Shown here: piece after piece, positions 1 through 64,000 of the stretch
Layout of the letters: every line of letters starts with the position of its first letter
Position numbering within the stretch: position 1 is the first letter of the stretch
Origin: a virus
Strand: one strand, 5' to 3'
IMG/VR virus record: IMGVR_UViG_3300042013_000061
Coordinates: 75,570 to 139,569 of that record
DNA length: 64,000 bases
Program-made: the position numbers and the translations under genes
The notes under the pieces: generated by a model
The model's input: only the letters and a program-made list of their open reading frames with translations
Told to the model about the DNA's origin: nothing
Databases searched by the model: none

Positions 1-1635
1 GATCTTGCCTTCGCCTTTCTTGTTTAACAGGATAGGTTTCAGGCCGAGGACTTTGAAGAACAGAAGCTGTTTGTGGTCGGACTTGTTGATCTTGAAAATC
101 TTCAGGTTCGACCGGCCAAACATTCCCATGCTTGGAGCGCCGTTCTGTTTCGCCAGAAGTTTGTTTGCCTTTCTGACGCCTTCGGATTCGTACAGCAGTT
201 TCGTAACGCGGTTTTTCTCTTGAACAATTTTCGAATCTTTCGACTTGAGTTTGAACAGCCAGTCAATGTCGAGATACGAACCGTTAAATTCAAGGTTGCT
301 CAGCGTGTGAATCTGATCGCTAAGCTGCTCGGAAACCAGCGACTCATATTTCTTAAAGCCGATTGTCTTACCGAGTTTTAATTGCAGCTTTTGAATGTGC
401 AGCAGCGTGATTACGTCGAGCGCCATGTACGTTAACACTGGCCCTTCCAAATCTTCGTCCGCAATGAACGCCCGGTTTTCTTTACCGAAGTCGGATTCGT
501 AATATGCACGACAGCCGTACTGCATACAGATATTCAACAGGGAATAATAGTTACGCCCGGTTACTGTCTGGATTGCTTTGTGGTTTTCATCCTTGCCGAA
601 TTCCGCAGAGATAACACACCACAGATTCGCTTTGAAGAACCGCACGCCCAAGTCACGACGCGCACCAATCAGGTCGAACGCTGCGTTGGCATAGAGGTTG
701 TATTTGTTCTTCGATTCCCACTCGAAATAATCGCGAAGTTTCTTCTTGATGTATTTGAGTTCTTTCGGGAGCCACGGCGAATCTTTATGCAGGAACGGCA
801 GAATGTATGCCCGTCCGGTTTCCGTTGCGAACTGCCAAGTTACCGTGTGGTTTTTACGACGGTTCAGGTTCCGGGTTTCCGTATCAATCGAAACGATTTC
901 CGCTTCAACGATATCCTTGTACATTTTGTCGAACTTTTTAATCGTATCGACCATGACGATATCGTATTTGAGCTTCGGCACTTTGTACATCAGTTCGCCG
1001 TCGTTCAAACAGGTCGTCAAGTTGCGCGCCACGTAACCAGCAGCCGCCATCGTTTCGTCATTCTTCTGCAAGCTACGCAGACTCAATGTCGAGACGTGAT
1101 TAAACTTGTGAACTTTCCCTTTGTATTCCAGTTTGGTTTTGATCGGAACGCCGTAGAAGTGCTGCCACTGCACACCCTTTTTGCCGGTGTGTTGCGAAAT
1201 GAATTCGCCGTTCAATGCCTTCGTTGGGTCTTGTCCAAACGTCACCACAGTATCAGGTTTGTAAACGCTGATAATGTATTCCAAACGCTTCTTGAATTCT
1301 GCTGCTGCAATTTCCAAGAAGGCAGGCGCACCGCCCATTGTTTTCATGCTGTTATAACTGACGGCCATCCAGTTATAATCATCCAGCTTATTTGGTGCGT
1401 GATAATATTCTTCAGCACACCACATCAGATTGCGCAACAGTTCCCCGGTCGCACCATCAAACAGCTTGTTACGACGCATTGCCTCACCGGGCATTGAATC
1501 CAAAACAAACAGGATTTTTCCACGTGCATTCTTCGTCACGTGTTTGGGCAATTCGACTTTATCAAATCCCACAACGTCATAAGGCTTTACCGCCTTACTA
1601 TACTTGTGGGTGAATTCCACATAATCAAACTTCAT
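1..1635 (-). CDS. polA: Family A DNA polymerase with N-terminal UDG-like domain and 3'-5' exonuclease (3' end beyond window)
   Basis: Manual translation, open from ATG at 1635 to base 1 (MKFDYVEFTHKY...). ExoI SIDTET, ExoII NAAFDL, ExoIII YMALDV, then LEFNGSYLD typical of the PolA thumb entry. N-terminal KILFVLDSMPG...LFDGATGELL resembles family-4 UDG. Not in the ORF track. Confidence 0.85.
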   Translation of the reverse strand, partial: MKFDYVEFTHKYSKAVKPYDVVGFDKVELPKHVTKNARGKILFVLDSMPGEAMRRNKLFDGATGELLRNLMWCAEEYYHAPNKLDDYNWMAVSYNSMKTMGGAPAFLEIAAAEFKKRLEYIISVYKPDTVVTFGQDPTKALNGEFISQHTGKKGVQWQHFYGVPIKTKLEYKGKVHKFNHVSTLSLRSLQKNDETMAAAGYVARNLTTCLNDGELMYKVPKLKYDIVMVDTIKKFDKMYKDIVEAEIVSIDTETRNLNRRKNHTVTWQFATETGRAYILPFLHKDSPWLPKELKYIKKKLRDYFEWESKNKYNLYANAAFDLIGARRDLGVRFFKANLWCVISAEFGKDENHKAIQTVTGRNYYSLLNICMQYGCRAYYESDFGKENRAFIADEDLEGPVLTYMALDVITLLHIQKLQLKLGKTIGFKKYESLVSEQLSDQIHTLSNLEFNGSYLDIDWLFKLKSKDSKIVQEKNRVTKLLYESEGVRKANKLLAKQNGAPSMGMFGRSNLKIFKINKSDHKQLLFFKVLGLKPILLNKKGEGKI

Positions 1636-1671
1636 AGGGTAGTGTCCGGTATAGAAAACCTTCCCGTGGTA

Positions 1672-1679
1672 TTTACAGT
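1672..1679 (-). promoter_or_regulatory. ACTGTAAA phage promoter-like motif upstream of DNA polymerase
   Basis: AACTGTAAATA on the minus strand about 36 nt upstream of the ATG; the motif recurs in gene orientation across the window. Confidence 0.6.
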
Positions 1680-1692
1680 TTTCCATAGAACG

Positions 1693-1728
1693 AAAAAACC
1701 CGCCAATCCAATGAGGAAAGGCGGGTTT
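1693..1728 (-). terminator. Rho-independent terminator with conserved inner motif
   Basis: CCCGCC/GGCGGG stem followed by a T6 tract on the minus strand, immediately after the stop at 1731. Confidence 0.75.
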
Positions 1729-1730
1729 GA

Positions 1731-2213
1731 TTAACCGAACAGATTCACAAGGCGCATGAAATCGGTCATACGGTCATAGTTTTCTTCAGGTGTTTCGTAA
1801 GCGATCCACGCCCGACGCATTGCGCCAAGGTGTTGTGTCGCCAACGCGGGAACGCCGAGCCGTGTATAGACTTGCCAATTAATCGGCAACTCGTAAACGG
1901 ATTCTGTGCCGCCAGAAAGTACCACCTTCACTGGATGCTCAGGACGTGCATCAACAAATCCAATAAATCGCGGATTGTCTTTCCACATCAAAAGACTGAC
2001 TTCGGTATCAGGCACGTCAACGGTTGTGATTGGCATGGTTAGCCCGTCAATCCGTGCGCCTTCAAATTCGCCAGAACCTAATCCGAAATAACCCATGAAA
2101 TCCGAAGATGCGTGGCCCGGTACAAGCTCTTTAAAGTTTGTAGTCAGGATATGGTAATGATGCCCACGCAATTTCAGATATGCAAAGTGCAGATGAATTT
2201 CACTCTTGTGCAT
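1731..2213 (-). CDS. hypothetical protein
   Basis: ORF (MHKSEIH...) in operon context; no motif recognised. Confidence 0.6.
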   Translation of the reverse strand: MHKSEIHLHFAYLKLRGHHYHILTTNFKELVPGHASSDFMGYFGLGSGEFEGARIDGLTMPITTVDVPDTEVSLLMWKDNPRFIGFVDARPEHPVKVVLSGGTESVYELPINWQVYTRLGVPALATQHLGAMRRAWIAYETPEENYDRMTDFMRLVNLFG

Positions 2214-2607
2214 CGTCGTCTGCCCCCGGTTCTTCAACCGGCTGCGATTTCACTTGAGACTGCTGCACATTTTGTTTCGCAGGGTTTTGATTTTGTTGCG
2301 GGGCCACGACAGGTGCCGGTGCTTTTGCTTTCACTTGAGTGCGCAGCAATTCAGCCGCTTTCTCAGGGGAAAGTTTGCGATGGTTAACCAGTTTTTTATC
2401 CCAATACATTCCTTTCGGAAGTTTGGCAGTCACGTGGAACGGCAGACCGTTGGTAGGAACGCCGGGGCAGAAAGAATCATCGCGCTCGAAAGCTTTCATT
2501 GCGAGAATACTATCGGTGCTCCAAATCCCGTCAATTGGCCCTTTGTAAAAGCCAAGAAAGGCGAGGACTAATTGTTGGGCGCTCAGTTCGATTTGACTTG
2601 TTTGCAT
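2200..2607 (-). CDS. peptidoglycan-binding domain protein
   Basis: LAFLGFYKGPIDGIWSTDSILAMKAFE matches the PG_binding_1 pattern; GGAG RBS before ATG 2607. Confidence 0.65.
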   Translation of the reverse strand: MQTSQIELSAQQLVLAFLGFYKGPIDGIWSTDSILAMKAFERDDSFCPGVPTNGLPFHVTAKLPKGMYWDKKLVNHRKLSPEKAAELLRTQVKAKAPAPVVAPQQNQNPAKQNVQQSQVKSQPVEEPGADDDAQE

Positions 2608-2815
2608 TTCTTTTCTCCAAAATCCAATGCCCGGTTCGATCATCCCACACATGGTTGGGGCCGGGTGGGCCTGCAAGCGGATGCGTGCGACCATTTAAAA
2701 GGTGCGCAGGAATATAATCAGGGCCGGGAATTCCCGGTTGACCTTCAGGGCCAGTTGGCATACCCGCCCAATAACGCGCCGGGCCGTCGTCACCTTCATA
2801 TCGCGGATGGCACAT
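2531..2815 (-). CDS. small Gly/Pro-rich hypothetical protein
   Basis: GGAG RBS; short GPEGQPGIPGP Gly-X-Y stretch. Confidence 0.45.
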   Translation of the reverse strand: MCHPRYEGDDGPARYWAGMPTGPEGQPGIPGPDYIPAHLLNGRTHPLAGPPGPNHVWDDRTGHWILEKRNANKSNRTERPTISPRLSWLLQRAN

Positions 2816-2828
2816 TTAATTCTCCAAA

Positions 2829-2851
2829 AGAAAAGGGCCGTCCGTGGCCCA
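2829..2851 (-). terminator. Rho-independent terminator
   Basis: GGGCC-acggac-GGCCC followed by TTTTCTTTT downstream of the SNF2 gene. Confidence 0.6.
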
Positions 2852-2856
2852 TAATC

Positions 2857-5800
2857 TTATTTGGTTTTCTTGTAGCGGAACTTCAGTTCGGCCAATTCTT
2901 TCAGGGCCGCAGCTTTGTTCACTACGTTGTAACCAGCCTTGCCGACTTTCGAAATCATGTCTTTAAGGTCGGTTTTGTTTTTACCGAAGTACAACCACTG
3001 TCCTTCGCTACGCTGCCACTTCACGCCAGCGCCGGTAACGGTTTTGCCAATGTGTTTAACAATCGCAGGGTTAGTGCGAATGTCGATACACAGCATTACG
3101 TGGTCTTCCATGAAAATCGGGAAGACACGAACCGCACGACGGTTGCTGGTGATGCGTTTACCTACGCTGAAGAATGCAGGCAGTTCGGAGACTGGCGCCA
3201 GTTCCAAGTCATACCACAATTTGTGAGTATTTTTCATACCCGGCTGGAATGCCGCGTTGACTTCTTGAATCAAATCAACCGTCTTGTCAGGAAGGTCGAA
3301 GTTTGCATCAAGATACTCGTAAATTGCATGGAACTTTTTCTTGTTGGAAACGGTAACGAACGCGTAACTTGGAGTCCAAGTGAAACCCAAGTTTTTCAGG
3401 TTCACATCGCTTTCGTCGAATTCCGCTTCCAGTGTGGCGAAGCCGTGGTAATAAGCAGGCGACAGCCAAACGTCGAGGTCGGCATTTGCTGGAACGATGC
3501 GGCCAATATCCGGTTCAGCTTCGTCCGTAACAACAACCTTTTTACCGGTCGGGGCGATTTTGATAATACCGTCTTTGACTTTGTAAATGCCATCGTTAAG
3601 CGGTTTGCCTTTGATTTCGTTTTCCTTGCGCTTCTCGCCGTCGGCCTGTTCCTTCTTGATAATGCCGATGGTTTCTTTTTGCTGGCGCTCGCGAATACGA
3701 CGTTCTTTTTCTTCCTGCTCTTCTTGCGCCTTCTGCTGTTTTTCCAAACGCTTATCGCGTGCTTCTTGGCGCTTCTCTTCGGTTTCCGTACCAGCAGTCG
3801 AAACATCGAAATATTTCGATTCTTGATCCGGCGTAATGTTTTCCAACGCGATGTAGCACATGTTCGCCTGAATCGTCACACGGGAGGACATGCCAGCCGG
3901 TGGATTTTTCAAGTTCACAATCAGCGACGACAAACGCTTACCGCCATCCTTCTTGTTGAAGCCTACGATACGGCCAGTGCCCCATTCGGTAACAACTGGT
4001 TTTTTCGACAGACGTTCCACAAAGTTGTTGGCGACTTCTTCATCGCGCAACAGGATTTCAATGTTGGTAAGTTTCCATTTGTTTGGATCGGAAATCGGCA
4101 TGTTCGGAACGAACGGGCGAACTTCCATCGTCTTCGCGCCTGCTACGTTTGGAGCCGCTTCGATAGGCAGCAATTCTGCTGTCTGTTCGTTGCGCATATC
4201 GCGAAACTCTTTGTTTTCAATATCGTTGAGTTCTTCATACGATTCGCGCATGCCTTTAAACGGTTCGTCATCCAAACCTTTAATGTTTTTCAGCATGTCG
4301 ATACCGAGAGACAGCGCAGCGTTTTCACGCTCTGTCGGAACTTTACGACGTGTCAGCATTTCTTTGTAGCGCGGGTTATCGGCTTCAGTGAAACGAGCGA
4401 TCCCGAAAGTTTTGGAAATTACACGCGCCTGTTTAGGCACTTCCATTGTGTTGTTCGCCAGTACCCAATCGAGATAAATAACATCCCGAGTCATTTCGCC
4501 TTCGCCATTGGCGGCAGCAATCGCGCCCTTTGGATCAGGACGGAAAATACGGGCGTTCGTTTGGTTAAGCGCACCCGGCCCCCACGGCGATTCGGCACGG
4601 ATAATCCGGCTTGCCATTTGCAGGTTGTGCCCTTCGGACATACCCTGTTCGTTAGCAATCAGAATCTGTACACGGTCGTCGGTTTTAAAGTCGTTGAATG
4701 ATTTGACTTTATCCGGTTCATCACCCGTGAATTTCACGGCTTTTTGCTTGTAGTTTTCTGGCAGCGCATCGTAAATTGCCGAGGCACTGTGATTGTAGCG
4801 AGTGATAATAATCAGCTTGCCACGTGGTTCCTTTTTCCAGTAGTCCGGGTTTTCATCCGGGGAAATACTCAGTTGGTCACGCGGCAGGGCCATGTGTTCC
4901 GCACTGGAATGGTATTTCTTCGCGACGTACAAATCTTTTCCAACAGAAACCAAATCATATTCGGTGTACTGCTGGCCGCGTCGCCATGCTGGAGTGTTGA
5001 AGTGCAGGTGTACAAGGTTGGCAATGTATTTCGCTTTACGCGATTTAAACTGCGCGCCCTTGCCGAAAACTTGTTCGTAGGCTTCGTCGTATTGCGGGGC
5101 GATAATCAGACGTTCAAAACGTGCAAGGTTCTTTTCCCAAAGTGCCTGTTTGATTTTCTCGCCAGCAAAGTCAGCATCGTTGTCGATAAGACCAACGCCA
5201 CCGCCACCTTCGCTTTCTTCTTGACCGCCGTGTTCGCCTTCGCTGCCACCTTCTTCGTCATACTCGTGGTCGGCTGCATCTTCCGCTTTCTTTTTCTGCG
5301 CCAACAACGGCTGCAAATCTTTCAGCGTTTTATCCAGTACCAATTTGTACAACTGTTCGTGCAGTTTTTGCTGCTCGATTTCTTCAGCCGAAGTGCCGTC
5401 GTTACCTTGCGAATCCACCAGCGCGATTGCGTGGAAAGTTTCGATTGGTGCAGGCAGCATGAACGCCCATTCTTTACGCTTTTTCACGATGAACGCGGTG
5501 TAGTGGGAAAGCTTATCCACTGCGCGTTTGCCGTTAAGCGGAGTATAGGTTGCAACGGTGCGATCACCGATTTTTACATCGGAACCAGAAGCTTCTGCAT
5601 CGGAACGAATGTTCGCAATTTCACCAGCACGGAAAACGTGCGGAGTTTTCAGAGCGATTTGACCTTCGATATCTTTTGCACGGTCAGGCATGATTGTACC
5701 GGTGAGGATACGCAGCCATTTAACCATCGTCGAAGTGGTCAGGATTTTCGTTGCACGGTGACGCGCAGAGTTAAACGATTTCAGGTTGTGCGATTCGTCG

Positions 5801-8800
5801 ATTGCGATGTAATTGCAACCGAGACGACGAATGAATTCCAAGTTAGCCGAGAAATTCACTTGTGCATTACCGATACACACGCGTTTGTTACGGCCCTGAA
5901 TGAACGTCATGGAAGCGATGAAAATTGTGTTCGGCGGCGCAGCAGTTGCCACTTCCAGCAAACGTTTTTCACCCCAACGTTTCATCACGGCAGCGGACAA
6001 CGGGAATGCGTTCCAGTTTTCGCCAACGAAATATTTCATATCTTCGCACCACTGGTTAATCAACCCGTTCGGGCAAATCACCAACGGTTTAACAACGGTG
6101 CCAACGTCCAGCATATCTTTGACCATACAGGTCATGTCAATTACGCCTTGGCCGGTTTTACCACCACCCGGATCAAGTGCGAGAATTGCGAAAGAAGGCG
6201 GAACTTTTTTACGCAGATACGATTGCACAGACGCTTGGTGCGGGAACACTGCACGCGGTGAGTCAGTCACCATACCGGGAACTTTAATGTCCTCGGAAGA
6301 AAACGAATCATCAGGACGAATGGATTCAACTTGTTCGTCTGCTTCTGCGAAAATCGTTTCCTGATTTGGTGCGTATTTGCCGAGCATGGTAGTGAACGGC
6401 AGAACGTCGTGCATGATGCGACGGTTATTCAGCTTCGGAATATCAAGCTTGTATTCGGCATCTGGATTGTTCGGGTTTTGACCCACTGCAATTTGCAGAC
6501 GGCCGCCGCGTTCGTTGAAGTAGTCAGCAGTCGGAATCGCGTTAATCGCGTCCAGAATTTGTTTGAATACTTGACCACCGAAATAATTGTACAGCTTTGC
6601 AAAATCGGCAGTGGTCGAAGTCGAAGCGTTGAAGTAATTCGGATGCGAGGCAAGCTCTTCCTGAATTTCAAAACTCTTCGGACTGTAATCGTCGGTACGC
6701 ATGTCGTTGAACGTATCAGTCCACAATTGCGAACCTTGTTCACCGGAAGCCTGCACCATTGCCGAACCGAGGATCGACGAAATAGCGCGTTTGGTCATGC
6801 TCACTTGCGAAGGTTTGAACGAACCGTCTTCGTTGAAATACTCGAAATAAGTCGTCGAGTAATCGTGACCTTTTTCAGTCGGAAGTTTTTCGTAACCCAG
6901 CGCACGAATTGCGTTCTTCGCGATGGCGTCCAGCTTCGGCGCTTTGTTATCCGCGTAAGCCAGTTTCAAATACAGGTCAACGATATCGGTAACAATGTCG
7001 CTGTTTGCAAATGTCGCTGCGGAAGTTTTCGAGCCATAAGCGCGTTCGGATTTGTAGGCGATTTCACCGATGTTCTGGTATTTGGTCAGCACCCACATTG
7101 TCGAGGCGAAATTCCGCACCATCGGTTTTTCACCTTCTTTCGAAAGGTTGTAACCGAGATAATCCGCGATAGAAAGCGAATCAGGAATTACCGAACCAAC
7201 GTCAACACGGGTAGTTGCAGAACCGGGCATGTCGCCAGCGGTCATGGTGATACCGAAGTCCCAATCGTAACCGATAATGCAACCGTCGAAACCTTTCAGT
7301 TCCACCATCAATTCATTCAGACGTTCAACGTCGTGCATGTCGATGTGCGGCCATGCGTCGGCACGCGGGTTGGCATAGAAACCGGCAATTGGAATATCGT
7401 TGCGGTTGAGAATTTCCAGAATTTCTTCGGAAACTTTTTCGTAGTCTTCGGCCAGCGTCGATGCTTTAAAAGCTTCGATATCAGGACGCGTTGCCATTGT
7501 CCCGTTCGGACGAATGTACATGTTTTCCGCGTTGCCTTTGGTTTTCTCTACAACGAAACCGTGCTGTGTACGAATATCCGAAATCTTTTTCAGCGTGGTC
7601 GCACCCATCGAATAACGAGGGATGTTAACCATTTTGATTGCACGTTCGTTGCTGTACGACGGAACGCCTTTACGCGTTTGCGCAACTTTCGCACGGATTA
7701 CTTGACCGATATAAACCGAGAACCATGCGTTGGTGCGGCTCAGGTTCGGGCGTTCGTTGGCTTCGGTCTGGCTGACGAAATGCGCAATGTCAGATTCCAG
7801 AGTAAAGCGAATCGAAGTCCGCATAACGAGGTTGAGAATTTCAGCTTCAGGGGCGAGTTTTGCATTGCCGCCGTTAAGCGTGGTTTCGACCATCGAATTG
7901 TTTGCAGAGCTTTCACCCATACGCGCTTGGCGGCGTACATCGGCAGCAGCTTCGATAGCCTGTTCCGATGGCATTTTCATGACTTCAATTTGCAGGAATT
8001 GTTCTGCAAGGTGATTGGTCACGTCCATGTCGGTGATGATGGATTTCGGCAGCGGGAAACCGGTGTGCTTAGTCCAGATTTGTTCGATATCGGTGAACTT
8101 GGTATTTACCGACAGACCACGGTGAATAACGCGCTCAGAAATTGCAGTGGAACCGAACAGGAATTGCGTGATTTCTTTTGCAGCGGCCAGAATGTTTTGA
8201 CCGAACGGCGACTGCCAGCGACCGCGACGATGCTGTTCAACGAAATAATGGTTGGAACCATTGTTCGCCAGCAAATCACCTTGGCCCATGTTGGTATCGT
8301 CGGAACCGAAATACGGCGCGGGTACATGCTCAGCGCGTTTATCAGTACCGGTGCCATTCAGCACAATATCAATACCGTCGTTATAACGCTGCGAACGATA
8401 GACGTTGTGGAAAGCGGTTTGCGACATACGAATTGCGCGGAGGAAACCAACAACCGAAGATTTCACGGATGCTTCGTCGCGCTTACGCTGCATCACGTCA
8501 TAGAACAAACGCTCTACGCGGGATTTTGCAGCTTCTTCGTCCATGCCCGAAATGTAATTCGAATCGGCCATACACAGACGCATGAAACGGAAAAACAAGT
8601 TGATATTCGACGTTACGTCACTGAGGGATTCCAGAATCGCAACGAGGAATTGACGATCACTCGGGTAGAAGAAACCTTCGTATTCCGAATTGCGATCAGG
8701 CTCCAAATTGATTGGACGAATCGAACGGATAAATTCCGACTCTTCGTTCTCGCCGTCTTCGTCGTCATCGTCGCCGTTTGCACGGGCAATTGCCAGTTCG

Positions 8801-8883
8801 TCGCGATACTCTTCTTCGTAAGCAGCGTGAAGTTTGATCGCCTCGGTAATCGGATTTTCACGCCACACAATTTGTCGATTCAT
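2857..8883 (-). CDS. giant SNF2/SWI2-family ATPase (2008 aa)
   Basis: Walker A DPGGGKT, Walker B IDESH, motif III LTGT, EGHNLQ and QTNARIFR motifs; long uncharacterised N- and C-terminal regions. Confidence 0.9.
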   Translation of the reverse strand: MNRQIVWRENPITEAIKLHAAYEEEYRDELAIARANGDDDDEDGENEESEFIRSIRPINLEPDRNSEYEGFFYPSDRQFLVAILESLSDVTSNINLFFRFMRLCMADSNYISGMDEEAAKSRVERLFYDVMQRKRDEASVKSSVVGFLRAIRMSQTAFHNVYRSQRYNDGIDIVLNGTGTDKRAEHVPAPYFGSDDTNMGQGDLLANNGSNHYFVEQHRRGRWQSPFGQNILAAAKEITQFLFGSTAISERVIHRGLSVNTKFTDIEQIWTKHTGFPLPKSIITDMDVTNHLAEQFLQIEVMKMPSEQAIEAAADVRRQARMGESSANNSMVETTLNGGNAKLAPEAEILNLVMRTSIRFTLESDIAHFVSQTEANERPNLSRTNAWFSVYIGQVIRAKVAQTRKGVPSYSNERAIKMVNIPRYSMGATTLKKISDIRTQHGFVVEKTKGNAENMYIRPNGTMATRPDIEAFKASTLAEDYEKVSEEILEILNRNDIPIAGFYANPRADAWPHIDMHDVERLNELMVELKGFDGCIIGYDWDFGITMTAGDMPGSATTRVDVGSVIPDSLSIADYLGYNLSKEGEKPMVRNFASTMWVLTKYQNIGEIAYKSERAYGSKTSAATFANSDIVTDIVDLYLKLAYADNKAPKLDAIAKNAIRALGYEKLPTEKGHDYSTTYFEYFNEDGSFKPSQVSMTKRAISSILGSAMVQASGEQGSQLWTDTFNDMRTDDYSPKSFEIQEELASHPNYFNASTSTTADFAKLYNYFGGQVFKQILDAINAIPTADYFNERGGRLQIAVGQNPNNPDAEYKLDIPKLNNRRIMHDVLPFTTMLGKYAPNQETIFAEADEQVESIRPDDSFSSEDIKVPGMVTDSPRAVFPHQASVQSYLRKKVPPSFAILALDPGGGKTGQGVIDMTCMVKDMLDVGTVVKPLVICPNGLINQWCEDMKYFVGENWNAFPLSAAVMKRWGEKRLLEVATAAPPNTIFIASMTFIQGRNKRVCIGNAQVNFSANLEFIRRLGCNYIAIDESHNLKSFNSARHRATKILTTSTMVKWLRILTGTIMPDRAKDIEGQIALKTPHVFRAGEIANIRSDAEASGSDVKIGDRTVATYTPLNGKRAVDKLSHYTAFIVKKRKEWAFMLPAPIETFHAIALVDSQGNDGTSAEEIEQQKLHEQLYKLVLDKTLKDLQPLLAQKKKAEDAADHEYDEEGGSEGEHGGQEESEGGGGVGLIDNDADFAGEKIKQALWEKNLARFERLIIAPQYDEAYEQVFGKGAQFKSRKAKYIANLVHLHFNTPAWRRGQQYTEYDLVSVGKDLYVAKKYHSSAEHMALPRDQLSISPDENPDYWKKEPRGKLIIITRYNHSASAIYDALPENYKQKAVKFTGDEPDKVKSFNDFKTDDRVQILIANEQGMSEGHNLQMASRIIRAESPWGPGALNQTNARIFRPDPKGAIAAANGEGEMTRDVIYLDWVLANNTMEVPKQARVISKTFGIARFTEADNPRYKEMLTRRKVPTERENAALSLGIDMLKNIKGLDDEPFKGMRESYEELNDIENKEFRDMRNEQTAELLPIEAAPNVAGAKTMEVRPFVPNMPISDPNKWKLTNIEILLRDEEVANNFVERLSKKPVVTEWGTGRIVGFNKKDGGKRLSSLIVNLKNPPAGMSSRVTIQANMCYIALENITPDQESKYFDVSTAGTETEEKRQEARDKRLEKQQKAQEEQEEKERRIRERQQKETIGIIKKEQADGEKRKENEIKGKPLNDGIYKVKDGIIKIAPTGKKVVVTDEAEPDIGRIVPANADLDVWLSPAYYHGFATLEAEFDESDVNLKNLGFTWTPSYAFVTVSNKKKFHAIYEYLDANFDLPDKTVDLIQEVNAAFQPGMKNTHKLWYDLELAPVSELPAFFSVGKRITSNRRAVRVFPIFMEDHVMLCIDIRTNPAIVKHIGKTVTGAGVKWQRSEGQWLYFGKNKTDLKDMISKVGKAGYNVVNKAAALKELAELKFRYKKTK

Positions 8884-9296
8884 TCTGAAACCTCGTCGAG
8901 TTCCCCGTCACACTGAATAATTGCAGGCCACAGTGGGTTGGGTTCTTGTTTCTGGTCAACAGCACAGCGCATCAGTGCTTTGCAAAGGGCTACACGAATA
9001 AACGGATCGGGTTCATCCAGAAAAGTCGTGCGGTGATAGTAATCGTACAGATTGAAATAAATCTGTTTGGAAAGTGGCTCGTACAAATCATCAACCGCTT
9101 TCTTCATGTCGAAGGTCGGCTGCGCCCGTGCAGGCAAATAAGACGAATATTCTTGATCGGCCAAATCCTGAATATCGTTGCGGGCGACTTCAGCAAGGTC
9201 ACTGATTGCCTTCAGCTTTGTGGCCGGATCGGCATCACCCTTATTGATAACCGCCAGAATGGAATTCAACCCATTCAATGCGCTTTGTACTGTCAT
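8880..9296 (-). CDS. hypothetical protein
   Basis: ORF with coupled start/stop overlaps on both sides. Confidence 0.65.
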   Translation of the reverse strand: MTVQSALNGLNSILAVINKGDADPATKLKAISDLAEVARNDIQDLADQEYSSYLPARAQPTFDMKKAVDDLYEPLSKQIYFNLYDYYHRTTFLDEPDPFIRVALCKALMRCAVDQKQEPNPLWPAIIQCDGELDEVSE

Positions 9297-9976
9297 CGAA
9301 AATCTCCGATTGAAGCTCTACGCCAAACGGCAAAAAGCTGTTTATCCAAGTTTGGGTACATGGGAATTGTGTTGTCAAAATAAAGCTCGTATTTCAACAC
9401 GAGGAAATCGTTTTTCAACCGCGCAATACTGACTCGCATGTCCGAGTTTAAAATCACGACTACTTCCATTGACTCGCGCACCTTATCGGCACGTGGAGGA
9501 AAACGATCAGCATAAACCGTTTTCTTTTCACCCGCGTGCAGTTTCACACGCGACGAAAGCTGTAGTTCCTCGGGCAATGACTTGAATACTTTCAGTTCAA
9601 CCAAACGGCGCAGAAGGTAATCAAGTTCGAATCTTTGCGGCTTCAGTTTGACTGTTCCGCGAATGGTGAATCCGTTTACGACGTTAACCAATTCATCGGC
9701 TTTCATCACGAATTCGTATTGGTGCTGCACGGGTAAAAGGTGATACAAAAGAAACTTCGAATGCACCTGTTTTGAAAAGGACTTGTACCGGGTATTTACA
9801 GTAAAAAAGTCCGCTAACAATTTCGTTGTTTTGATTTTGATACCAGCTTGCTGCAAAAGAATGCGGAAACATTCACCCAACACAAGCGGTTCAAGTTTGC
9901 TTGTACGGGGCAGCTCTAAAAACGCATCCCATGAACCTTGAAAGTCTTCGCTAATATCGGATGGCATTTTCATCAT
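9293..9976 (-). CDS. hypothetical protein
   Basis: 227-aa ORF overlapping neighbours by 4 nt. Confidence 0.65.
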   Translation of the reverse strand: MMKMPSDISEDFQGSWDAFLELPRTSKLEPLVLGECFRILLQQAGIKIKTTKLLADFFTVNTRYKSFSKQVHSKFLLYHLLPVQHQYEFVMKADELVNVVNGFTIRGTVKLKPQRFELDYLLRRLVELKVFKSLPEELQLSSRVKLHAGEKKTVYADRFPPRADKVRESMEVVVILNSDMRVSIARLKNDFLVLKYELYFDNTIPMYPNLDKQLFAVWRRASIGDFR

Positions 9977-10299
9977 TTCTTTTTCGCCAAGATCAAATGT
10001 TTAGCGGCACCATGCCCCGGTCGTTTTGCATGACAATCGGCGCACAGAGTCCAAAGGTTACTCATGGTTGTTTGCCCACCACGTGCTGCTGGTCGAATAT
10101 GATCGACTTGCAGATTGGTTTTGCAAGGGCATTTGCGGCACGTGTAATTATCACGCGCTAAAACTTTCTCACGAACTGCCATCCAATCCCAACGCTCGCC
10201 ATAAACCTGCACAGACGTGCGACGAACCTTGGCAACAACAGCCGGTTTTTTCGTAACGCTTTTTGCTTTGAAAGGTTTGATGCGTTTCGGTGTGGTCAT
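9973..10299 (-). CDS. HNH endonuclease
   Basis: RDNYTCRKC...VDHIRP..RGG..NLWTLCADCH; Lys-rich N-terminus. Confidence 0.9.
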   Translation of the reverse strand: MTTPKRIKPFKAKSVTKKPAVVAKVRRTSVQVYGERWDWMAVREKVLARDNYTCRKCPCKTNLQVDHIRPAARGGQTTMSNLWTLCADCHAKRPGHGAAKHLILAKKK

Positions 10300-11105
10300 A
10301 GCAGAACCTTCCGTGCGCGATCAATTGCCAAGCCGTATTCAGCCTGAAGGTTATCGGCGCATTCAGACAAAGTATTTTTCAACTTCTTCTGAATCTCAAG
10401 ACGCATATCAGAATCCTTTACGAATTTCGACACGGCACCGTCAATGTGGAAATACAGGTCGGTTAGCGACTGCGCCACAACCATTTGGTATGGCCGCAAT
10501 ACGATGCTTTCCAATTCAGCAATTTGTGCGCTGATATCCCGTGTGGCCCGCAGGTCGGCAATCACTTCGCGAATCTGCGAATAAATAACGTTTAGTGCGT
10601 AAACGTCTTTGTTATAAATCCGATCTTCCATCTGCTCTTCGAAACGACCAGCAAGGTGAATCAGATTTTCAAAAATGCGGCGCGACTCGGCATCGAATTC
10701 ATCAACAACCGGAGGCAATTCAACGAATACCTCGACGGCATCAATTACTTGTTGTTTGCCTTTCGCTTTTTTCTTCAGTGCAGCAACACCAGCGACTTTA
10801 GGGATTGTCGCCAGTTCGGTTTTCACCGCTTTTTTCTTTTCTTTGATACGTTCGACCGTACCTTCGATTGTTACCGGGGTCTTACGCTTTTTCTTTTTGA
10901 GTTCACTGCCTTTCTTGTACGTGTTGTCTTCGATAATAACGACTTCACGTTCGACTTTCTTTTTCTTCTTTTTCGTTTTCAGAATAGAAGAGCCGCGACC
11001 GCCGCCGTCGTCAGCATCCTTGTTACGGAATTTCCCGCGTTCATCAATGTCACCACCACTGCCGCCACTAACACGGCGAATGGAATCCCCACTATTCTTT
11101 TTCAT
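10296..11105 (-). CDS. Lys-rich helical protein (possibly terminase small subunit-like)
   Basis: Basic disordered N-half, helical C-half (YALNVIYSQIREVIADL), next to an HNH gene; function is speculative. Confidence 0.55.
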   Translation of the reverse strand: MKKNSGDSIRRVSGGSGGDIDERGKFRNKDADDGGGRGSSILKTKKKKKKVEREVVIIEDNTYKKGSELKKKKRKTPVTIEGTVERIKEKKKAVKTELATIPKVAGVAALKKKAKGKQQVIDAVEVFVELPPVVDEFDAESRRIFENLIHLAGRFEEQMEDRIYNKDVYALNVIYSQIREVIADLRATRDISAQIAELESIVLRPYQMVVAQSLTDLYFHIDGAVSKFVKDSDMRLEIQKKLKNTLSECADNLQAEYGLAIDRARKVLL

Positions 11106-11126
11106 ATTTCCCCCGGCTTAAATCGG

Positions 11127-11151
11127 CAAAAGGGGGCACGTGGCCCCCTTC
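11127..11151 (-). terminator. Rho-independent terminator
   Basis: AAGGGGGC-acgtg-GCCCCCTT inverted repeat with T-tract on the minus strand. Confidence 0.7.
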
Positions 11152-11167
11152 TGTTTGTAGCAATTAC

Positions 11168-12010
11168 TTAGAAGAAAACGTGGGCGCGTACACGCTCCAT
11201 GAATTTTTCGTAGTAGGCCGGACGACGTGCAAAAACACGAGCGTAGTAGGCGCTGATTTGTTCGATGTTCGGAGTTGCAGCCGTTGCGATTTCGTCTTCT
11301 GGATCATCAACGATTTCGTGGTCGGCGGCGGCAATTACAATCATGTCGCGATGCACGGTTTCTTGCTGACCATTTTGACGAACGACTTGAATATCAGTAG
11401 TTGGGCTACCGTCTTCGTTGTCGATAGAAGCAACAGCGATTGCCACGTTCAAATCGCAAGACTGCTGCGAAATGTAAGTAATCAAATCGCCACCGGTTAC
11501 GGTTGCGCGAGCTTGTGCGGTATCGGCGCCGACGTTCGCATTTACGAAATCGTTATGGTCAACCGAAGCACAGGCCAGCAATTGCTGCATTACCAGATGA
11601 TCGTCGGCAACAGCCGATTTAACCAGAACTTCACCGGTCGCAGTTTTGCGCAGTGCCCACAGGCATTCGGTGTCGTCCATGAACATATTTGCAGCAACGG
11701 CTTTGTAATTGCCGCGATTCGCATCACTCAGGACAACGCGCTCAGCAACAACGCCGACGATGCCTTCGAAAATGTGGGTACGTGCATCGCTGGCGAGCGA
11801 AACAAACGAACCGGTAATCGGAGTGATATTTGCGAATTGCTTTTTGATACCGGCAAACACTTGATCTTTGCTTGCAGCAACGGAAGCGGTTGCGATAATA
11901 CGCATGAAACGATCATCAACCTGATACGCTTCACGAATACTTACTTCAGTGGCTTCAGATTTGACGTTGTGGGCCAAAGCCGATTGCGCACGATTGAGGG
12001 AAAAAGTCAT
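11168..12010 (-). CDS. hypothetical protein, probable virion/head component
   Basis: 280 aa, GGAG RBS, own terminator, Ala-rich with ATA motifs. Confidence 0.6.
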   Translation of the reverse strand: MTFSLNRAQSALAHNVKSEATEVSIREAYQVDDRFMRIIATASVAASKDQVFAGIKKQFANITPITGSFVSLASDARTHIFEGIVGVVAERVVLSDANRGNYKAVAANMFMDDTECLWALRKTATGEVLVKSAVADDHLVMQQLLACASVDHNDFVNANVGADTAQARATVTGGDLITYISQQSCDLNVAIAVASIDNEDGSPTTDIQVVRQNGQQETVHRDMIVIAAADHEIVDDPEDEIATAATPNIEQISAYYARVFARRPAYYEKFMERVRAHVFF

Positions 12011-12060
12011 TGTTTATCTCCAGTAGAGTAAGCCAAGTGTTACTCTTATTTAAATTAACT

Positions 12061-13275
12061 TTAGAAGAAATTGCGGAAGAATCCGCCAGTTGATCCACGA
12101 CCGGGCAAACCCGGCAATCGGGTCATTGGTGTGTTCGAAACTCCGAGAATACCGATTGCTCTACTGCTGTCGATGAATCCACCACCAGCGGAACCATCAC
12201 CACTCAAAACACCGGCTCGGCCTAACAACTTCTTGAGAGGTTTTACAACGCTTTCAATTTCTGCATCGAGTCGGCCCAAAGCACTTTCCAATGCTGGCGT
12301 TCGATCAACGTTTAAGCTAACCGTTTGCCCACCGAAATCAAATGCTAACGCACCTTCAGCTTGAATCTGTGCGCCCAATGCGTAAATGGCAGAACAAGTC
12401 AGCCATGCACCCATTAATGGCCCCTGCATATTCGTGCCGGTAAAGCTCGAAATGTTTGGTTGCAGGGAGTTAAACATATTCAAGCCACGCGACAACGATT
12501 CCATCAAATCGGATTGTGTGTATTCCAATTCGGGAATAATGTTCGCGATTCGCGCACGGTTAATAAAATCCTCAAGCTGACGTGCAGCCATAAGGATTTG
12601 CGGAGTAACCGCCCACACTTTATACGACAGTGTGCTACTTGCCAGTTTGCGCGTTGGTGTGTGTTCTACAAGCATTGTCAGCGGCGACATTTGAGGCGTG
12701 CCGACTACTGCGGGCATATCCACAACGGTGCGATTTTTCATCGCCTCGACGTAAATGCCTGTGTCTTCTACGTTCCAGTTTTCATACACTGCGCGGTTGT
12801 TGAAATACAGCGACAAAGTTAGCTTATCGCCTTCAACTCCTTTGCGTGCTTTTGTTCCCTTTGCCAAATTGGCAGGAACAGCAGCGACCGGGGCTTTGTA
12901 GGTAATCGGCAGGGTTAATTGCATACGCGCATCACGCCCGCAAACAATCACAATATCCGATTCACGGCCAAGCGTTGCAGGCTCGACAGTGATGGAAGTT
13001 TTAGCCTGATAATTCCCGTCTTGCCCTTCGTATGTCCACCGGGCAAACAATTCAACAGCGTCACGCAAATTCATATTCGGAATTGGTAGGTCAGCCATCC
13101 AATTACCGGGCATGCTTGCGTGAGGTTTTGCGTAAACTTCTGCGATCACAGAACGGTCGGTGTCGAATAATCGAACCAACGGGGCAGGCGAGTTTTCCGA
13201 CGGCAAGACTGGATCGTCGAACGCATCGAAAAACTCTTCTGTAATCGTACACGTTTGTCCTTCGTATACGTTCAT
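12061..13275 (-). CDS. putative virion structural protein (head-tail adaptor-like C-terminus)
   Basis: Beta-rich N-terminus; helical C-domain ELEYTQSDL...FDFGGQTVSL resembles neck/adaptor proteins; product inferred. Confidence 0.5.
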   Translation of the reverse strand: MNVYEGQTCTITEEFFDAFDDPVLPSENSPAPLVRLFDTDRSVIAEVYAKPHASMPGNWMADLPIPNMNLRDAVELFARWTYEGQDGNYQAKTSITVEPATLGRESDIVIVCGRDARMQLTLPITYKAPVAAVPANLAKGTKARKGVEGDKLTLSLYFNNRAVYENWNVEDTGIYVEAMKNRTVVDMPAVVGTPQMSPLTMLVEHTPTRKLASSTLSYKVWAVTPQILMAARQLEDFINRARIANIIPELEYTQSDLMESLSRGLNMFNSLQPNISSFTGTNMQGPLMGAWLTCSAIYALGAQIQAEGALAFDFGGQTVSLNVDRTPALESALGRLDAEIESVVKPLKKLLGRAGVLSGDGSAGGGFIDSSRAIGILGVSNTPMTRLPGLPGRGSTGGFFRNFF

Positions 13276-14171
13276 TCGATTATTCCTTTCGACAAATTCA
13301 CAACCAATGTTTCTACGTCGTGGATTTGCGATTCGTCAGCCGGTAGCAATGCGACCAGACCGGCTTCGTCAGGCTGCACCATGTTCTGCAAATAACGCAG
13401 AATGAATTGGCGCAAATGTTCCTGCACCTCTTCTTCGTACTGCGCGTAATACTTGCTGCGCTGTCGCATGGGCAGTTTGTCCGCGATGTACCGAACGTAA
13501 TATTCGATAAATTTCGGTGTCCATTCTACATGCAGCAGGTCGGGCATTCTCTTCCAGAAATCCAATACATATTTCCAGTCCGTCATCGCCGTATAAAACA
13601 TGGCTCGTGGAATGGTATTGTAGAGATATTTCCGAGTGACTTGCACGCCACCATGAAACTCTTTGACAGATCGAATCACAGCTTTGGTATAGCCGCCAGC
13701 AATGTCGAATAAATATCGCTGATCCCGAATCATCATCTGCTGCATTCGCGCCGATGTAAGAATATTTAACGGGATGGAAATACTTATAAAATCATTCGCG
13801 CTGTCGGTGTCATTTCCCCAAATTGCTGTGTAGCCGCGCAGCCAATAAACATGCTTTGCAGTTCCCGGCCCGTTGTTGTCTTTCGTTCGGGCGAAGGTGA
13901 ACACAAGGCCGCTGCGCCGGACATTTTCGTCAGGCTCCGAAACTAATCCCACACTGGTATGCGTGTATTGAGAATAAACGTTAACCAGTGTGAAACTTGT
14001 TTTCAAAATAAACGCTAGCGGAGTCTTTCGCAGTTGCAATTCCAAGTAATCCAGAATTGCGCGAATATCAATGAGGTATCTATCGGTGTTGTACGTTGTA
14101 ACGTACCGATCCCCGCCATAAGGCCATGCCGATAAACGAAAGTCTAACGGCATTTGCGCATGGATATACAA
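13272..14171 (-). CDS. hypothetical protein
   Basis: 299-aa ORF in operon. Confidence 0.6.
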   Translation of the reverse strand: MYIHAQMPLDFRLSAWPYGGDRYVTTYNTDRYLIDIRAILDYLELQLRKTPLAFILKTSFTLVNVYSQYTHTSVGLVSEPDENVRRSGLVFTFARTKDNNGPGTAKHVYWLRGYTAIWGNDTDSANDFISISIPLNILTSARMQQMMIRDQRYLFDIAGGYTKAVIRSVKEFHGGVQVTRKYLYNTIPRAMFYTAMTDWKYVLDFWKRMPDLLHVEWTPKFIEYYVRYIADKLPMRQRSKYYAQYEEEVQEHLRQFILRYLQNMVQPDEAGLVALLPADESQIHDVETLVVNLSKGIIE

Positions 14172-14173
14172 AC

Positions 14174-15373
14174 TTAATCCCGAATGGTCAGGCTGTAGGT
14201 ATGCACGCCCGGATCAATGGTGCGCAGAGTTGGCGAGTATTCTTTATTCAGCAGCTTTTTGATCGACGGAATTGCATTCATGGTGCGAAGAACTTGCGCC
14301 TGAATTGAGCGATCACCATCAGGATATTCGAGGGTAACTTCTGTCGCTTCAACAGTAACGCCGGTAACGCCTTCGATTGCGGAAAGACGCGTGGTAACTT
14401 CGGTCGCGTCGAGGTCGAGTTCAACCGGGGCGGCGAACGCAGCAACGTCAGCGATTGCGAATTTACGCGGCATCACTTTATCCAAATCTTTTGCGAGTGC
14501 TGCGGTATCGTTACCATTCAATTCGGAACCGATTGCGTACAGACCCGGCAGACCGACTTTATCGTGAACGGCGACATACGCTTTCATCGAGAACGCATCG
14601 TCAGTTGGTGTCAAACGCGCAGTGATAATTACAACCTTTGCACGTTCGGTCACACCGGCAGCAGGCCAGTGACTGATATCGCAGTTCAACACGAAATCCA
14701 TCACGTCATTTTTGATACCGACGTTGATGTAATAATCGAGTTCTGCATCGCTGAAATACGGAGGATCAATTTTCGCTTTTTTCGCTGCTTCAATTGCGGC
14801 GTCACGCGCTTTGATATAATCCGCATCCAGAGCGTCGAAGTATTTCTGCACACGTTTGAACAAATCACCCACGGCTTCTGGAATGTGATTGTCGGCAACG
14901 TCGCTCATGTTTTGCAGTGCTTCAGTGTAAACGTCGATCAGTGCATCACGATCACGGTTCAAATTCGGCACGAGTTTATTCAGGCTTTTGTTTTCGGACG
15001 CGGCGAACAATTCAATCATGCGTTCCAGTTCGTCGATTGCTTGACGGGAATCAAGTGCGTCGATGTATTGTTTCAGAACACGCGGGCCGGGGGTATCAAC
15101 CTTTTGAACAATGAGGCCGAAGCCTGCATTCTTTCCGCCTTTTTTACCGCTGGTTGCGCCCTTACCTTGACCGCCAGAAACACGACCAATAAAGTCCGTG
15201 CTTTCCGATGCGGTGGAGAGCATGCGCTTGCCAAAAACTTTACCTTTGAAGAGTTTCAAAAGGCTGGTGAACTTGGAGATAATACGACGATAAACCGGCT
15301 TGCGTTTATTGTAGTATTTCAACAGTTGTTCGTCTGTCATCTTGTTAAGGAAGGCAACGTTCTGTTTGCTCAT
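14174..15373 (-). CDS. hypothetical protein, probable virion protein
   Basis: 399-aa ORF in operon. Confidence 0.65.
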   Translation of the reverse strand: MSKQNVAFLNKMTDEQLLKYYNKRKPVYRRIISKFTSLLKLFKGKVFGKRMLSTASESTDFIGRVSGGQGKGATSGKKGGKNAGFGLIVQKVDTPGPRVLKQYIDALDSRQAIDELERMIELFAASENKSLNKLVPNLNRDRDALIDVYTEALQNMSDVADNHIPEAVGDLFKRVQKYFDALDADYIKARDAAIEAAKKAKIDPPYFSDAELDYYINVGIKNDVMDFVLNCDISHWPAAGVTERAKVVIITARLTPTDDAFSMKAYVAVHDKVGLPGLYAIGSELNGNDTAALAKDLDKVMPRKFAIADVAAFAAPVELDLDATEVTTRLSAIEGVTGVTVEATEVTLEYPDGDRSIQAQVLRTMNAIPSIKKLLNKEYSPTLRTIDPGVHTYSLTIRD

Positions 15374-16386
15374 GATGGTTCCATAATTGTGTTGAGTTTT
15401 ACTTTTTCATCCTTGCTGACATTCAAGATTTTAGTCAGCTTACTCAGCGAACGCGCATCATAGATTTTGCGTTTACCGACGATGAACGAAATCATCCGGT
15501 TTTCACCATACTGCGAGACGCGGTGAATAATATCCGTGTTAGGGAGATTCACGGCACGCTTCAGATACGGGAGAACTTGAGCAAGGAATTTGTTAATGTC
15601 GTCGGGCTGCACAAAAGGTTTCAAAATAACGTTCAATTTATCGTCCGTCACTTCGATATCTTGCACCATGTTCGACGCCAGCAGCGAATCGTCTTTCGGC
15701 TCGGGTTTACCCACGTATTCGAAATCAGACAGATTGCCCATGATGTAGGTTTGCACGTCTTTTGCGGTATCCACATTGGATTCCTCAGACGATACAAAAG
15801 GCGAGTCAGGAATAGACACGCGATATTGCCCGCCGCTAAGCGAAAGCTTTACGGTGATTGGGCCGCTAACAAAACCGTTTTTATCCGTTACGCCATGATC
15901 CGTCCGAAAACAAATCATTTGATTCTCAGGCAGACGAATGTGTAACTGAGTCGTCGGACTAATGCGCGAAAGAATGCGGTATACGGTTTCCGAAAGGTAC
16001 GACAAATGCTTATCCATACGGGATGCGCAAACGCCGTCGATCAAATCCATAATGGTCTTTTGAAACGACCGGATGTTTGTTTGCTGTGCGTTAATCATAT
16101 TGAAACAACGATCACGCTTTGAATCGGAAAACTCTTGCGCAACCGAACGTGCGCAGCGCAATTCAACTAATGAATCAACACAGAATTGCAAGGCTTCAAC
16201 AGCGTCACTGACTTTCAGGTACGGCAGTTTCTTTTGGTTGAACTTCGATACCAAAACGCTAAAAGTCGTATTAATCTTTGACAATACAGTAATGACTTCA
16301 TTCGCGTTTCGGGCGTTCTTTAAATCAATGACATTTGGATTGTCATCAATATACTTTGATTGAATTTGCAATGCTCGAACACCCAA
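15370..16386 (-). CDS. hypothetical protein
   Basis: 338-aa ORF; start uncertain. Confidence 0.6.
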   Translation of the reverse strand: MGVRALQIQSKYIDDNPNVIDLKNARNANEVITVLSKINTTFSVLVSKFNQKKLPYLKVSDAVEALQFCVDSLVELRCARSVAQEFSDSKRDRCFNMINAQQTNIRSFQKTIMDLIDGVCASRMDKHLSYLSETVYRILSRISPTTQLHIRLPENQMICFRTDHGVTDKNGFVSGPITVKLSLSGGQYRVSIPDSPFVSSEESNVDTAKDVQTYIMGNLSDFEYVGKPEPKDDSLLASNMVQDIEVTDDKLNVILKPFVQPDDINKFLAQVLPYLKRAVNLPNTDIIHRVSQYGENRMISFIVGKRKIYDARSLSKLTKILNVSKDEKVKLNTIMEPS

Positions 16387-16423
16387 ATAAGTGGATATAC
16401 AATAAAATTAGCGTCCAGATAGC

Positions 16424-16459
16424 AAAAAACCCGCCGATCCACTAGGGAAGGGCGGGTTT
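16424..16459 (-). terminator. Rho-independent terminator with conserved inner motif
   Basis: CCCGCC/GGCGGG stem plus T6 on the minus strand; near-copy of 1693-1728. Confidence 0.75.
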
Positions 16460-16487
16460 CTTTTATTGCAAACCAATCAAACGGCTA

Positions 16488-17858
16488 TTAACCGAAAGCT
16501 GGTTTTTTGTTACCGGACTTCTTCGGAACAGCGCCACCTTTCGGTTTAGCGGCTGCTTTCGGAGCGGCCTTTGGTGCGGCTTTAGCGGCGGCTTTCGGCG
16601 CTGCTTTTGCTGCTTTTTTCGGAGCGGCTTTTGCTGGTGCAGCTTCAGCTTTTGGCTTGGCTGGACGACCACGTTTTTTCGGAGCGACTGCCGGAGCGGC
16701 TGCTTCTTTTACTTTGGCTGGGCGACCACGCTTTTTAGCTGGTGCGGCGGCTGGCGCTGCTTCAGCTTTTGGCTTGGCCGGACGACCGCGTTTCTTTGCC
16801 GGTGCTGCTGGTGCTGCTTCGGCTTTTGGTTTTGCAGGACGACCGCGTTTTTTCGCTGGAGCGGCTGGAGCAGCAGCTTCAGTTTTTACTTTCGCAGGAC
16901 GACCGCGTTTTTTCGGTGCAGCGGCTGGAGCGGCGGCAACTTCAGTTTTCACTTTAGCTGGACGGCCACGCTTTTTGGCTGGAGCGGCTGGAGCAGCAGC
17001 TTCAGTTTTTGGCTTGGCAGGACGACCGCGTTTTTTCGCTACTGGAGCCGGTGCAGCATCAGCTTTTGGCTTGGCTGGACGGCCACGCTTTTTGGCTGGT
17101 GCAGCTTCAGCAGCCGGAGCGGCAGCAGGTGCTTTACGCGCTTTTTTCACAGCACCGCCGGTTTTGCCGAAGTGCTTAGTGGAAATAGCTGCGGTTTCTT
17201 TTTGTGCAGCAACTTTGCGAGCAGCAACCTTTTTAGGGTCGATGGTTTGCAGACGCTTGCCTTTCTTGGAGATTGGCTTGGCGCTGAAGTTACCGATGAA
17301 ATCCTTCAGGCGGAAAACGCCGCGCTTTGCAGACTGCGCTTTGATTTTGCCGATGGTTTTCTGGTGAGTTTTCACCGCTTTCATACGCTCGCCAGCGAGT
17401 TGTTTACGCTCGGAAGCGTAACGCTGTTTCTCAGCGGCGCGCATTTTCATACGAACGGCAGGAGCGACTTTTGCAGTGCGGATTTTTTGCAGTGCTTTTT
17501 TGTGAGCACCGGAAACGGCTTGAGCCTTCGATTTCAGTTGACCACGGATGGACTTCTGAGCGGTGACGGCTTGACGTTTCTGTTCCGAAGCGTGCTTACC
17601 AGCGTGGCGAAGTTTGCGGTTGGCTTTGTAGGCACGAACGGCTTTTTTCGCTTCAGCTTCGGTAGCACCGTGACGCATGGCACGCAGAAAAACCGAGTTT
17701 TCCAGATGCGCCAGTTTTTCCTGATGCGTCATGGTTTTGTAACGGTTTTTTGCAACCTTGTTCAGCTTCGATTTGTTTTTGTTGCGGTATTGTTTAGCCT
17801 TTTTGGCAGCAGCGCGTGCCTCGGGGCTTTTGTCCTTACGGACGACTTTCGTGACCAT
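16488..17858 (-). CDS. histone H1-like basic protein with 8 AT-hook (KKRGRP) repeats
   Basis: Eight KKRGRPAK units separated by Ala/Pro linkers; KAAPK tail; very basic N-half. Confidence 0.85.
   Translation of the reverse strand: MVTKVVRKDKSPEARAAAKKAKQYRNKNKSKLNKVAKNRYKTMTHQEKLAHLENSVFLRAMRHGATEAEAKKAVRAYKANRKLRHAGKHASEQKRQAVTAQKSIRGQLKSKAQAVSGAHKKALQKIRTAKVAPAVRMKMRAAEKQRYASERKQLAGERMKAVKTHQKTIGKIKAQSAKRGVFRLKDFIGNFSAKPISKKGKRLQTIDPKKVAARKVAAQKETAAISTKHFGKTGGAVKKARKAPAAAPAAEAAPAKKRGRPAKPKADAAPAPVAKKRGRPAKPKTEAAAPAAPAKKRGRPAKVKTEVAAAPAAAPKKRGRPAKVKTEAAAPAAPAKKRGRPAKPKAEAAPAAPAKKRGRPAKPKAEAAPAAAPAKKRGRPAKVKEAAAPAVAPKKRGRPAKPKAEAAPAKAAPKKAAKAAPKAAAKAAPKAAPKAAAKPKGGAVPKKSGNKKPAFG
16660..17100 (-). 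repeat. about 60-bp degenerate tandem repeat encoding AT-hook units
   Basis: Recurring GGACGACCGCGTTTTTT-like units. Confidence 0.8.
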
Positions 17859-17953
17859 CGGAGCATCCTCGATTATAGGGTTTTGGCAGTTGGCCTACAA
17901 TCGTAGCGCCACGATGTACCAACTAATAATAAATTAGTATTATCGTGAATTAA

Positions 17954-19003
17954 TTAACTGGCCGAAATCCCCAGCCGGGCACAAGCCTTTTTAACTTCTT
18001 TTCGACCGGCTTTAATCAACTCTTTATCAAAGCCTTCTGCCACCATGAACTCTTTTAAACCAAACATTGGATCAATATCAATGTTTTCCACTTTAATTGA
18101 ATCATCTTCAGAAACATTCGATTTTTTCGCACCAGCCTTATGAATGCCCCCGGTAATGTTCGGGTATTGAATCATTAGGTCTGCTGGAATAGGAACATCT
18201 TCAGCCACGTGCAGCTTATAACGAACGTTATCCGAGTACGTCAGCTTCTTGTAATCATTCAGATCATTAATCTCTACGTTCTGCAACGTAAAGTTTGGTT
18301 TGTTTTCAACGAACTTGTGTTGGAACGCAACGCGGTTTCCTTCCATGCTGGCTTTAAAATGAATAAAGCCTTTTGGCAATGCTTCGCCAAAGTTTTTCTG
18401 GAATGGATTACCGCAATAAACGGCCCGCTTTGTTTTCATGAATTGGTATTGGTGAATATGCCCGGAAATAGTGAAATCGTTTTTGTGGGTTTCCAATTCA
18501 TGTTTGGTTTTTAACGAACGACCGTTATCACCAATAGCGCCGCTGTATTCAACGTGCGCAAAGTTCAATGCACCCTGTTTAGTGGACAGGGTTTTCAAGC
18601 ATGGGTACGGCAGGAAATTCACCGGTACGTTTTCGATTACAACGCGTTCCGGTTTCAGGACGATTTTCAGACGCTTAAACGCTTTCGACGTTGCCAGCTT
18701 GTGCATGAAATTCATCGACGTATTTTCGATATCACCGAAATCATGGTTGCCCATGATGTAATACGTGTAAAGGTTTTCATCGTGTCGCAGAAACAAATCG
18801 TACAGCTTGCCGTATGTATCCCAATCGAGGTCTGGTGTATCAGACAAATCGCCCGGAATAAATACGTGTTTAATACCGTTGCTATACGCGTACTGGTAAA
18901 TCTTTTCCATTTCCGCCAAGATGCGATCATTTGCATCGGGGAAATGCTTGTTCAATCCGTCAAGGTGAACGTCAGAAAATGCAATGCCTTCAAGATCAGC
19001 CAC
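17954..19003 (-). CDS. sbcD: SbcD/Mre11-like metallophosphoesterase nuclease
   Basis: SDVH, PGD, GNHD and SGHIH motifs. Confidence 0.88.
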   Translation of the reverse strand: MADLEGIAFSDVHLDGLNKHFPDANDRILAEMEKIYQYAYSNGIKHVFIPGDLSDTPDLDWDTYGKLYDLFLRHDENLYTYYIMGNHDFGDIENTSMNFMHKLATSKAFKRLKIVLKPERVVIENVPVNFLPYPCLKTLSTKQGALNFAHVEYSGAIGDNGRSLKTKHELETHKNDFTISGHIHQYQFMKTKRAVYCGNPFQKNFGEALPKGFIHFKASMEGNRVAFQHKFVENKPNFTLQNVEINDLNDYKKLTYSDNVRYKLHVAEDVPIPADLMIQYPNITGGIHKAGAKKSNVSEDDSIKVENIDIDPMFGLKEFMVAEGFDKELIKAGRKEVKKACARLGISAS

Positions 19004-19439
19004 GTTTTACTTCCACTGTGAATTGAATGTATTTCAGGGGGCGCGAAGGTTGGAACGAATACGGCATAACCAACATACCGATCAGACCCCGACCACGCTT
19101 TTTCGCCGTGCGTTTGTTACGCAGGAATAAGTGCGTAATCCGTTCACCGTCAGCCGTGTTCCCGCCGACCAGAACGCCACGGCGATTTCCCCGTTTTTCA
19201 TCATTTACAGTAAACGATTCGACGATACCTTCACCCGGCCCGCCGACAGTGAAGTCATTAATGCCACGCCGATCTATTAAATCGTCAAAGAATTTCTTGA
19301 TAATTGGTTTTGCGTCTGCGGTTTCCATACCAATTGTGTGTGACAGTTGATCGCTGATATGCTGCACCATTCTGCGCACGTTGATATCGTCGATAGAGCT
19401 ACGCGCTGGTATGTCGTCGAGGCCAGTGTGGTCAGTCAT
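18996..19439 (-). CDS. stand-alone tail-sheath C-terminal-like domain protein
   Basis: INVRR...FFDDLIDRRGINDFTV...FQPSRPLKYIQFT matches the contractile sheath C-terminal pattern. Confidence 0.6.
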   Translation of the reverse strand: MTDHTGLDDIPARSSIDDINVRRMVQHISDQLSHTIGMETADAKPIIKKFFDDLIDRRGINDFTVGGPGEGIVESFTVNDEKRGNRRGVLVGGNTADGERITHLFLRNKRTAKKRGRGLIGMLVMPYSFQPSRPLKYIQFTVEVKRG

Positions 19440-19713
19440 TTTTATATTCTCGTGTGCGCAGGCAGGAACCGAAATACAGGATGTTTTTATCGAACAGGTT
19501 ATTCACGAATGCCAGCCGGTCTTCGTCAAGATCGAATCGCGCTGCAATTTCTGAGAGCTTATCGTTTGTCTTGATGTGGTAGATTCCGAAGTTTTCGACT
19601 AAGTGGCGTTCGTACTTGATTTCCGAGGCTGCGCGTTCCGGGTCACTCCACTGGATACGCTTCTCGAAAATTGCACGATCTTTTTCGTGTACATCGAATT
19701 CGTCGGCTGGCAT
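19432..19713 (-). CDS. LysM domain protein
   Basis: YHIKTNDKLSEIAARFDLDEDRLAFVNNL...ILYFGSCL. Confidence 0.7.
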   Translation of the reverse strand: MPADEFDVHEKDRAIFEKRIQWSDPERAASEIKYERHLVENFGIYHIKTNDKLSEIAARFDLDEDRLAFVNNLFDKNILYFGSCLRTREYKND

Positions 19714-19718
19714 TTAAA

Positions 19719-20057
19719 TCACCGTAGTTTGATTACTTGGCCCGGAAAGATCAGATGCGGATTTTCCAGATTGTTCAACTGTGCGAGAGTGCGCCACGAA
19801 TGGCCGGTGCCTTCACCAATGTGCGAAAGCGTATCGCCTTCTTGCACAATGTACATGCCGTACTCTTTCGACACTTGATAACGCAGTTTTTTCTTCAGCG
19901 CTTTCAGTTCGTCGCCGGTGATTTCGTGGATTTCCAAACCATGCACGGTCTGGCGTGCGACAGAATCTTTAATCGGAATGTTAGACGCGCTCACTGTGAG
20001 GTTGCCGTCAGTCTGAACATGCACATTGCCAGCGGAAATATCTACTTTGGTATTCAT
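19719..20057 (-). CDS. LysM domain protein
   Basis: YIVQEGDTLSHIG...LAQLNNLENPHLIFPGQVIKL, canonical LysM. Confidence 0.88.
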   Translation of the reverse strand: MNTKVDISAGNVHVQTDGNLTVSASNIPIKDSVARQTVHGLEIHEITGDELKALKKKLRYQVSKEYGMYIVQEGDTLSHIGEGTGHSWRTLAQLNNLENPHLIFPGQVIKLR

Positions 20058-20419
20058 GAGATTGGCGGCGCCTCGTCGATTTTCAGTTCTTCGGGAGTTT
20101 TAAGATTGCGTGCTGCAAACATGGATGCGCGCAGACGATTCAAACCTTCGACCGTCAATTGATCTTGCGCGTAATTCTCTTCCGCGTGGAACGGATGATC
20201 GACGTGGCCGATGGTGCCAACATTCGGAAATTTCTTACCGAATTTTTGCAGCTTGGCTTCTTCGTCGAGGTTACGCACATGCTGATTGAACTGGCGCAGC
20301 ATCTGATCGTAAGCGGCGCGCTGGTAAACATACGCATTTTGAAACGCAAAGTTTCCGATGTTTGCTTGCTGAATGCAGTAAGCCAGAAACTTTACGGGAG
20401 GGCGAATTGGAATTGCCAT
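20054..20419 (-). CDS. hypothetical protein containing the EF-Tu N-terminal motif
   Basis: Contains NVGTIGHVDH, identical to the EF-Tu segment leading into the P-loop. Confidence 0.65.
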   Translation of the reverse strand: MAIPIRPPVKFLAYCIQQANIGNFAFQNAYVYQRAAYDQMLRQFNQHVRNLDEEAKLQKFGKKFPNVGTIGHVDHPFHAEENYAQDQLTVEGLNRLRASMFAARNLKTPEELKIDEAPPIS

Positions 20420-20431
20420 GACGGTTCCTTG

Positions 20432-20914
20432 TTAAAACGAATGTGTGAAATTCAGTGTGTAACGTTTGCCGTGAACGCGGGCGAGGCGCTGACTGCGGAA
20501 TTCGATTTCGACGTTCGCAATCCCTGTGTGATAAATCAGGGTAGCGCCGCGCCTGTGGGAGCGAACCGAAAAACGTTTACGTTCGGGTTCTGGGTTATTC
20601 ACCCGGTCGTACCATTCTTTCATCCACTTATGCGCAGCGTTCGACTGTTCGAAATAGCTGTGCGACGAAACCGTTTTCGATGGTTTGCGTTCGTGGAAAG
20701 GCAAACCGTTTTCATTCGCCGTCAAGGTGATATGAGTTGCAGGCGATGGAAATGCGCCGGGGTGGCGGGCGCTGACTTCGAACGCAGGCATACCGCCAAT
20801 TTCAATCGTCCACTGATTTTTCGTTTCTTTCGGGAAGACGTGAGCGACATGCAACGGCCCGCTATGGTTCGCTAAAACGTCCATCAAATTCGCTGGTGAA
20901 TTTTGCTCTACCAT
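20432..20914 (-). CDS. hypothetical protein (local paralog family)
   Basis: C-terminal SHRRG...FRSQRLARV shared with neighbours. Confidence 0.6.
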   Translation of the reverse strand: MVEQNSPANLMDVLANHSGPLHVAHVFPKETKNQWTIEIGGMPAFEVSARHPGAFPSPATHITLTANENGLPFHERKPSKTVSSHSYFEQSNAAHKWMKEWYDRVNNPEPERKRFSVRSHRRGATLIYHTGIANVEIEFRSQRLARVHGKRYTLNFTHSF

Positions 20915-21387
20915 CCCCGTCTCCCGATTCCGTAGCGTTTCATATCCACGCGGGCTTCACGCGCAGAGCGATATTCATACCAGTACGTCGAAACTTCTTT
21001 GGCGTCTGGAGCGGGGTTGCGTTCCCAAACATAAATCATAACTTTGCCGCGCTTATGCACGAGCGAATAAATGTGTTTTGTTTGGTATTTGTAATTCGGC
21101 ACGAAAACGTCGGTGATGATTGTAACGTCTTGTATGTACCCGATACTCCCGGTCAGCGCCAGTTCACCGTCAACAGGTACAGGTTCAACAGTCACACAGC
21201 CATCGGTTTCGTTGCATACTTCGCATTTACGCGCAGGCAAACCCCACGGATAAGATTTCGGCATTGTGTAAAAGCCATCACCGCGTTTCATGCGTGGCAA
21301 TTCACGAGGCTTGTTCGCCAGTTCCGCCCACTTCGCCAGAAGTTCGGGCGAGGGCATAAATGGGTCAGCAATATTCCAGCCGTTCAT
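20908..21387 (-). CDS. hypothetical protein (local paralog family)
   Basis: GAGG RBS; CEVC motif; C-terminal HKRG...YRSAREARV. Confidence 0.6.
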   Translation of the reverse strand: MNGWNIADPFMPSPELLAKWAELANKPRELPRMKRGDGFYTMPKSYPWGLPARKCEVCNETDGCVTVEPVPVDGELALTGSIGYIQDVTIITDVFVPNYKYQTKHIYSLVHKRGKVMIYVWERNPAPDAKEVSTYWYEYRSAREARVDMKRYGIGRRGW

Positions 21388-21716
21388 ACCGATTCCTCTA
21401 CGCGGGGTTTCCACATTTTGGCAAACTTCAAAACGTTCGGAACGTTATTACAGTCTACCGGCATCACAACCAGACAGGACGACTCGCCGTCACAGATTGT
21501 TTTCTCGTGGCCTTCGTGACAATCGAGAGTTTCACGAATTTTATCAAACTCACGCCAGTTAACACGCAGCACAACTTTACGAAAAGAATTGTGCAGCCAA
21601 TCAATGTACGTGCCTTTGTCTTGGAACTTCAAATGCGCCGAAAGCATTGAATGTGCAACCAACGTCGGCACCATGTAATCGGGAGCGTCGTCGCGTACAG
21701 CAATATACAATTTCAT
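21384..21716 (-). CDS. peptidyl-tRNA hydrolase II (PTH2)-like protein
   Basis: KLYIAVRDD...VAH...W...FRKVVLRV pattern of the PTH2 fold. Confidence 0.7.
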   Translation of the reverse strand: MKLYIAVRDDAPDYMVPTLVAHSMLSAHLKFQDKGTYIDWLHNSFRKVVLRVNWREFDKIRETLDCHEGHEKTICDGESSCLVVMPVDCNNVPNVLKFAKMWKPRVEESV

Positions 21717-22027
21717 GTTTTCGCCCTTCGCTTTTTGATCCAGACCTTCGCGGTACGCAGGCTACGGAATTTCAGAACGCTACCCTTTGGCAGCAACAGG
21801 AAAACAACCGCGCCCCACTTCGACGAATAAACAGACGCGTAATCCCACGCAAGTTTTTTCCATTCGTCTTGTGGAACCTGCATCGCATCAATGCGAGCGA
21901 CAGCACGGCGGTTGCGACGGTATTCAGTTTCGAGTTTTGCTTGTGGCAGACGTGTTTGGTACAACTTCAAAAGTGTCATGCCATCATCGCGAACCATGTT
22001 GCGCAAATCCCAATTCTGAGTCGTCAT
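21713..22027 (-). CDS. hypothetical protein (local paralog family)
   Basis: C-terminal KFRSLRTAKVWIK. Confidence 0.6.
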   Translation of the reverse strand: MTTQNWDLRNMVRDDGMTLLKLYQTRLPQAKLETEYRRNRRAVARIDAMQVPQDEWKKLAWDYASVYSSKWGAVVFLLLPKGSVLKFRSLRTAKVWIKKRRAKT

Positions 22028-22413
22028 TTTATAGATGCCCTGAATTCTTTCACCCACACTTTCGCGGTACGGCGCGAACGGAACTTTGTAACTTTCTTAT
22101 GTGGATAAATCGTGTGAACATTCACGCCGCGACGGTGCGAACTAACGATGGCTACGCGCTTGAGCGAATCCAACATTTGCTTTTGTTTCGCACGTGCGTA
22201 TTCTTTGAAGCGTTCGGCGGCTGCGGTGAAATCCGGGCTTGCATATGTGTCGCTTACGCTGCCATTTAAAAAATCTTCAGATATCCCCAGCATCGCCAAT
22301 TTCTGGCGCATCAATTCGTCCGACATTATCGGGCTGTCCAACTTCCACTGTTCCGGTTCCGGTGGCTTCGTCAGAAAGAGGTCGTTTATGTCCACTTGCG
22401 TGTTCCTTTTCAT
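22024..22413 (-). CDS. hypothetical protein (local paralog family)
   Basis: SHRRG...KFRSRRTAKVWVK. Confidence 0.6.
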   Translation of the reverse strand: MKRNTQVDINDLFLTKPPEPEQWKLDSPIMSDELMRQKLAMLGISEDFLNGSVSDTYASPDFTAAAERFKEYARAKQKQMLDSLKRVAIVSSHRRGVNVHTIYPHKKVTKFRSRRTAKVWVKEFRASIK

Positions 22414-22648
22414 GGCGAGCAATTGCCTCTGTAATAAAATTCAGAGCGTAGCAATTTGCGCGCACGTACCAATAACCTTCGTAACCGTCGGAGAATACTA
22501 CCAGAGCCGGGTACGATTTCGGATAGCCTTTGATATCTGGTTTACGTTCTTCGTTATTCCAGAATTCTTTAGCCGCTTGTTTGAAGCCAGCCTGTGTCCG
22601 CACAATGTACAGACACGGCGTAAGTTTTTCGCGATTGTCAGTAATCAT
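22277..22648 (-). CDS. hypothetical protein
   Basis: Coupled to the upstream stop; 3' end overlaps the next gene by about 137 nt. Confidence 0.55.
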   Translation of the reverse strand: MITDNREKLTPCLYIVRTQAGFKQAAKEFWNNEERKPDIKGYPKSYPALVVFSDGYEGYWYVRANCYALNFITEAIARHEKEHASGHKRPLSDEATGTGTVEVGQPDNVGRIDAPEIGDAGDI

Positions 22649-23400
22649 TTTTTCGCCTTCGGTTTTTTCATACCCTTGACGACCACGCCTTTGTTGATCG
22701 CACGAATGTAGCGCAATTCGTAAGCACTGATTTTCAGTTGCTTTGCGATATCGTCTTCCTCACCTTCCATTTGCAACGCTTCACGATACAGGATCGCGGT
22801 CGGGCTGCTTAGCAAGTCATTCATTCGTTTTACTTGCTTGTCAGTGAGTGGCACGGTTTGGCGTAGCTTCTCCACTCGTTTACAGTATTGACTGAAACTC
22901 TCTTTCGAAGCCATCCATTTGCACACCAGTTCCTTGATTGGCTTCTGGTGTGTCTCGCTCGGCGTGAGATAAACAAACGTCATAAACTGCATCAAGAATG
23001 TAGCTTGTTGCTTCGCGTGATCTTTCGCTTTTTTCACAACGTCGAAAGGCAACCGCACGATTGGCACGTCCGGGCATTTGTCGAGACGAATGCAAGGCGT
23101 CAACGCAAACCCGTCAATGTGAAAGAATTCTTCGGCGCGGTAATCGGCAGGCGTGAAACTGAATTGCGAAAGCGCAATCGGATCGTCGCACACGTAGGAC
23201 TGTACTTTGCGTAGTTCCAGTCCTTCGCGGTTCCGCTGGAAAGAATGCACACTCATAAAAATGAAATGTGTGCGCTTGGTTTTGCGGTCGATGATTTCGT
23301 TATCACCAACGATATAAACGTCGGAACGTTCAATACCTTCGCCGCGTAGCTTGAGCAATACTTCGTCAGGTGCCTTATGGGCGAACGCAAAAACTTTCAT
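22645..23400 (-). CDS. hypothetical protein with possible C-terminal HTH
   Basis: EDDIAKQLKISAYELRYI; Lys-rich tail. Confidence 0.6.
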   Translation of the reverse strand: MKVFAFAHKAPDEVLLKLRGEGIERSDVYIVGDNEIIDRKTKRTHFIFMSVHSFQRNREGLELRKVQSYVCDDPIALSQFSFTPADYRAEEFFHIDGFALTPCIRLDKCPDVPIVRLPFDVVKKAKDHAKQQATFLMQFMTFVYLTPSETHQKPIKELVCKWMASKESFSQYCKRVEKLRQTVPLTDKQVKRMNDLLSSPTAILYREALQMEGEEDDIAKQLKISAYELRYIRAINKGVVVKGMKKPKAKK

Positions 23401-23556
23401 TTACTTATCCTTTGGACATTTGGCTTTGATTTCAGCCAGTTGTTCATTGCCGCGCAAACGCGAGACGGCGAGACGGGCTTCGATGTTGAAACGATTCTGC
23501 GCTCGGAAATAAGTGAAGTTGTTCAGGAATTTCGTATGACGCAATTCGACAGACAT
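23401..23556 (-). CDS. small hypothetical protein
   Basis: MSVELRHTKF..., 51 aa, abuts neighbours. Confidence 0.45.
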   Translation of the reverse strand: MSVELRHTKFLNNFTYFRAQNRFNIEARLAVSRLRGNEQLAEIKAKCPKDK

Positions 23557-23558
23557 TT

Positions 23559-23726
23559 TTATTTCCCTGCAAGTGCGCCCGTGAAACAAGCGCCCTGCTC
23601 TTTGGCCTGCTGCATAATTGCAGAATGGGCCGCTCGGTTATCATCGGCGTAAGCCTGCACCCTTTCGAGTGCGGCTTCTACGTCAAACGTTTTCCTTTTA
23701 AGCTGTTTGTTTTTCAGTCGGGCCAT
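23559..23726 (-). CDS. small hypothetical protein (not in ORF track)
   Basis: Manual translation MARLKNKQLKRKTFDVEAALERVQ..., 55 aa, fills the gap in the operon. Confidence 0.5.
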   Translation of the reverse strand: MARLKNKQLKRKTFDVEAALERVQAYADDNRAAHSAIMQQAKEQGACFTGALAGK

Positions 23727-23926
23727 TGGCTAACTTTCTCGTGATGAACACGGGTTTCGTTAATCGAATTGGTCATGTCGTGAATGCTCGACAGCACTGC
23801 TTCGTCGCCCATCAATGCGCGGGGAATCAAAACGTCAGAAGTGATTTCCACACCATCTACAAGAAGCAGCAGAGCATTAATCCGCCAGCCTTCTTTTTCT
23901 TCGTTGCATTTCCATTGAGTTTTCAT
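23714..23926 (-). CDS. small hypothetical protein
   Basis: 70 aa, coupled to the sbcC stop. Confidence 0.5.
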   Translation of the reverse strand: MKTQWKCNEEKEGWRINALLLLVDGVEITSDVLIPRALMGDEAVLSSIHDMTNSINETRVHHEKVSQWPD

Positions 23927-26226
23927 TGCTCAAGCTTCACTTTCGAGACGCCTTTATGTTTCTCGACAGTCACGTAACTGCAATCGCTATGCACGTGCTT
24001 ACCCTTTTGTGTAATCAGGAAAACATGCGGCACCAGCGTGCGCAGGAACGGAATATAACGATCAGCAAAAAGCGTGATTGTTGTTTCGTCCATGTGTGCA
24101 TCAGGTTCGTCGAGGATCGCGATGTTAACCCGTCGATCAGCCTTCGCCATAATCACGCAAGCGAGGAAGTGCAGCAGACGGAAACTATCGGATTCTGCGC
24201 CGGACAATTCACGGACGTCAGATACGTTACCATTCCCCCGGTCAACGATGATGTGAACGCCATCGTCTTTTGCCACTACGCTAAACTTGAACGGCTCAGC
24301 GAAAATCAAGTTGGCAAATCGGTTGTAGTGCTGTTCCAACTGGTAAACGATTTGGTGCATCGCATGCAGTTTCAAGCCCTTGTTGCTGTAGGCTTTCGAC
24401 AGTGCTTTGTACAACTGCAATTTCTTCGTCAGCGGTTCCAGCTTTTCAATCTCGCCGCTGATTTGATCGCGTTGTTTCGACAGCAGTTTGAATTCAGCGC
24501 GACGGCTACCGTGCTTAACGGAAATCTCATACGCTTTTTCGTATTTCTTTTCTACCTTGCGCAACTTGGCGGCAGTCTCTTCAAGCTCTGCGGTCAAGCC
24601 TTTGTCTTCAGGCACTTCGTCGAATTCTGCAAGCCGCTCTTTCAGTGCTTTGATTTCGTCGAGAATTTCAGCCTGTGTTTCGATCTGTTCCAGCGTGAGC
24701 GTGGCAGAACCTTTCGGCGCTTTCGGCTTCTTCAGTTCGGACATTTGCTCGGTGATTTCATCGAAGCGTGCAGCATTTTCCAACTTGTCGTTAAGCTCTT
24801 CCAGTTCTTCGCTGGATTTCTTCAGCTTCTTTTTCAACGCGTAGTAATCACGCTCGTTGAATTTCAGTTTGTCGATGATCGCTTTGTTTGTCGTCCGCGT
24901 TTCACGGATTTCATAAGCGTGGATCATCGACAGTAGCAAACCTTTACGCTTCTTCGCAGCCTTCAGACTTTTCTCAAGGTCTTTCAGGTTGATTTTCTGC
25001 ATACAGGTCGGGCAGTTGCCGTCGTCGTGTTCGTGCAGCAAATCAGAAAGTTTCAGCGTGGTTTTCACCATGCTTAACTCTTCCTTCAGTTCTTCCATCG
25101 CGTCGAGTTTCTGTTTGTTGCAACGCGACAGGAAGCTACGCAATTCTGGCTCGGTATGATCGTCGAGGTTTTCCAGTTCACGCACGGCGGCATCGTATTC
25201 GTCACGAACCTTTGTCTGTCGTTTGTACTCGACTTCCATCGTTCCGATTTCAGCACGCAATTCGTTAACGCGTTTTTTCAGCTTTTTGCCGCCGCCTGTA
25301 TCGCCCAGTTCTTCCAGCTTCTTTGTCAGGCGCTTGGCTGTCTTCTGGTACTCGGCCAACTCTTCCTGATAATGCTCGGAAGCCTCAAGGAATTTGTATT
25401 GCTCTTTGAGTTCGGCCTTCGTGTATTTCGCTTTCTTTTGCAGCTTTGTCAGTTTCGATTTCGCAGACGAATAAAACTCCACTTGCTTCATGAGCGAGCG
25501 GAGTTCCTGAGTGCGAGCCTGCAACCGGGTAACTTTCTTGGCCTGAGATTTCACAACCTCGGTGGCTTCGTCGAGTTCCTTTTGCCGGTGTCGATTCCAA
25601 CCGTTTTTATTCAACGCGTCATTCGTGTTAAGCAGGTTTTTGCTATGCACGTCGGCTTTGTTCTGTGCGATCTTTACATCATCGACCAGCTTGTCGAAAT
25701 ACCGGCGCAGAACATCAAATTGATCCAGTCGCCACACGTCAGTGATATACGACATACGCGTTCGCGCAGTGCCGTACATAAAGTCGAGTTTTTTCTGCGA
25801 CTGGAGGTGAACGTAGGAATACCATTCATCAGAGGTCAGCGGAATAATCTTTTCGATCCACTCACGCTGTGCCGCTTGGCCGCGCACTTCCAAATCCGTA
25901 CCGTCGCGAAAGATTTTGTAGCCGCTTCCGCTTTGGCGAATCGTCCAGTCGTGGCCGAGGTTCTTCACGTCGATTTCAATGTGAGAACCTTTCGAGTGAA
26001 TCCGATTTTTCTTGCGAGTATCCGCCAACGGCATTTGTTCGAAACGCACGTTGGGCAGCATGCCAAACAGAACAGATTTACCGGCGCCGTTGTTGGTCTT
26101 CTTCGAAATCAGCGAGTCACGGTTGTGGCCGCTTACAACGGTGAAGCCACAGTTATTCGTGAAATCAAATGCACCTTCTTTGTACGATACAACGCCATTG
26201 AAACGACTGCCGGTAATATCAATCAT
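23923..26226 (-). CDS. sbcC: SbcC/Rad50-like ATPase
   Basis: Walker A NGAGKS, long coiled coil with CPTC zinc hook, LSGAE signature, ILDE Walker B. Confidence 0.92.
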   Translation of the reverse strand: MIDITGSRFNGVVSYKEGAFDFTNNCGFTVVSGHNRDSLISKKTNNGAGKSVLFGMLPNVRFEQMPLADTRKKNRIHSKGSHIEIDVKNLGHDWTIRQSGSGYKIFRDGTDLEVRGQAAQREWIEKIIPLTSDEWYSYVHLQSQKKLDFMYGTARTRMSYITDVWRLDQFDVLRRYFDKLVDDVKIAQNKADVHSKNLLNTNDALNKNGWNRHRQKELDEATEVVKSQAKKVTRLQARTQELRSLMKQVEFYSSAKSKLTKLQKKAKYTKAELKEQYKFLEASEHYQEELAEYQKTAKRLTKKLEELGDTGGGKKLKKRVNELRAEIGTMEVEYKRQTKVRDEYDAAVRELENLDDHTEPELRSFLSRCNKQKLDAMEELKEELSMVKTTLKLSDLLHEHDDGNCPTCMQKINLKDLEKSLKAAKKRKGLLLSMIHAYEIRETRTTNKAIIDKLKFNERDYYALKKKLKKSSEELEELNDKLENAARFDEITEQMSELKKPKAPKGSATLTLEQIETQAEILDEIKALKERLAEFDEVPEDKGLTAELEETAAKLRKVEKKYEKAYEISVKHGSRRAEFKLLSKQRDQISGEIEKLEPLTKKLQLYKALSKAYSNKGLKLHAMHQIVYQLEQHYNRFANLIFAEPFKFSVVAKDDGVHIIVDRGNGNVSDVRELSGAESDSFRLLHFLACVIMAKADRRVNIAILDEPDAHMDETTITLFADRYIPFLRTLVPHVFLITQKGKHVHSDCSYVTVEKHKGVSKVKLEQ

Positions 26227-28478
26227 AATGCTTCCAGATACTTTCTGATATCGCGCAAGTTTGTCGCCGCACGAGTTTGATGTTCAAAGGTCAGGCGCTG
26301 TTCCAACATTTCCAGAGTCAGCAGCCATTCCAGACTTGGTGGGTTAGCGTTTTCTGCATTTACAGAATTTGCATCTTTGCGTTCGTTGTAGAATTCACGT
26401 GGTGGCGGTTCGCCAATGGAAACCCCCGGAGATTTCAACGAATGACACAGACGTTCCATGTGCGGTTCAATTGCTGCCACACATTCGTCAAGTTCCGCTT
26501 CGTCTTCGCGTTGCTGGCGAGCGATACGCTGCTCTTCAGTTTCACCGGTTGGGCAAGGGCCGGGGCCAACAGGGCCGCGTACACCGATTGATTTTCCTTG
26601 AATGTCGAATACTTCGTGTGAGTCTTCAACTTCGTGAACAGTTTTAAACGCAGAAACCAAACTTTCTTTTTCGGTATCAGACCACGCACGCGGAGGCTGG
26701 CCGGTTGGTGCTTGCAGGTTTACGTTAACTGCAAAATCGTCGATGATTTTAACTGGCACACCGTCTGCAATTTCTTCGCCTTCTTTTACAGGCACTTCGA
26801 TTACAGCAGGACTCTTCATCATTTCAGCCGCGATTTGTGCAGCAACCCATTCTGCATCTGGCAGATAGGAAAGTTGCACTTGACCGCCAGCGCTAACGCT
26901 TACGATTTTCTTGCCGTAATGTGGACTGGTTTTGTCTTCGATATGCGTAGGAGATTGGCTCACTTCCCGCGCTTCGACATTGAAACCGCCTTTGAAGTTT
27001 TTCAGCAGACCTTTACGCTCTACGATTTCTTCAACAGGTGCTGGGGTTTCAGCAACAGGTGCTGGGGTTTCAGCAACAGGCTCAGGTTCAACCGCGACCG
27101 TTACGGGCTTGCGCTTCGGAAACAGGAAGCCGGTCACTTGCACAAACTCTGCAATCCCGGCGAGCAAAAGACTCTCTTTTACTTCGTCAGTTTTTGCAGG
27201 ATCGAGTTCGAAGCGTTTCATGAATACTTGCAGACGCACGCCACCTTCGATGTAATCGGTAACGTCTGCAATTTCCAGTGTGGAGAAATCTTTGTAGACT
27301 TTTTTCACAGGGTTTTTCCCGACCGGTTTAACTTGAATTTCGTTCGGTTTGAGATTCTTGTCTTCTACGACTTTGATGCCTGCAACTTGGAGCGTTCGTT
27401 CGTCATTGATATTGACCCCGGTTTCTTCATTTATAAAACCGGGCGGGCCAGCGAAGGTTTGCAGGGTGTCGTAATTAAGTCCATGTGTTTTGTGCATTTT
27501 GTAAGCAGGCTTCGCAGTTTCTGCAACGAACTTGTCAACAGCCTGTTTGATGATTGCACGCACGTTGCCCATCGAATAGCCGCGATGGCTGAAATAATCC
27601 AGAACCATATCGTGCGGCAAACGCGTGGTTTCGATAATCGCGTGCAAATCGTAAGGAGGTGGAACTACGCGGCAATATTCCTCAAGGATCGCGCCTACTG
27701 CATCGGCATTCATGATGCGACGAACGCTGTGCAAATTGTTGGCGTCGAAATCCAGCGTCGGGTCAACGTACTCACCGTCTTGCTTGACGTTGAAATACCC
27801 GTCCATCGACAGGTCGCCAAACACTTCGAGGAAATAGTTTTTCTCGACGATAAACGCTCGGGAAATTTCTGCGTGACATGTTTCAGCGGTGAACGCGTCT
27901 TTCATGTTTTGAATCACAGCGCGAATTTCTGTTTCAGAAGTCAGCATGCGCCGGGTTTCAACTGGCGGAACGGTATGCTTCACTTCCGAATCAGGCGTAT
28001 ACATCGCGTAAGTGGTGCCGACTTTAATCGCTTTTTTCTGGTCGATCAGATTGCGCAGAATCCACGTCAGTGCGCTACCTTTCTTGCCGAAGAATGCGCC
28101 GAGTTCCAACGCCGTTTTCGGGCGTCCGTTGGCGTCGATCAGCAATTGCAGAACGGATTCTTCAGACGGTTTATTCATGTCTGGTTTCAACGTCATGTCC
28201 TTCGGCGGAATGTCGTTATTCAGCGTATGCACAATCGGATTCACTGGGGCAAATTCTTTCGAGATTGCCGCGTTCTCTTCCCGTGCATGATCCTCGTTAA
28301 TGGTGAACTTATTGTCAGCATCGACGACCACGAGATTCTGTTGCTTCAAAGTATTCGAAGCGTGAATCAGTTGGATATATTTCTCACCCATTTCGCTGGT
28401 GTAGTCCGACAGCGTTTTACCGGGGTGGCACTGAATGTGAAGCAGCAGGGCTGCCTCTAATGTGGACAAGTTTTCCAT
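26223..28478 (-). CDS. large multi-domain protein with N-terminal winged-helix-like domains
   Basis: Two wHTH-like segments in the first 160 aa; PVAETPA repeat; 751 aa. Confidence 0.65.
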   Translation of the reverse strand: MENLSTLEAALLLHIQCHPGKTLSDYTSEMGEKYIQLIHASNTLKQQNLVVVDADNKFTINEDHAREENAAISKEFAPVNPIVHTLNNDIPPKDMTLKPDMNKPSEESVLQLLIDANGRPKTALELGAFFGKKGSALTWILRNLIDQKKAIKVGTTYAMYTPDSEVKHTVPPVETRRMLTSETEIRAVIQNMKDAFTAETCHAEISRAFIVEKNYFLEVFGDLSMDGYFNVKQDGEYVDPTLDFDANNLHSVRRIMNADAVGAILEEYCRVVPPPYDLHAIIETTRLPHDMVLDYFSHRGYSMGNVRAIIKQAVDKFVAETAKPAYKMHKTHGLNYDTLQTFAGPPGFINEETGVNINDERTLQVAGIKVVEDKNLKPNEIQVKPVGKNPVKKVYKDFSTLEIADVTDYIEGGVRLQVFMKRFELDPAKTDEVKESLLLAGIAEFVQVTGFLFPKRKPVTVAVEPEPVAETPAPVAETPAPVEEIVERKGLLKNFKGGFNVEAREVSQSPTHIEDKTSPHYGKKIVSVSAGGQVQLSYLPDAEWVAAQIAAEMMKSPAVIEVPVKEGEEIADGVPVKIIDDFAVNVNLQAPTGQPPRAWSDTEKESLVSAFKTVHEVEDSHEVFDIQGKSIGVRGPVGPGPCPTGETEEQRIARQQREDEAELDECVAAIEPHMERLCHSLKSPGVSIGEPPPREFYNERKDANSVNAENANPPSLEWLLTLEMLEQRLTFEHQTRAATNLRDIRKYLEAL

Positions 28479-29656
28479 TACTCATACTCTGCAATGAACG
28501 CACCGACGTTGGAATAAAACAAAACACTTTCGTCAATCGTGATGCTATTCAATTTAACTTCGATTTCCGCAAGCAGGTTCTGGATCAACACCAGTGCAAG
28601 CATTTTGTTTTTGACTTTCAGATCGTCAAAAATCTTGCCGCTATACGGACGGAATTTGTTGGTCTTCGTAATGACTCCGATTCGATAATCAATGAGCCAA
28701 CGGGTTTTGTTAATCAGGCCGCGAGCGTTACCGGCACTGCGGATTTGCACCACTGCCTGTTCCATGTCGCGCTGCAATACGGCGGCAAGGAAATGCGCTG
28801 CGGTTTCTTCCATGTCAACATCGGCGTCAGACATAAACGATGCGATATTTGTCGGATCGAATTTCTTACCGGAAGCGACGATAGAAAGAAAAATATCCAG
28901 CTTCGACACTGCTTCACGCATAGAGCCGTTACTGGATTCTGCAATCGTGTTAAGCGATTTCTTCGCTTCTTTTTTCAGCGTGACGCCTTCCTGTTCGGCA
29001 ATGGCAGTCATGCGTTCGATCAATACGTCATGCTCAATCGGGCGAACATGCAAAGGCATGCAACGCGATTTCAGCATCTTGTTTACTTTGTCCGGGTGTG
29101 TGGTGCAAAGCATGTAGATCGTGTGCGGCGGTGGGTTTTCTGTCGCAACCAACAACGCTTTTTCCGATTGATCGCGAAGGGTGTGTGCTTCGTCGATAAT
29201 GATAATGCGTTTGCGTGTGGCCGGGGCATTACCTGCTGCTGCGATCAGAGAACGGATTTCGTCAATCTTGCCGCTTTGCCCAGCATCAAAATAAATAATG
29301 TCCGGGTGTTTGGCGAACTGGCAGGAAAAACATTTGCCACAAAGGTTCAACGTTTCACAGTTGATTTGTCGCGCCGCGATGAAAGCCATCGTGGTCTTGC
29401 CGCAACCGTAGTGGCCGGAAAACATAAGTGCAGATGGAAACTTGCCGCGCTTAAAAGCCCCCTGAAGCGTAGCAACGACTTGATCTTGGCCGACAACATC
29501 ATCCAAAGTTTGCGGACGATATTCGTTTGCCAGTTGAACGGTTTGAAGTGTCAGCGGGCCGGTTTTTACCAGACCAACTTTTTTCTTCTTCGGCTTCGTA
29601 TCTTTCTCGACAACAGATTTGCCGGTCTTCTTCAATTTCTTTTCTGGCTTTGCCAT
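28478..29656 (-). CDS. dnaX: clamp-loader ATPase, DNA Pol III gamma/tau-like
   Basis: YRPQTLDDVVGQ, GCGKTT, C4 zinc module, IIDEAH, SRC motif. Confidence 0.92.
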   Translation of the reverse strand: MAKPEKKLKKTGKSVVEKDTKPKKKKVGLVKTGPLTLQTVQLANEYRPQTLDDVVGQDQVVATLQGAFKRGKFPSALMFSGHYGCGKTTMAFIAARQINCETLNLCGKCFSCQFAKHPDIIYFDAGQSGKIDEIRSLIAAAGNAPATRKRIIIIDEAHTLRDQSEKALLVATENPPPHTIYMLCTTHPDKVNKMLKSRCMPLHVRPIEHDVLIERMTAIAEQEGVTLKKEAKKSLNTIAESSNGSMREAVSKLDIFLSIVASGKKFDPTNIASFMSDADVDMEETAAHFLAAVLQRDMEQAVVQIRSAGNARGLINKTRWLIDYRIGVITKTNKFRPYSGKIFDDLKVKNKMLALVLIQNLLAEIEVKLNSITIDESVLFYSNVGAFIAEYE

Positions 29657-29682
29657 TACGACACACTCTAGGGATGTGAGGT

Positions 29683-29889
29683 TTATTTACAGTTTCGTGC
29701 TGCTGCTTCTTCGCGAGCAACTAACACGCCGTGGATACGCGCATTACGCCAGACGTTACGCCTTGCGCGAGCGTCTATATCCTTTAACCATTGTTTGCGC
29801 TTGGCACGGCGCCCTCGAAAGAAGGCACCGACCAGCAGTAAGAGAACGAACACAATCACCAACGCGAAAGCAAGTTGCGGATTGTTCAT
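29683..29889 (-). CDS. small single-pass membrane protein
   Basis: N-terminal hydrophobic helix followed by a basic stretch. Confidence 0.6.
   Translation of the reverse strand: MNNPQLAFALVIVFVLLLLVGAFFRGRRAKRKQWLKDIDARARRNVWRNARIHGVLVAREEAAARNCK
29686..29693 (-). promoter_or_regulatory. ACTGTAAA promoter-like motif upstream of dnaX
   Basis: AAACTGTAAATA about 30 nt upstream of the ATG. Confidence 0.6.
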
Positions 29890-29907
29890 GATTTTTCTCG
29901 ACAGAGT

Positions 29908-31098
29908 TTAGTCGGAGGCTTGAGCGCTTTTCAAAGTTTTCTCAAGGAGCTTTTTCACGCTCTTCGGAATTTCTTTGCCGGTCGTGTGGTAGGCGTAAGC
30001 TTCAGCAAACATTTCCTGCACGCTGACTTTTGCGTATTCCGAAATCAGGGATTCCGAATTGGAGAACGATGCAGAAGTCGGCCAGATGCCCGCCAGCACT
30101 TTGCTGTTTTGATTCAGCAGAGTGTTCACGTCTTCAGGCGAAAGTTTGTGATGTTTCTTCAGGTAGGCGAGCGCTTCTTTGAACAGTTGCAGTTCGTCTT
30201 CTTCGATATCACGTTGGAATTCCCGCACGCTTTGTTGGCTGGCAACGAGCGATGTGCAAAGGTCTTCCATTTCGGATTTCTTCGCCTTGGAAACTTTGGT
30301 CAGGCTGTTGTAGATTTCCAACCATTCCGCACGCATTTTCTCGCTGACGAATTTGAACCAGATACCGTGGCCGATTTCGTGGGCGAAAATGTATTGGTTG
30401 TAAATCTGGTCGCTGATGATTTTCGGATGCAGACGCACCATGTCTTCAGGCGTACCGGATTTGAAACTGACCGAATACGAACCGGCCCACTTGCCTTTCG
30501 CGTTCAAGACTTCCAGACGGGTGAACGGGAATACTTTTCCGAGTCCCTGTTCATCGACTTTTTTCTTGATGCGTTTGATTGCAATCGTGATCGCTTCTTT
30601 TTCGTCGTCTTCCAGCTTGCGATACAGGTGCATCGGGCCAATCGGCGTTTGCACTTCACCATAATGCGGCTGGATATCTACGCCGTAAGCTTTGCCCGGT
30701 GCAGGATCAGCGCCGAGGTTTGCCACCAGAGTTTCGGCGGTATATTCCACGGTCTGCGGTTCTTCGTTCGCCATCGTGTCTTCGATGTACGCAGTGTTAC
30801 GTTTTGGCGAGTGCGCAAAACACAGTTTGTTTTTCTTGCCGACGCGGACGATGATGTAATCGTCTTTCTCGACTGGAAGCATTGTCTTTTCAGGCGCTTC
30901 GTCTTTCTTCTTCAGTTTCTTTTCGCCACCGCTAACTTTAACGATGGTGTCGCCGCTCTCAGAAGACTTCTTCTTTTTCTTCTTTGGCGCGCTGGTGTCG
31001 AGGCCGGTACTTTTCACCAGACCCTTGCTTTTCTTTTTGGTGTTTTCTTCACCGCCGCTTTTCTTCTTCTTTTTCTTTTTCTTCAGGTCATCACTCAT
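29908..31098 (-). CDS. zincin-like metallopeptidase with Lys-rich N-terminus
   Basis: FAHEIGH (HExxH) and ISEYA...EMFAEAY third-ligand motif. Confidence 0.75.
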   Translation of the reverse strand: MSDDLKKKKKKKKSGGEENTKKKSKGLVKSTGLDTSAPKKKKKKSSESGDTIVKVSGGEKKLKKKDEAPEKTMLPVEKDDYIIVRVGKKNKLCFAHSPKRNTAYIEDTMANEEPQTVEYTAETLVANLGADPAPGKAYGVDIQPHYGEVQTPIGPMHLYRKLEDDEKEAITIAIKRIKKKVDEQGLGKVFPFTRLEVLNAKGKWAGSYSVSFKSGTPEDMVRLHPKIISDQIYNQYIFAHEIGHGIWFKFVSEKMRAEWLEIYNSLTKVSKAKKSEMEDLCTSLVASQQSVREFQRDIEEDELQLFKEALAYLKKHHKLSPEDVNTLLNQNSKVLAGIWPTSASFSNSESLISEYAKVSVQEMFAEAYAYHTTGKEIPKSVKKLLEKTLKSAQASD

Positions 31099-31113
31099 TA
31101 CATTCTCCAATTG

Positions 31114-31410
31114 TTAAGGCATAAGCCAATGTTTGCGCAGGGGTTGGGTTGCAATCCACGCATCGTCACGGTGATCGGAAACACTGAGGATTTGTGTACC
31201 GTCTTCCTCTTCCACAAACGTGATTAAGTGTCCGTAGTATTCGCTAGTAACCACGACGTTATGCGACGGCGGCAAATCCAGATAACCGAATACTTTGTGG
31301 TGAAACATCAATTCGATATCTTTGCTCGTAGTTTTCACAGCGGGATACGTTGTGAAGCCGTGCGTGCGTTTCGGCATCAACTCGATTAATTCAGTCACAG
31401 ATATCACCAA
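31114..31410 (-). CDS. hypothetical protein
   Basis: ORF in operon. Confidence 0.5.
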   Translation of the reverse strand: MVISVTELIELMPKRTHGFTTYPAVKTTSKDIELMFHHKVFGYLDLPPSHNVVVTSEYYGHLITFVEEEDGTQILSVSDHRDDAWIATQPLRKHWLMP

Positions 31411-31855
31411 TGCCGCTAGCTACCGACGATGCACCATCTGCAATTGCATCCAGAACAACACGCCCGATTGTGCCAATGCCGTCGAGAATGCTACTGGTTT
31501 CGACAGAAGACATTGAACTGCTCGATGCGAAAGAATTTCCATTGTTACCCGGCCCGGTCGCATGTGGGTTTACGCGCTGTCGGGCAGCTTCGGCTTGAGC
31601 CTTCTGATTTTCAATCCATTCGTGCGGATCAAAGCTTTCCGATTCGACGATTGTTACCAGCATTTTTTCTGCTTGATAATGATTCGGGTACGGCGGACGA
31701 ATCGCGTCACAAATTTCGTTGTATTTGTTTTCGTCACAGAATCGCCATTCGTCCCACGCACCAGCAACGTCGATGCTGTCTTTGTCGCGAGTGCCATAGA
31801 AGCAACCCGAATCCCACGAACGGTAGCGATAAAGATATTCGACTTTTTCTGTCAT
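31391..31855 (-). CDS. hypothetical protein
   Basis: ORF in operon; Ser/Gly-rich C-terminus. Confidence 0.6.
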   Translation of the reverse strand: MTEKVEYLYRYRSWDSGCFYGTRDKDSIDVAGAWDEWRFCDENKYNEICDAIRPPYPNHYQAEKMLVTIVESESFDPHEWIENQKAQAEAARQRVNPHATGPGNNGNSFASSSSMSSVETSSILDGIGTIGRVVLDAIADGASSVASGIGDICD

Positions 31856-32475
31856 GTCCGGCCCGCCGTTTCAAGAAGCGCTTTGATTTCTTTAGTCAAG
31901 AAACCATCGACCAAAGATTCGTTATTGCAAATACCCATGTATTCGAATTCGACGCCTTCATTGAAACGGAACACGCCACCGACAGTCATGGATTCGTTGA
32001 AACTCGACAGCGGTTTATCCCACGTGAAACCGTTCGCGCCGATGTAGTGAATATTCACCGGATACTTTTCACGGTTCTGCGCGTTGGCATTCATGTTGCC
32101 GTAACCGTAGACCAGATAAGGCCGACCGCTTTTGTGCGTGAACACACCGCCGATTGGTGGAATGTCGAATTCCAAATCGGAAGGCGTAACGATTTCAGTT
32201 GGTTTGATGAAAACGGTATAGGCCGGGAGATTGTGCGAGTAAATCAAAACGGATTTTCCGTTCTCGCTCAGGCCGCAAATCACAGCGTCATCGGCTGCAA
32301 CTACTTTGAATTCTTCACCGGCGTCATTACGCAACCAATGCAGGTTCGCTTTGCAAACGGTGTAATGAACATCGCCGTCTTTTACATACGCGTTGTAAAT
32401 CTGTTGCTGCGCGTTGTAGTGCAGGGCGGTTTGTACGAGGCCGGTCGCCTCTTCTTCGGTATACATTCGACTCAC
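31852..32475 (-). CDS. hypothetical protein
   Basis: 207-aa ORF coupled to neighbours. Confidence 0.6.
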   Translation of the reverse strand: MSRMYTEEEATGLVQTALHYNAQQQIYNAYVKDGDVHYTVCKANLHWLRNDAGEEFKVVAADDAVICGLSENGKSVLIYSHNLPAYTVFIKPTEIVTPSDLEFDIPPIGGVFTHKSGRPYLVYGYGNMNANAQNREKYPVNIHYIGANGFTWDKPLSSFNESMTVGGVFRFNEGVEFEYMGICNNESLVDGFLTKEIKALLETAGRT

Positions 32476-33107
32476 GATAAAATAATCCTGTTTTGCAAAA
32501 GAAGTACCAGAGCATAACCATGCGCCGGGATTTGTTTGGGATCGGTTGGAGCCAGACCGTAATAGGCGCGCCGGATAATCTCGACTGCATCTAAACCAAT
32601 TACGTCTATATCGGCGGCTTCACAAATCCCCAAGAATTTTTCTACGATTTCAGGCATGACAGTAATTGCCATACCGCGACGGCGCAGTTTAATTTTCTCT
32701 TCCCGGTTGCGCATGACGGCAGTGCCGCTCGCATCTGGAAATGCCACGTAAACACGATCATCGGAAACAAACACATTGGCGTTTTGCCAAATGTCTGAAA
32801 CCTCGGCTGTGTAGGTCATGCTCGCTACAAACATATCGAAATTTCGCCGCACATAATTCCGCAAGTCATTCGCGATGTTTACGCGCTTCAGTTCTTCAAT
32901 CGCGTCAGATGCACGTGGCGTAGGTGCAAAGAAAAGCTTGCCTAAACCATCATCGCAAACCTTTGCGAATTTTCGACCTTCTTTAAATCCGATTGCTACG
33001 CCATTGTTAAAAACATACAGGCTGTTATCAACGAGGGTAAGGCGTTCCGCAAAACGGCGGCGGCATTCGGCTACAAAACGGCTATCAAATATATTGACCT
33101 CAAGCAT
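32472..33107 (-). CDS. hypothetical protein
   Basis: AAGGA RBS; ACTGTAAA motif at 33138-33145 upstream. Confidence 0.6.
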   Translation of the reverse strand: MLEVNIFDSRFVAECRRRFAERLTLVDNSLYVFNNGVAIGFKEGRKFAKVCDDGLGKLFFAPTPRASDAIEELKRVNIANDLRNYVRRNFDMFVASMTYTAEVSDIWQNANVFVSDDRVYVAFPDASGTAVMRNREEKIKLRRRGMAITVMPEIVEKFLGICEAADIDVIGLDAVEIIRRAYYGLAPTDPKQIPAHGYALVLLLQNRIILS

Positions 33108-33133
33108 GATCGTTCCTTAACGTGGCTCTCTTC

Positions 33134-34081
33134 TTATTTTACAGTTTTTCGCGCTTTGGCATAAGGCACAATGCTTTTCGAAATGGCTGATGCAATATCG
33201 GTACGCATTTGATTTGATTCATCAAACGATGCGGCCAGTGTACGCATATCGTATTCGCTGTATTCGACCGGGGCGTTTTCATTGCGTGTCATAACTTCGA
33301 TCAAACGCAGGAATTTTGCCAGTTCAAAATAACCATTGCGCACATAGTATTCACGGTCGTTGTAATTCATCGGTTGCGTGAACACAATGTAACGAGCGTG
33401 GCCGAGAATTTCTTTCGCACACTTGTTAATCATTTCAGTTCGTTCGCGGGTAAACTGATCGTCGATTGATTGCGACCGTTCCCGGCGTTTCATCAATTCC
33501 GCTACGTCGGCTTTGTCTTTCATGCCGCGCAAAAATTGCGATGCGGCGTTAATGATTCGCTTCGATTGATTTTCCATGCCCCGGCCATATTGCAGGGTTT
33601 GGATTTTCTTTCCATCCAGCGCAACAGCAAGGCCCACGGCGTCTGCACTTTCACGGGCGTAGTCACGGAAAAACAAAACAGCGCTATTCGATGTTGGCGT
33701 TTTAACCGTGGCTTTTTTCCAGTGGCGTTCATACCACAGTTCACCTACGCAAACGAATTCAACGCCGTCGCGGTAAACGGTATTGCCGAACCACTCGTAA
33801 ATAGTGGACAGGTGATTTAAATAATCCACGTAGCTGTTGATATCCAGCGTGTCGAAAATCTCTTCCACGTGCTGCATCGCACTCTTCAGCATTTCTTCGT
33901 GGAATTCCATAACGCTAGACGTATCGTTTTGATATTCACCGTCAGTCGATGCGTGGGCATACAAACAGAAGCGCAGCACTGCCTGATATTCGCCAAGGCG
34001 TGAGAACAATGCGCGGGCATTCATTTTCTGCGCAACGCGGACGTAAGAGGGTTGAAAGTATTTCATGTTTTCGTCACTCAT
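33134..34081 (-). CDS. hypothetical protein
   Basis: 315-aa helical ORF; no SD, C-rich leader. Confidence 0.65.
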   Translation of the reverse strand: MSDENMKYFQPSYVRVAQKMNARALFSRLGEYQAVLRFCLYAHASTDGEYQNDTSSVMEFHEEMLKSAMQHVEEIFDTLDINSYVDYLNHLSTIYEWFGNTVYRDGVEFVCVGELWYERHWKKATVKTPTSNSAVLFFRDYARESADAVGLAVALDGKKIQTLQYGRGMENQSKRIINAASQFLRGMKDKADVAELMKRRERSQSIDDQFTRERTEMINKCAKEILGHARYIVFTQPMNYNDREYYVRNGYFELAKFLRLIEVMTRNENAPVEYSEYDMRTLAASFDESNQMRTDIASAISKSIVPYAKARKTVK

Positions 34082-34680
34082 AAATGCGGCGGTAGGCCGG
34101 TGGGCGGGGCTTTGGCTGGCGAGGGTTTGCGGTGGGGAAGGGGGCGAGCGGAATGGGGGATGGGGTGCGCTTGCGCGCTTTTAACATTGCCGATGGTCTA
34201 TTATTTGTGCGAACAAATAACGCGGACAGAACTATCCTTAAAAGATCGAACATTCATCACAGCAGTCATTCCATGCAAAACGCAAACAATCTCTTTTGTT
34301 TGGCTGGCTGGTAAATTGCTCGGTCACTTTCGTACCGGTTCCTAACGGAACCAGTCTCAGCCGCTCCGCGTCCGAGCCTGTTTCGCTTCGCTTCTCTCGC
34401 TGCGCTCGCCAGAGCAACACGAGAATCAATCTGTTCCTAAACTCAATCACCGCAAACAATCATGGCTCGACGAAGCAGTCTCGATCCGTTCCAAACCAAA
34501 TGAATCATTTTGTTCTGTCACTCAATATTCCGCAACGAGTACACAGACCCCACTTTACAGTTTTTAAAAGTAGGCCATTTTGCTCGAAAAACATTCCATA
34601 CAAAACCCATTTGTTTCAATCATTCAAACAAAAGTCGAATAAAAGGCAATAAAAAAAGGGGAACCGATTGGCTCCCCTTG
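34082..34680. other. largest non-coding region; candidate origin or structured RNA
   Basis: Seven G-tracts (34102-34165), hairpin GGTTCC-TAAC-GGAACC, CGCTTCGCTTC run, imperfect direct repeat, ACTGTAAA at 34554. Confidence 0.45.
34652..34679 (-). terminator. Rho-independent terminator
   Basis: AAGGGGA..CC/GG..TCCCCTT stem plus T-tract on the minus strand after the stop at 34689. Confidence 0.65.
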
Positions 34681-34688
34681 GGTGAAAC

Positions 34689-35477
34689 TTACAGCGAACG
34701 ACACGTAACAAGGCGGTCGTAGAGTTCCAGAACGTTGGCGTTAAAGTCGAAACCCGGAATAGGGTTTGCACAATCACGACAATCAATCCAATCGTGTTTT
34801 TCACAACGGGATTCGGGAACCATTACAGGCGCGCATTCAACCGGTACAGGATCGCACGGCGGAATAGGGCACGGGTCTGCATCCATTAGCAAACGTTCGC
34901 AAACGAGTTTAATCAGCAGGCAAATATTTACGTCATTGATAACGTATTTTTCACCAGTGTTTTCCGTCTCGAAAGCGATTGTCGTTTTGACATTACCGGT
35001 ATTGGTGCAGTCTGCCGGAGTGCAACCATTGTCGATTGAAATCGGTGGCAAGATTGCTTGTTCCGGTTGGGCCATTTGAATTGGATTCGCCGGGACAAAG
35101 GTTCCGTTTTCCGGTATGCCATCCAGAACAGTTGTGCCGTTCATGGAAATGCGAACTTTTTTCGGGCCGAAGGTTTGAATGCAAACGGCAGTTTCACCAT
35201 CACGCTCAAACGTGGTCACGTCTGCATAAGTGTCGTCCGATGCCGTAGCTTTGTAGTGCCCGCTAGCAGAAAGCTTGGCTTGAATTTCATGCTTCACTTT
35301 ATCCCACATGAGCGCGAATTTCTTGCTGCTGTGTTCGGCAATTGCTTGTGCGAGTTTGTCGCCGGTTTCACGACTGAGAAAAGGCATAATCATTCGCAGC
35401 ATAGCCGAACGTTTACTGTCGCCTTTTCGATTGCGTGCCAGTGCGATCATGTTGGACGCAATGACAAGTTCTTTCAT
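34689..35477 (-). CDS. hypothetical protein with Cys/Pro-rich C-terminus
   Basis: GGAGG RBS; PCPIPPCDP and CRDC motifs. Confidence 0.65.
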   Translation of the reverse strand: MKELVIASNMIALARNRKGDSKRSAMLRMIMPFLSRETGDKLAQAIAEHSSKKFALMWDKVKHEIQAKLSASGHYKATASDDTYADVTTFERDGETAVCIQTFGPKKVRISMNGTTVLDGIPENGTFVPANPIQMAQPEQAILPPISIDNGCTPADCTNTGNVKTTIAFETENTGEKYVINDVNICLLIKLVCERLLMDADPCPIPPCDPVPVECAPVMVPESRCEKHDWIDCRDCANPIPGFDFNANVLELYDRLVTCRSL

Positions 35478-36046
35478 GGCAAAACCTCCCAATCAATTTC
35501 GAAGCCTTTGTGGTGGCAGAATGTGCGTGTGGCATTGTGAATTGCGTCGTGCAATTCTGGAATCAAATCGGCAGGTTGCAAACCACCCTTCAGAATTACA
35601 CGATTCACGCTGTGACCACGGCACACGCGCATATAGCATTTCTGTTCATCGTTGACCGTGTGGATTTCGTAATCAGGATAAATTTCTGGAATGCTTGTGC
35701 TATCCGGCCACACGGTAATCGTTTTCCATTTAAAACCGGACGCGACTTTCGTGTAACCGTCTTCGAATACGTCAGCCGGACTGAAAGACTGATAACCGTT
35801 ATCGTAGCGCACGAAATAACCGCCAATATGCGGTTCATGTTTCGTGTAGTAATCATCACCGACGACCACGGTATATTCACCAGCAACCGAAGTAATTACA
35901 TATTCGGTTTTCTGTGCAACCAAAACGCCGCCGATGTAGCGCAGTGGCTCGCGTGTGTCATTGTGCGTGCCTTTTTCCTGAGCGTAGATGCTGCCGATTT
36001 GAAAACCCTGCACCCGCTTGTGGCTTTGGTAAACTGCGAAGTCCAT
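35474..36046 (-). CDS. conserved phage protein (GGY.V.Y.DGY.S.SP family)
   Basis: YQSHKRV...KHEPHIGGYFVRYDNGYQSFSPADVFEDGY. Confidence 0.65.
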   Translation of the reverse strand: MDFAVYQSHKRVQGFQIGSIYAQEKGTHNDTREPLRYIGGVLVAQKTEYVITSVAGEYTVVVGDDYYTKHEPHIGGYFVRYDNGYQSFSPADVFEDGYTKVASGFKWKTITVWPDSTSIPEIYPDYEIHTVNDEQKCYMRVCRGHSVNRVILKGGLQPADLIPELHDAIHNATRTFCHHKGFEIDWEVLP

Positions 36047-36048
36047 AT

Positions 36049-36528
36049 TTAATCCCTCAGAGAATAAGCGAACTGAATTGTGCCACCGTGAGGAGAACCG
36101 CTGATGATTCGGCCTTCACCGATTGCAAACAAATCCTGCGATGCGTTAATGATCGGCGTCCACGATTCGATTTCAACCGGCGTCAAAGTAATCTTGGAAT
36201 TCGGCGGACGATCAAACGACAGATAAATACATTGTGAAGCCATCACCACGCGCACCAGTTCTTCATGGCCTTCCCACGCCTGCATTTCTTTTACACGCAA
36301 GAATTCTTGCAGGATGATATTGCGAATGGTGGCAGTGCCAATGCTCAAGGCGCGATCCAAATCGAAATTCAACCAGCCTTTCGACTTGTTAACGATTTCC
36401 CCGATTGTGTGCCCACGGAAAACCGCTAGCGACTCAGGTTCGTTGCGCACGGAAATAGAATTGGCGGTAATCACGGGCGGTACGTTGTCGTCATGCAAAT
36501 ACAAACGCATTACTTGTAGGTCTTTCAT
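36049..36528 (-). CDS. hypothetical protein
   Basis: 159-aa ORF in operon. Confidence 0.6.
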   Translation of the reverse strand: MKDLQVMRLYLHDDNVPPVITANSISVRNEPESLAVFRGHTIGEIVNKSKGWLNFDLDRALSIGTATIRNIILQEFLRVKEMQAWEGHEELVRVVMASQCIYLSFDRPPNSKITLTPVEIESWTPIINASQDLFAIGEGRIISGSPHGGTIQFAYSLRD

Positions 36529-37631
36529 CGCAGCTTATATCCTTTGGCAATATTTCTCAGTGGTTCCGTTGGCTGTAGCACCCGCGTAGAACAGACCCAT
36601 TCCAACCGGGCCTGATCCTGCATAATCTTGCGTTCTTTGTCGCGAATTTTCAGATAGAGATTTCGTTCTGGAATACAAACGATATCACCCTCGTTTACTT
36701 CTGATACTTCAGGGCCAAAAACGATTGGAATATCGCTCATGGTTTGCAGGCGGTCGTAATCCAGTGTGGTCGTTTCGCCGCCGATGTTTGCGTTAATTCG
36801 CTGGATACCCAAATCGAATTCAAACAGCACGTGCGTGAAGCGTTGCGCATGCACATAAAAATCCAGCGTGGTTCCGGCGTGCTGGCGAAGGTCTTCAATC
36901 GTTAGTGCTTTACCATCCTTGCGGCATGGCTTGTCACGCAGAATAAAAAGGTCTTCGCGAATGCTGTAGGTTGCCGAATTGAAATACTTCGGAACCAGCA
37001 GCTTAAAACAAACGTAAGCGTCTGCGATTTCTTTTACAAACGCGTGCGGTGCGCTTGTGGAATCGACGTGGAAACCGTCAATGTTTTCGATATCGTAATT
37101 GGTGAACAGACGGCGCTGCAAACCGTAAGCTTGATAACCCGGCTGACGCAGCGAGCGATAACAAATCCCGCAATTGATACTGCCTTGCGAAACACCATCG
37201 TGATAATGTTCGTCGTCGTCTTCGTCAATCAAAGTTGTGATTGCGTCCAGACCTTCATTGGATTCACCGCGACCACCGCTGACTTTTACAACCACATCAT
37301 CGTTCATGATTTTCTGACTGAAATCAGAACCGAACAAATCGTCGTCCTGCATTTCAATATCAATCGTATCGGTCACACGATCTTTATGCGGAATCACAGG
37401 GGCTTCAGTCGAACCGGGTTGAATCGGCACGTTTGTTTTTGAACAGGTGCAAGGCCGACCGACTAGGCGTTCAACCTGATAAAGAATTACGCCAACCGCG
37501 TTAACGGCAAGGCTGTTAGAAACCTGATGGTTGTATGCCGCGACAGTTTCATCCATACGGGCTTGCGCTTGCGTTTGAATAAAGTTTCGGGCGTGAATGC
37601 GTTTGTTGTTGGACGGGCCGCGCTTAATCAT
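36525..37631 (-). CDS. putative virion neck/head-closure-like protein with Zn-binding Cys pairs
   Basis: PCTC and CGIC motifs; beta-rich C-terminus; GGAGG RBS; product inferred. Confidence 0.5.
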   Translation of the reverse strand: MIKRGPSNNKRIHARNFIQTQAQARMDETVAAYNHQVSNSLAVNAVGVILYQVERLVGRPCTCSKTNVPIQPGSTEAPVIPHKDRVTDTIDIEMQDDDLFGSDFSQKIMNDDVVVKVSGGRGESNEGLDAITTLIDEDDDEHYHDGVSQGSINCGICYRSLRQPGYQAYGLQRRLFTNYDIENIDGFHVDSTSAPHAFVKEIADAYVCFKLLVPKYFNSATYSIREDLFILRDKPCRKDGKALTIEDLRQHAGTTLDFYVHAQRFTHVLFEFDLGIQRINANIGGETTTLDYDRLQTMSDIPIVFGPEVSEVNEGDIVCIPERNLYLKIRDKERKIMQDQARLEWVCSTRVLQPTEPLRNIAKGYKLR

Positions 37632-37716
37632 TTTGATACCTCCGTTCCCTATAAATTACGCCTGAAAAAGTGAGATTGCGGATAGTAATTCAGTAGTATG
37701 CAAAGGAGATACAACG

Positions 37717-38364
37717 ATGGCCCGGCGTAAAAGCAAAAAGAAAGTGCAGGTAAGCAGCGCACCGGCATTGGTATTCAAACGCAAGAAGCTTAAACGCAAG
37801 TTTCCTGATTCGGTAATCGTTACCGGGCAAGACATGGGAACAAAGAACTATGCGGTAACGCAGGTTGAAGCGTGGATTAAAGACGGACGTTTCCGTTTCC
37901 GCGTGATCGGTTCCAAAATGATGACGCACCTAATCCATGACGTGAAAGTTGCGCAGAATGAATGCGCTTTGTTCGTGGAAGAATACCGCGCATTGCCGGA
38001 AGCTGATTACATTGCAGCAGAGCGGTATCAATCCCGCCCCGGTGGCAGTACAGGTTCAACCGTTGAAGCTATTTCGATGATGTTGGGCGCGATGATGCTA
38101 ATTCATCCAGATACACCAATCGAATACTACACAGCGGCGACGTGGAAGAACGCATTCAACGGCACGCAAGCTGATTTGAAATCAATGTACGAAGATTTGA
38201 AAGAATACAAAGCCTTCGGAATCGTGATTCACCAACTCGATTCGTTCTTTATTGCGCTCTATCATGCAGCTAAAATGCTGGGCGTAAAACCATTCGATTT
38301 CATTCAAAGTTTTAAGGACGAAGAACGGCTTTTCAAAGTCCTTTGCGATGCGCCGACCTTATAA
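37717..38364 (+). CDS. ruvC: RuvC-like Holliday junction resolvase
   Basis: GQDMGTKNYA, IAAERY and HQLDS acidic motifs of the RNase H-like RuvC fold. Confidence 0.75.
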   Translation: MARRKSKKKVQVSSAPALVFKRKKLKRKFPDSVIVTGQDMGTKNYAVTQVEAWIKDGRFRFRVIGSKMMTHLIHDVKVAQNECALFVEEYRALPEADYIAAERYQSRPGGSTGSTVEAISMMLGAMMLIHPDTPIEYYTAATWKNAFNGTQADLKSMYEDLKEYKAFGIVIHQLDSFFIALYHAAKMLGVKPFDFIQSFKDEERLFKVLCDAPTL

Positions 38365-38411
38365 ATAATGTAAATAAAGGGGGTATTTTACAGAAACCTC
38401 CGAGGTCATTT

Positions 38412-38828
38412 ATGCAAACCGACAAAGGCTTTTCCGTTACAACCGATACGCCCCTCCGACGTAGTGATTTCGAGGTGCAAGGGGACTTTCCGAAAACGAT
38501 TTTGAGCCGCGCCTTCTACGTTTCGTATGAAGTTGAACGCCGCTATGAAGCTGATCGTCAACGTCCGCACACCGTAATCGTTTCGTTCATGGAAACCGGA
38601 AATAACATTTCGGATTTGAACGCCATTACGTTCGGCCAAGTGGCGCCGGAAAACCTGATCCTGATTACCAAAACCAGAACAGGCCGCGTTGTTTCGAAAC
38701 GGACTTTTACCAGTCTGCGTTTGAAAACAGCCGGGGCCAGTTACGCTATGCACGGCGACCACGAGGTTCCTTTGCAGCGTTTTGTTTTTGACTGCTACAT
38801 GTCTGACGCGGAATTTCCAAAGTCTTGA
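38412..38828 (+). CDS. hypothetical protein
   Basis: GAGG RBS before ATG 38412. Confidence 0.6.
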   Translation: MQTDKGFSVTTDTPLRRSDFEVQGDFPKTILSRAFYVSYEVERRYEADRQRPHTVIVSFMETGNNISDLNAITFGQVAPENLILITKTRTGRVVSKRTFTSLRLKTAGASYAMHGDHEVPLQRFVFDCYMSDAEFPKS

Positions 38829-39325
38829 AAAGCAAGCAATGCCCGTTGTTGGATTCCTATCGTTTCAAATCGCAGTGCCGTATAGAAACCTGCAAATACT
38901 ATACGGAAAAAACTGCGAATAAGTGCATGGCACTCGATACGGTATTTTCGTCCACCGACAAAGGCACGACTGACGCGGAGTTACGGCTGTTGAAATTGCC
39001 GGAGCATTCGAAGCGAGAAGTTTTTGTAGTGCGAAAAGAAGCACTGGATAACGTACAGGCCGTGATGGCTTTGTATCGTGCGGTGAGAGTTTGCCGCGAA
39101 GAAAAAGACAGTGACGTTTTCCCTGAAGAAAACACAGTCACGCAAAAAATCGTGGCACACCCGTTGTTCAAAGACCCGGATATCGGGTTAGAGGAATGGA
39201 TGCTGCCATATCTGTTTGATCCGAAGTTCATGTCGAAATTCGGCAACCCGAAAATTCATACCCTGTTCGATATTTCCGAAAAGGAATTAGAACAAGTCTA
39301 CCCTAGCCCCGGAGAAAAGAAATGA
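38825..39325 (+). CDS. hypothetical protein with Cys-rich N-terminus
   Basis: CP...C....C.........C. Confidence 0.6.
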   Translation: MKSKQCPLLDSYRFKSQCRIETCKYYTEKTANKCMALDTVFSSTDKGTTDAELRLLKLPEHSKREVFVVRKEALDNVQAVMALYRAVRVCREEKDSDVFPEENTVTQKIVAHPLFKDPDIGLEEWMLPYLFDPKFMSKFGNPKIHTLFDISEKELEQVYPSPGEKK

Positions 39326-39948
39326 CTGCTCAAAGCAAAAACACCGCCCTGATGCGCAAACTGACCGTGCCTGAAGCCCTCAAGCGCGACGACCTGTGCC
39401 TGTACGTGATGAACATCGTAAAACCGGGCGGCAATATCAACCTGACTGCAAAAGGCGAAGACGGCCAGATGCAATCGGTTGTAATTCCGAAAACTTTCAT
39501 CCCGGTTGACATGACCCTGTTTATCAACCGTAGCAATCTGCTGAATAACCAGATTTTCCGTCAACTGGTTGTCCGTGGCGACGTGGTAATTGTTCACCCG
39601 GACGATGCAGAAAAAGCAATCGAAGCGCACCCTAACGCGAAGAAAGAACAGAAGCGAATTCTGTCTTCGAATACCGACTACGATATCAACGCTGGCGGTT
39701 CGTCGGGCGGTTATATCGAAATGAAAGACACGGGCGGTTCGCTGCAACAGCGCGTTGAATCCGATGCTTCCAACATTTCGCCATTCGCAGCCGGTATCGT
39801 GAGCCGTGCCGCTTCCGAAGACGTGGCAGATTTGATGATGGATATCGAAGCCAACCGCGACACCCTGACCACCGACGATTTGGAATTCATCGCGACCAAC
39901 GTTGAAGACTCCACCCTGAAGCAATTCATCGTGGATCAACTGGCGTAA
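39322..39948 (+). CDS. hypothetical protein
   Basis: GGAG RBS; strongly biased codons. Confidence 0.7.
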   Translation: MTAQSKNTALMRKLTVPEALKRDDLCLYVMNIVKPGGNINLTAKGEDGQMQSVVIPKTFIPVDMTLFINRSNLLNNQIFRQLVVRGDVVIVHPDDAEKAIEAHPNAKKEQKRILSSNTDYDINAGGSSGGYIEMKDTGGSLQQRVESDASNISPFAAGIVSRAASEDVADLMMDIEANRDTLTTDDLEFIATNVEDSTLKQFIVDQLA

Positions 39949-39962
39949 CGTTTTCCCGAAGC

Positions 39963-40004
39963 AAAAAAAAGGCCGCAATCCAATTAAGGAAAGCGGCCTT
40001 TTTT
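39963..40004. terminator. bidirectional terminator between convergent genes
   Basis: A8-GGCCGC...GCGGCC-T6 with the same inner motif as 1693 and 16424. Confidence 0.8.
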
Positions 40005-40011
40005 ATTTCTG

Positions 40012-40314
40012 TCATTTGTTAATTATCGGTACGCCACGTTCGGGAATACCCATTTCGTAAGCGAGCAAAGAAATGGTAAGTTCCACGCCGTGATTTGTTA
40101 GCGTATCGTGCAAGCCTGCGCGTTCATCCCACGCAGCTTTCAACTCACGCATGATTTGCATCGCTTCAACTTCGCTGGTCGGATACGGCTGCGTGCGTGT
40201 CCAGAGTCCGTGCAACTTAATCGGGATATCGAAATCTTTTTTCAGTAGACGATCCAGTGCCCAAATTTTATCGCACGCCAAACACAGGTAGCGTTTCGAA
40301 TCTTCACTAATCAT
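40012..40314 (-). CDS. hypothetical protein
   Basis: 100-aa ORF downstream of primase. Confidence 0.55.
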   Translation of the reverse strand: MISEDSKRYLCLACDKIWALDRLLKKDFDIPIKLHGLWTRTQPYPTSEVEAMQIMRELKAAWDERAGLHDTLTNHGVELTISLLAYEMGIPERGVPIINK

Positions 40315-40610
40315 GGTTTAAATTCCATCATGGCGTCACAGATTGCATTGGTACGTGCGACTAGCGCGCCGTTGCGTAATGACAGCAATTGCTTCATTTT
40401 GTTTTCGATGTTGTCACGTATCGCCATCGCATACGACAGGCACTGACCTTTTGTCACACCGCCATGCAGACCTGATGCCCCGCGCCCGTATGGATTATTG
40501 CCAATGCCGAATTCCGCATACAGCGCGTAATCAAATTCAGTTTCGCGCTCCATCAATTTCTGCACAGCTTGAATAGTTTCCCAGTCCGCCAACTCTCTGC
40601 CTTCTTTCAT
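40311..40610 (-). CDS. hypothetical protein
   Basis: 99-aa ORF coupled to primase. Confidence 0.55.
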   Translation of the reverse strand: MKEGRELADWETIQAVQKLMERETEFDYALYAEFGIGNNPYGRGASGLHGGVTKGQCLSYAMAIRDNIENKMKQLLSLRNGALVARTNAICDAMMEFKP

Positions 40611-41716
40611 TTCTTCACCCCGATACGTTTTGTTTTCTGTTCGATTTTCAATTTCGGCACGAGCTTTTTATCCGCCGTAATCTTTTTCTTTTTCTCTTCG
40701 GTCACAGCCTTTTTCTTTTTCTTCTTCGGCGCTACAGGCACCGCTCCCGCGTAAACGATTTCCTTCACCTTGTCGATGATCTTCTGGCTGGCGTCGTCCG
40801 GGTCAAGCTTAATCAAATTGCCTTCTTCGTCATACTTGCGTGGCAGTTTCAGTTCCTCGAAATCAATCATGTTTTCGCAGAACGATTCTACCAACCGCGC
40901 CATGCCTATACCTGCACTGTCGTTATCCGTCAGCGTATAGATTTTCTTGATGCCAAGTCCCATCAAAAGCATGAGCTTACGTTCGCCAAACATTTTGGAA
41001 CCGAGGATACCGATTGCCGGGATTTTATTCAGCACCAAACGCAGCCAGTCACGCGGGCCTTCACATAGCACCACGGAATCACAACCGAACAATTCATGCT
41101 TGCGTATAAAATCGTAACCGAGCAATCCGTAATTCTGTACCCAGTCGCCGCCGGTGTTGAGATACGACGGGCCTTTTTCTGGTTTGTCCCACAACGCTTT
41201 TACACCGCCACGATAACGACCGTTAATGTAGACCGGAAGCACCAACATTAATTCGTCACGTTTCCCTTCGTTGAACATGTAACCGTCAACGCGCTTAATC
41301 ATACTGCCGGGATAACCGCGCCATTCTTTTTTCTCAGGCCACGGAAGCACCGCGCCGCCGACCTCTTCGAACAACCGATTCATGCTGCGATTGTTTGTCG
41401 ATTCTGCATCTTTCTTCGAACGATTAATTCGACCCCAATCACCCGCAGTTGTGCCGGTGAAATTCTGCCATTCTTTAATGACACGTAGGCCCATCTTTTC
41501 TGCAAGCTTATTCCACGGGCCTGCTGCACCACAACCGTAGCAGTTGAAAAAGCCTAACGGTACTTTTGCTTCATACGAAATGTTAATGCCGCAAGATGGT
41601 GTCTTTTCATCATGGAACGGACAACAAATAGAAAAACTGGAATGGGTTTGTTTTGTATAGCCTTGGATTTTGTCCAGTTCTTCATGGAGAATCGTAAACG
41701 CATCTTCCATACTCAT
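40607..41716 (-). CDS. dnaG: DNA primase (CHC2 zinc finger plus TOPRIM)
   Basis: CPFHDEKTPS...CYGC; EGPRD and DND TOPRIM motifs; Lys-rich tail. Confidence 0.9.
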   Translation of the reverse strand: MSMEDAFTILHEELDKIQGYTKQTHSSFSICCPFHDEKTPSCGINISYEAKVPLGFFNCYGCGAAGPWNKLAEKMGLRVIKEWQNFTGTTAGDWGRINRSKKDAESTNNRSMNRLFEEVGGAVLPWPEKKEWRGYPGSMIKRVDGYMFNEGKRDELMLVLPVYINGRYRGGVKALWDKPEKGPSYLNTGGDWVQNYGLLGYDFIRKHELFGCDSVVLCEGPRDWLRLVLNKIPAIGILGSKMFGERKLMLLMGLGIKKIYTLTDNDSAGIGMARLVESFCENMIDFEELKLPRKYDEEGNLIKLDPDDASQKIIDKVKEIVYAGAVPVAPKKKKKKAVTEEKKKKITADKKLVPKLKIEQKTKRIGVKK

Positions 41717-41718
41717 AA

Positions 41719-41764
41719 ACTGTAAACCTGAAATATCAATTTAACAATGTACACCCTTTACAGT
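41719..41764. promoter_or_regulatory. pair of oppositely oriented ACTGTAAA motifs at the divergent junction
   Basis: ACTGTAAA at 41719-41726 (+) and TTTACAGT at 41757-41764 (-). Confidence 0.6.
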
Positions 41765-41778
41765 ATCGCTCGCAGTAG

Positions 41779-42903
41779 GTGAAGCCTGTGTTTAAGGACA
41801 TTGCTACCAAAATAAGGGCCGATAGAAGGTTCGCACACGTGGAATCACACGTAGGCAAAGTCTATGCACAAGTAATGGATTCTCAAATCTTTACGCCGAA
41901 TGGACGCGGGCCAGAATATCGACCATCATCATTTCCGATTTGCCCTGTACTCGTGCATATGCAATTCATTAAAGCCGCACGTGATGGCTACTATGAAAGC
42001 AACATGTTTGCAGGCGGTGGCTATTTCACAACGGTCGGAACCGCAGCACACGAAAACATTCAGTATTATTTCGGCCAGACAAAGAAAACGTTTGGTGACT
42101 GGAAATGTCGCAACAACAAATGTCAACGGCACCATGACGCCCGCGACCTTTACGATGAAAAGGGCAAGATCACACGCCCCGGAATTCTCACAGCGAAAAA
42201 CACGACAGACAATTTGTGTCCGACGTGCAAGGTCGCTTGTGAGTATGTCGAAAAGTGCATTAATTACAACGGCCTGAAGGGACACATCGACTGCATTTAT
42301 GAAATGCCGGACGGTTCTTATTGGGTCATGGATTACAAGACCAGTACGAAAGGACAAATCAAGGGCAACAAATTGCCCAAGCGCGAACACTTGATGCAGG
42401 TTCCAACATACTGCTATGTGCTCGAAAAGAAATACGGAATGAAAATTTCCGGTTTCTCGCTTCTGTACCTGAGCCGCGACAACCCATACGAATATCGGGA
42501 ATATGCCGAGCAGTGGGGGCCACGTCGCCGCAACGAAATCAAGGAACTGATTAAGTCTCAGAAGAAAATCTACCGGGCTGCTGTGAATTCGTTCATACAG
42601 AACAAACCGGAAATCGCAATGAAATGCAAACCGTGCCAAGTGCCGGACGATTACGAACGTCTCATGCCTGCTTACGAAAAATGCCCGATGGAAAAGGTGT
42701 GTTTCAACAAGCGCGATCTACGCGACAATATGCTGCATGCGTTGAAACCAGCCGAGCTAATCAAGGTGCTGGATATCACGAACAACATGCGGAATTATGT
42801 CGAAGACGAAGACATGCCGGTCGTGAAGAAAATTGCGAAGAAAAAGAAAACTCTCGATCCAATCAAATCGGCCAAGAAGCCTAAGAGGATTGCCAAGAAA
42901 TGA
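41779..42903 (+). CDS. Cas4-like PD-(D/E)xK exonuclease
   Basis: RPSS...C, GTAAHE, GHID...DYKT, Q..TY, C-terminal CxxC...C cluster. Confidence 0.8.
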   Translation: MKPVFKDIATKIRADRRFAHVESHVGKVYAQVMDSQIFTPNGRGPEYRPSSFPICPVLVHMQFIKAARDGYYESNMFAGGGYFTTVGTAAHENIQYYFGQTKKTFGDWKCRNNKCQRHHDARDLYDEKGKITRPGILTAKNTTDNLCPTCKVACEYVEKCINYNGLKGHIDCIYEMPDGSYWVMDYKTSTKGQIKGNKLPKREHLMQVPTYCYVLEKKYGMKISGFSLLYLSRDNPYEYREYAEQWGPRRRNEIKELIKSQKKIYRAAVNSFIQNKPEIAMKCKPCQVPDDYERLMPAYEKCPMEKVCFNKRDLRDNMLHALKPAELIKVLDITNNMRNYVEDEDMPVVKKIAKKKKTLDPIKSAKKPKRIAKK

Positions 42904-43586
42904 GAATCAAACTGAACCTTAACGAAACCAGTACGGCTGGCAGTGTCTACAGCACGCCGAGCATGGAATCCGCAGAGCAACAGGAACCGTCAGACGAAGA
43001 ACTGGCGATTCGTGATACCGAAGAAAAAGAACGCGAAGCACAACAGTTGGAAAAAGAACGGCAAGACGCTGCGAAAAAAGCAGAAGAAGCCGCGAAGAAA
43101 GTTCCTAAAACACCAAAGGAGAAAGGCGAAGATGCTGGCGGCGATACGGGCGGTGACGATGATGACGATCTTGGAGGTGACGACGATGACTCCGACGATT
43201 CCGATGATGGTGATGATGACAAAACTTCGCCCGACAAAGATTCTGACGATGAAGAAGATTTAGACGAAGAAGATTTGGACGACGACGAAGACGAAGAGGA
43301 CGAAGAAGCAACCGCTTCGACGCTTCCATATCCTGACGCACAAAATGCAAAATCTGATGCGCCAATTCTCCCGCCGAAAGAAGTCCCGGCTGACCCTGAA
43401 GTGGAAGAAGAAACGCTCAACGTTGACGATAACACTGCATCGAATTTGAAAAATACCCCGGACGATCCAAACGTAAAAGAAGGGGATAACAAAATCGAAG
43501 CAACAATCGAAGCCGTTGCGTCTGCCTATTCGGAACGCCAATCAATCCGGGCCTCAATGCCTTACCCGGACGCGTGGAAAGCTTGA
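42900..43586 (+). CDS. highly acidic disordered protein
   Basis: Long D/E tracts; PYPDA repeated twice. Confidence 0.65.
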   Translation: MRIKLNLNETSTAGSVYSTPSMESAEQQEPSDEELAIRDTEEKEREAQQLEKERQDAAKKAEEAAKKVPKTPKEKGEDAGGDTGGDDDDDLGGDDDDSDDSDDGDDDKTSPDKDSDDEEDLDEEDLDDDEDEEDEEATASTLPYPDAQNAKSDAPILPPKEVPADPEVEEETLNVDDNTASNLKNTPDDPNVKEGDNKIEATIEAVASAYSERQSIRASMPYPDAWKA

Positions 43587-43681
43587 TTCAAACGAACCGC
43601 ATTCAGAGCAATCTGTTTGCGGTTTTTTCGTATGGATTTGAATACTGTAAATACACACAAATGATTAGGAGTATTCCCTCT

Positions 43682-44032
43682 ATGCTGACCCACGTAATCA
43701 ATGGAATCGACATTAATGGCGAGAACAATACCCGTGCAAAGTTTGCAAGCACGGTCGCCACATTCAAGGTCGATAAACGCCTGTTCACAAAAGAATATAA
43801 ATTCGAACACCACAAAGTCGTATCACTGCACGGCAAGCGTTTCCTTTCATGTGTGAAACGTGGGCAATACGCAATGCTGGTCGAAGCCAATGCCGACGCA
43901 GAAAACTTTATCGTTTGTGCTGAAATGGATTCGTCAATTTATTCGGATGCGTTGGCCGAAGCGTTGGCTCAAATCAAAATGCACGTGTTCCTGACGCGCA
44001 AGCCAACCAAAAAAGAAGCGGTGTCCGCATGA
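43682..44032 (+). CDS. hypothetical protein
   Basis: AGGAG RBS; ACTGTAAATA at 43644. Confidence 0.6.
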   Translation: MLTHVINGIDINGENNTRAKFASTVATFKVDKRLFTKEYKFEHHKVVSLHGKRFLSCVKRGQYAMLVEANADAENFIVCAEMDSSIYSDALAEALAQIKMHVFLTRKPTKKEAVSA

Positions 44033-44433
44033 GCTTTGCGAAGTCTGCGACTAAAAATCCGGTTTATCGCAACATGCTTATGTGTCGCGGTGACGTTCTG
44101 GAAATCCACACGTTCACGCTTGAGCCGGAAGGAAAGAATCGGTACAGCGCGCTAGTCAGCATGCAATGGTTTCAGGAACGTGAACTGGAATTGCGCTACG
44201 GTGACAAACCGAAAAAGAACCTGCCGCCGTTCTACGTGGGATTGTTCGAACAGAAACATTTCGTCGATAAGCTGGAAAAGCTACGGCGTGAGGATTACGC
44301 GAAACGCGGCGAAGAGTACGAAGACATTTGGACGCAGTTTCCGCATTTCCACCACGAATCTTTGTGGGATTTTTACAAGGCTGTTGGCTACGATTACAAA
44401 GCGAAAAAGTGGACACGTCCCTTACCTAATTGA
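44029..44433 (+). CDS. hypothetical protein
   Basis: 134-aa ORF. Confidence 0.6.
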   Translation: MSFAKSATKNPVYRNMLMCRGDVLEIHTFTLEPEGKNRYSALVSMQWFQERELELRYGDKPKKNLPPFYVGLFEQKHFVDKLEKLRREDYAKRGEEYEDIWTQFPHFHHESLWDFYKAVGYDYKAKKWTRPLPN

Positions 44434-44444
44434 GAACACACCGA

Positions 44445-46556
44445 ATGGCAGTCGCGAAGAAAAAGCCTGCGAAAAAAGAACTGGATACGCACCAGTCCAA
44501 ATTCGTAGAACCGAAAGAAAAGAAAACGAAGAAAACGGCAGTCGCTGAAGCAGTCGGCAAAACGATCAAAAAGAAATCCGCAAGTCAAGACGGTTTCCAG
44601 ATTCTGGAAGGCTTGATGGGCGTGCGTCACAACCCGACAATGTATCTCGGGGAACTCGGCCCGTCGATGGCGTATCGCTGTATCAAGGAAGCGGTAGACA
44701 ACGCTTACGACGAACACATTGCCGGTCGCAACAAAGTAATCGAAGTGATTGTCGATTATGACAACGGAATTTATATCATCGCTGACCAAGCGGGCGGTAT
44801 TCCAACAGATTTCAAAAAGCTGGAAAACGGCGACAAAATTTCCATCATGACTGCGGCCTACACAAAGACTCACGCAGGCGCAAAGTTCAACGACAAGGCT
44901 TACAAAACTTCGGCGGGTACGCACGGTATCGGTATGGCTGCTGTAATGGCCGTCTGCGAAGAAATGCGCGCTTGGACAACGTACAAAGGCAAGCTGCATT
45001 ATCAGAAATACGGTAAAGGCAAAATCACTTCGAAAGGCGAGCATCCGCTGCCTGTGAAGTCCGTCGATAAAGACGTGATGCCGCACCTGAAAGACAAGAT
45101 GAAAAAATACGGCACAATCGTTGCGCTGAAACTGGATCAAGAAGTTGTATCCGAAGACAGCCGACGCGGCAAAGCACTGCCGAAGAATTTCCGTGTTGCG
45201 GAACCTGTAGCGGCTGACGTGCAATCGTGGTTGCAGAACGTGGCGATGCTTAACCCCGGTCTGGAAATTCGTTTCGCACAAATTCGCAACAAGAAACGTG
45301 AAGACCACGTTTTCATGAACAAAAAGGATTTGGCATATGTACCTAAATACATGTGTGATATCCGCGAACTGTCGGCACAAGGCAAACCGTTCACATTCAA
45401 AACCGACAACATCACCTGTGCAATCGTTTGGTCTGACCATACGGACGCAGATAATTTCCTGACATTCGTGAACACTTCGCCAACGGCTGACGGCGGCTGG
45501 CACGTGACAGGATTTACCGCTGCACTTTCCGCCGCGCTGAAGAAATTCATGCCAGCGCCGAAGAAAGGACAGAAAGGACAAGGTTTTACCGGTTCGGATT
45601 TGCTCACTGGTTTGACGGGCATGTTTGACTGGCGTATGCACGGCGCACAATACACGTCTCAGGTAAAAGATAAACTCGCCTCGAAAGTGGACAAAGAAGT
45701 TTACGACGCCCTGCTGCCTGAATTGGAAAAGTATTTCGACACGAACAAATCGGTCGGAAAAAACATCATCAAACGTGCTCAAGTTCTTAACAAAGGTCGA
45801 ATCGAACTGGCGGCTGTCGTCAAGTCGATGGCTGACGTGAAGAAAAAGAAAAATGGTTCGGCACTCCCGGCTGCGCTCGCTGCTGCACCGAAATGCAAAC
45901 CGCACGAACGTGAATTGTTTATCGTGGAAGGCGACTCGGCAAAAGGCCCGTCTGTTAACTCCCGCGACGTTTACAATCAGGAAGTAATGGCTGCATCCGG
46001 TAAGCCACTTAACGCCCTGAAAGCTCCGCTCGCAAAAGTTCTCGCTCACAAAGAAATCGGCAACATGCTTATTTCTCTCGGCGCGGATTTGAAGACGCTT
46101 GATCCGAAAGCAGAAAACCCAATTATCAGCGTGGAAAAACTCCGCGTTGCGAATATCATTTTCCTTGTTGACCCTGACCCGGACGGCGGACACATCGCTG
46201 TACTGTTCATGGCGGCGCTGTGGCGTTTGATGCCTGACCTTTTCCGTCAAGGTCGTGTGTGGTGTGTGCAGGCTCCACTTTATGCTGCGCTTCACGAAAA
46301 ACGCATTTACGGTGCAATGACTTTTGCAGACTGCCGTGGCCTCGCGCCAAAAGCTGTAAAAGACAAGGACATTGTTCGCATCAAAGGTTGGGGAGAGGTC
46401 AACGAAGATTACGTCGGCCCAATCGCATTCGATCCGAAACAGCGCAAGCTCATTCGTATTGACGCGTTTTCCAGTGTCGAACATGAGAAATTTTTCCGTG
46501 GCGTTGTGGCAGAAGATGCCGTACACCGTCGCCGTCTGCTGGGGCTTGAAGACTGA
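44445..46556 (+). CDS. gyrB: type IIA topoisomerase subunit B (GyrB/ParE-like)
   Basis: EAVDN, GTHGIG, EGDSA, DPDPDG and RIKGWGE motifs. Confidence 0.93.
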   Translation: MAVAKKKPAKKELDTHQSKFVEPKEKKTKKTAVAEAVGKTIKKKSASQDGFQILEGLMGVRHNPTMYLGELGPSMAYRCIKEAVDNAYDEHIAGRNKVIEVIVDYDNGIYIIADQAGGIPTDFKKLENGDKISIMTAAYTKTHAGAKFNDKAYKTSAGTHGIGMAAVMAVCEEMRAWTTYKGKLHYQKYGKGKITSKGEHPLPVKSVDKDVMPHLKDKMKKYGTIVALKLDQEVVSEDSRRGKALPKNFRVAEPVAADVQSWLQNVAMLNPGLEIRFAQIRNKKREDHVFMNKKDLAYVPKYMCDIRELSAQGKPFTFKTDNITCAIVWSDHTDADNFLTFVNTSPTADGGWHVTGFTAALSAALKKFMPAPKKGQKGQGFTGSDLLTGLTGMFDWRMHGAQYTSQVKDKLASKVDKEVYDALLPELEKYFDTNKSVGKNIIKRAQVLNKGRIELAAVVKSMADVKKKKNGSALPAALAAAPKCKPHERELFIVEGDSAKGPSVNSRDVYNQEVMAASGKPLNALKAPLAKVLAHKEIGNMLISLGADLKTLDPKAENPIISVEKLRVANIIFLVDPDPDGGHIAVLFMAALWRLMPDLFRQGRVWCVQAPLYAALHEKRIYGAMTFADCRGLAPKAVKDKDIVRIKGWGEVNEDYVGPIAFDPKQRKLIRIDAFSSVEHEKFFRGVVAEDAVHRRRLLGLED

Positions 46557-48205
46557 TGGCTGCTAAAAAACCTGAACCGAAAAAGGGAGTCGCCAAAAAG
46601 GCGGCTTCCAAAGCTGTAGTTAAATCCAAATCGAAAAGCGTTACGAAAGCGCCGACCACGCGTGACAAAATGTTGGAAGCTGGACTTCAGTTTGTGACTG
46701 AATCCATGTACCCGCTAAAAGCGCAAAGCGTAATTGAACAAGGGCTGGACGTTTACACGCGTGACGCCCTGAAAGTTTATGGTTCGTATGTGGTTGAACA
46801 GCGAGCGGTTGCGGATTTCCGTGACGGCATGAAACCTGTTCACCGTGCGGTTTTGTGGTCGATGGCGGGACTCGGTTTGCGTCCGTCTGCTGGTCATAAA
46901 AAATCTGCGCGAACTGTTGGTGATGCAATCGGTAAATATCACCCGCACGGCGATAGCGCTGCATACGAAGCGATGGTGACAATCACAAACACGGTGCCGC
47001 CATTTGTTGACGGTCGTGGTGGTTTTGGTTCGCCTGATACCCCTGCTTCTGCTGCGCGATACACCGAAGCGAAAATGTCGAAGTTTGCACACACGTTTTT
47101 GCTCGACCCGGATTATCTGAAAGTCGTTCCTTACGAACAAAACTTTTCGAACGACGATCAAATCCCGCTGTACCTTCCTGCACTGTTGCCAGCGCTGCTT
47201 TTCGTGACCAACATCCCGGCCCCGGCCTACGGTGTTAAAGCGGGCAACCCTGCATTCAGCATGCCGACTGTTGCGAAAGTAATTATCGACATGTTGAAGG
47301 GCAAAACGTACACCGCGCAAAAACTCAGCGATTCGTTGAAAATTTATCACCCGTATGGCTGCCTCGACGTTTCGAAAGATTCCGATATCGAAGCCTTGAT
47401 GGCAACCGGCGCCGGTAAAGTCAGTTATGCACCGCTGACAAAATACGATGAACCGAAGCGCACGATCTACCTGCAATCGTTTGTGCCGACCACGCTGGCA
47501 GGCACCGAAAGCATCGACAAAACCCTGAATAAAATTCTCGATCTGGACGGCGTGAAAAACGCATACAACTCGCCCGGTAAAAAGAATAAGAACGCGGGGC
47601 CATTCGGTGCGCTGTGTGAAATCAACGCGCAGAAGAATACGACCGACGAACGCTTCGACGAAATCTGCCACTCGGTTGACAACATCGTCAAATCGTCTGT
47701 GCATTACCGTCTCGGTGTGACCATCCGTAAAAAAGATGCGCCGAACGAATTCCGTTATCTGGACTACGTGACGTATTTCAACGCGTGGATCAAGTACCGC
47801 ATCAAATTGGAAGAGCGACTGATTGCCTACAAGCTGAAAAGCATTGGCGAGCAATTGCATTTGCAGGAAGTCTACCTGTTCGCTGTACAGAACATGAAAG
47901 AACTTCTGAAGATTTTGCCAAAGGCATTGTCTGCAAAAGACCCGGAAGTGGTTTTGGCGAAGGCGTTGAAAATGCCGGTCGAAGACGCAGCGATTATTCT
48001 GGATCGAAAAATTCGCCAATTGGCTGCAATGGAAGCGGACGCCCTGAAAGAAAAAATCAAAGGGTTGAAAGCCGATATCAAAACCTTGCTCACTGAGCAG
48101 AAGAATCCGGGGGAGCGGGCCGCACGCGATACCGAAGCACGCGTGAAGTCCTATTTGAAAAAACCAGACCCAACGCAACCGGGATTGCCTGTCAGTCCCG
48201 ATTAA
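46556..48205 (+). CDS. gyrA: type IIA topoisomerase subunit A (GyrA/ParC-like, no beta-pinwheel CTD)
   Basis: DGMKPVHR, YHPHGDS, AARYTE catalytic Tyr; only 549 aa. Confidence 0.92.
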   Translation: MAAKKPEPKKGVAKKAASKAVVKSKSKSVTKAPTTRDKMLEAGLQFVTESMYPLKAQSVIEQGLDVYTRDALKVYGSYVVEQRAVADFRDGMKPVHRAVLWSMAGLGLRPSAGHKKSARTVGDAIGKYHPHGDSAAYEAMVTITNTVPPFVDGRGGFGSPDTPASAARYTEAKMSKFAHTFLLDPDYLKVVPYEQNFSNDDQIPLYLPALLPALLFVTNIPAPAYGVKAGNPAFSMPTVAKVIIDMLKGKTYTAQKLSDSLKIYHPYGCLDVSKDSDIEALMATGAGKVSYAPLTKYDEPKRTIYLQSFVPTTLAGTESIDKTLNKILDLDGVKNAYNSPGKKNKNAGPFGALCEINAQKNTTDERFDEICHSVDNIVKSSVHYRLGVTIRKKDAPNEFRYLDYVTYFNAWIKYRIKLEERLIAYKLKSIGEQLHLQEVYLFAVQNMKELLKILPKALSAKDPEVVLAKALKMPVEDAAIILDRKIRQLAAMEADALKEKIKGLKADIKTLLTEQKNPGERAARDTEARVKSYLKKPDPTQPGLPVSPD

Positions 48206-48218
48206 CCCGGAGAACAAA

Positions 48219-48758
48219 ATGGACGAAACGCCAATCGTTGAAATCGTAGAGTCGGAAGAGATTTACGTCCACGGCTCGCCGGTTACATTCAACACAAAAG
48301 TTTACTGTTTCATGCGTAGTTTCCATCTGCCGATTCTGGAAGATCAGGAATTGCCGCTGCAAGATACATGGTTCATGGTTCCGGCTGTTCAACATGGCCC
48401 GATGATTTCTCTCGCGAATCCAAACATTGAGTTGGCCGCGTTGATGATGATCGACCAGAACGGCCTTGTGGTTAAAGCGCACCGTGTGAATCCGCACGTG
48501 ACGCCGCCACTCGGTAACTACGAACTGGAAATGATGAAAAAAGAAGCGTTCGATATTTCCGTGTGGGAAAAGGCCAAACAAAAGTCTTTCCCTTACGAAA
48601 CCATGTTCGACAAAAGCGCCGTAGCCGCTCGTTACCGCGATGCAAAAGCTACGCCTGCAATGGCGATGAATATCGAATCGTCAAACATCACGTACCAGAC
48701 AATCCGCAAGAAAATTCAACCTAAACCATGCACGACGTGCGGGGGCCGTAACAAATGA
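48219..48758 (+). CDS. hypothetical protein
   Basis: GGAG RBS; C-terminal CTTC. Confidence 0.65.
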   Translation: MDETPIVEIVESEEIYVHGSPVTFNTKVYCFMRSFHLPILEDQELPLQDTWFMVPAVQHGPMISLANPNIELAALMMIDQNGLVVKAHRVNPHVTPPLGNYELEMMKKEAFDISVWEKAKQKSFPYETMFDKSAVAARYRDAKATPAMAMNIESSNITYQTIRKKIQPKPCTTCGGRNK

Positions 48759-49261
48759 GTGCCGTATTAAAAGAAGGCGTACAAGATTTCGTAGACCTGA
48801 CGCCTTACGACGTGTTGCGTCGGGAATTGCAAACTGACGTAATTACATACGGCGCCCTGCATGAAAACTTCGTGAGTAAATGCGTGCCGCATATGGTTGT
48901 TGCTCGCGTGCATTTCACTCTGCCTCAATTGGTGAACGGTAAAATGCCGTTTGCTGATACGGTAATGAGCGAAGCCACCGTCGAACGTGCATACACCGAA
49001 GGCGCAGCGATTTGTAATTTCGTTGACAACGTTCTGGCGCAGGAACATCCGCAGGATAAGCGTTTCCTTTTGCGTTACATGGAACAGCTTTGCATGCGCT
49101 ACGGCAAAAGCAATGATCGTGCGTTGGGTTTCGGCCACGACATTATTTATAGCCGCGATCCAATCGGCACCGGTTTTTACAAAGCGTTTGATAATACTTT
49201 GTACATTCCACCCCTCACTGGTCACTGGGCAATTGCGTCGAAAGGCAGCGCCCGCGACTAA
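48755..49261 (+). CDS. hypothetical protein
   Basis: 168-aa ORF. Confidence 0.6.
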   Translation: MSAVLKEGVQDFVDLTPYDVLRRELQTDVITYGALHENFVSKCVPHMVVARVHFTLPQLVNGKMPFADTVMSEATVERAYTEGAAICNFVDNVLAQEHPQDKRFLLRYMEQLCMRYGKSNDRALGFGHDIIYSRDPIGTGFYKAFDNTLYIPPLTGHWAIASKGSARD

Positions 49262-49313
49262 AACTGTAAAGAAAAGGCGAGCGCACATTGTTCTCGCCTA
49301 CTTTCTCGGATGA

Positions 49314-49622
49314 ATGAAAATGGAACATAATCTCGAACTGCACAGCCTCATGACTGATATGCAAATCGGTTATTACATGGCGTTGAAATACAACAGCGAA
49401 ACTGGCAAGGTGCTAAACCAGAAAGAAGCTGTCGCTGTGCTGAAACAGATTGCAAAAAACGCCATCGTGAACAAGCGCATTCCACGCAGCCTGTTTATGT
49501 ACGCAAAAGTTTTCCTGCTGTCCGACGATCCGATGGGCGTTGTTGAACGTGCCTATCAGGTTTACTGCCAAGATAACCCGGAAGAGGTCGAAGGCGATGG
49601 AACTTTGGCTATGCAAGCGTAA
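49314..49622 (+). CDS. hypothetical protein
   Basis: ACTGTAAA at 49263 upstream. Confidence 0.6.
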   Translation: MKMEHNLELHSLMTDMQIGYYMALKYNSETGKVLNQKEAVAVLKQIAKNAIVNKRIPRSLFMYAKVFLLSDDPMGVVERAYQVYCQDNPEEVEGDGTLAMQA

Positions 49623-50067
49623 CGAATTCGGATTGCTGAAAGACGAAAGAAAGATTTCTTTTTTCCGCGTCAACAATCCACACCAGCCAATCGAAACGCT
49701 GGAATACATGAGCGGCAATGCGAAAACCACGGCTCGCACGTTTATCGACGAACATGTGAAAAAGCATGGGATGTTGAAAGCGAAAATAGACGGCGCAGAA
49801 TTGCCAGACCTTAAAGGATTCTTTGAGGTCATTGATTTCAATCACGTGCATGGTGTTCGGTTGCTGGCCCTGTCGTCGGGTTACAAATATCTGACGTTTC
49901 TTGCTTATACCAATTTACAACCTACTGGCGAAGAGAAACCCGCGTTCGTACAATTCTTTGTGCAGAATCATCGCGGACGGAATTTTGTACGGTGCCGCGC
50001 ACGTGAAGCCTTCCAGCCACTGACGTTAATCAACTCGGTGCCGGGCTTCCTAATTTTTGAACACTAG
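49597..50067 (+). CDS. hypothetical protein
   Basis: MELWLCKR... ORF. Confidence 0.55.
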   Translation: MELWLCKRNEFGLLKDERKISFFRVNNPHQPIETLEYMSGNAKTTARTFIDEHVKKHGMLKAKIDGAELPDLKGFFEVIDFNHVHGVRLLALSSGYKYLTFLAYTNLQPTGEEKPAFVQFFVQNHRGRNFVRCRAREAFQPLTLINSVPGFLIFEH

Positions 50068-50075
50068 GGTGACGC

Positions 50076-50495
50076 ATGGACAAGCGCATATACGGAACCG
50101 TTAATCGCACGCAGAAAGGCGAAACGTTTTTGCAGTCCGTCACAGTCGAAGGGCCGGGAGCGCAGCAATTGCTTGTGCGCCTTTTCCGTGACAGAAATCC
50201 AATGCACTTTGTTGTGCGTGGCGGAATGACTGCGCTGGTGCGTCAAGACCTTGCGTATGAAACGCTCGACGAAATAATTAACCAGATGAGCACGAAAAAG
50301 GCTGTGATAGGCGAGCATAACGAAACGATTTTTGTAATCGTGACTTATGCAAAAGGTCGGCTGTGTGATTGCCTGATCCGAAGCGCTCGCGCCCTCCGCA
50401 CAATCAAGGCTCCAGTACGATTGATCGAATCGGAAAAAGATTTGTTAAACGCGCCCGTCTCGTACCAACCAACACGCGTCTATAAGGACGACTAA
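50076..50495 (+). CDS. hypothetical protein
   Basis: 139-aa ORF. Confidence 0.6.
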   Translation: MDKRIYGTVNRTQKGETFLQSVTVEGPGAQQLLVRLFRDRNPMHFVVRGGMTALVRQDLAYETLDEIINQMSTKKAVIGEHNETIFVIVTYAKGRLCDCLIRSARALRTIKAPVRLIESEKDLLNAPVSYQPTRVYKDD

Positions 50496-51328
50496 TGACC
50501 CTTCTATCTGTGGACGGCACCAACGCAATCCACCGGGCACACCATGCCGTCAAATACATGGAACACAAGGGCACTCCAACGAATGCAATTATCGGATTCT
50601 TTGCAATTCTGAATTCGAATTTGCGATTGATCGGCGCGAAGAAATGTCTCGTGACCTTCGACCGAACTGGCGGACAAAACTTTCGTCAAATTCTGCATCC
50701 GTTGTACAAAGGCACACGTGACAAAGACCCGGTGAAGAGTGCTGCGCTCGCAAAGCAGGTTCCAATCATCTGCGATTTGCTAGAAGCGATGGGCATTTCG
50801 TTTGTAGGTAAAAAAGATATCGAGGCTGACGACATTATCGGCAGCACAGCGGTCAATTACCCGGATGGAATCGCATACATCCTTTCCGGGGATAAAGACT
50901 TCGCGCAGGAATTGATTCACAAACACGTTCGTTTAATCAATCCGAACAAAAAGATCATTGTGTCCCGTAAAAACTGTAAAGAAGTATACGGAGTTCACCC
51001 AAAACACATGATTGATTACCTAATGCTTGACGGCGATTCGATTGATAACATCGACGGCGTTCCGGGCGTTGGGCCAAAGACCGCAATTAAACTGATTGAA
51101 GAGTTTGGAAAGGCTGAAAAGATTCCATTGGATCGTTTCCCTCCCAAATCAAAAACTGTAAATGTAACGAAACTGCTAAAGCTTAATCGAAAGCTGGTAA
51201 CAATCCGTTCCGACCTGTATGATGCAAACACGGAATTGGATTTATCAATTTCCAAGATGGACGTGAAGGAATTCACGAAAATCTGTGAACGATACCGATT
51301 GAATTCACTTTTGAAGACAATCAGATAA
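50495..51328 (+). CDS. 5'-3' exonuclease / flap endonuclease
   Basis: VDG, EADD, SGDKD and GDSIDNIDGVPGVGPKTA (HhH) motifs. Confidence 0.93.
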   Translation: MTLLSVDGTNAIHRAHHAVKYMEHKGTPTNAIIGFFAILNSNLRLIGAKKCLVTFDRTGGQNFRQILHPLYKGTRDKDPVKSAALAKQVPIICDLLEAMGISFVGKKDIEADDIIGSTAVNYPDGIAYILSGDKDFAQELIHKHVRLINPNKKIIVSRKNCKEVYGVHPKHMIDYLMLDGDSIDNIDGVPGVGPKTAIKLIEEFGKAEKIPLDRFPPKSKTVNVTKLLKLNRKLVTIRSDLYDANTELDLSISKMDVKEFTKICERYRLNSLLKTIR

Positions 51329-51387
51329 ATGTGTAGATAACTACATAAACCACGGCAATACGCCAACCCTAGAAAGAGAGAAAAATC

Positions 51388-51963
51388 ATGACCGCACCAA
51401 TCGTTAAAGTTTCGAAAGCTGTTGCCGCCGCCACCAAACTGCTGGCCGCTCGCACCGACGCACTGACCGCTGCAAAAGCTGACCTGACCGCTGCCAACGC
51501 TACCGCCAAGCGTCAAAGCAAACTGGTTCTTTCTGCACCGAAAGTTGTCGCCACCGTTCAAAAGAACGCTCAAGCTTCCATCGAAGGTTTCACCCAAGCC
51601 GTTGCCGTTCTGACCACCGAAGTTGCCGATGCAAAAGCTGCACTGGCGCTGGTAATCAAAACCGAACGTGACGCCGCGACCGCTGCTGCAAAAGCTGCAA
51701 AAACTCTGCAAGCACAAAAAGATCGCGATGCAAAAGCTGCACAGCGTCTGGCCGACAAAGCTGCAAAAGCTGCGCCGGTTGTTGTTGCCCCGGTTGCTGC
51801 TCCTGCTGTTAAAGGCGCACCGAAAGCCAAAGCTGCAAAAGCTGCTGCCCCTGTTGCTGCTGTGAAGGCTGCACCGAAAGCAAAAGCTCCAAAAGCCGCT
51901 GCTGTTGCCCCGGTCGCCAAAGCTGCACCGAAAGCAAAAGTTGCCAAGGCTCCAAAAGCCTAA
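51388..51963 (+). CDS. Ala/Lys-rich histone H1-like protein with coiled-coil N-half
   Basis: KAAPKAK repeats; own terminator. Confidence 0.75.
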   Translation: MTAPIVKVSKAVAAATKLLAARTDALTAAKADLTAANATAKRQSKLVLSAPKVVATVQKNAQASIEGFTQAVAVLTTEVADAKAALALVIKTERDAATAAAKAAKTLQAQKDRDAKAAQRLADKAAKAAPVVVAPVAAPAVKGAPKAKAAKAAAPVAAVKAAPKAKAPKAAAVAPVAKAAPKAKVAKAPKA

Positions 51964-51991
51964 GCAATTCGCTTTACTGGCAATGAAACCG

Positions 51992-52020
51992 AAAGCGGCC
52001 TAGAAATAGGTCGCTTTTTT
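51992..52020 (+). terminator. Rho-independent terminator
   Basis: AAAGCGGCCTA-GAAA-TAGGTCGCTTT plus T tract. Confidence 0.85.
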
Positions 52021-52040
52021 ACTTTCCAGCGGGGAAAAAT

Positions 52041-52847
52041 ATGATTAACGCTAGCGGAATCATCAAAGATATTCTGAACGGCAAGCTGACTTACACCGAA
52101 TTGCTGCGCGACGTAACGACTATGCAGCAGTTGAGTTCAAACGTTGTCGATTTCAATTTCATCGTTAACCAATTCCTTGCAATGGGTTGCCGCCTGATCC
52201 TTAATGGCGAGAACGTACAGGTTGTTCCGAACGATGCAAAGATTCATCCGACCCCACCTGATTTCATGCGCATTCGTCCAAGCGAAGCGCTGCCCCTCAT
52301 TCGTAGCGAACCGTTTGCCTTCTTGCCAAATTGGGACAAGGTTTACGCTCGTTTAGAAATCATGCTTCAAAGCAAAGGCCCGCAGCCGATGACGACTGCA
52401 CCTTTCCGCGAAATCCTGAGCATGAAATCTATTTTCCAGAATTCGAATCGCGTTGTTCCATCGCAAATGGTTTGCTTCCCGGTAATCTGTTTGCTTGATG
52501 GTTCGATTAAGCTGATTCGCATGTCGCTTCACAATTTCTCAAAAACCCCACGTGACGTTTTGAACGGCGCACCTTGCATCATTCGTGGCAAATCGTCACG
52601 GAAGCAAATCGTGAAGCCTACCATTTTGATCGAAAACACATTCGATACAGCCGCCATTCTGGAAAAGAACGCCGAAGCATTGGCGCAACTTGAATCGGAC
52701 TATAGCGGCGACAACGTTGTAACCATTGAACAGGCGCAACTGTTGCGTAACCTGTTGGACAGTCGCAAACGTGACGCCTCGGCCATTCAAAGCCGTATGT
52801 CGTCGATTCATTCGGTCAATGACACCAAAGGCGCTAACCGGGCTTGA
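52041..52847 (+). CDS. hypothetical protein
   Basis: 268-aa ORF. Confidence 0.65.
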   Translation: MINASGIIKDILNGKLTYTELLRDVTTMQQLSSNVVDFNFIVNQFLAMGCRLILNGENVQVVPNDAKIHPTPPDFMRIRPSEALPLIRSEPFAFLPNWDKVYARLEIMLQSKGPQPMTTAPFREILSMKSIFQNSNRVVPSQMVCFPVICLLDGSIKLIRMSLHNFSKTPRDVLNGAPCIIRGKSSRKQIVKPTILIENTFDTAAILEKNAEALAQLESDYSGDNVVTIEQAQLLRNLLDSRKRDASAIQSRMSSIHSVNDTKGANRA

Positions 52848-52875
52848 CTGCCCTATGGCCCTTTGATACCGTGGG

Positions 52876-53085
52876 TTGTCCGTAACGTTTCGAGCATCCA
52901 GCGTAACGCTCACGGATCAAGGGAAGTTTCAGACGATGCGCTTCTATATAGGGCGCACGCTTCCAACCTTGATTGATTGCAGCCGAAGCAATGAGCGTTA
53001 CCGTTTCAATGCTTTCCGGCTCAAAGGAACGTTTGTCTGTATAGACGCCGTTCAAATGCCGCTTGTGTGTTTGGCGTTCCTTTGA
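52876..53085 (+). CDS. small hypothetical protein
   Basis: 69 aa, TTG start, weak support. Confidence 0.35.
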   Translation: MSVTFRASSVTLTDQGKFQTMRFYIGRTLPTLIDCSRSNERYRFNAFRLKGTFVCIDAVQMPLVCLAFL

Positions 53086-53159
53086 TAGATTGAAACCTCG
53101 AAACCCATGTCTGATAGAAAAGACACTCACACTTTAAAGAACGTTTGGAGAGAATCACC

Positions 53160-54932
53160 ATGACTAACTACCTCGGTAAGAACATCAACGTAAACCACGG
53201 CGGCAAAAAAGGCGTCGTTAAAGAAGTCGTTATCAAACAACTGAAGAACGGCACCGTTCGCACTGGCGAAGGTACGGAATTCACCGTTGATGAAATCTAC
53301 AACAAAGGCCGTGGCGTTTTTGTTGACGTTAAAGGCGGCGCTACTAAAAAGCCTGCTGCTGATAACACCCGCAAGGCACCAACTGCAAAACCTGCTGCTA
53401 CTGTTGCGCCGGTCGGTCGCGTTGCTTCTGTTGTTACCGCTGAAGAACTGGAAGGCAAACGCGTAAACGGTTCCCGCGTTGAACGTGTTCTGAAAAAGGC
53501 CGGGAAAGTAAAACTGGAAGACGGCACCACCGTTGAACTGGCTTCGATTACTCGCAAGGGTAAAGGCTACACTTCTGATTCGGCTCTGATGCCAGAAGAA
53601 CCGAAAACCAGTGCAAAAACCGCAAGCGCAAAACCAGCCGGTAAAACTGGCGGCGCGGTTCCAAAAGTGAAAGCCGCAACTTTCGACAGCGCCACCTTTG
53701 GCCCTGCTGGCGAATACACCACGAAAGACGTTCGCCATCAAATCGTTGATATCGACGGCGAAGAAAGCACCGTAGAAAAAGTATTCACCTCCGGTCGTTG
53801 CGTTACTGACGACGGTTCTGAATTCTACGTGACCGACGTTCGTACCCGTCTCGATGGCACCTTCTGCGTTTATTCGGAAGAATACATCGAAGAACTGAAA
53901 GGCATTTGGGCCGCTGCACAAGCGCCTGCAAAAAATGCACAGGTTCGCACTACTGCTGAAATCACCACCAAAGAAGTTAAAGGCAAAAATATTGCCGTTG
54001 GTGACGTAACGCACGTAATCGTTAAAACCTTTACCGGTGGCAACGTCGTAACCGATCACGATTTCAAGTTCAACGTGACCGACATTGCACGTAAAGGCCG
54101 TGGCTACATTTACACCGGCGAAATGCCAACCAAAAAAGGCGGCGCACTTCCAAAGGCTCGCCCTGCACCAGAACCGCAATCGAAAATCCTGAGCGTTGAA
54201 GCTTTCGACGGCGACACCGCAAAAGATATTCGCGACCTGCTCGCAAAAGCTGTACGCGGCGTTATCGCAGAAACTTACGATATCGACGTGGCTGGCGTGT
54301 TCGTTGCGCATGACGATCACATTCTGACTTTCCAAGTCAGTTTCGCTGCAACCGATGCCGATCCTGAATTGGTGAAAGCTTCGATTGAAAAACAGCGTCA
54401 AGAAAACTTTGCTGATTCCGAAGCGCGTGATTTCGAACAACACGAATTGACCGACGCACCGAAAGGCAAAGCTACTACCGAAGAAGAGGAAGAGGAAGAA
54501 GAGGAAGAAGAGGAACGCGAAGAAGAGGAAGAAGAGGAAGAGGAAGAAGAGCCGGAATTCGCCGTAATGCAAGATGATAACGGCGGTGATGATTTCGACG
54601 CGATGCCTACCAACGTTTCTTTCCCTGCTGATTCCTCGGCAGAAATTGCCGGTGCCGTTGGCCGTCTGCAACGTCTGTTCCCCGGCAAAAACCTCGCCGG
54701 TTATGCAGAATCGTGGTACGACTCGCAAGAAGCATTCGACGCGGTTGAATACGATATTGAACCGGGCAACACCGTAACCGTCGAAGGCGCTGAATATATT
54801 CTGGTCGGTTTGAAAGATCAGAAAATCGACGGCGTTATGCAACCGGCCCCGTACCTCGTTCACAGCGTTAAAAAGCAATTCCGCCCTGACGTGACTTTCG
54901 CCATGCTCAAAGAGTGGGTAGCTGCGCAGTAA
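53160..54932 (+). CDS. protein with four small beta-rich repeats and a poly-Glu tract
   Basis: Repeated G.V.T.DG..F.V..I..KG.G units; E-rich tract; GGAG RBS. Confidence 0.75.
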   Translation: MTNYLGKNINVNHGGKKGVVKEVVIKQLKNGTVRTGEGTEFTVDEIYNKGRGVFVDVKGGATKKPAADNTRKAPTAKPAATVAPVGRVASVVTAEELEGKRVNGSRVERVLKKAGKVKLEDGTTVELASITRKGKGYTSDSALMPEEPKTSAKTASAKPAGKTGGAVPKVKAATFDSATFGPAGEYTTKDVRHQIVDIDGEESTVEKVFTSGRCVTDDGSEFYVTDVRTRLDGTFCVYSEEYIEELKGIWAAAQAPAKNAQVRTTAEITTKEVKGKNIAVGDVTHVIVKTFTGGNVVTDHDFKFNVTDIARKGRGYIYTGEMPTKKGGALPKARPAPEPQSKILSVEAFDGDTAKDIRDLLAKAVRGVIAETYDIDVAGVFVAHDDHILTFQVSFAATDADPELVKASIEKQRQENFADSEARDFEQHELTDAPKGKATTEEEEEEEEEEEEREEEEEEEEEEEPEFAVMQDDNGGDDFDAMPTNVSFPADSSAEIAGAVGRLQRLFPGKNLAGYAESWYDSQEAFDAVEYDIEPGNTVTVEGAEYILVGLKDQKIDGVMQPAPYLVHSVKKQFRPDVTFAMLKEWVAAQ

Positions 54933-55003
54933 TTGCAGCAGTCACAAATTAAATGACTGGCGGGGGAATACCTCCGCCTAAGTAAATTGCTAGGAGAATC
55001 ACC

Positions 55004-56293
55004 ATGAACTTTTTCGCTACCCTGCGCGCTGCTGCTGTTTCTCAATGCCAAGGCTTTTTCTACGGCCTGATTTTGAACGCGTTGAAAACCGAACCGGAAG
55101 AAATGGTCGATTGGGTTTTGATTGACCCGGCTGAATTCGAAATCGACGAAGCCGAAGAGCATCCGCCGATTCTGATGAAACGCGTTGCGCTTCCTTTGTT
55201 CGCAATTGTTAATGCGGACGAACAGGAACAATACGCCACCAACGCAGCGGACGAAATCGAAACCGCGTTCGGCGTAAACATCGGCCTGTTTCAAGACACC
55301 AGCGCCGGGGAAATCATTGTCTACATTTCGAATTACCCGGTTGACGTAAATCGCACTCGCGAATTGTTCAACGACGAAGAAGACGAAGACGAAGGTTTGC
55401 CGTCTCGTGAAGAAATCGGCGCATCGCTGGCCGTTCTGGAAGACGATGATATCGCTTTCCTGAATTTCATTCGCACGACAGTTGGCGAACAAATCTTCGA
55501 CGATATTACTTTCGACGAAGACGACGAAACTGTTCTGCGTGAATTCCTCATGTCTACCGACAGCGCCGAAGACTTGGAAATCAGCAATGATTGCCTGTTG
55601 GCTCTGCGCAACGAGTACGACGAAGAAGAGGAAGAAGAGGAATTGGAAGAAGAGGAAGAGGAAGAAGCCGCCGCGCAAACTCCGCTTTCGATTGTTCCGC
55701 AAATTCCTGCGCCGGTACAAGGTGACGATTTCGAACCGCTCGACGATTTCGAAGCAGAAGCCCCGGTAGTCGAAGGCGATAAAACCGAACCAGTTTCGGC
55801 GGTTGATTTGGCTGGCGATGATTTCGAAGCCGAACAACGCACCGAAGCCGAACAGGTAGAAGCTGAAGCCGAGCAAGACGCGGCAATTGGCGCCCCGGAC
55901 AACGCGCACGAAGAATCGTTTATCGACGATCAAGGGCAAGCTGTACCGAATGCCGTTGAAACCGCACCAGCGCCCGTACAGGCTGCGCCAGCCGAAAGCG
56001 TGGAAGAAACCAGCGAACACCAGATGGCACGCTTCAATCGCATTCTGGAAGACTTCGCGGCCAAGCTGCCGACTGACACCATTTCGGAACTGAAGGACGG
56101 CGTTGTAACCGTAATGCTTTCTCGCTCTGTTGAAGGCGTGAATAAAGATTACGTGTTGAACGTGAAAATTGAACACGAGAATTTCGCGGGCATCAAAATG
56201 ATGGACGTGTTCTACGTGTTCGACGATCAGGGCCAACAAGTTCTGCGCGCAACGAATGTTGCTGCTGTACTCGACATGATTGCCGCGCTGTAA
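55004..56293 (+). CDS. extremely acidic protein
   Basis: AGGAG RBS; D/E-rich throughout with a poly-E tract. Confidence 0.75.
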   Translation: MNFFATLRAAAVSQCQGFFYGLILNALKTEPEEMVDWVLIDPAEFEIDEAEEHPPILMKRVALPLFAIVNADEQEQYATNAADEIETAFGVNIGLFQDTSAGEIIVYISNYPVDVNRTRELFNDEEDEDEGLPSREEIGASLAVLEDDDIAFLNFIRTTVGEQIFDDITFDEDDETVLREFLMSTDSAEDLEISNDCLLALRNEYDEEEEEEELEEEEEEEAAAQTPLSIVPQIPAPVQGDDFEPLDDFEAEAPVVEGDKTEPVSAVDLAGDDFEAEQRTEAEQVEAEAEQDAAIGAPDNAHEESFIDDQGQAVPNAVETAPAPVQAAPAESVEETSEHQMARFNRILEDFAAKLPTDTISELKDGVVTVMLSRSVEGVNKDYVLNVKIEHENFAGIKMMDVFYVFDDQGQQVLRATNVAAVLDMIAAL

Positions 56294-56306
56294 TTATTTA
56301 CGCAAC

Positions 56307-56339
56307 GGGGAAGGGTGCCTAGCGCCCCTCCCCATTTTT
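56307..56339 (+). terminator. probable terminator
   Basis: GGGGAAGGGTGC/GCGCCCCTCCCC stem plus T tract. Confidence 0.55.
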
Positions 56340-56358
56340 GCATCTTGAGGATTTAAAT

Positions 56359-56832
56359 ATGAATTCGCTGACTCGCTCGCAGAAAATCGGAAATCTGGAT
56401 TTGGTATTGTCGCTGATTCGCGACGACGCCGAAAAGCTCGCAATGAACAAGCAGGAAATGTTTTCGTTCAACACGCAATACACCTCCCTCGTCGGGCCGA
56501 ATATCACCGTCACCACTCCGCAATATACGGGCGTAATTACCGTGGATTTCGAAGGCAACGTGGTGCGTTATGATACCTACGGCTATCGTCACCGGTTCGC
56601 GGATAATAACGCGTTCGTCACGTTCCTCCTTTCCACTCTCGAAAGTCCTTTGCACGCATGCCACAAACTGGCCGGTGAAATCGGCGGCAAGACAATGGGC
56701 AATTCCGTTATCCTGCAAAAAGATAACGTCGCCTATTACATCGTCGAAGCCCCCGGCGGTTTTGAAGTGAAGTTCTCCAACCAGAAAATCTCAATGTCGT
56801 TTGACGATATCGTCGGTTTGCTTGGAGCGTAA
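56359..56832 (+). CDS. hypothetical protein
   Basis: GAGG RBS. Confidence 0.6.
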   Translation: MNSLTRSQKIGNLDLVLSLIRDDAEKLAMNKQEMFSFNTQYTSLVGPNITVTTPQYTGVITVDFEGNVVRYDTYGYRHRFADNNAFVTFLLSTLESPLHACHKLAGEIGGKTMGNSVILQKDNVAYYIVEAPGGFEVKFSNQKISMSFDDIVGLLGA

Positions 56833-56835
56833 GAA

Positions 56836-57108
56836 ATGGAACCAGTGCGTTTTGCTGAAACGTTAATCGGATTTCTGCAACAAGACGAAATTCTGATTAT
56901 TGATAACGCGCTGGATATGCCGATTGAAGAAGCGGCCACGACGTTACTGAAAATTCTGGCATTGCGTCCAGACGGTGACGACGTGGCCGTTGCCGTTACT
57001 AACGGCGGAACATTTCTTGCCTATCGGAAATCCTGTGCAGAGAAATATCAGGAATTCATTTCTGACGTAACAGACCTGAGCGAGCGCGACCATGCAGATG
57101 CTGAATAG
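56836..57108 (+). CDS. hypothetical protein
   Basis: GGAG RBS; 90 aa. Confidence 0.6.
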   Translation: MEPVRFAETLIGFLQQDEILIIDNALDMPIEEAATTLLKILALRPDGDDVAVAVTNGGTFLAYRKSCAEKYQEFISDVTDLSERDHADAE

Positions 57109-58381
57109 CACAATTCACCGGCTGTACGAAAAGGGTTTCATTAAACTTTGCGACCCGACGCAATTTATCAATTCGTACACGTATGAGTTTATGGGCCGTA
57201 TTACGACCCAACGTATTACGGTTGATCCGCGCATGAAAAAAGTAGACCTGATTCGAATCGTTGACGCGGCATGCAACGGCAGCATGGAAAACATGGTTAC
57301 GCTTGCCATGCTCTATAACGTCGGCTACGGCGTCCCATTCGACGCACGGCTGGCCGATGCGTGGGCGCACCATGCAACGCTTGTTAAGGCTGCTGTAGGC
57401 TTTGAGGCGTGCTGCAAGGCGGCAAAGGATCACGCATTCGATAACCCGCCTGAGATTTACCCGAACAGCATTGTGTTCCCTTGTCTGGCAATCGTTGACC
57501 AGATACACGACCACAAGCACGACGGCACATTACGACAGGGCACGTATGTAATGCCGCGCCTTGATGGCATTCGTGTTTATTTGATCTACCGGCATTATCC
57601 CGGCACCGTTCCGCATTTGTACGCGGGATTCTATCGCGACGGCGAAGACACATTTATTGCGCTCGACAAATTAATCGAGTTGGGCGCGCCGCGTTACTTC
57701 GGTGAATTGCGAAATAGAATCGTAATTACTGAATACACGCCATTCGGTGACAACACGATGTACGTGGTTGCCGGTACGATTTACGTTCCAGAATCGAAAG
57801 GCGGTTCTGCGCTAACGGTTGATACGTTCCACGAATTCTTAGCGAATAATCATGCACCATTAGCGCGTGAACGCTTCGACACTGCTGGCGACGTGGCTGA
57901 ACTGGAAGAGCTTGAGAAAACTGTAAATAGACTCAAGCGAATACAACAACGCTTCACGGATTTAACTAAACCAATCCCGGCAGAGCAAAAGGCCGAACTA
58001 CGGGCGGCAGAAACGCGCTACGCTGACTTGGCTAATTCATTAAAGGTTGCAGACCCGCAAGCGGAATATGAAGCTTATGTCGCATCGTTGCCGAAATCCC
58101 GGCTGCGCTTTGTGATGCACGAGCTTTACCGCTGGAACCGTGACGGATTAAAGACGGTTAAAATGAGTCGCATTATGCAGACGCATTTGCAATCGTTGGG
58201 ATTCACCAGTTTGATGCACGCCGCGCTTGAAACCGTTGGTTGGGTTGCCGACCATGAAGACGTGCCGAAAACTGTAAAGATGTTTGAGAAGACATTAGAC
58301 GCAAAGGTTAACGCCTTAATCATTCAGCCAAGCACAGACGCGACCGTTCGCTTTGTGGACGTAACGAGGATTGATGTATGA
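57092..58381 (+). CDS. Sel1-like repeat fused to a degenerate DNA ligase adenylation-like domain
   Basis: LAMLYNVGYGVPFDARLADAW (Sel1); MPRLDGIRVYLIY (KxDG with K to R); LQSLGF. Confidence 0.55.
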   Translation: MQMLNSTIHRLYEKGFIKLCDPTQFINSYTYEFMGRITTQRITVDPRMKKVDLIRIVDAACNGSMENMVTLAMLYNVGYGVPFDARLADAWAHHATLVKAAVGFEACCKAAKDHAFDNPPEIYPNSIVFPCLAIVDQIHDHKHDGTLRQGTYVMPRLDGIRVYLIYRHYPGTVPHLYAGFYRDGEDTFIALDKLIELGAPRYFGELRNRIVITEYTPFGDNTMYVVAGTIYVPESKGGSALTVDTFHEFLANNHAPLARERFDTAGDVAELEELEKTVNRLKRIQQRFTDLTKPIPAEQKAELRAAETRYADLANSLKVADPQAEYEAYVASLPKSRLRFVMHELYRWNRDGLKTVKMSRIMQTHLQSLGFTSLMHAALETVGWVADHEDVPKTVKMFEKTLDAKVNALIIQPSTDATVRFVDVTRIDV

Positions 58382-59250
58382 ACGACATTTCTTACGAAGA
58401 TAAACAAACGCAGCAATTGCATTCGGAACAGCCTGTAATCGGCGTTGCACAGGAACCAGAAAACACCGTGCGTACCCGTCACAACATTCCGACTGCATTG
58501 GAAATCAATTCCGAATATCCAATCACTTTTACTCCACGCGTTGACGTGTACGTGGGCGCTCTGCTCAATACTGTAAATGAAGTTGTAGAAGCGCACCCGA
58601 TTCTGACCGACGTAAACGATAACCCGATTTGTTTGTCTCGCCCTCTTTCGCGTGCAAAGAGCGGGATTGCAATTCAACCGATGGAAAAGCTGTACGAATT
58701 CCTGACGGACATTACGCAGCATAAATACCTGCTGCTGGCTGCCGATGATGCGGCCATTCATGATCGACTCACTTCCACAGTTGAAAGCATTCATGCGCAA
58801 TTGCTGGATCATTTCGGCGGCGATCCGCTGGAACAAGAAGGTGCAGAATTCTCCATTGCACGCCGTGATTTCTTCACCACTAGCGTTTCGTTCGACGTTG
58901 TTGAAACGAACGTCGGTTTGCAAACTGTAAATGACATTCAACTGGTTGTTAGTGTTTATATTCACGCATCCAGCTTGACCAGCCTGAAGGTTGAAACACT
59001 CGAAATCGCGAATACTGTAAAAACACAGTACCGCACAGTGTTGCGCAACTTTGCACGGGCTAGCGGTATCGAAACACGTTTCGGCGTCGTTTTTGACGCT
59101 GGTAATTTCTCTGTACGTCCTAGCGTTCTGAATCTGTTCACCGCGTTGATTCAACACAGTGAAGGTAAAGTCGCCGTCGTACACAACGAAGCACACCTAC
59201 CCGACGAGGCAAACATTGTTGTAAGCCTCGACATTAATTCGAAAGGATAG
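58378..59250 (+). CDS. hypothetical protein
   Basis: 290-aa ORF; GAGG RBS. Confidence 0.65.
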   Translation: MNDISYEDKQTQQLHSEQPVIGVAQEPENTVRTRHNIPTALEINSEYPITFTPRVDVYVGALLNTVNEVVEAHPILTDVNDNPICLSRPLSRAKSGIAIQPMEKLYEFLTDITQHKYLLLAADDAAIHDRLTSTVESIHAQLLDHFGGDPLEQEGAEFSIARRDFFTTSVSFDVVETNVGLQTVNDIQLVVSVYIHASSLTSLKVETLEIANTVKTQYRTVLRNFARASGIETRFGVVFDAGNFSVRPSVLNLFTALIQHSEGKVAVVHNEAHLPDEANIVVSLDINSKG

Positions 59251-59257
59251 AAACAAA

Positions 59258-59824
59258 ATGGCCAAGCCAGAAAAAAGCAGCAAAAAATCTTCCGCTCCAC
59301 GTACCAAAGTTTCGCGTCTGACGAAAGTTGAACGCAAGCTGACCGGCACCAGCGCCAAGACTCCTTTCAGCATGAAGACCGCACAGTTCACCGTGACCGG
59401 TTACATGCAACAGCCTGTAGAAATTCCGGGCTACCTGATCGAACGTAGCGCCACGCACATTGTGTTCCGTCACAAGGCCACCAGCGCATCGAAGAAAATG
59501 GTTGTATCGGTTTTCGCAGTGGACAAAGTTCTGGATCATTTGGGCGACGAAAAAGGCGGTTCCGTTACCGTTCTTCAGCGCAAGGCTTTCACCAGCGCAA
59601 CCGGCACCCTGAAATTCAGCGGTAACGATATCATCGTCAAAAATGCTGACGGCGAAATCACCACCTTCTCTCAGAACGATATCGCTCAATACGAAGTGAA
59701 AGCGTTCGATCTGGAAGGCAGCCAAGCTTCGGGCCGTGGCGTTAAATCGTCCTCCGAAAAAGAAGGCAAGAAGTCGTCGAAAGTGACCAACATCAAAGAC
59801 GGCAAGAAAAAAGCAAAAAAGTAA
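59258..59824 (+). CDS. beta-rich protein with Lys-rich termini
   Basis: 188 aa; basic N- and C-tails. Confidence 0.7.
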   Translation: MAKPEKSSKKSSAPRTKVSRLTKVERKLTGTSAKTPFSMKTAQFTVTGYMQQPVEIPGYLIERSATHIVFRHKATSASKKMVVSVFAVDKVLDHLGDEKGGSVTVLQRKAFTSATGTLKFSGNDIIVKNADGEITTFSQNDIAQYEVKAFDLEGSQASGRGVKSSSEKEGKKSSKVTNIKDGKKKAKK

Positions 59825-59867
59825 CGAACACTCGGTACGTCGGGGACTTCTAACGGAGTCCTCGCAT

Positions 59868-59947
59868 ACTGTAAAGGTTACTTGCAACACAGCGACAACG
59901 CATACTGTAAATATGTTGGGTAATCACCTGACATAGAAAACTGTAAA
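59868..59947 (+). promoter_or_regulatory. three tandem ACTGTAAA motifs at 36-bp spacing
   Basis: Copies start at 59868, 59904 and 59940. Confidence 0.7.
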
Positions 59948-59994
59948 TAATCATCAGCGACAAACACTTACTTATTGATCTGGAGTTTTACCTC

Positions 59995-60447
59995 ATGGCT
60001 GCTAAAAAATCCCCTGCTAAAAAATCCGCTCCTGCCAAGAAATCCAAGAAGCGCGAAATTCCACAAATCAGCGAAGCCGTGCTGAACCTGCTGAACCTCG
60101 ACATTCTGTCGCAAGTTCTTCTCGCCTTCGAAAAAGAAGGTTTCGAAACCATCGAAGACGTTCTCGGCGCCATTTCGCAACTGAGCGAAGAGGCTGAAGA
60201 AGAGGAAGAAGAGGAAGAGGAAGAGGAAGAAGAGGAAGAAGAGGAAGAAGAGGAAGAGGAAGAGGAAGAGGAAGAGGAAGAGGAAGAGGAAGAGGAAGAG
60301 GAAGAGGAAGAGGAAGAGGAAGAAGAGGAAGAAGAGGAAGAAGAGGAAGAAGAGGAAGAAGAGGAAGAAGAGGAAGAAGAGGAAGAAGAGGAAGAAGAGG
60401 AAGAAGAGGAAGAAGAGGAAGAAGAGGAAGAAGAAGACGACGAATAA
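59995..60447 (+). CDS. poly-glutamate protein (80 consecutive Glu) with basic N-terminus
   Basis: GGAG RBS; MAAKKSPAKK, short helical domain, E80-DDE. Confidence 0.8.
   Translation: MAAKKSPAKKSAPAKKSKKREIPQISEAVLNLLNLDILSQVLLAFEKEGFETIEDVLGAISQLSEEAEEEEEEEEEEEEEEEEEEEEEEEEEEEEEEEEEEEEEEEEEEEEEEEEEEEEEEEEEEEEEEEEEEEEEEEEEEEEEEEEDDE
60196..60435 (+). repeat. 240-bp pure GAA/GAG purine tract
   Basis: Only GAA and GAG codons for 80 codons. Confidence 0.9.
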
Positions 60448-60580
60448 TCGTCTGCCCTCCGGCACCAACCTCGCTCTAATCTGATTCACAAAACCCTTCG
60501 CGAATCCTTTTGACTCTCGCGAATTCTTAACCCGGTGCATGGTGTGCCGGGTTATTTAAAAAATACAGGAAACGAAAATC

Positions 60581-61195
60581 ATGGCTGGTAAGAACGACGT
60601 AACCATCAACGGTAAAGCCGAAATCACCCGTCTGCGTAAACAGCAGAAGGCTCTGGAAAAAGCTGTTAAAGCTCAAGAAAATTCGCTGGAAGTTCTGCAA
60701 GGTCAGAACGCCGAAGTGAACGCACAAATCGACGCCCTCGATTCGCAAATGAGCGGCGAGCCTGTCAAAGCTGCCAAGGGCAAAGCCAAAGCCAAAGCTG
60801 ACGAAAAGCCAGCCAAAGGTAAAGGCAAAGCCAAGGCTGAAGAAAAACCAGCCAAGGCCAAAGGCAAGAAAGCTTCGAAAGAAGAAGACGAAGCCCCTGC
60901 CAAGAAATCCAAAAAAGCTTCGAAAGAAGAAGTGAAACCGGCCAAGAAATCCAAGAAATCCAAAGACGAAGACGACGCCCCAAAGGCCAAGAAATCGAAA
61001 AAGGCTGACAAAGACGAAGCCCCGGCCAAGAAAAAGAAATCCAAGGACGTAGAAGCTGACGCTCCGAAGAAAAAGAAAAAGTCGAAAGACGCCGACGAAA
61101 AGTCGAGCAAGAAAAGCAAGAAAGGCAGCGACAAGAAGGCTGACAAAGCTTCCGGCAAAAAAGCCAAGAAAAAAGATTACGACTTCGAAGATTAA
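60581..61195 (+). CDS. Lys-rich disordered protein with N-terminal coiled coil
   Basis: PAKKSKK repeats; histone-like composition. Confidence 0.75.
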   Translation: MAGKNDVTINGKAEITRLRKQQKALEKAVKAQENSLEVLQGQNAEVNAQIDALDSQMSGEPVKAAKGKAKAKADEKPAKGKGKAKAEEKPAKAKGKKASKEEDEAPAKKSKKASKEEVKPAKKSKKSKDEDDAPKAKKSKKADKDEAPAKKKKSKDVEADAPKKKKKSKDADEKSSKKSKKGSDKKADKASGKKAKKKDYDFED

Positions 61196-61225
61196 TTTCG
61201 AAGCTTGTGACCTGAGCTAAGGAGA

Positions 61226-61248
61226 AGGGGCCATCGTGCCCCTTTTTC
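61226..61248 (+). terminator. Rho-independent terminator
   Basis: AAGGGGC-catcgt-GCCCCTT plus T tract. Confidence 0.75.
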
Positions 61249-61251
61249 TGT

Positions 61252-62010
61252 ATGCACTGGCTACATTCCCTAGACGCAATTGTCTATCGACTCGGTGCAG
61301 CGTGTTTTACACAAACGGAATTCGCACGCGTATTATACGAACTTCGCGAAGACCGAAAACATGCGATGGCTTCCGCTTTTGCTGAATCGTTACGCAGTCA
61401 GTCCCGACAGGAACAGTCGCGCAAAACGCTTTCTTTAAAAGACGAAACGCCCACCAACACACTCCGCGCAAAAGCCGTCATGATGGAAGACGGCGCACGC
61501 CATCTTATTGCTCGGCCTGCCCTTGAAGCGGCACGCATAGAGCTTCTAATGATTGAAACCGTATTGGCTGAAGTCGAGCCAGACGTTCACGGTGAAATCC
61601 CTCTCGCTTTTCACGCATGCCAACATATCGAAACCACGCTAGCCGTTCTCTGGAAAGGTTTCATCGAAACCAAGACCTACACACAGCTTTCGTTCGATAC
61701 CTGTTCTGACATGCTCTTACGCGGCCTCACGGTGCCTGATTACTCCGGCGTGACCGACCGCGTAACCTTCCTGCAAACCTTCAATCAAACCTCGCATAAG
61801 TCTGTGACTCCAAAAGTCCTAGACCAGCTTTATGCGCGCGCAATTCGGGTTTTGGAAAATTCACCACTTTTAATTGCGTACAAAGACGCATTGAGTTTGG
61901 AATACAACGATGAAGCCTTTCGCGGAATACTCCCAACAAGCATCGCAACTATTGAGCCAATTAAAGACTGTAAAGGACTCAGCATGCCAACACCAAATCA
62001 ATCCGCATAA
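61252..62010 (+). CDS. hypothetical protein
   Basis: 252-aa helical ORF. Confidence 0.6.
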   Translation: MHWLHSLDAIVYRLGAACFTQTEFARVLYELREDRKHAMASAFAESLRSQSRQEQSRKTLSLKDETPTNTLRAKAVMMEDGARHLIARPALEAARIELLMIETVLAEVEPDVHGEIPLAFHACQHIETTLAVLWKGFIETKTYTQLSFDTCSDMLLRGLTVPDYSGVTDRVTFLQTFNQTSHKSVTPKVLDQLYARAIRVLENSPLLIAYKDALSLEYNDEAFRGILPTSIATIEPIKDCKGLSMPTPNQSA

Positions 62011-62218
62011 TGAACATGTTTTTACTTTCATCGCAACACTCGACACCAACGGTGAAGAGCCTGTGATGGCGTACAACGTGACGTGCGATAACACACCCAT
62101 TTACGCGCTATCCGAATTACCTCCGGCTGTACTTGCTGCTTACGGAATTTTTGTAAGTCATGTCGAGGAATGGAAAGACGGCGGGGAATTACATGAGTCG
62201 CTTAGACACGATGATTAG
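61910..62218 (+). CDS. small hypothetical protein (start uncertain)
   Basis: ORF fills the gap; the true start is likely downstream. Confidence 0.35.
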   Translation: MKPFAEYSQQASQLLSQLKTVKDSACQHQINPHNEHVFTFIATLDTNGEEPVMAYNVTCDNTPIYALSELPPAVLAAYGIFVSHVEEWKDGGELHESLRHDD

Positions 62219-62864
62219 TCTTTTCAGTTGTGGTTGCCACGTCGAGGGAGATATCCCAACCCTGAGCCGCTGCGAAGAGCATAACGGTTTTATCGTGGTT
62301 TGCCACAATCAAAATGTTCAAGAACGTTCTTTTAAAAGTGAACGCGGAACAGTGTGGCAAGGCACCTTGCTGCATAATCTCCGACGTTTAAAAGACGAAC
62401 AGTTCTCGTACATTTTTGCGTATCCAGAACACCATGTTATGGCTGCGATGAAATGGATTACTCCGAAGGCTTGGCGCGATACACAAATGGAAATGATGTT
62501 CCACCTGAAACGGGTTTTGAAACCGGGCGGGTACATTTCCATCGTCGTCGATCCTGACGTTTCTAACACCGTCGTTTATCAGGCTGCAAAACTCAAACTG
62601 AAAATCGAACCGCGACCGTTCACGCTTGAGTATTTCGAGAAAGAGCCGTACAGCACTTGCTCGTTTGCTTATGCGGATGCGAAGGCCCATTACATTTTGT
62701 ACAAGGGCTACCGCGAAAAGATTCCGCAATCAGGTTCTGCTGTGCTGGATATTTCCGGCATCAAAATGCAGCACACGGAAAAGCGGAAAAAAGATAACAA
62801 AATGTTGGTGCTCACTGGGCACGCTCGGCAATTCGAAATCGTCAAAAATCTTCTAGGAGGTTGA
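62193..62864 (+). CDS. degenerate N4/N6 DNA methyltransferase-like protein
   Basis: LRRLKDEQFSYIFAYPEH (at the DPPY position) and KRVLKPGGYI. Confidence 0.5.
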   Translation: MSRLDTMISLFSCGCHVEGDIPTLSRCEEHNGFIVVCHNQNVQERSFKSERGTVWQGTLLHNLRRLKDEQFSYIFAYPEHHVMAAMKWITPKAWRDTQMEMMFHLKRVLKPGGYISIVVDPDVSNTVVYQAAKLKLKIEPRPFTLEYFEKEPYSTCSFAYADAKAHYILYKGYREKIPQSGSAVLDISGIKMQHTEKRKKDNKMLVLTGHARQFEIVKNLLGG

Positions 62865-62868
62865 CGCG

Positions 62869-63531
62869 ATGGCGGTCAAGACTAAGAAGATCAAAGTTCA
62901 ATCGGTAAAAACGAAAAAGATTATCACGAAGCCAAAGAAGACTGCGGCGAAACGTGACGCGGAAAAGATTACGAAACGAAAACGTACAAGCAGCGCGGCC
63001 CCGGTGCGAAGCGCTGGTGTGGTTAAGGTTCGCGGCATTCCGTACAAACTGCGCAAGTTCGAAAACCTCGGCGCTCGCGCATTGCCTGAAACGTACTTCA
63101 CGCGTACAGGCCAAAGCCTCAAACAATTGATCCGAAACACTCCGCGAATTTTCGTAAACAACGCGGTTGATGTTGAAGCGCATCGCTACAAAAAGCAGAC
63201 GACGAAAACCGGTAAGCCTGCCGTCAAAGGCATCATGTGGACAAACGATCCGTTCCGACCGTTGAAGGTTCGGCGTTACCATGAAACCTACATCGTCGGT
63301 CTGGATAAAGGCGGTGAGAATAAACCGCTTTATAAACACAAACGCGTAATTGCACAATGCACGTGTGAAGCGTACATCTACAACTTCGAATATGCGAACG
63401 CACGATGGGGCGCGGCGTATCTGATTTATTCCAACGGCGAGCCGCCAGCATGGACTAACCCGGCGATGGTAACGGGCCTGTGCAAACATTTGATTGCGCT
63501 CGCGAAAATCTGCATTGAGGAAAATCTGTGA
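62869..63531 (+). CDS. SWIM zinc-finger protein with Lys-rich N-terminus
   Basis: CTC...LCKH; AGGAGG RBS. Confidence 0.75.
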   Translation: MAVKTKKIKVQSVKTKKIITKPKKTAAKRDAEKITKRKRTSSAAPVRSAGVVKVRGIPYKLRKFENLGARALPETYFTRTGQSLKQLIRNTPRIFVNNAVDVEAHRYKKQTTKTGKPAVKGIMWTNDPFRPLKVRRYHETYIVGLDKGGENKPLYKHKRVIAQCTCEAYIYNFEYANARWGAAYLIYSNGEPPAWTNPAMVTGLCKHLIALAKICIEENL

Positions 63532-64000
63532 TTAATCTTGACCTGTTGAATCTTACGACCCCTGCACCGAAAGCACCCGGTAGCACCGTGAGCATCATTT
63601 ATCCGCCCGGTGAATTCGTACAAGATGAATTCTTTTCTGTGCTGTCAAACGGCGACCTGAAATTGTGGGCACCGACCAAAGGTGTGTCGTCCAAATCGAC
63701 CAGCCGCACACGTACCGAATTCCGCGAATGTTTTGCCGATGGCCGCGTTTACAACTGGCAATTCCCAAGCGCACCGCATCACTGGCTGCGTGTGGCAATG
63801 ACCGTGCTGCAAGTTCCGAAGAAAGGCGAAACGGTTGTTGGGCAAATCCACGTAAACGGAAACACGCGACCGCCTGTAAAACTTTCGTTCGATAAAGCGG
63901 CTGACGGCGTAGGTCAATTGACTGTTGGTTTCCGTGAAGAATTCGATCAGGTTAATCCAGTTGATTACACGCTGCTTTCTGACATTCCGGTCGGCACGCG
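63528..64000 (+). CDS. polysaccharide lyase family 7 (alginate lyase), runs off window
   Basis: Manual translation MINLDLLNLTTP...RTEFRE...YNW...GQIH; GAGG RBS; not in the ORF track. Confidence 0.8.
   Translation, partial: MINLDLLNLTTPAPKAPGSTVSIIYPPGEFVQDEFFSVLSNGDLKLWAPTKGVSSKSTSRTRTEFRECFADGRVYNWQFPSAPHHWLRVAMTVLQVPKKGETVVGQIHVNGNTRPPVKLSFDKAADGVGQLTVGFREEFDQVNPVDYTLLSDIPVGT

What the first reader, a model, noticed from the sequence alone, without database searches (positions are those of the whole stretch)
9973..63531. Candidate charge-address system: Lys-rich tails on DNA enzymes plus polyacidic and histone-like scaffold proteins
Seen: unrelated proteins carry Lys-rich extensions, including DnaX (KPKKKKVGLVKTG), the peptidase (KKKKKKKK...KKKSKGLVKSTG), GyrB (AKKKPAKK), GyrA (AAKKPEPKK), RuvC (RRKSKKK), primase (C-terminal PKKKKKK), the Cas4-like nuclease (KKIAKKKK), the HNH, the SWIM protein and gene 10296. 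The same window encodes an E80 protein, three other strongly acidic proteins (42900, 53160, 55004), an 8x AT-hook protein, two H1-like proteins and a giant SNF2 ATPase. Established: typical bacterial DnaX, GyrA/B and RuvC lack such tails, and basic/acidic disordered regions drive condensates and histone chaperoning (H1 with prothymosin alpha, nucleolar proteins). Inference: the phage may build a shell-less replication compartment or viral chromatin, with basic tails as localisation tags and poly-Glu proteins as scaffolds or chaperones.
Basis: partly seen in the sequence, partly recalled or inferred. Interest (0 to 1): 0.85.

Follow-up and report, generated by a model that had tools for sequence, protein, structure and literature searches.

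The report
Lysine tails on jumbo-phage DNA enzymes
A Lu11-like giant Pseudomonas phage puts floppy lysine-rich tails on about half of its DNA-handling enzymes and also encodes poly-glutamate, lysine-rich and AT-hook proteins, which suggests, but does not show, that it organises its DNA by electric charge.

Summary
Observation confirmed. The window is half of a Lu11-like jumbo phage (59 of 73 proteins match Lu11). Every quoted tail, the poly-Glu protein (D/E run of 83), the 8x AT-hook protein and the acidic proteins exist.

The tails are lysine-specific: K is 29% in tails and 7% in the proteome, while R is unchanged. They sit on DNA enzymes, 11 of 16, and on 0 of 14 structural proteins. E. coli and T4 homologues have no counterpart. 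They are kept in composition, not sequence, in Lu11, PaBG, Yoloswag and 99 of 120 GyrA relatives, and they swap ends between orthologues.

Lys-dense termini occur on 41-50% of a fixed DNA-enzyme set in this clade and on 7-24% in four other jumbo phages. A looser net-charge measure does not separate the clade.

A three-gene charged module, including the poly-Glu protein, is conserved as far as Erwinia phages.

Best reading (0.55): the tails are non-specific DNA or polyanion tethers, amplified in this lineage. The condensate or address reading (about 0.2) is not excluded and not tested. "H1-like" and "SWIM" rest on composition or motif only. This scan had read the same stretch before (note e1-6142376).

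The parts
9973..10299 (-). HNH endonuclease with a basic N-terminal region and a KKK C-end
   Evidence: PF01844, 40.1 bits. Tail net +13. Lu11 gp103 and the PaBG orthologue are also basic at both ends.
10296..11105 (-). gp104-like protein of unknown function. About 95 aa of Lys/Gly-rich N-region followed by a conserved helical C-domain.
   Evidence: phrog_23026, unknown function. 23 K in the first 95 aa. Orthologues exist in Lu11, PaBG and Yoloswag.
16488..17858 (-). Strongly basic protein (net +111) with 8 AT-hook units and an Ala/Lys/Pro C-end
   Evidence: Pfam AT_hook, 27 bits against a cut-off of 17.4, 7 stretches. Lu11 gp111 has PGRPKK repeats. A TAATTTA motif lies upstream, as for the sheath and scaffold genes.
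28478..29656 (-). DnaX/tau-like clamp-loader ATPase with a 31-aa Lys-rich N-tail
   Evidence: PF13177, 97.9 bits, from residue 56. Query residue 42 aligns to residue 6 of E. coli tau/gamma. A CTGTAAAT motif lies 36 nt upstream.
29908..31098 (-). HExxH metallopeptidase-like protein with a Lys-rich N-region of about 75-100 aa
   Evidence: phrog_17197 'peptidase' aligns only from residue 73. The HEIGH motif is in the sequence. The Atlas gives only weak leads to MA-clan peptidases.
37717..38364 (+). RuvC-type Holliday junction resolvase with a 28-aa basic N-tail
   Evidence: phrog_18317 aligns from residue 33. The PaBG orthologue carries its tail at the C-end instead.
40607..41716 (-). DnaG-type primase (Zn ribbon plus Toprim) with a Lys-rich C-tail
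   Evidence: PF01807 and PF13155. C-tail has 20 K in 54 aa. Lu11 keeps the tail; the PaBG orthologue does not.
41779..42903 (+). Cas4-like PD-(D/E)XK nuclease with a 25-aa Lys-rich C-tail
   Evidence: PF12705, 40.8 bits. PF01930 is below its cut-off. Tail has 12 K in 25 aa.
42900..43586 (+). Acidic protein (net -52) with Asp/Glu-rich centre, gp142-like
   Evidence: No family in Pfam, PHROGs or NCBIfam.
44445..46556 (+). GyrB/ParE-like topoisomerase II subunit with a 44-aa Lys-rich N-tail
   Evidence: PF00204, PF01751 and PF02518. Query residue 45 aligns to residue 3 of E. coli GyrB. tblastn alignments to 40 listed phage records all start at residue 46-51.
46556..48205 (+). GyrA/ParC-like subunit with a 36-aa Lys-rich N-tail
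   Evidence: PF00521 starts at residue 83. Query residue 73 aligns to E. coli GyrA residue 22, and 70 to T4 gp52 residue 15. 99 of 120 relatives have an N-terminal net charge of +7 or more.
51388..51963 (+). Ala-rich helical protein with an Ala/Lys/Pro C-tail (H1-like by composition only)
   Evidence: No family hit.
53145..54932 (+). gp157-like acidic protein with repeated small modules and two poly-E runs
   Evidence: Orthologues in Lu11 gp157 and PaBG.
55004..56293 (+). gp158-like strongly acidic protein (net -87)
   Evidence: No family hit.
59258..59824 (+). gp163-like protein with basic N- and C-tails around a conserved domain. First gene of the charged three-gene module.
   Evidence: phrog_22271, unknown function. 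7-sequence alignment A1. Relatives lie beside GyrB in Yoloswag and Peetri. The AlphaFold model failed, pLDDT 36.6.
59995..60447 (+). Poly-Glu protein: 20-aa Lys-rich N-tail, a three-helix domain of about 45 aa, and a D/E run of 83
   Evidence: AF2 of residues 1-70 gives pLDDT 74 with helices 27-32, 35-47 and 53-69. Two CTGTAAAT motifs lie at 59905 and 59941. The run is 58-109 in six relatives.
60581..61195 (+). gp165-like protein: N-terminal coiled coil, Lys/Ser/Asp/Glu-rich region (31% K) and the acidic-aromatic end DYDFED
   Evidence: phrog_36478. The end motif is kept in Lu11, PaBG, Yoloswag and six IMG/VR relatives.
62869..63531 (+). SWIM-like (CxC...CxH) protein with a basic N-region of about 60 aa (net +19)
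   Evidence: phrog_18980, unknown function. Pfam SWIM scores 11.4 bits against a cut-off of 19.6. Tail data.
2857..8883 (-). Giant SNF2-family ATPase (2008 aa) with only a weak basic C-end
   Evidence: PF00176 and PF00271. The PaBG orthologue is consistent in size with the 221-kDa virion band 1, a mapping I inferred (PMC7412058 Table 1).

Best explanation
The window belongs to a Lu11/PaBG-type jumbo phage. In this lineage most phage-encoded DNA-transaction enzymes have gained short (20-100 aa) lysine-rich terminal extensions that look disordered.

The most likely role of these tails is non-specific electrostatic tethering to DNA, or to another polyanion. Tethering would raise the local concentration, dwell time or processivity of the topoisomerase, clamp loader, primase, resolvase, nuclease and polymerase on the phage's roughly 300-kb genome.

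The same lineage keeps a set of highly charged accessory proteins: an AT-hook protein, an Ala/Lys/Pro-tailed protein, and a three-gene module. The module encodes a basic-tailed small-domain protein, a basic-tail plus helical-domain plus poly-Glu protein, and a coiled-coil Lys-rich protein with an acidic-aromatic end. These probably coat, buffer or bridge that DNA-protein mass. The poly-Glu protein would act as a counter-polyanion that competes with or chaperones the Lys tails.

Shown here: composition, position, specificity for DNA enzymes, conservation, and absence from E. coli and T4 homologues.

Inferred: DNA binding, and any role of the acidic proteins.
For: 1. The tails are enriched in Lys only. 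K is 28.9% in tails and 7.4% in the proteome; R is 5.2% and 5.3%.

2. They are specific to DNA enzymes.
- In this contig, 11 of 16 DNA-class and 0 of 14 structural proteins score +7 or more (Mann-Whitney p = 2.8e-5, Fisher p = 8.7e-5).
- In Lu11 the counts are 12 of 19 and 1 of 5.
- In PaBG, by a 12-aa window measure, they are 15 of 28 and 1 of 18.

3. The tails are extra to the catalytic cores. GyrA, GyrB and DnaX align to E. coli homologues, and GyrA and DnaX also to T4 ones, only after residue 42-73. The Pfam and PHROG profiles start after the tails.

4. Composition is conserved while sequence and position drift.
- Lu11 orthologues keep the tails.
- RuvC is N-tailed here and in Lu11 but C-tailed in PaBG.
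- 99 of 120 GyrA relatives at 54-98% identity have basic N-tails, and the distance to the YG[SA]YV anchor ranges from 20 to 87 residues.

5. On a fixed orthologue set, Lys-dense ends occur on 7 of 14, 9 of 19, 7 of 17 and 8 of 18 DNA proteins in the clade. In other jumbo phages the counts are 4 of 17, 3 of 16, 1 of 15 and 1 of 14.

6. There is precedent. Lysine repeats in Streptomyces TopA stabilise the enzyme-DNA complex and give processivity (PMC5714199; title and start of abstract). Lys-rich repeats of M. smegmatis Ku modulate DNA binding (PMC3553676; title and start of abstract).

7. The poly-Glu gene carries two copies of the promoter-like motif that also precedes the clamp-loader gene. 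In Lu11 this motif is annotated before the polymerase, SbcD, clamp-loader and SSB genes.
Against: - No experiment or structure shows that the tails bind DNA.
- A metallopeptidase-like protein and several proteins of unknown function carry equally strong tails.
- The sliding clamp, FEN, SbcC, SbcD, ligase and, in Lu11, topoisomerase I and the sigma factor lack them.
- By the looser net-charge measure, the share of tailed proteins is 16-24% and 1.6-2.0 times the shuffles in all eight jumbo phages tested, clade or not. Only the Lys-dense measure separates the clade.
- Class labels were transferred by me from RefSeq annotation, and genes were called with my own script.
- The four clade genomes are not independent samples.
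- Simple tethering does not explain why a poly-Glu protein with a run of 58-109 is conserved alongside.
Confidence: 0.55

Rival explanations
1. Charge-address or condensate model. The Lys tails are localisation tags that partition enzymes into a shell-less replication compartment. The compartment forms by complex coacervation of phage DNA with the AT-hook and Lys-rich proteins and the poly-Glu or acidic proteins. The poly-Glu protein acts as hub or chaperone through its own basic tail and helical domain.
For: - Oppositely charged low-complexity proteins are co-encoded and co-conserved with the tails: the three-gene module in this window, Lu11, PaBG, six IMG/VR relatives and Yoloswag.
- Across eight genomes, those with D/E runs of 38-99 have Lys-dense tails on 3.2-8.6% of proteins. 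Those with runs of 9-21 have them on 0.4-1.4%.
- The poly-Glu gene shares a promoter-like motif with the clamp-loader gene.
- No tubulin was found in this contig, Lu11 or PaBG. PaBG and Yoloswag are not placed in Chimalliviridae in their records, so a chimallin-type nucleus is not expected.
Against: - There is no direct evidence of any compartment.
- The co-occurrence amounts to about two independent lineages with both traits against three without.
- RSL1 and Saruman have basic GyrB C-tails without long acid runs.
- The tails are explained more simply by DNA binding.
- A chimallin homologue was not searched for.
- The 2026 jumbo-phage review has no occurrence of 'condensate', 'phase separation' or 'histone' (word search only), so there is no support in print.
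Confidence: 0.2
2. Packaging or virion model. The strongly basic proteins (the AT-hook protein, the gp165-like and gp163-like proteins), and perhaps some tailed enzymes, condense the genome for packaging or are co-packaged and injected. The acidic proteins act as their chaperones.
For: - Band 1 of the PaBG virion proteome is a 221-kDa 'RuvB helicase-like' gp202 (PMC7412058 Table 1). By size I map it to the giant helicase orthologue.
- The AT-hook gene is preceded by TAATTTA, as are sheath 1 and sheath 2; the scaffold-like gene has TAATTTT. 11 of the 21 motif copies lie in the 6.8% of the contig that is intergenic.
- A paper on other large phages suggests that H1-like proteins may compact the genome for packaging (PMC12619734, passages).
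Against: - None of the 14 identified PaBG virion bands is a Lys-tailed enzyme or a module protein. Only Coomassie-visible bands were analysed.
- Replication enzymes must act in the cytoplasm.
- The poly-Glu gene carries the motif shared with replication genes, not TAATTT.
- Supplementary tables of that paper were not available to me.
Confidence: 0.1
3. No dedicated function. The tails are low-complexity expansions from replication slippage in A-rich codon runs, or N-terminal Lys codons kept because they aid translation initiation, and are tolerated on soluble proteins.
For: - The poly-Glu run varies from 58 to 109 among close relatives, as slippage would give.
- Tail sequences are not conserved.
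- Many N-tails begin MAK or MAA.
Against: - C-terminal tails on the primase, Cas4 and PolA, and on SSB and DnaB in Lu11 and PaBG, cannot aid initiation.
- The tails are absent from all structural proteins tested.
- Composition is kept at 54-98% identity in 99 of 120 GyrA relatives.
- The RuvC tail moved to the other end rather than being lost.
- Tails use AAA for 57% of Lys codons against 69% in the proteome, which is against simple poly-A slippage.
Confidence: 0.08
4. Another polyanion is the target. The Lys tails bind polyphosphate granules or RNA rather than DNA, as host H1-like proteins do.
For: - In P. aeruginosa the H1-like protein AlgP spaces polyphosphate granules (PMC9239181; title and start of abstract).
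- PhaF is reported as an RNA-binding translation activator with a disordered RNA-binding region (PMC12818456; title and significance statement).
- Lu11 and PaBG infect Pseudomonas.
Against: - The trait is equally strong in Erwinia phage Yoloswag.
- The tails sit on enzymes whose substrate is DNA.
- No polyphosphate enzyme was confirmed. The Lu11 'polyphosphate kinase' label on gp158 has no family support for the window's orthologue.
Confidence: 0.05

Closest known systems
Lysine-repeat C-terminal domains of actinobacterial topoisomerase I, and Lys-rich tails of mycobacterial Ku and HU (PMC5714199, PMC3553676)
   Same: Low-complexity Lys-rich terminal extensions are added to a conserved DNA enzyme. 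They are absent from E. coli homologues, and their reported role is non-specific DNA binding and processivity.
   Different: Here the tails are on about half of a whole phage replication and recombination set, at either end, and are 20-100 aa long. They come with dedicated poly-acidic proteins. DNA binding is not shown here.
Acidic C-terminal tips of SSB proteins as interaction hubs (E. coli SSB, T7 gp2.5, T4 gp32; recalled, not from a call)
   Same: Lu11 and PaBG SSB end in WDDDE/WDDDDE. The gp165-like protein ends in DYDFED, DFDDFE or DEDFDFEVA, an acidic-aromatic tip after a disordered linker.
   Different: The linker here is Lys-rich rather than Gly/Pro/Gln-rich. The gp165-like protein has a coiled coil, and no OB-fold family was detected in it. 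No partner is known.
Prothymosin-alpha with histone H1, nucleoplasmin-type acidic chaperones, and polyK/polyE complex coacervates (recalled)
   Same: A long poly-Glu protein is co-encoded with Lys-rich and AT-hook proteins and Lys-tailed enzymes, so charge-driven disordered complexes are physically plausible.
   Different: There is no homology. The poly-Glu protein has its own basic tail and a small helical domain with no fold match. No binding or condensation data exist.
Host H1-like proteins of Pseudomonas: AlgP and PhaF (PMC9239181, PMC12818456)
   Same: A helical N-part followed by an Ala/Lys/Pro-rich tail, as in 51388-51963, in a Pseudomonas setting.
   Different: No family match in NCBIfam or Pfam. 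The resemblance is in composition and architecture only, and the architecture of AlgP and PhaF is recalled.
Nucleus-forming jumbo phages (Chimalliviridae)
   Same: Jumbo phages that segregate replication from the cytoplasm and must address proteins to the DNA compartment.
   Different: No tubulin was found in this contig, Lu11 or PaBG. The PaBG and Yoloswag records place them outside that family. Chimallin was not searched for, and nothing in print links import in those phages to Lys tails (the latter recalled).

Membership tests
AT-hook (PF02178) | Repeated R-G-R-P core flanked by basic residues; Pfam score above the gathering cut-off | tested here: met
   8 KKRGRPAK units. 27 bits against a cut-off of 17.4, 7 stretches.
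Linker histone H1/H5 or chlamydial Hc1 | Winged-helix globular domain (H1/H5) or a match to the Hc1 family | tested here: not met
   No Pfam, PHROG-function or NCBIfam match for 51388-51963 or 60581-61195. The likeness is in composition only.
Lys-repeat DNA-tether tails (actinobacterial TopA type) | Low-complexity Lys-rich terminal extension on a DNA enzyme, absent from standard homologues | tested here: met
Lys-repeat DNA-tether tails (actinobacterial TopA type) | The tail binds DNA and raises processivity | not testable with these tools
   Needs biochemistry.
Charge-driven condensate scaffold (polycation/polyanion pair) | Co-encoded, co-conserved long polyanionic and polycationic disordered proteins | tested here: met
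   D/E run of 83 beside a protein with 31% K. Conserved in Lu11, PaBG, Yoloswag and six IMG/VR loci.
Charge-driven condensate scaffold (polycation/polyanion pair) | Demonstrated co-condensation and client recruitment | not testable with these tools
Chimalliviridae-type phage nucleus | PhuZ tubulin (not essential in all members) | tested here: not met
   PF00091 found in 0 of 3 records (this contig, Lu11, PaBG). The control genomes matched in 13 of 14.
Chimalliviridae-type phage nucleus | Chimallin shell protein | not tested
   I had no family accession to hand. The PaBG and Yoloswag records show no family assignment.
SWIM zinc finger (PF04434) | CxCx(n)CxH motif with a Pfam score above the cut-off | tested here: inconclusive
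   The pattern CTCE...LCKH is visible, but the score is 11.4 against a cut-off of 19.6, E = 0.24.
Clamp loader DnaX, GyrA, GyrB, DnaG primase, HNH, SNF2, PD-(D/E)XK | Pfam domain above the gathering cut-off | tested here: met
   PF13177, PF00521, PF00204/PF01751/PF02518, PF01807/PF13155, PF01844, PF00176/PF00271 and PF12705. Cas4 proper (PF01930) scores 19.9 against 22.7, below its cut-off.

The most novel reading that the evidence does not exclude
Lu11/PaBG/Yoloswag-type jumbo phages, and independently PhiXhv-16-like phages, may run a charge-coded organisation of their replication factory. In this reading a poly-Glu hub protein (basic tail, helical domain, then 58-109 Glu), a Lys-rich coiled-coil protein with an SSB-like acidic tip, and an AT-hook protein form a coacervate with phage DNA. 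Lys tails then act as a generic, position-independent address that partitions the phage's own enzymes into it. This would be a shell-less counterpart of the chimallin nucleus.
Probability: 0.2. Interest if true: 0.85.

Novelty: new variant of a known kind. Interest (0 to 1): 0.6.

Why it matters
How jumbo phages outside the nucleus-forming Chimalliviridae organise and protect a 250-300 kb replicating genome is an open question. This lineage offers a concrete handle that can be tested: a portable Lys-tail on about half of the replisome and recombination enzymes, plus a conserved poly-Glu, Lys-rich and AT-hook protein set. Lu11 and PaBG are cultured isolates on P. putida and P. aeruginosa PAO1.

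Even under the ordinary reading, it would be the widest known use of Lys-repeat DNA tethers in one replication system. It would also give a simple sequence signature for predicting DNA-associated proteins among the roughly 70% orphan genes of these phages.

Tried and rejected
- My hand-picked antisense ORF 59968-60540 for the poly-Glu locus was rejected in favour of the + strand ORF.
- The AlphaFold model of the gp163-like protein, from 7 sequences, failed with mean pLDDT 36.6, so no fold search was made.
- The model of the poly-Glu protein's N-domain had pLDDT 74, but Foldseek against the PDB gave no match at E of 0.001 or better; the best was E = 5.7.
- The ESM Atlas gave no usable hit for the gp163-like protein and only weak MA-clan peptidase leads for the peptidase, with TM of 0.48 or less by query length.
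- Pfam at E up to 5, NCBIfam and PHROGs gave no function for the poly-Glu, gp163-like, gp165-like, acidic or Ala/Lys/Pro proteins.
- The idea that the shared GLVK(S)TG stretch in the DnaX and peptidase tails is a motif was dropped because the Lu11 orthologues lack it. I did not compare the DNA.
- My first statement that the PaBG peptidase lacks a tail was withdrawn. An upstream in-frame start gives a 32-aa Lys-rich extension (against the annotated start).
- The net-charge tail measure was rejected as a marker for the clade after the outgroup control.
- No virion proteomics for the Erwinia or Dickeya relatives was found in the library.
- Word searches found no 'histone' or 'low-complexity' in PMC7824862 and no 'condensate', 'phase separation' or 'histone' in PMC13282480. 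Searches surfaced no paper describing Lys tails on jumbo-phage enzymes. Subscription papers and supplements were not visible.
- Complex prediction, sequencing-run look-ups, a T4 whole-proteome control and a chimallin search were considered and not run.

Full report
**What the window is**

The window is bases 75570-139569 of a 139,569-base viral contig, estimated 47% complete. By megablast its topoisomerase genes match only Pseudomonas phage Lu11 (73% identity) and a short stretch of Erwinia phage Yoloswag.

59 of the 73 proteins I picked by hand match Lu11 bases 60001-160000 by tblastn at E of 1e-5 or better. They lie in the same order, at 20-78% identity.

Lu11, PaBG, phage NCTB and a set of Erwinia and Dickeya phages form the 'Lupandier group' described in PMC7412058 (passages read). 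A 300,331-base IMG/VR contig carries a GyrA 98% identical to the window's.

**Checking the observation**

Pfam confirms these identities:
- a DnaX-like clamp loader;
- GyrB-like and GyrA-like subunits;
- a DnaG-type primase;
- an HNH endonuclease;
- a PD-(D/E)XK (Cas4-like) nuclease;
- an SNF2 ATPase;
- AT-hooks.

PHROGs confirms a Holliday junction resolvase and a 'peptidase' family. Both profiles align only after the tail.

The poly-Glu protein is ORF 59995-60447(+), with an unbroken D/E run of 83.

'H1-like' and 'SWIM' rest on composition or a visible motif only.

**Properties of the tails**

Over 16 terminal segments (766 residues), Lys is 28.9% against 7.4% in the proteome. Arg is 5.2% against 5.3%.

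The tails are extra to the catalytic cores:
- GyrA residue 73 aligns with E. coli GyrA residue 22, and residue 70 with T4 gp52 residue 15.
- DnaX residue 42 aligns with residue 6 of E. coli tau/gamma.
- GyrB residue 45 aligns with E. coli GyrB residue 3.

**Specificity for DNA enzymes**

I called 186 genes on the contig with my own codon-usage script. I labelled them by tblastn to annotated PaBG genes. The tail score is the largest cumulative net charge reached from either end within 50 residues.

- 11 of 16 DNA-class proteins score +7 or more, against 0 of 14 structural proteins (Mann-Whitney p = 2.8e-5, Fisher p = 8.7e-5).
- In Lu11 the counts are 12 of 19 DNA, 1 of 5 structural (the portal) and 1 of 4 other (the peptidase).
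- In PaBG, by a 12-residue window measure, they are 15 of 28, 1 of 18 (the terminase) and 2 of 10.
- The sliding clamp, FEN, SbcC, SbcD and ligase lack tails, as do topoisomerase I and the sigma factor in Lu11.
- 119 proteins of the contig had no class, and 25 of these score +7 or more.

**Conservation**

Lu11 orthologues keep the tails in composition but not in sequence. In PaBG the RuvC tail is at the C-end, and the primase and Cas4 tails are missing.

In both Lu11 and PaBG, SSB, DnaB and UvsX carry tails. The window's contig ends before those genes.

Of the 120 best GyrA relatives (54-98% identity, out of 5456 hits), 99 have an N-terminal score of +7 or more. 93 have at least 6 K in a 15-residue window. 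The distance from the start to the YG[SA]YV anchor runs from 20 to 87 residues.

**Controls outside the clade**

I fetched seven whole phage records. The net-charge measure does not single out the clade. In all eight genomes, 16-24% of proteins score +7 or more, which is 1.6-2.0 times the shuffles.

A stricter Lys-dense measure does separate them. It counts proteins with at least 7 K in 15 residues near an end.

| Genome | Lys-dense proteins |
|---|---|
| This contig | 13 of 152 |
| Lu11 | 17 of 298 |
| PaBG | 8 of 252 |
| Yoloswag | 9 of 254 |
| PhiXhv-16 | 10 of 232 |
| Peetri | 2 of 187 |
| RSL1 | 3 of 217 |
| BcepSaruman | 1 of 272 |

I then used a fixed reference set of 19 DNA and 11 structural proteins and counted those with at least 6 K in 15 residues near an end.

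| Genome | DNA proteins |
|---|---|
| This contig | 7 of 14 |
| Lu11 | 9 of 19 |
| PaBG | 7 of 17 |
| Yoloswag | 8 of 18 |
| PhiXhv-16 | 4 of 17 |
| BcepSaruman | 3 of 16 |
| RSL1 | 1 of 15 |
| Peetri | 1 of 14 |

Structural proteins scored 0 in every genome except RSL1, at 1 of 7. The trait is therefore an amplification in this clade, and partly in PhiXhv-16, of something that occurs more weakly elsewhere.

**The charged accessory proteins**

Genes 59258-61195 form a module of three genes:
- a small-domain protein with basic tails;
- the poly-Glu protein, made of a 20-residue Lys tail, a three-helix domain of about 45 residues (AF2 pLDDT 74, with no PDB fold match), and a D/E run;
- a coiled-coil protein with 31% K that ends in DYDFED.

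The same order is found in Lu11 gp163-165, PaBG gp126-124, six IMG/VR relatives and Yoloswag gp320-322. In Yoloswag it lies just upstream of GyrB. The D/E run is 58-109 in the six IMG/VR relatives.

PhiXhv-16 has proteins that by eye share the gp163-like motif, one with a Lys tail and one fused to an acidic tail. Peetri has one beside GyrB.

The longest D/E runs are 83, 99, 86, 78 and 38 in the five genomes with frequent Lys-dense tails. They are 21, 12 and 9 in the three without. This is suggestive only, since it amounts to about two independent lineages against three.

**Expression hints**

Lu11's annotated 'middle/late promoter' has the core CTGTAAATA. In this contig that core occurs 17 times, against 4.7 expected from base composition. 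By the script's copies are intergenic: two before the poly-Glu gene, one before the clamp-loader gene, and two before upstream genes with no class. The sixth, at window 1678, lies in the first codons of the DNA polymerase gene. Lu11 also has two copies before gp164.

It occurs 21 times, and 11 of these fall in the 6.8% of the contig that is intergenic. It precedes the two sheath genes, the scaffold-like gene and the AT-hook gene. None of these motifs has been tested as a promoter.

**Interpretation**

The simplest account is that the tails are non-specific DNA or polyanion tethers. This has experimental precedent in Streptomyces topoisomerase I (PMC5714199) and M. smegmatis Ku (PMC3553676).

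The condensate or 'address' model remains possible. The co-conserved poly-Glu and Lys-rich proteins make it more attractive, but nothing in the sequence tests it.

A packaging or virion role is a live rival for the AT-hook and module proteins. PaBG virions contain a 221-kDa helicase-like protein, which by size I map to the giant helicase orthologue (PMC7412058 Table 1).

No tubulin is encoded in this contig, Lu11 or PaBG. A chimallin homologue was not searched for.

**Literature**

The searches surfaced no description of this trait. Word searches within PMC7824862, PMC13282480, PMC7412058 and PMC6143709 found none either. One paper proposes H1-like proteins in an unrelated group of large phages (PMC12619734). 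Subscription journals and supplementary files were not visible.

**Limits**

- Genes were called, and N-terminal starts chosen, by my own script.
- Class labels were transferred from RefSeq annotation.
- The genomes are related to one another.
- No binding, localisation or expression data exist.

Noticed in passing
window 59258-61195; Lu11 gp163-165; L003 36653-38590; L004 16399-18617: A conserved three-gene charged module: a basic-tailed small-domain protein, a basic-tail plus helical plus poly-acid protein, and a coiled-coil Lys-rich protein with an acidic-aromatic end. It keeps its order from Pseudomonas to Erwinia phages. In Yoloswag it sits directly upstream of GyrB.
   Followed up: partly
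PhiXhv-16 record 90827-91267 and 92017-92796; Peetri record 170139-170576: By eye, proteins with the gp163-like motif (R/H-x-K/R-x-x-x-S around a beta-rich core) occur in outgroup jumbo phages. One has a Lys tail and one an acidic tail, and in Peetri the protein lies next to GyrB. The fold is unknown because the AF2 model failed.
   Followed up: partly
window 60196-60444; L007-L012: The D/E run differs in length among relatives: 83 here, 108 in a relative whose neighbouring protein is 97% identical, and 58-109 overall. It is encoded by mixed GAA/GAG codons.
   Followed up: partly
window 59905, 59941 and 29692: Two tandem CTGTAAAT promoter-like motifs precede the poly-Glu gene and one precedes the clamp-loader gene. 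Lu11 likewise has two annotated promoters before gp164. A hairpin followed by a T-run lies after the poly-Glu gene.
   Followed up: partly
window about 17920-17926, 16410 and 12057 (minus strand): A TAATTT[AT] motif lies upstream of the AT-hook gene and of two neighbouring genes. Upstream in the contig it also precedes the sheath genes and the scaffold-like gene. 11 of its 21 copies fall in the 6.8% of the contig that is intergenic.
   Followed up: partly
PaBG record 130476-131537 (L005 2891-3952): An in-frame start 96 nt upstream of the annotated PaBG peptidase start adds a Lys-rich 32-aa extension like those in this window and Lu11. The RefSeq start may be too short.
   Followed up: no
window 2857-8883; PaBG record 148541-154450: The PaBG orthologue of the 2008-aa SNF2 protein matches in size the largest band (221 kDa) of the PaBG virion proteome (PMC7412058 Table 1). 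If the mapping is right, this ATPase may be packaged.
   Followed up: no
window, e.g. 44394-46526(-) opposite GyrB, 26634-28460(+), 53127-54878(-): Many genes have antisense ORFs almost as long as themselves, of 500-700 aa. The likely cause is codon bias that avoids codons whose complements are stops. They mislead naive ORF picking.
   Followed up: no
window 53145-54932: The gp157-like protein has four repeated modules ending in K/RGxG-Y/F-like motifs before two poly-E runs. Similar N-modules occur in PaBG gp131 and in two Yoloswag proteins.
   Followed up: no
Lu11 record 130542-131825 and 131891-133411; PaBG record 82947-84158: SSB in Lu11 and PaBG has a Lys-rich linker and ends in WDDDE/WDDDDE. 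UvsX has a Lys-rich N-tail and an acidic C-end. RSL1 and BcepSaruman proteins with similar N-termini (probable SSBs by eye) mix acidic and Lys-rich blocks.
   Followed up: partly
window tails (16 segments): Lys codons in the tails are 57% AAA, against 69% in the whole proteome. This is consistent with avoidance of long A runs.
   Followed up: no

Follow-up and report, generated by a model that had tools for sequence, protein, structure and literature searches.

The first-strand peptide of EF-Tu on a small phage protein and its recurrence on unrelated phage scaffolds

A ten-residue peptide of bacterial EF-Tu, NVGTIGHVDH, was found in the middle of a small phage protein, and the same peptide is placed on about ten unrelated small phage scaffolds, which is never the case for three other EF-Tu peptides that were tested. 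Comparison of related sequences indicates that purifying selection maintains the peptide at the level of the protein. Its recurrence on many unrelated small phage proteins makes it very probable that the peptide has a function. The window in this study is the whole analyzed stretch of 64,000 nucleotides (positions 75,570 to 139,569 of IMG/VR record IMGVR_UViG_3300042013_000061), and its relevant features are as follows.

20054..20419, minus strand: ORF of 121 aa (coordinates include the stop) for a small phage accessory protein with the EF-Tu peptide (ORF list)
20228..20419, minus strand: N-terminal module (aa 1-64), a helical hairpin according to a low-confidence AF2 prediction (helices 9-21 and 27-63)
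20195..20224, minus strand: decapeptide NVGTIGHVDH, aa 66-75, corresponding to EF-Tu strand beta-1 and the first half of G1/P-loop
20057..20194, minus strand: C-terminal remainder, aa 76-121, with His-rich turn HPFHAE, variable stretch, predicted helix 90-104 and acidic tail
20425..20430, minus strand: Shine-Dalgarno-like AAGGAA, 5 nt ahead of the ATG and just past the stop of the upstream ORF 20432..20914
20054..20057, minus strand: ATGA overlap of the ORF stop and the start of the LysM gene (sequence)
19719..20057, minus strand: LysM gene downstream of the ORF (PF01476, E 7e-12)
21384..21716, minus strand: 110-aa protein with a predicted PTH2 fold, a putative peptidyl-tRNA hydrolase, located in the same gene row some 1 kb upstream of the ORF
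23923..26226: SbcC-like ATPase, one flank of the row of small minus-strand genes
17954..19003: SbcD-like nuclease, other flank of the row (phrog_100, E 4e-37)

The ORF, its product and its neighbors

The ORF is a member of the row of small minus-strand genes between the SbcC-like and SbcD-like genes. Its ATGA overlap with the LysM gene suggests translational coupling within one minus-strand operon. A 90%-identical copy of the ORF is present on a 300-kb IMG/VR contig, and the pN/pS ratio between the two copies is 0.13; together with the Shine-Dalgarno-like site and the ATGA overlap, this marks the ORF as a real coding gene. The source record is a 139.6-kb virus contig with an estimated completeness of 47%. 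Among cultured phages, Lu11 and HRDY3 of Pseudomonas are nearest to a 7-kb stretch at this locus; they possess another set of small genes between sbcC and sbcD and are both absent from the five phage records matched by the ORF in tblastn (all E>=2). The carrier is tentatively a Lu11-like giant phage with a Pseudomonas host, and the host assignment is tentative because Lu11 and HRDY3 match at only ~68% identity over 24-28% of the 7-kb stretch.

The minus strand at 20195..20257 encodes AKLQKFGKKFPNVGTIGHVDH, which is aa 55-75 of the ORF. In phmmer alignments against PDB sequences, the decapeptide is identical in 10 of 10 residues to EF-Tu at residues about 13-22, so that the EF-Tu N-terminal motif reported by the initial annotation is real. 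When aa 50-85 were searched against PDB sequences at E<=10, the best 60 of 65 distinct sequences were nearly all EF-Tu chains. The E-values of these matches are weak (0.05-3.4 for aa 50-85, and 0.63-2 for the whole ORF), and one ORF alone is therefore no proof of a likeness beyond chance. A BLASTP comparison of aa 59-75 with an EF-Tu from an IMG/VR contig gave 13/19 identity with a two-residue gap (E 6e-5, for one comparison). The likeness to EF-Tu was also said to continue upstream, as AKLQKF against AKEKF, which does not hold up: the alignment needs gaps, and the corresponding residues are SKLNKL and SNITKV in two relatives, P0002 and P0003. This stretch lies inside the N-terminal module, and its resemblance to EF-Tu is probably due to chance.

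The copy was correctly described as ending before GKT, since the residues after the decapeptide are P-F-H instead of G-K-T. The Walker A pattern GxxxxGK[ST] of G1 is absent from the protein, which reads GHVDHPFH, and all six members of its family lack the second Gly, the Lys and the Ser/Thr. The G4 motif NKxD is also absent from the ORF sequence, and DHPF stands in place of the G3 motif DCPG of EF-Tu. The 121-aa ORF was searched against Pfam, with no family at E<=1, and against PHROG, with no match. The absence of GK[ST] and of any further G motif, together with the lack of Pfam and PHROG matches, means that the product is not a GTPase. The initial annotation regarded all of the remainder as unrelated to GTPases, which holds except for aa 71-89. 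A second, collinear BLASTP segment aligns these residues weakly to EF-Tu 81-97, the G3 stretch HVDCPGHAD (8/19, E 0.065 for one comparison). The segment could denote a tuf-derived piece with an internal deletion between two HVD triplets, which we note and do not claim.

The sequence points to a protein of two modules, a helical N-terminal module and, attached to it, a C-terminal extension with the EF-Tu peptide at its start. The AF2 model, built from four sequences, is poor (mean pLDDT 56.8); it contains helices at 9-21, 27-63 and 90-104, and the decapeptide region appears as a low-confidence coil (residues 68-87, pLDDT under 50). The putative 67-aa protein P0003, encoded on a 10.5-kb contig, is 40% identical to the ORF over aa 5-64 (whole-library phmmer E 9e-8). 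P0003 consists of the N-terminal helical module without the motif and ends where the motif would start, and the module therefore probably works without it. When aa 61-121 were used as the query against proteins of 66-212 aa, only the ORF's own family was retrieved, and the ESM Atlas search gave no usable match.

The neighbor at 21384..21716 had been noted as PTH2-like, and structure prediction agrees: the gene product is modeled with a PTH2 fold, and its role as a hydrolase is putative. The Pfam match to PF01981 is below the cut-off (E 0.0011, 19.6 bits against 23 bits), the match to phrog_5822 has E 1e-53, and a PDB sequence search with this protein gave no match. Its AF2 model, from a 33-sequence alignment drawn from 909 relatives, has pLDDT 94.7 and pTM 0.87. 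Foldseek PDB ranks 1-10 and 12 comprise 3erj, 2zv3, 1rlk, 1xty, 1q7s and 1wn2 (TM 0.64-0.76, probability 1.00), which are entries with peptidyl-tRNA hydrolase titles (3erj, 1xty), archaeal structural-genomics proteins and Bit1. Relatives of the PTH2 gene were found on contigs of 10561, 3810 and 2061 bases, the sizes of the contigs of P0003 and two other sequences, P0006 and P0007, which suggests that the adjacency is kept within the family of the window ORF. The further proposal of a translation-focused module was not borne out. It rests on this one adjacency, because no neighbor gene is common to different motif families, and the PTH2 neighbor was not found among the ORFs within 4 kb of the motif in the other families.

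Conservation and recurrence of the peptide

A search of 5.8 billion proteins returned two clusters with 90% and 78% identity to the ORF, and an exhaustive search of representative proteins returned two relatives at E<=0.001. After cluster look-up, the full-length family comprises six distinct members, which are 78-95% identical and known only from metagenomes. Further relatives were sought in phage records by tblastn, which gave only the five records mentioned above (all E>=2), and in genome contigs and metagenome contigs, where none was found. A P0003-query search of viral contigs yielded no further relatives, and a scan of metagenome contigs for the motif plus proline found only two tuf genes, frameshifted-looking.

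The motif is kept in all six full-length relatives, contrary to what would be expected of a chance or decaying fragment. Variable columns among the six members number 33 of 121 overall, 9 of 13 at aa 52-64, 1 of 12 in the block aa 65-76 and 8 of 13 at aa 77-89; with only six close relatives, 78-95% identical, the power of this test is limited. The conserved block reads PNVGTIGH[V/I]DHP and forms an island between the two most variable stretches of the protein. Two other stretches, aa 27-47 and aa 90-100, are equally conserved. The decapeptide codons differ from those of the copy on the 300-kb contig by one synonymous and no non-synonymous change.

IMG/VR was scanned for any DNA encoding exactly NVGTIGHVDH, with all codon choices allowed. 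A total of 49 loci were found, among which 27 are genuine, truncated or frameshifted EF-Tu genes. The other 22 are short ORFs (35-207 aa) that are not EF-Tu outside the EF-Tu-like stretch, as the initial annotation had anticipated in suggesting a search for the motif in non-GTPase contexts in phages. These 22 ORFs and the window ORF, with the EF-Tu-like stretch masked, fall into 12 clusters, or about 10 unrelated scaffolds after merging of three syntenic nin-region clusters. When the residues of the decapeptide were permuted, with the codon classes unchanged, the scan of IMG/VR found 0 loci. Three other conserved decapeptides of EF-Tu were used as controls, and all of their matches lie within EF-Tu flanks: HVDCPGHADY (28 of 28 loci), ITGAAQMDGA (48 of 48) and GRGTVVTGRV (21 of 21). 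Non-EF-Tu matches thus amount to 22/49 for NVGTIGHVDH versus 0/97 for the three other peptides (Fisher p = 7e-13). In view of these collection-wide controls, the likeness is beyond chance.

The lambdoid nin-region family accounts for nine loci. Its ORFs have an EF-Tu-like start (MSKEKFERTKP.VNVGTIGHVDHG.) and retain a helix alpha-1-like stretch. The carrier in Aaphi23 is ORF27, located between ninB and ninG. In two members (L018/L047) the motif ORF forms a fusion with a YbcO putative-nuclease domain (PF07102, E 3e-44), and in three others (L006/L008/L021) the YbcO domain is a separate gene downstream of the motif ORF; megablast found no counterpart of the YbcO fusion in E. coli genomes. A nin-region gene of this kind is labeled 'Tu, elongation factor' in a 2012 figure legend (PMC3391216), in the available part of that paper.

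A second family, from Erwinia and Salmonella jumbo phages, comprises 48 phage records, several of them annotated 'putative elongation factor Tu'. Members include ChrisDB, Huxley, Machina, phiEaH2 and Asesino, together with ACQ60_gp074 of SPN3US. The motif gene adjoins an acetyltransferase gene in both records examined, and in SPN3US it is also near macro-domain and SMC genes. In the alignment of this family H.NVGTIG.V is invariant and HVDH is lost in SPN3US, and strand pairing therefore fits better than P-loop chemistry. The 12 motif codons show up to 8 synonymous and no non-synonymous changes. In a further pair (L011/L040) the motif region reads RYPNVGTIGHVDHSRH, with 12 of 17 residues identical to the window ORF there and the rest unrelated; the L011 ORF had no tblastn match in phage records. 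The remaining carriers are singletons, including L046, which lies between the genes for a major head protein and a head-tail adaptor.

In the carrier ORFs, Pfam matches extend over no more than the opening 20-59 of the 188 positions in the GTP_EFTU profile. Replacement of the P-loop lysine is common, as in HSR of the Erwinia/Salmonella family and PFH of the window ORF. The genomic contexts of the motif genes differ and include the nin region, the sbcCD island and the place between major head protein and adaptor. An all-against-all BLAST of 717 ORFs within 4 kb, from 23 sources, found no neighbor family common to unrelated motif families, and a conserved partner gene was rejected on this basis.

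Several other readings were also rejected. A split GTPase was sought in the own 139.6-kb record (47% complete), where PF00009 has no match, and in four other motif-bearing phage records (three of them 100% complete), where only the short piece matches, at profile positions 2-34. Hitch-hiking with tRNA genes, by way of the tufB 5' end and the tRNA genes upstream of it, was discarded because in all 22 motif loci the ORF lacks an adjacent tRNA; two of these loci contain three tRNAs between them, kilobases away, and the window contains none. For an attP site or integration into tuf, no PF00589 or PF00239 match was found in the own record (47% complete), the motif is internal to a conserved ORF, starting at aa 66, and the nin family lies between ninB and ninG, which is not an att site. 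A function at the DNA or RNA level disagrees with the up to 8 synonymous differences in the motif codons among phages of one host genus. The 30-base motif DNA of the window has no exact match in the species-representative bacterial genomes scanned, which gives no sign of recent capture.

Possible roles of the peptide

We tentatively predict that the peptide mimics a segment of EF-Tu and acts through EF-Tu itself. The helical N-terminal module would carry the C-terminal extension, on which the first beta strand and half of the P-loop of EF-Tu (PNVGTIGHVDHP) would be displayed in a predicted flexible stretch, the flexibility being weakly based because the fold model of the ORF is poor. The peptide would act as a sequence-specific surrogate of the EF-Tu segment. 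In G domains of the Ras type, beta-1 forms the central strand, which is buried, and the P-loop comes directly after it. Since the segment is buried in EF-Tu, the most likely mode would be strand complementation with the rest of the EF-Tu G domain, and classical surface decoy mimicry would be structurally awkward. The target would be EF-Tu whose own N-terminal strand is not yet placed or has been cut off, that is nascent, unfolding or protease-nicked EF-Tu. The phage protein might thereby be tethered to a very abundant host factor, or EF-Tu might be left nucleotide-free and inactive, the latter because the copy lacks GK[ST].

In PDB entries 2hcj and 2hdn, which we take to be trypsin-nicked EF-Tu, the N-terminal piece is a separate 37-residue chain, and assembly in trans is therefore physically possible. 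A surrogate strand that docks on EF-Tu or gives nucleotide-free EF-Tu would agree with the finding that GK is often changed to SR or PF. The caspase of type IV Thoeris cuts EF-Tu at R45 and R59 (10.1101/2024.10.24.620036) and Lit cleaves EF-Tu (cited in PMC13581612); according to the available parts of these sources, the known defense-protease cuts fall just after the N-terminal piece. Several observations speak against mimicry of EF-Tu. Folded EF-Tu would not expose a slot for a surrogate strand, and to disable EF-Tu is puzzling for a phage that needs translation. The N-terminal module exists without the motif in the distant relative P0003, and the motif-bearing families have no common neighbor gene. 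A bolder form of the prediction, which we hold to be distinctly unlikely, is that phages have repeatedly evolved fragment-complementation agents, copies of the buried strand of EF-Tu, often with a dead P-loop, that slot into nascent or nicked EF-Tu. Phage cargo such as the YbcO nuclease would then be docked on EF-Tu, the most abundant protein in the cell, or nucleotide-free EF-Tu would block the elongation cycle.

The extra residues that some carriers have in common bear on another explanation, in which a strand-loop(-helix) piece of tuf spread by recombination and was kept for folding or oligomerization with no link to EF-Tu. The pattern [FY]PNVGTIGHVDHxxH is common to the window ORF and the L011/L040 pair (the 12 of 17 residues above), and GHVDHSR to that pair and the Erwinia phage family; the additional residues are absent from EF-Tu, which suggests spread of the module from phage to phage. 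The nin-region piece fused to, or beside, a YbcO nuclease domain is also in keeping with such reuse. A generic strand-loop would nevertheless be expected to drift, whereas the decapeptide matches EF-Tu in full across scaffolds and hosts, although this identity is partly by construction in a scan for the exact peptide, from which the drift rate is not readable. Only the N-terminal piece of EF-Tu is found, moreover, and the three other conserved pieces gave 0 of 97. We consider this explanation fairly unlikely. It is unlikely that the peptide is a decoy for a third party, as the initial annotation had read it, titrating a host factor such as a defense sensor or protease that guards EF-Tu, or a chaperone or protease of nascent EF-Tu. 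The segment is buried in native EF-Tu, and among the ORFs within 4 kb of the motif genes no linked gene for a sensor was found; a link of the ORF to Lit, Doc or elf18 was not found either. The recurrence and the selection data would suit a decoy as they do EF-Tu mimicry, and Lit, type IV Thoeris and Avs7 use or cut EF-Tu (PMC13581612; 10.1101/2024.10.24.620036). However, the available parts of these sources report no recognition of EF-Tu residues 13-22 for any of the three systems, and according to them Avs7 contacts domains II-III of EF-Tu and the caspase needs only arginine at P1.

Two further explanations take the likeness to EF-Tu as incidental or meaningless. The residues H72-x-D74-H75-P-x-H78, with E80, might form a small metal site, for which H72, D74, H75, P76, H78 and E80 are invariant in the first three relatives aligned, an extra His occupies position 77 in three of the six members, and L011/L040 also read HVDHSRH. 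A metal site leaves the invariant NVGTIG unexplained, and the Erwinia/Salmonella family keeps the strand while SPN3US lacks HVDH, which makes this idea quite improbable. It is very improbable that the motif is a decaying captured tuf fragment or a chance likeness without function. The weak E-values of the single ORF and a small, metagenome-only family would be expected in that case, but the permuted control gave 0 loci against 22 non-EF-Tu matches for the real peptide, pN/pS is 0.13, the motif block varies at 1 of 12 positions between variable flanks, and no exact copy of the 30-base motif DNA exists in the species-representative bacterial genomes scanned.

Should the peptide act through EF-Tu, it would be a widespread way for very different phages (lambdoid temperate, SPN3US-like jumbo and Lu11-like jumbo phages) to touch the central translation factor of the host. 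Nature would in that case also provide a precedent for a protein that is inhibited or tethered by a copy of its own buried strand. The strict specificity, with this EF-Tu peptide grafted and three other conserved ones never, offers a clean and testable handle. Even if the job is structural, repeated grafting of one host peptide on unrelated scaffolds is an unusual evolutionary pattern.

Relation to known systems

In the literature searched, supplements aside, no paper on phage proteins with the EF-Tu N-terminal peptide was found in the available texts, and the only trace is the legend label in PMC3391216. The graft pattern is apparently recurrent and undescribed beyond such annotation labels. 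The window ORF and bacterial EF-Tu (tuf, PF00009) have ten consecutive identical residues, at about 13-22 of EF-Tu. Unlike EF-Tu, the ORF has only 121 aa, without GK[ST], G2-G5 and domains II/III, and its peptide lies mid-protein after an unrelated 64-aa helical module. The Erwinia/Salmonella jumbo-phage ORFs and ORF27 of Aaphi23 are likewise short non-GTPase phage proteins with the EF-Tu peptide, for which neither their records nor the available part of PMC3391216 give a function. Their scaffolds are unrelated to the window ORF once the EF-Tu-like stretch is masked, and their genomic contexts are other. These families keep a helix alpha-1-like stretch or an N-terminal arm, whereas the window ORF has neither.

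Gol/Lit, type IV Thoeris and Avs7 resemble the present case in that EF-Tu is a repeated battleground, and the short phage peptide Gol acts through EF-Tu. Gol is a capsid peptide, however, and not a copy of EF-Tu, and residues 13-22 are uninvolved in Gol/Lit, Thoeris and Avs7 in the available parts of these accounts. In Caulobacter phage Colossus, gp247 is a truncated EF-Ts that was proposed as a translation modulator (PMC3556154, available in part). The gp247 gene is similar to the window ORF in that a phage gene encodes only a fragment of a host elongation factor, and it differs in comprising a whole EF-Ts subdomain with the EF-Tu-contacting Phe, instead of a grafted ten-residue buried strand.

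Other minus-strand genes around the ORF

The 121-aa ORF carrying the EF-Tu decapeptide lies in a row of small genes. Genes noted in its surroundings are (window coordinates, all minus strand):

16488..17858, minus: 456-aa Lys/Ala/Pro-rich protein (ORF list)
Within 18996..20057, minus: two tandem LysM (PF01476) mini-proteins, one of 112 aa (E 7e-12) and one of 93 aa (E 5.5e-5)
Within 18996..20057, minus: 147-aa ORF beside the LysM genes, with faint tail-sheath C-terminal matches (E 0.002-0.05)
21384..21716, minus: PTH2-fold protein (family and fold assignment)
21713..22057 and 22024..22422, both minus: adjacent small proteins with a common C-terminal stretch

Pfam and PHROG profile searches found no catalytic domain in the two LysM mini-proteins or the 147-aa ORF. 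The stretch common to the adjacent small proteins (20/39 identity, E 2e-9) ends in KFRSxRTAKVW[IV]K, and the two are a local paralogous pair. About ten KKRGRPAKPK-like (AT-hook-like) repeat units were found in the 456-aa protein, which may be a histone-H1-like DNA-binding protein. At E<=1e-5 the PTH2-fold protein has 909 relatives. They make up a large family that is common among phages of Pseudomonas and Salmonella with genomes of about 95-110 kb. The family corresponds to phrog_5822, labelled 'unknown function', and most records seem to lack an assignment of its fold to peptidyl-tRNA hydrolase 2.

Synonymous divergence around the motif codons

Codons 52-76 of the ORF (20195..20266, minus) show unusually low synonymous divergence from the 90%-identical copy on a 300-kb IMG/VR contig, with 2 synonymous changes in 25 codons and pS of 0.11-0.15, versus 0.46 over the whole ORF. 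This could reflect either a recent recombination patch or extra constraint at the nucleic-acid level.

The EF-Tu piece in lambdoid contigs and jumbo phages

Two IMG/VR lambdoid contigs, L018 and L047, encode an EF-Tu N-terminal piece of about 45 aa and a YbcO putative-nuclease domain in a single ORF:

L018, 3053-3604, minus: EF-Tu piece-YbcO fusion; same fusion on L047

The two parts are separate adjacent genes in sister phages, and their fusion in L018 and L047 hints that the EF-Tu piece works jointly with the putative nuclease.

The peptide is also encoded in Salmonella and Erwinia jumbo phages:

SPN3US, 173095-173304: EF-Tu-peptide gene, acetyltransferase gene directly before
Asesino, gp213: EF-Tu-peptide gene, acetyltransferase gene directly before
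ChrisDB record, G001:C1:114354-114419: second GTP_EFTU profile match, very weak (E 0.03)

The ChrisDB match covers the first 25 profile positions and lies inside a 322-aa open frame. The acetyltransferase gene immediately precedes the EF-Tu-peptide gene in both records examined (SPN3US and Asesino). In SPN3US two further genes are near, one with a macro domain and one with an SMC domain. This gene setting is reminiscent of the sbcC/sbcD surroundings of the window's ORF.
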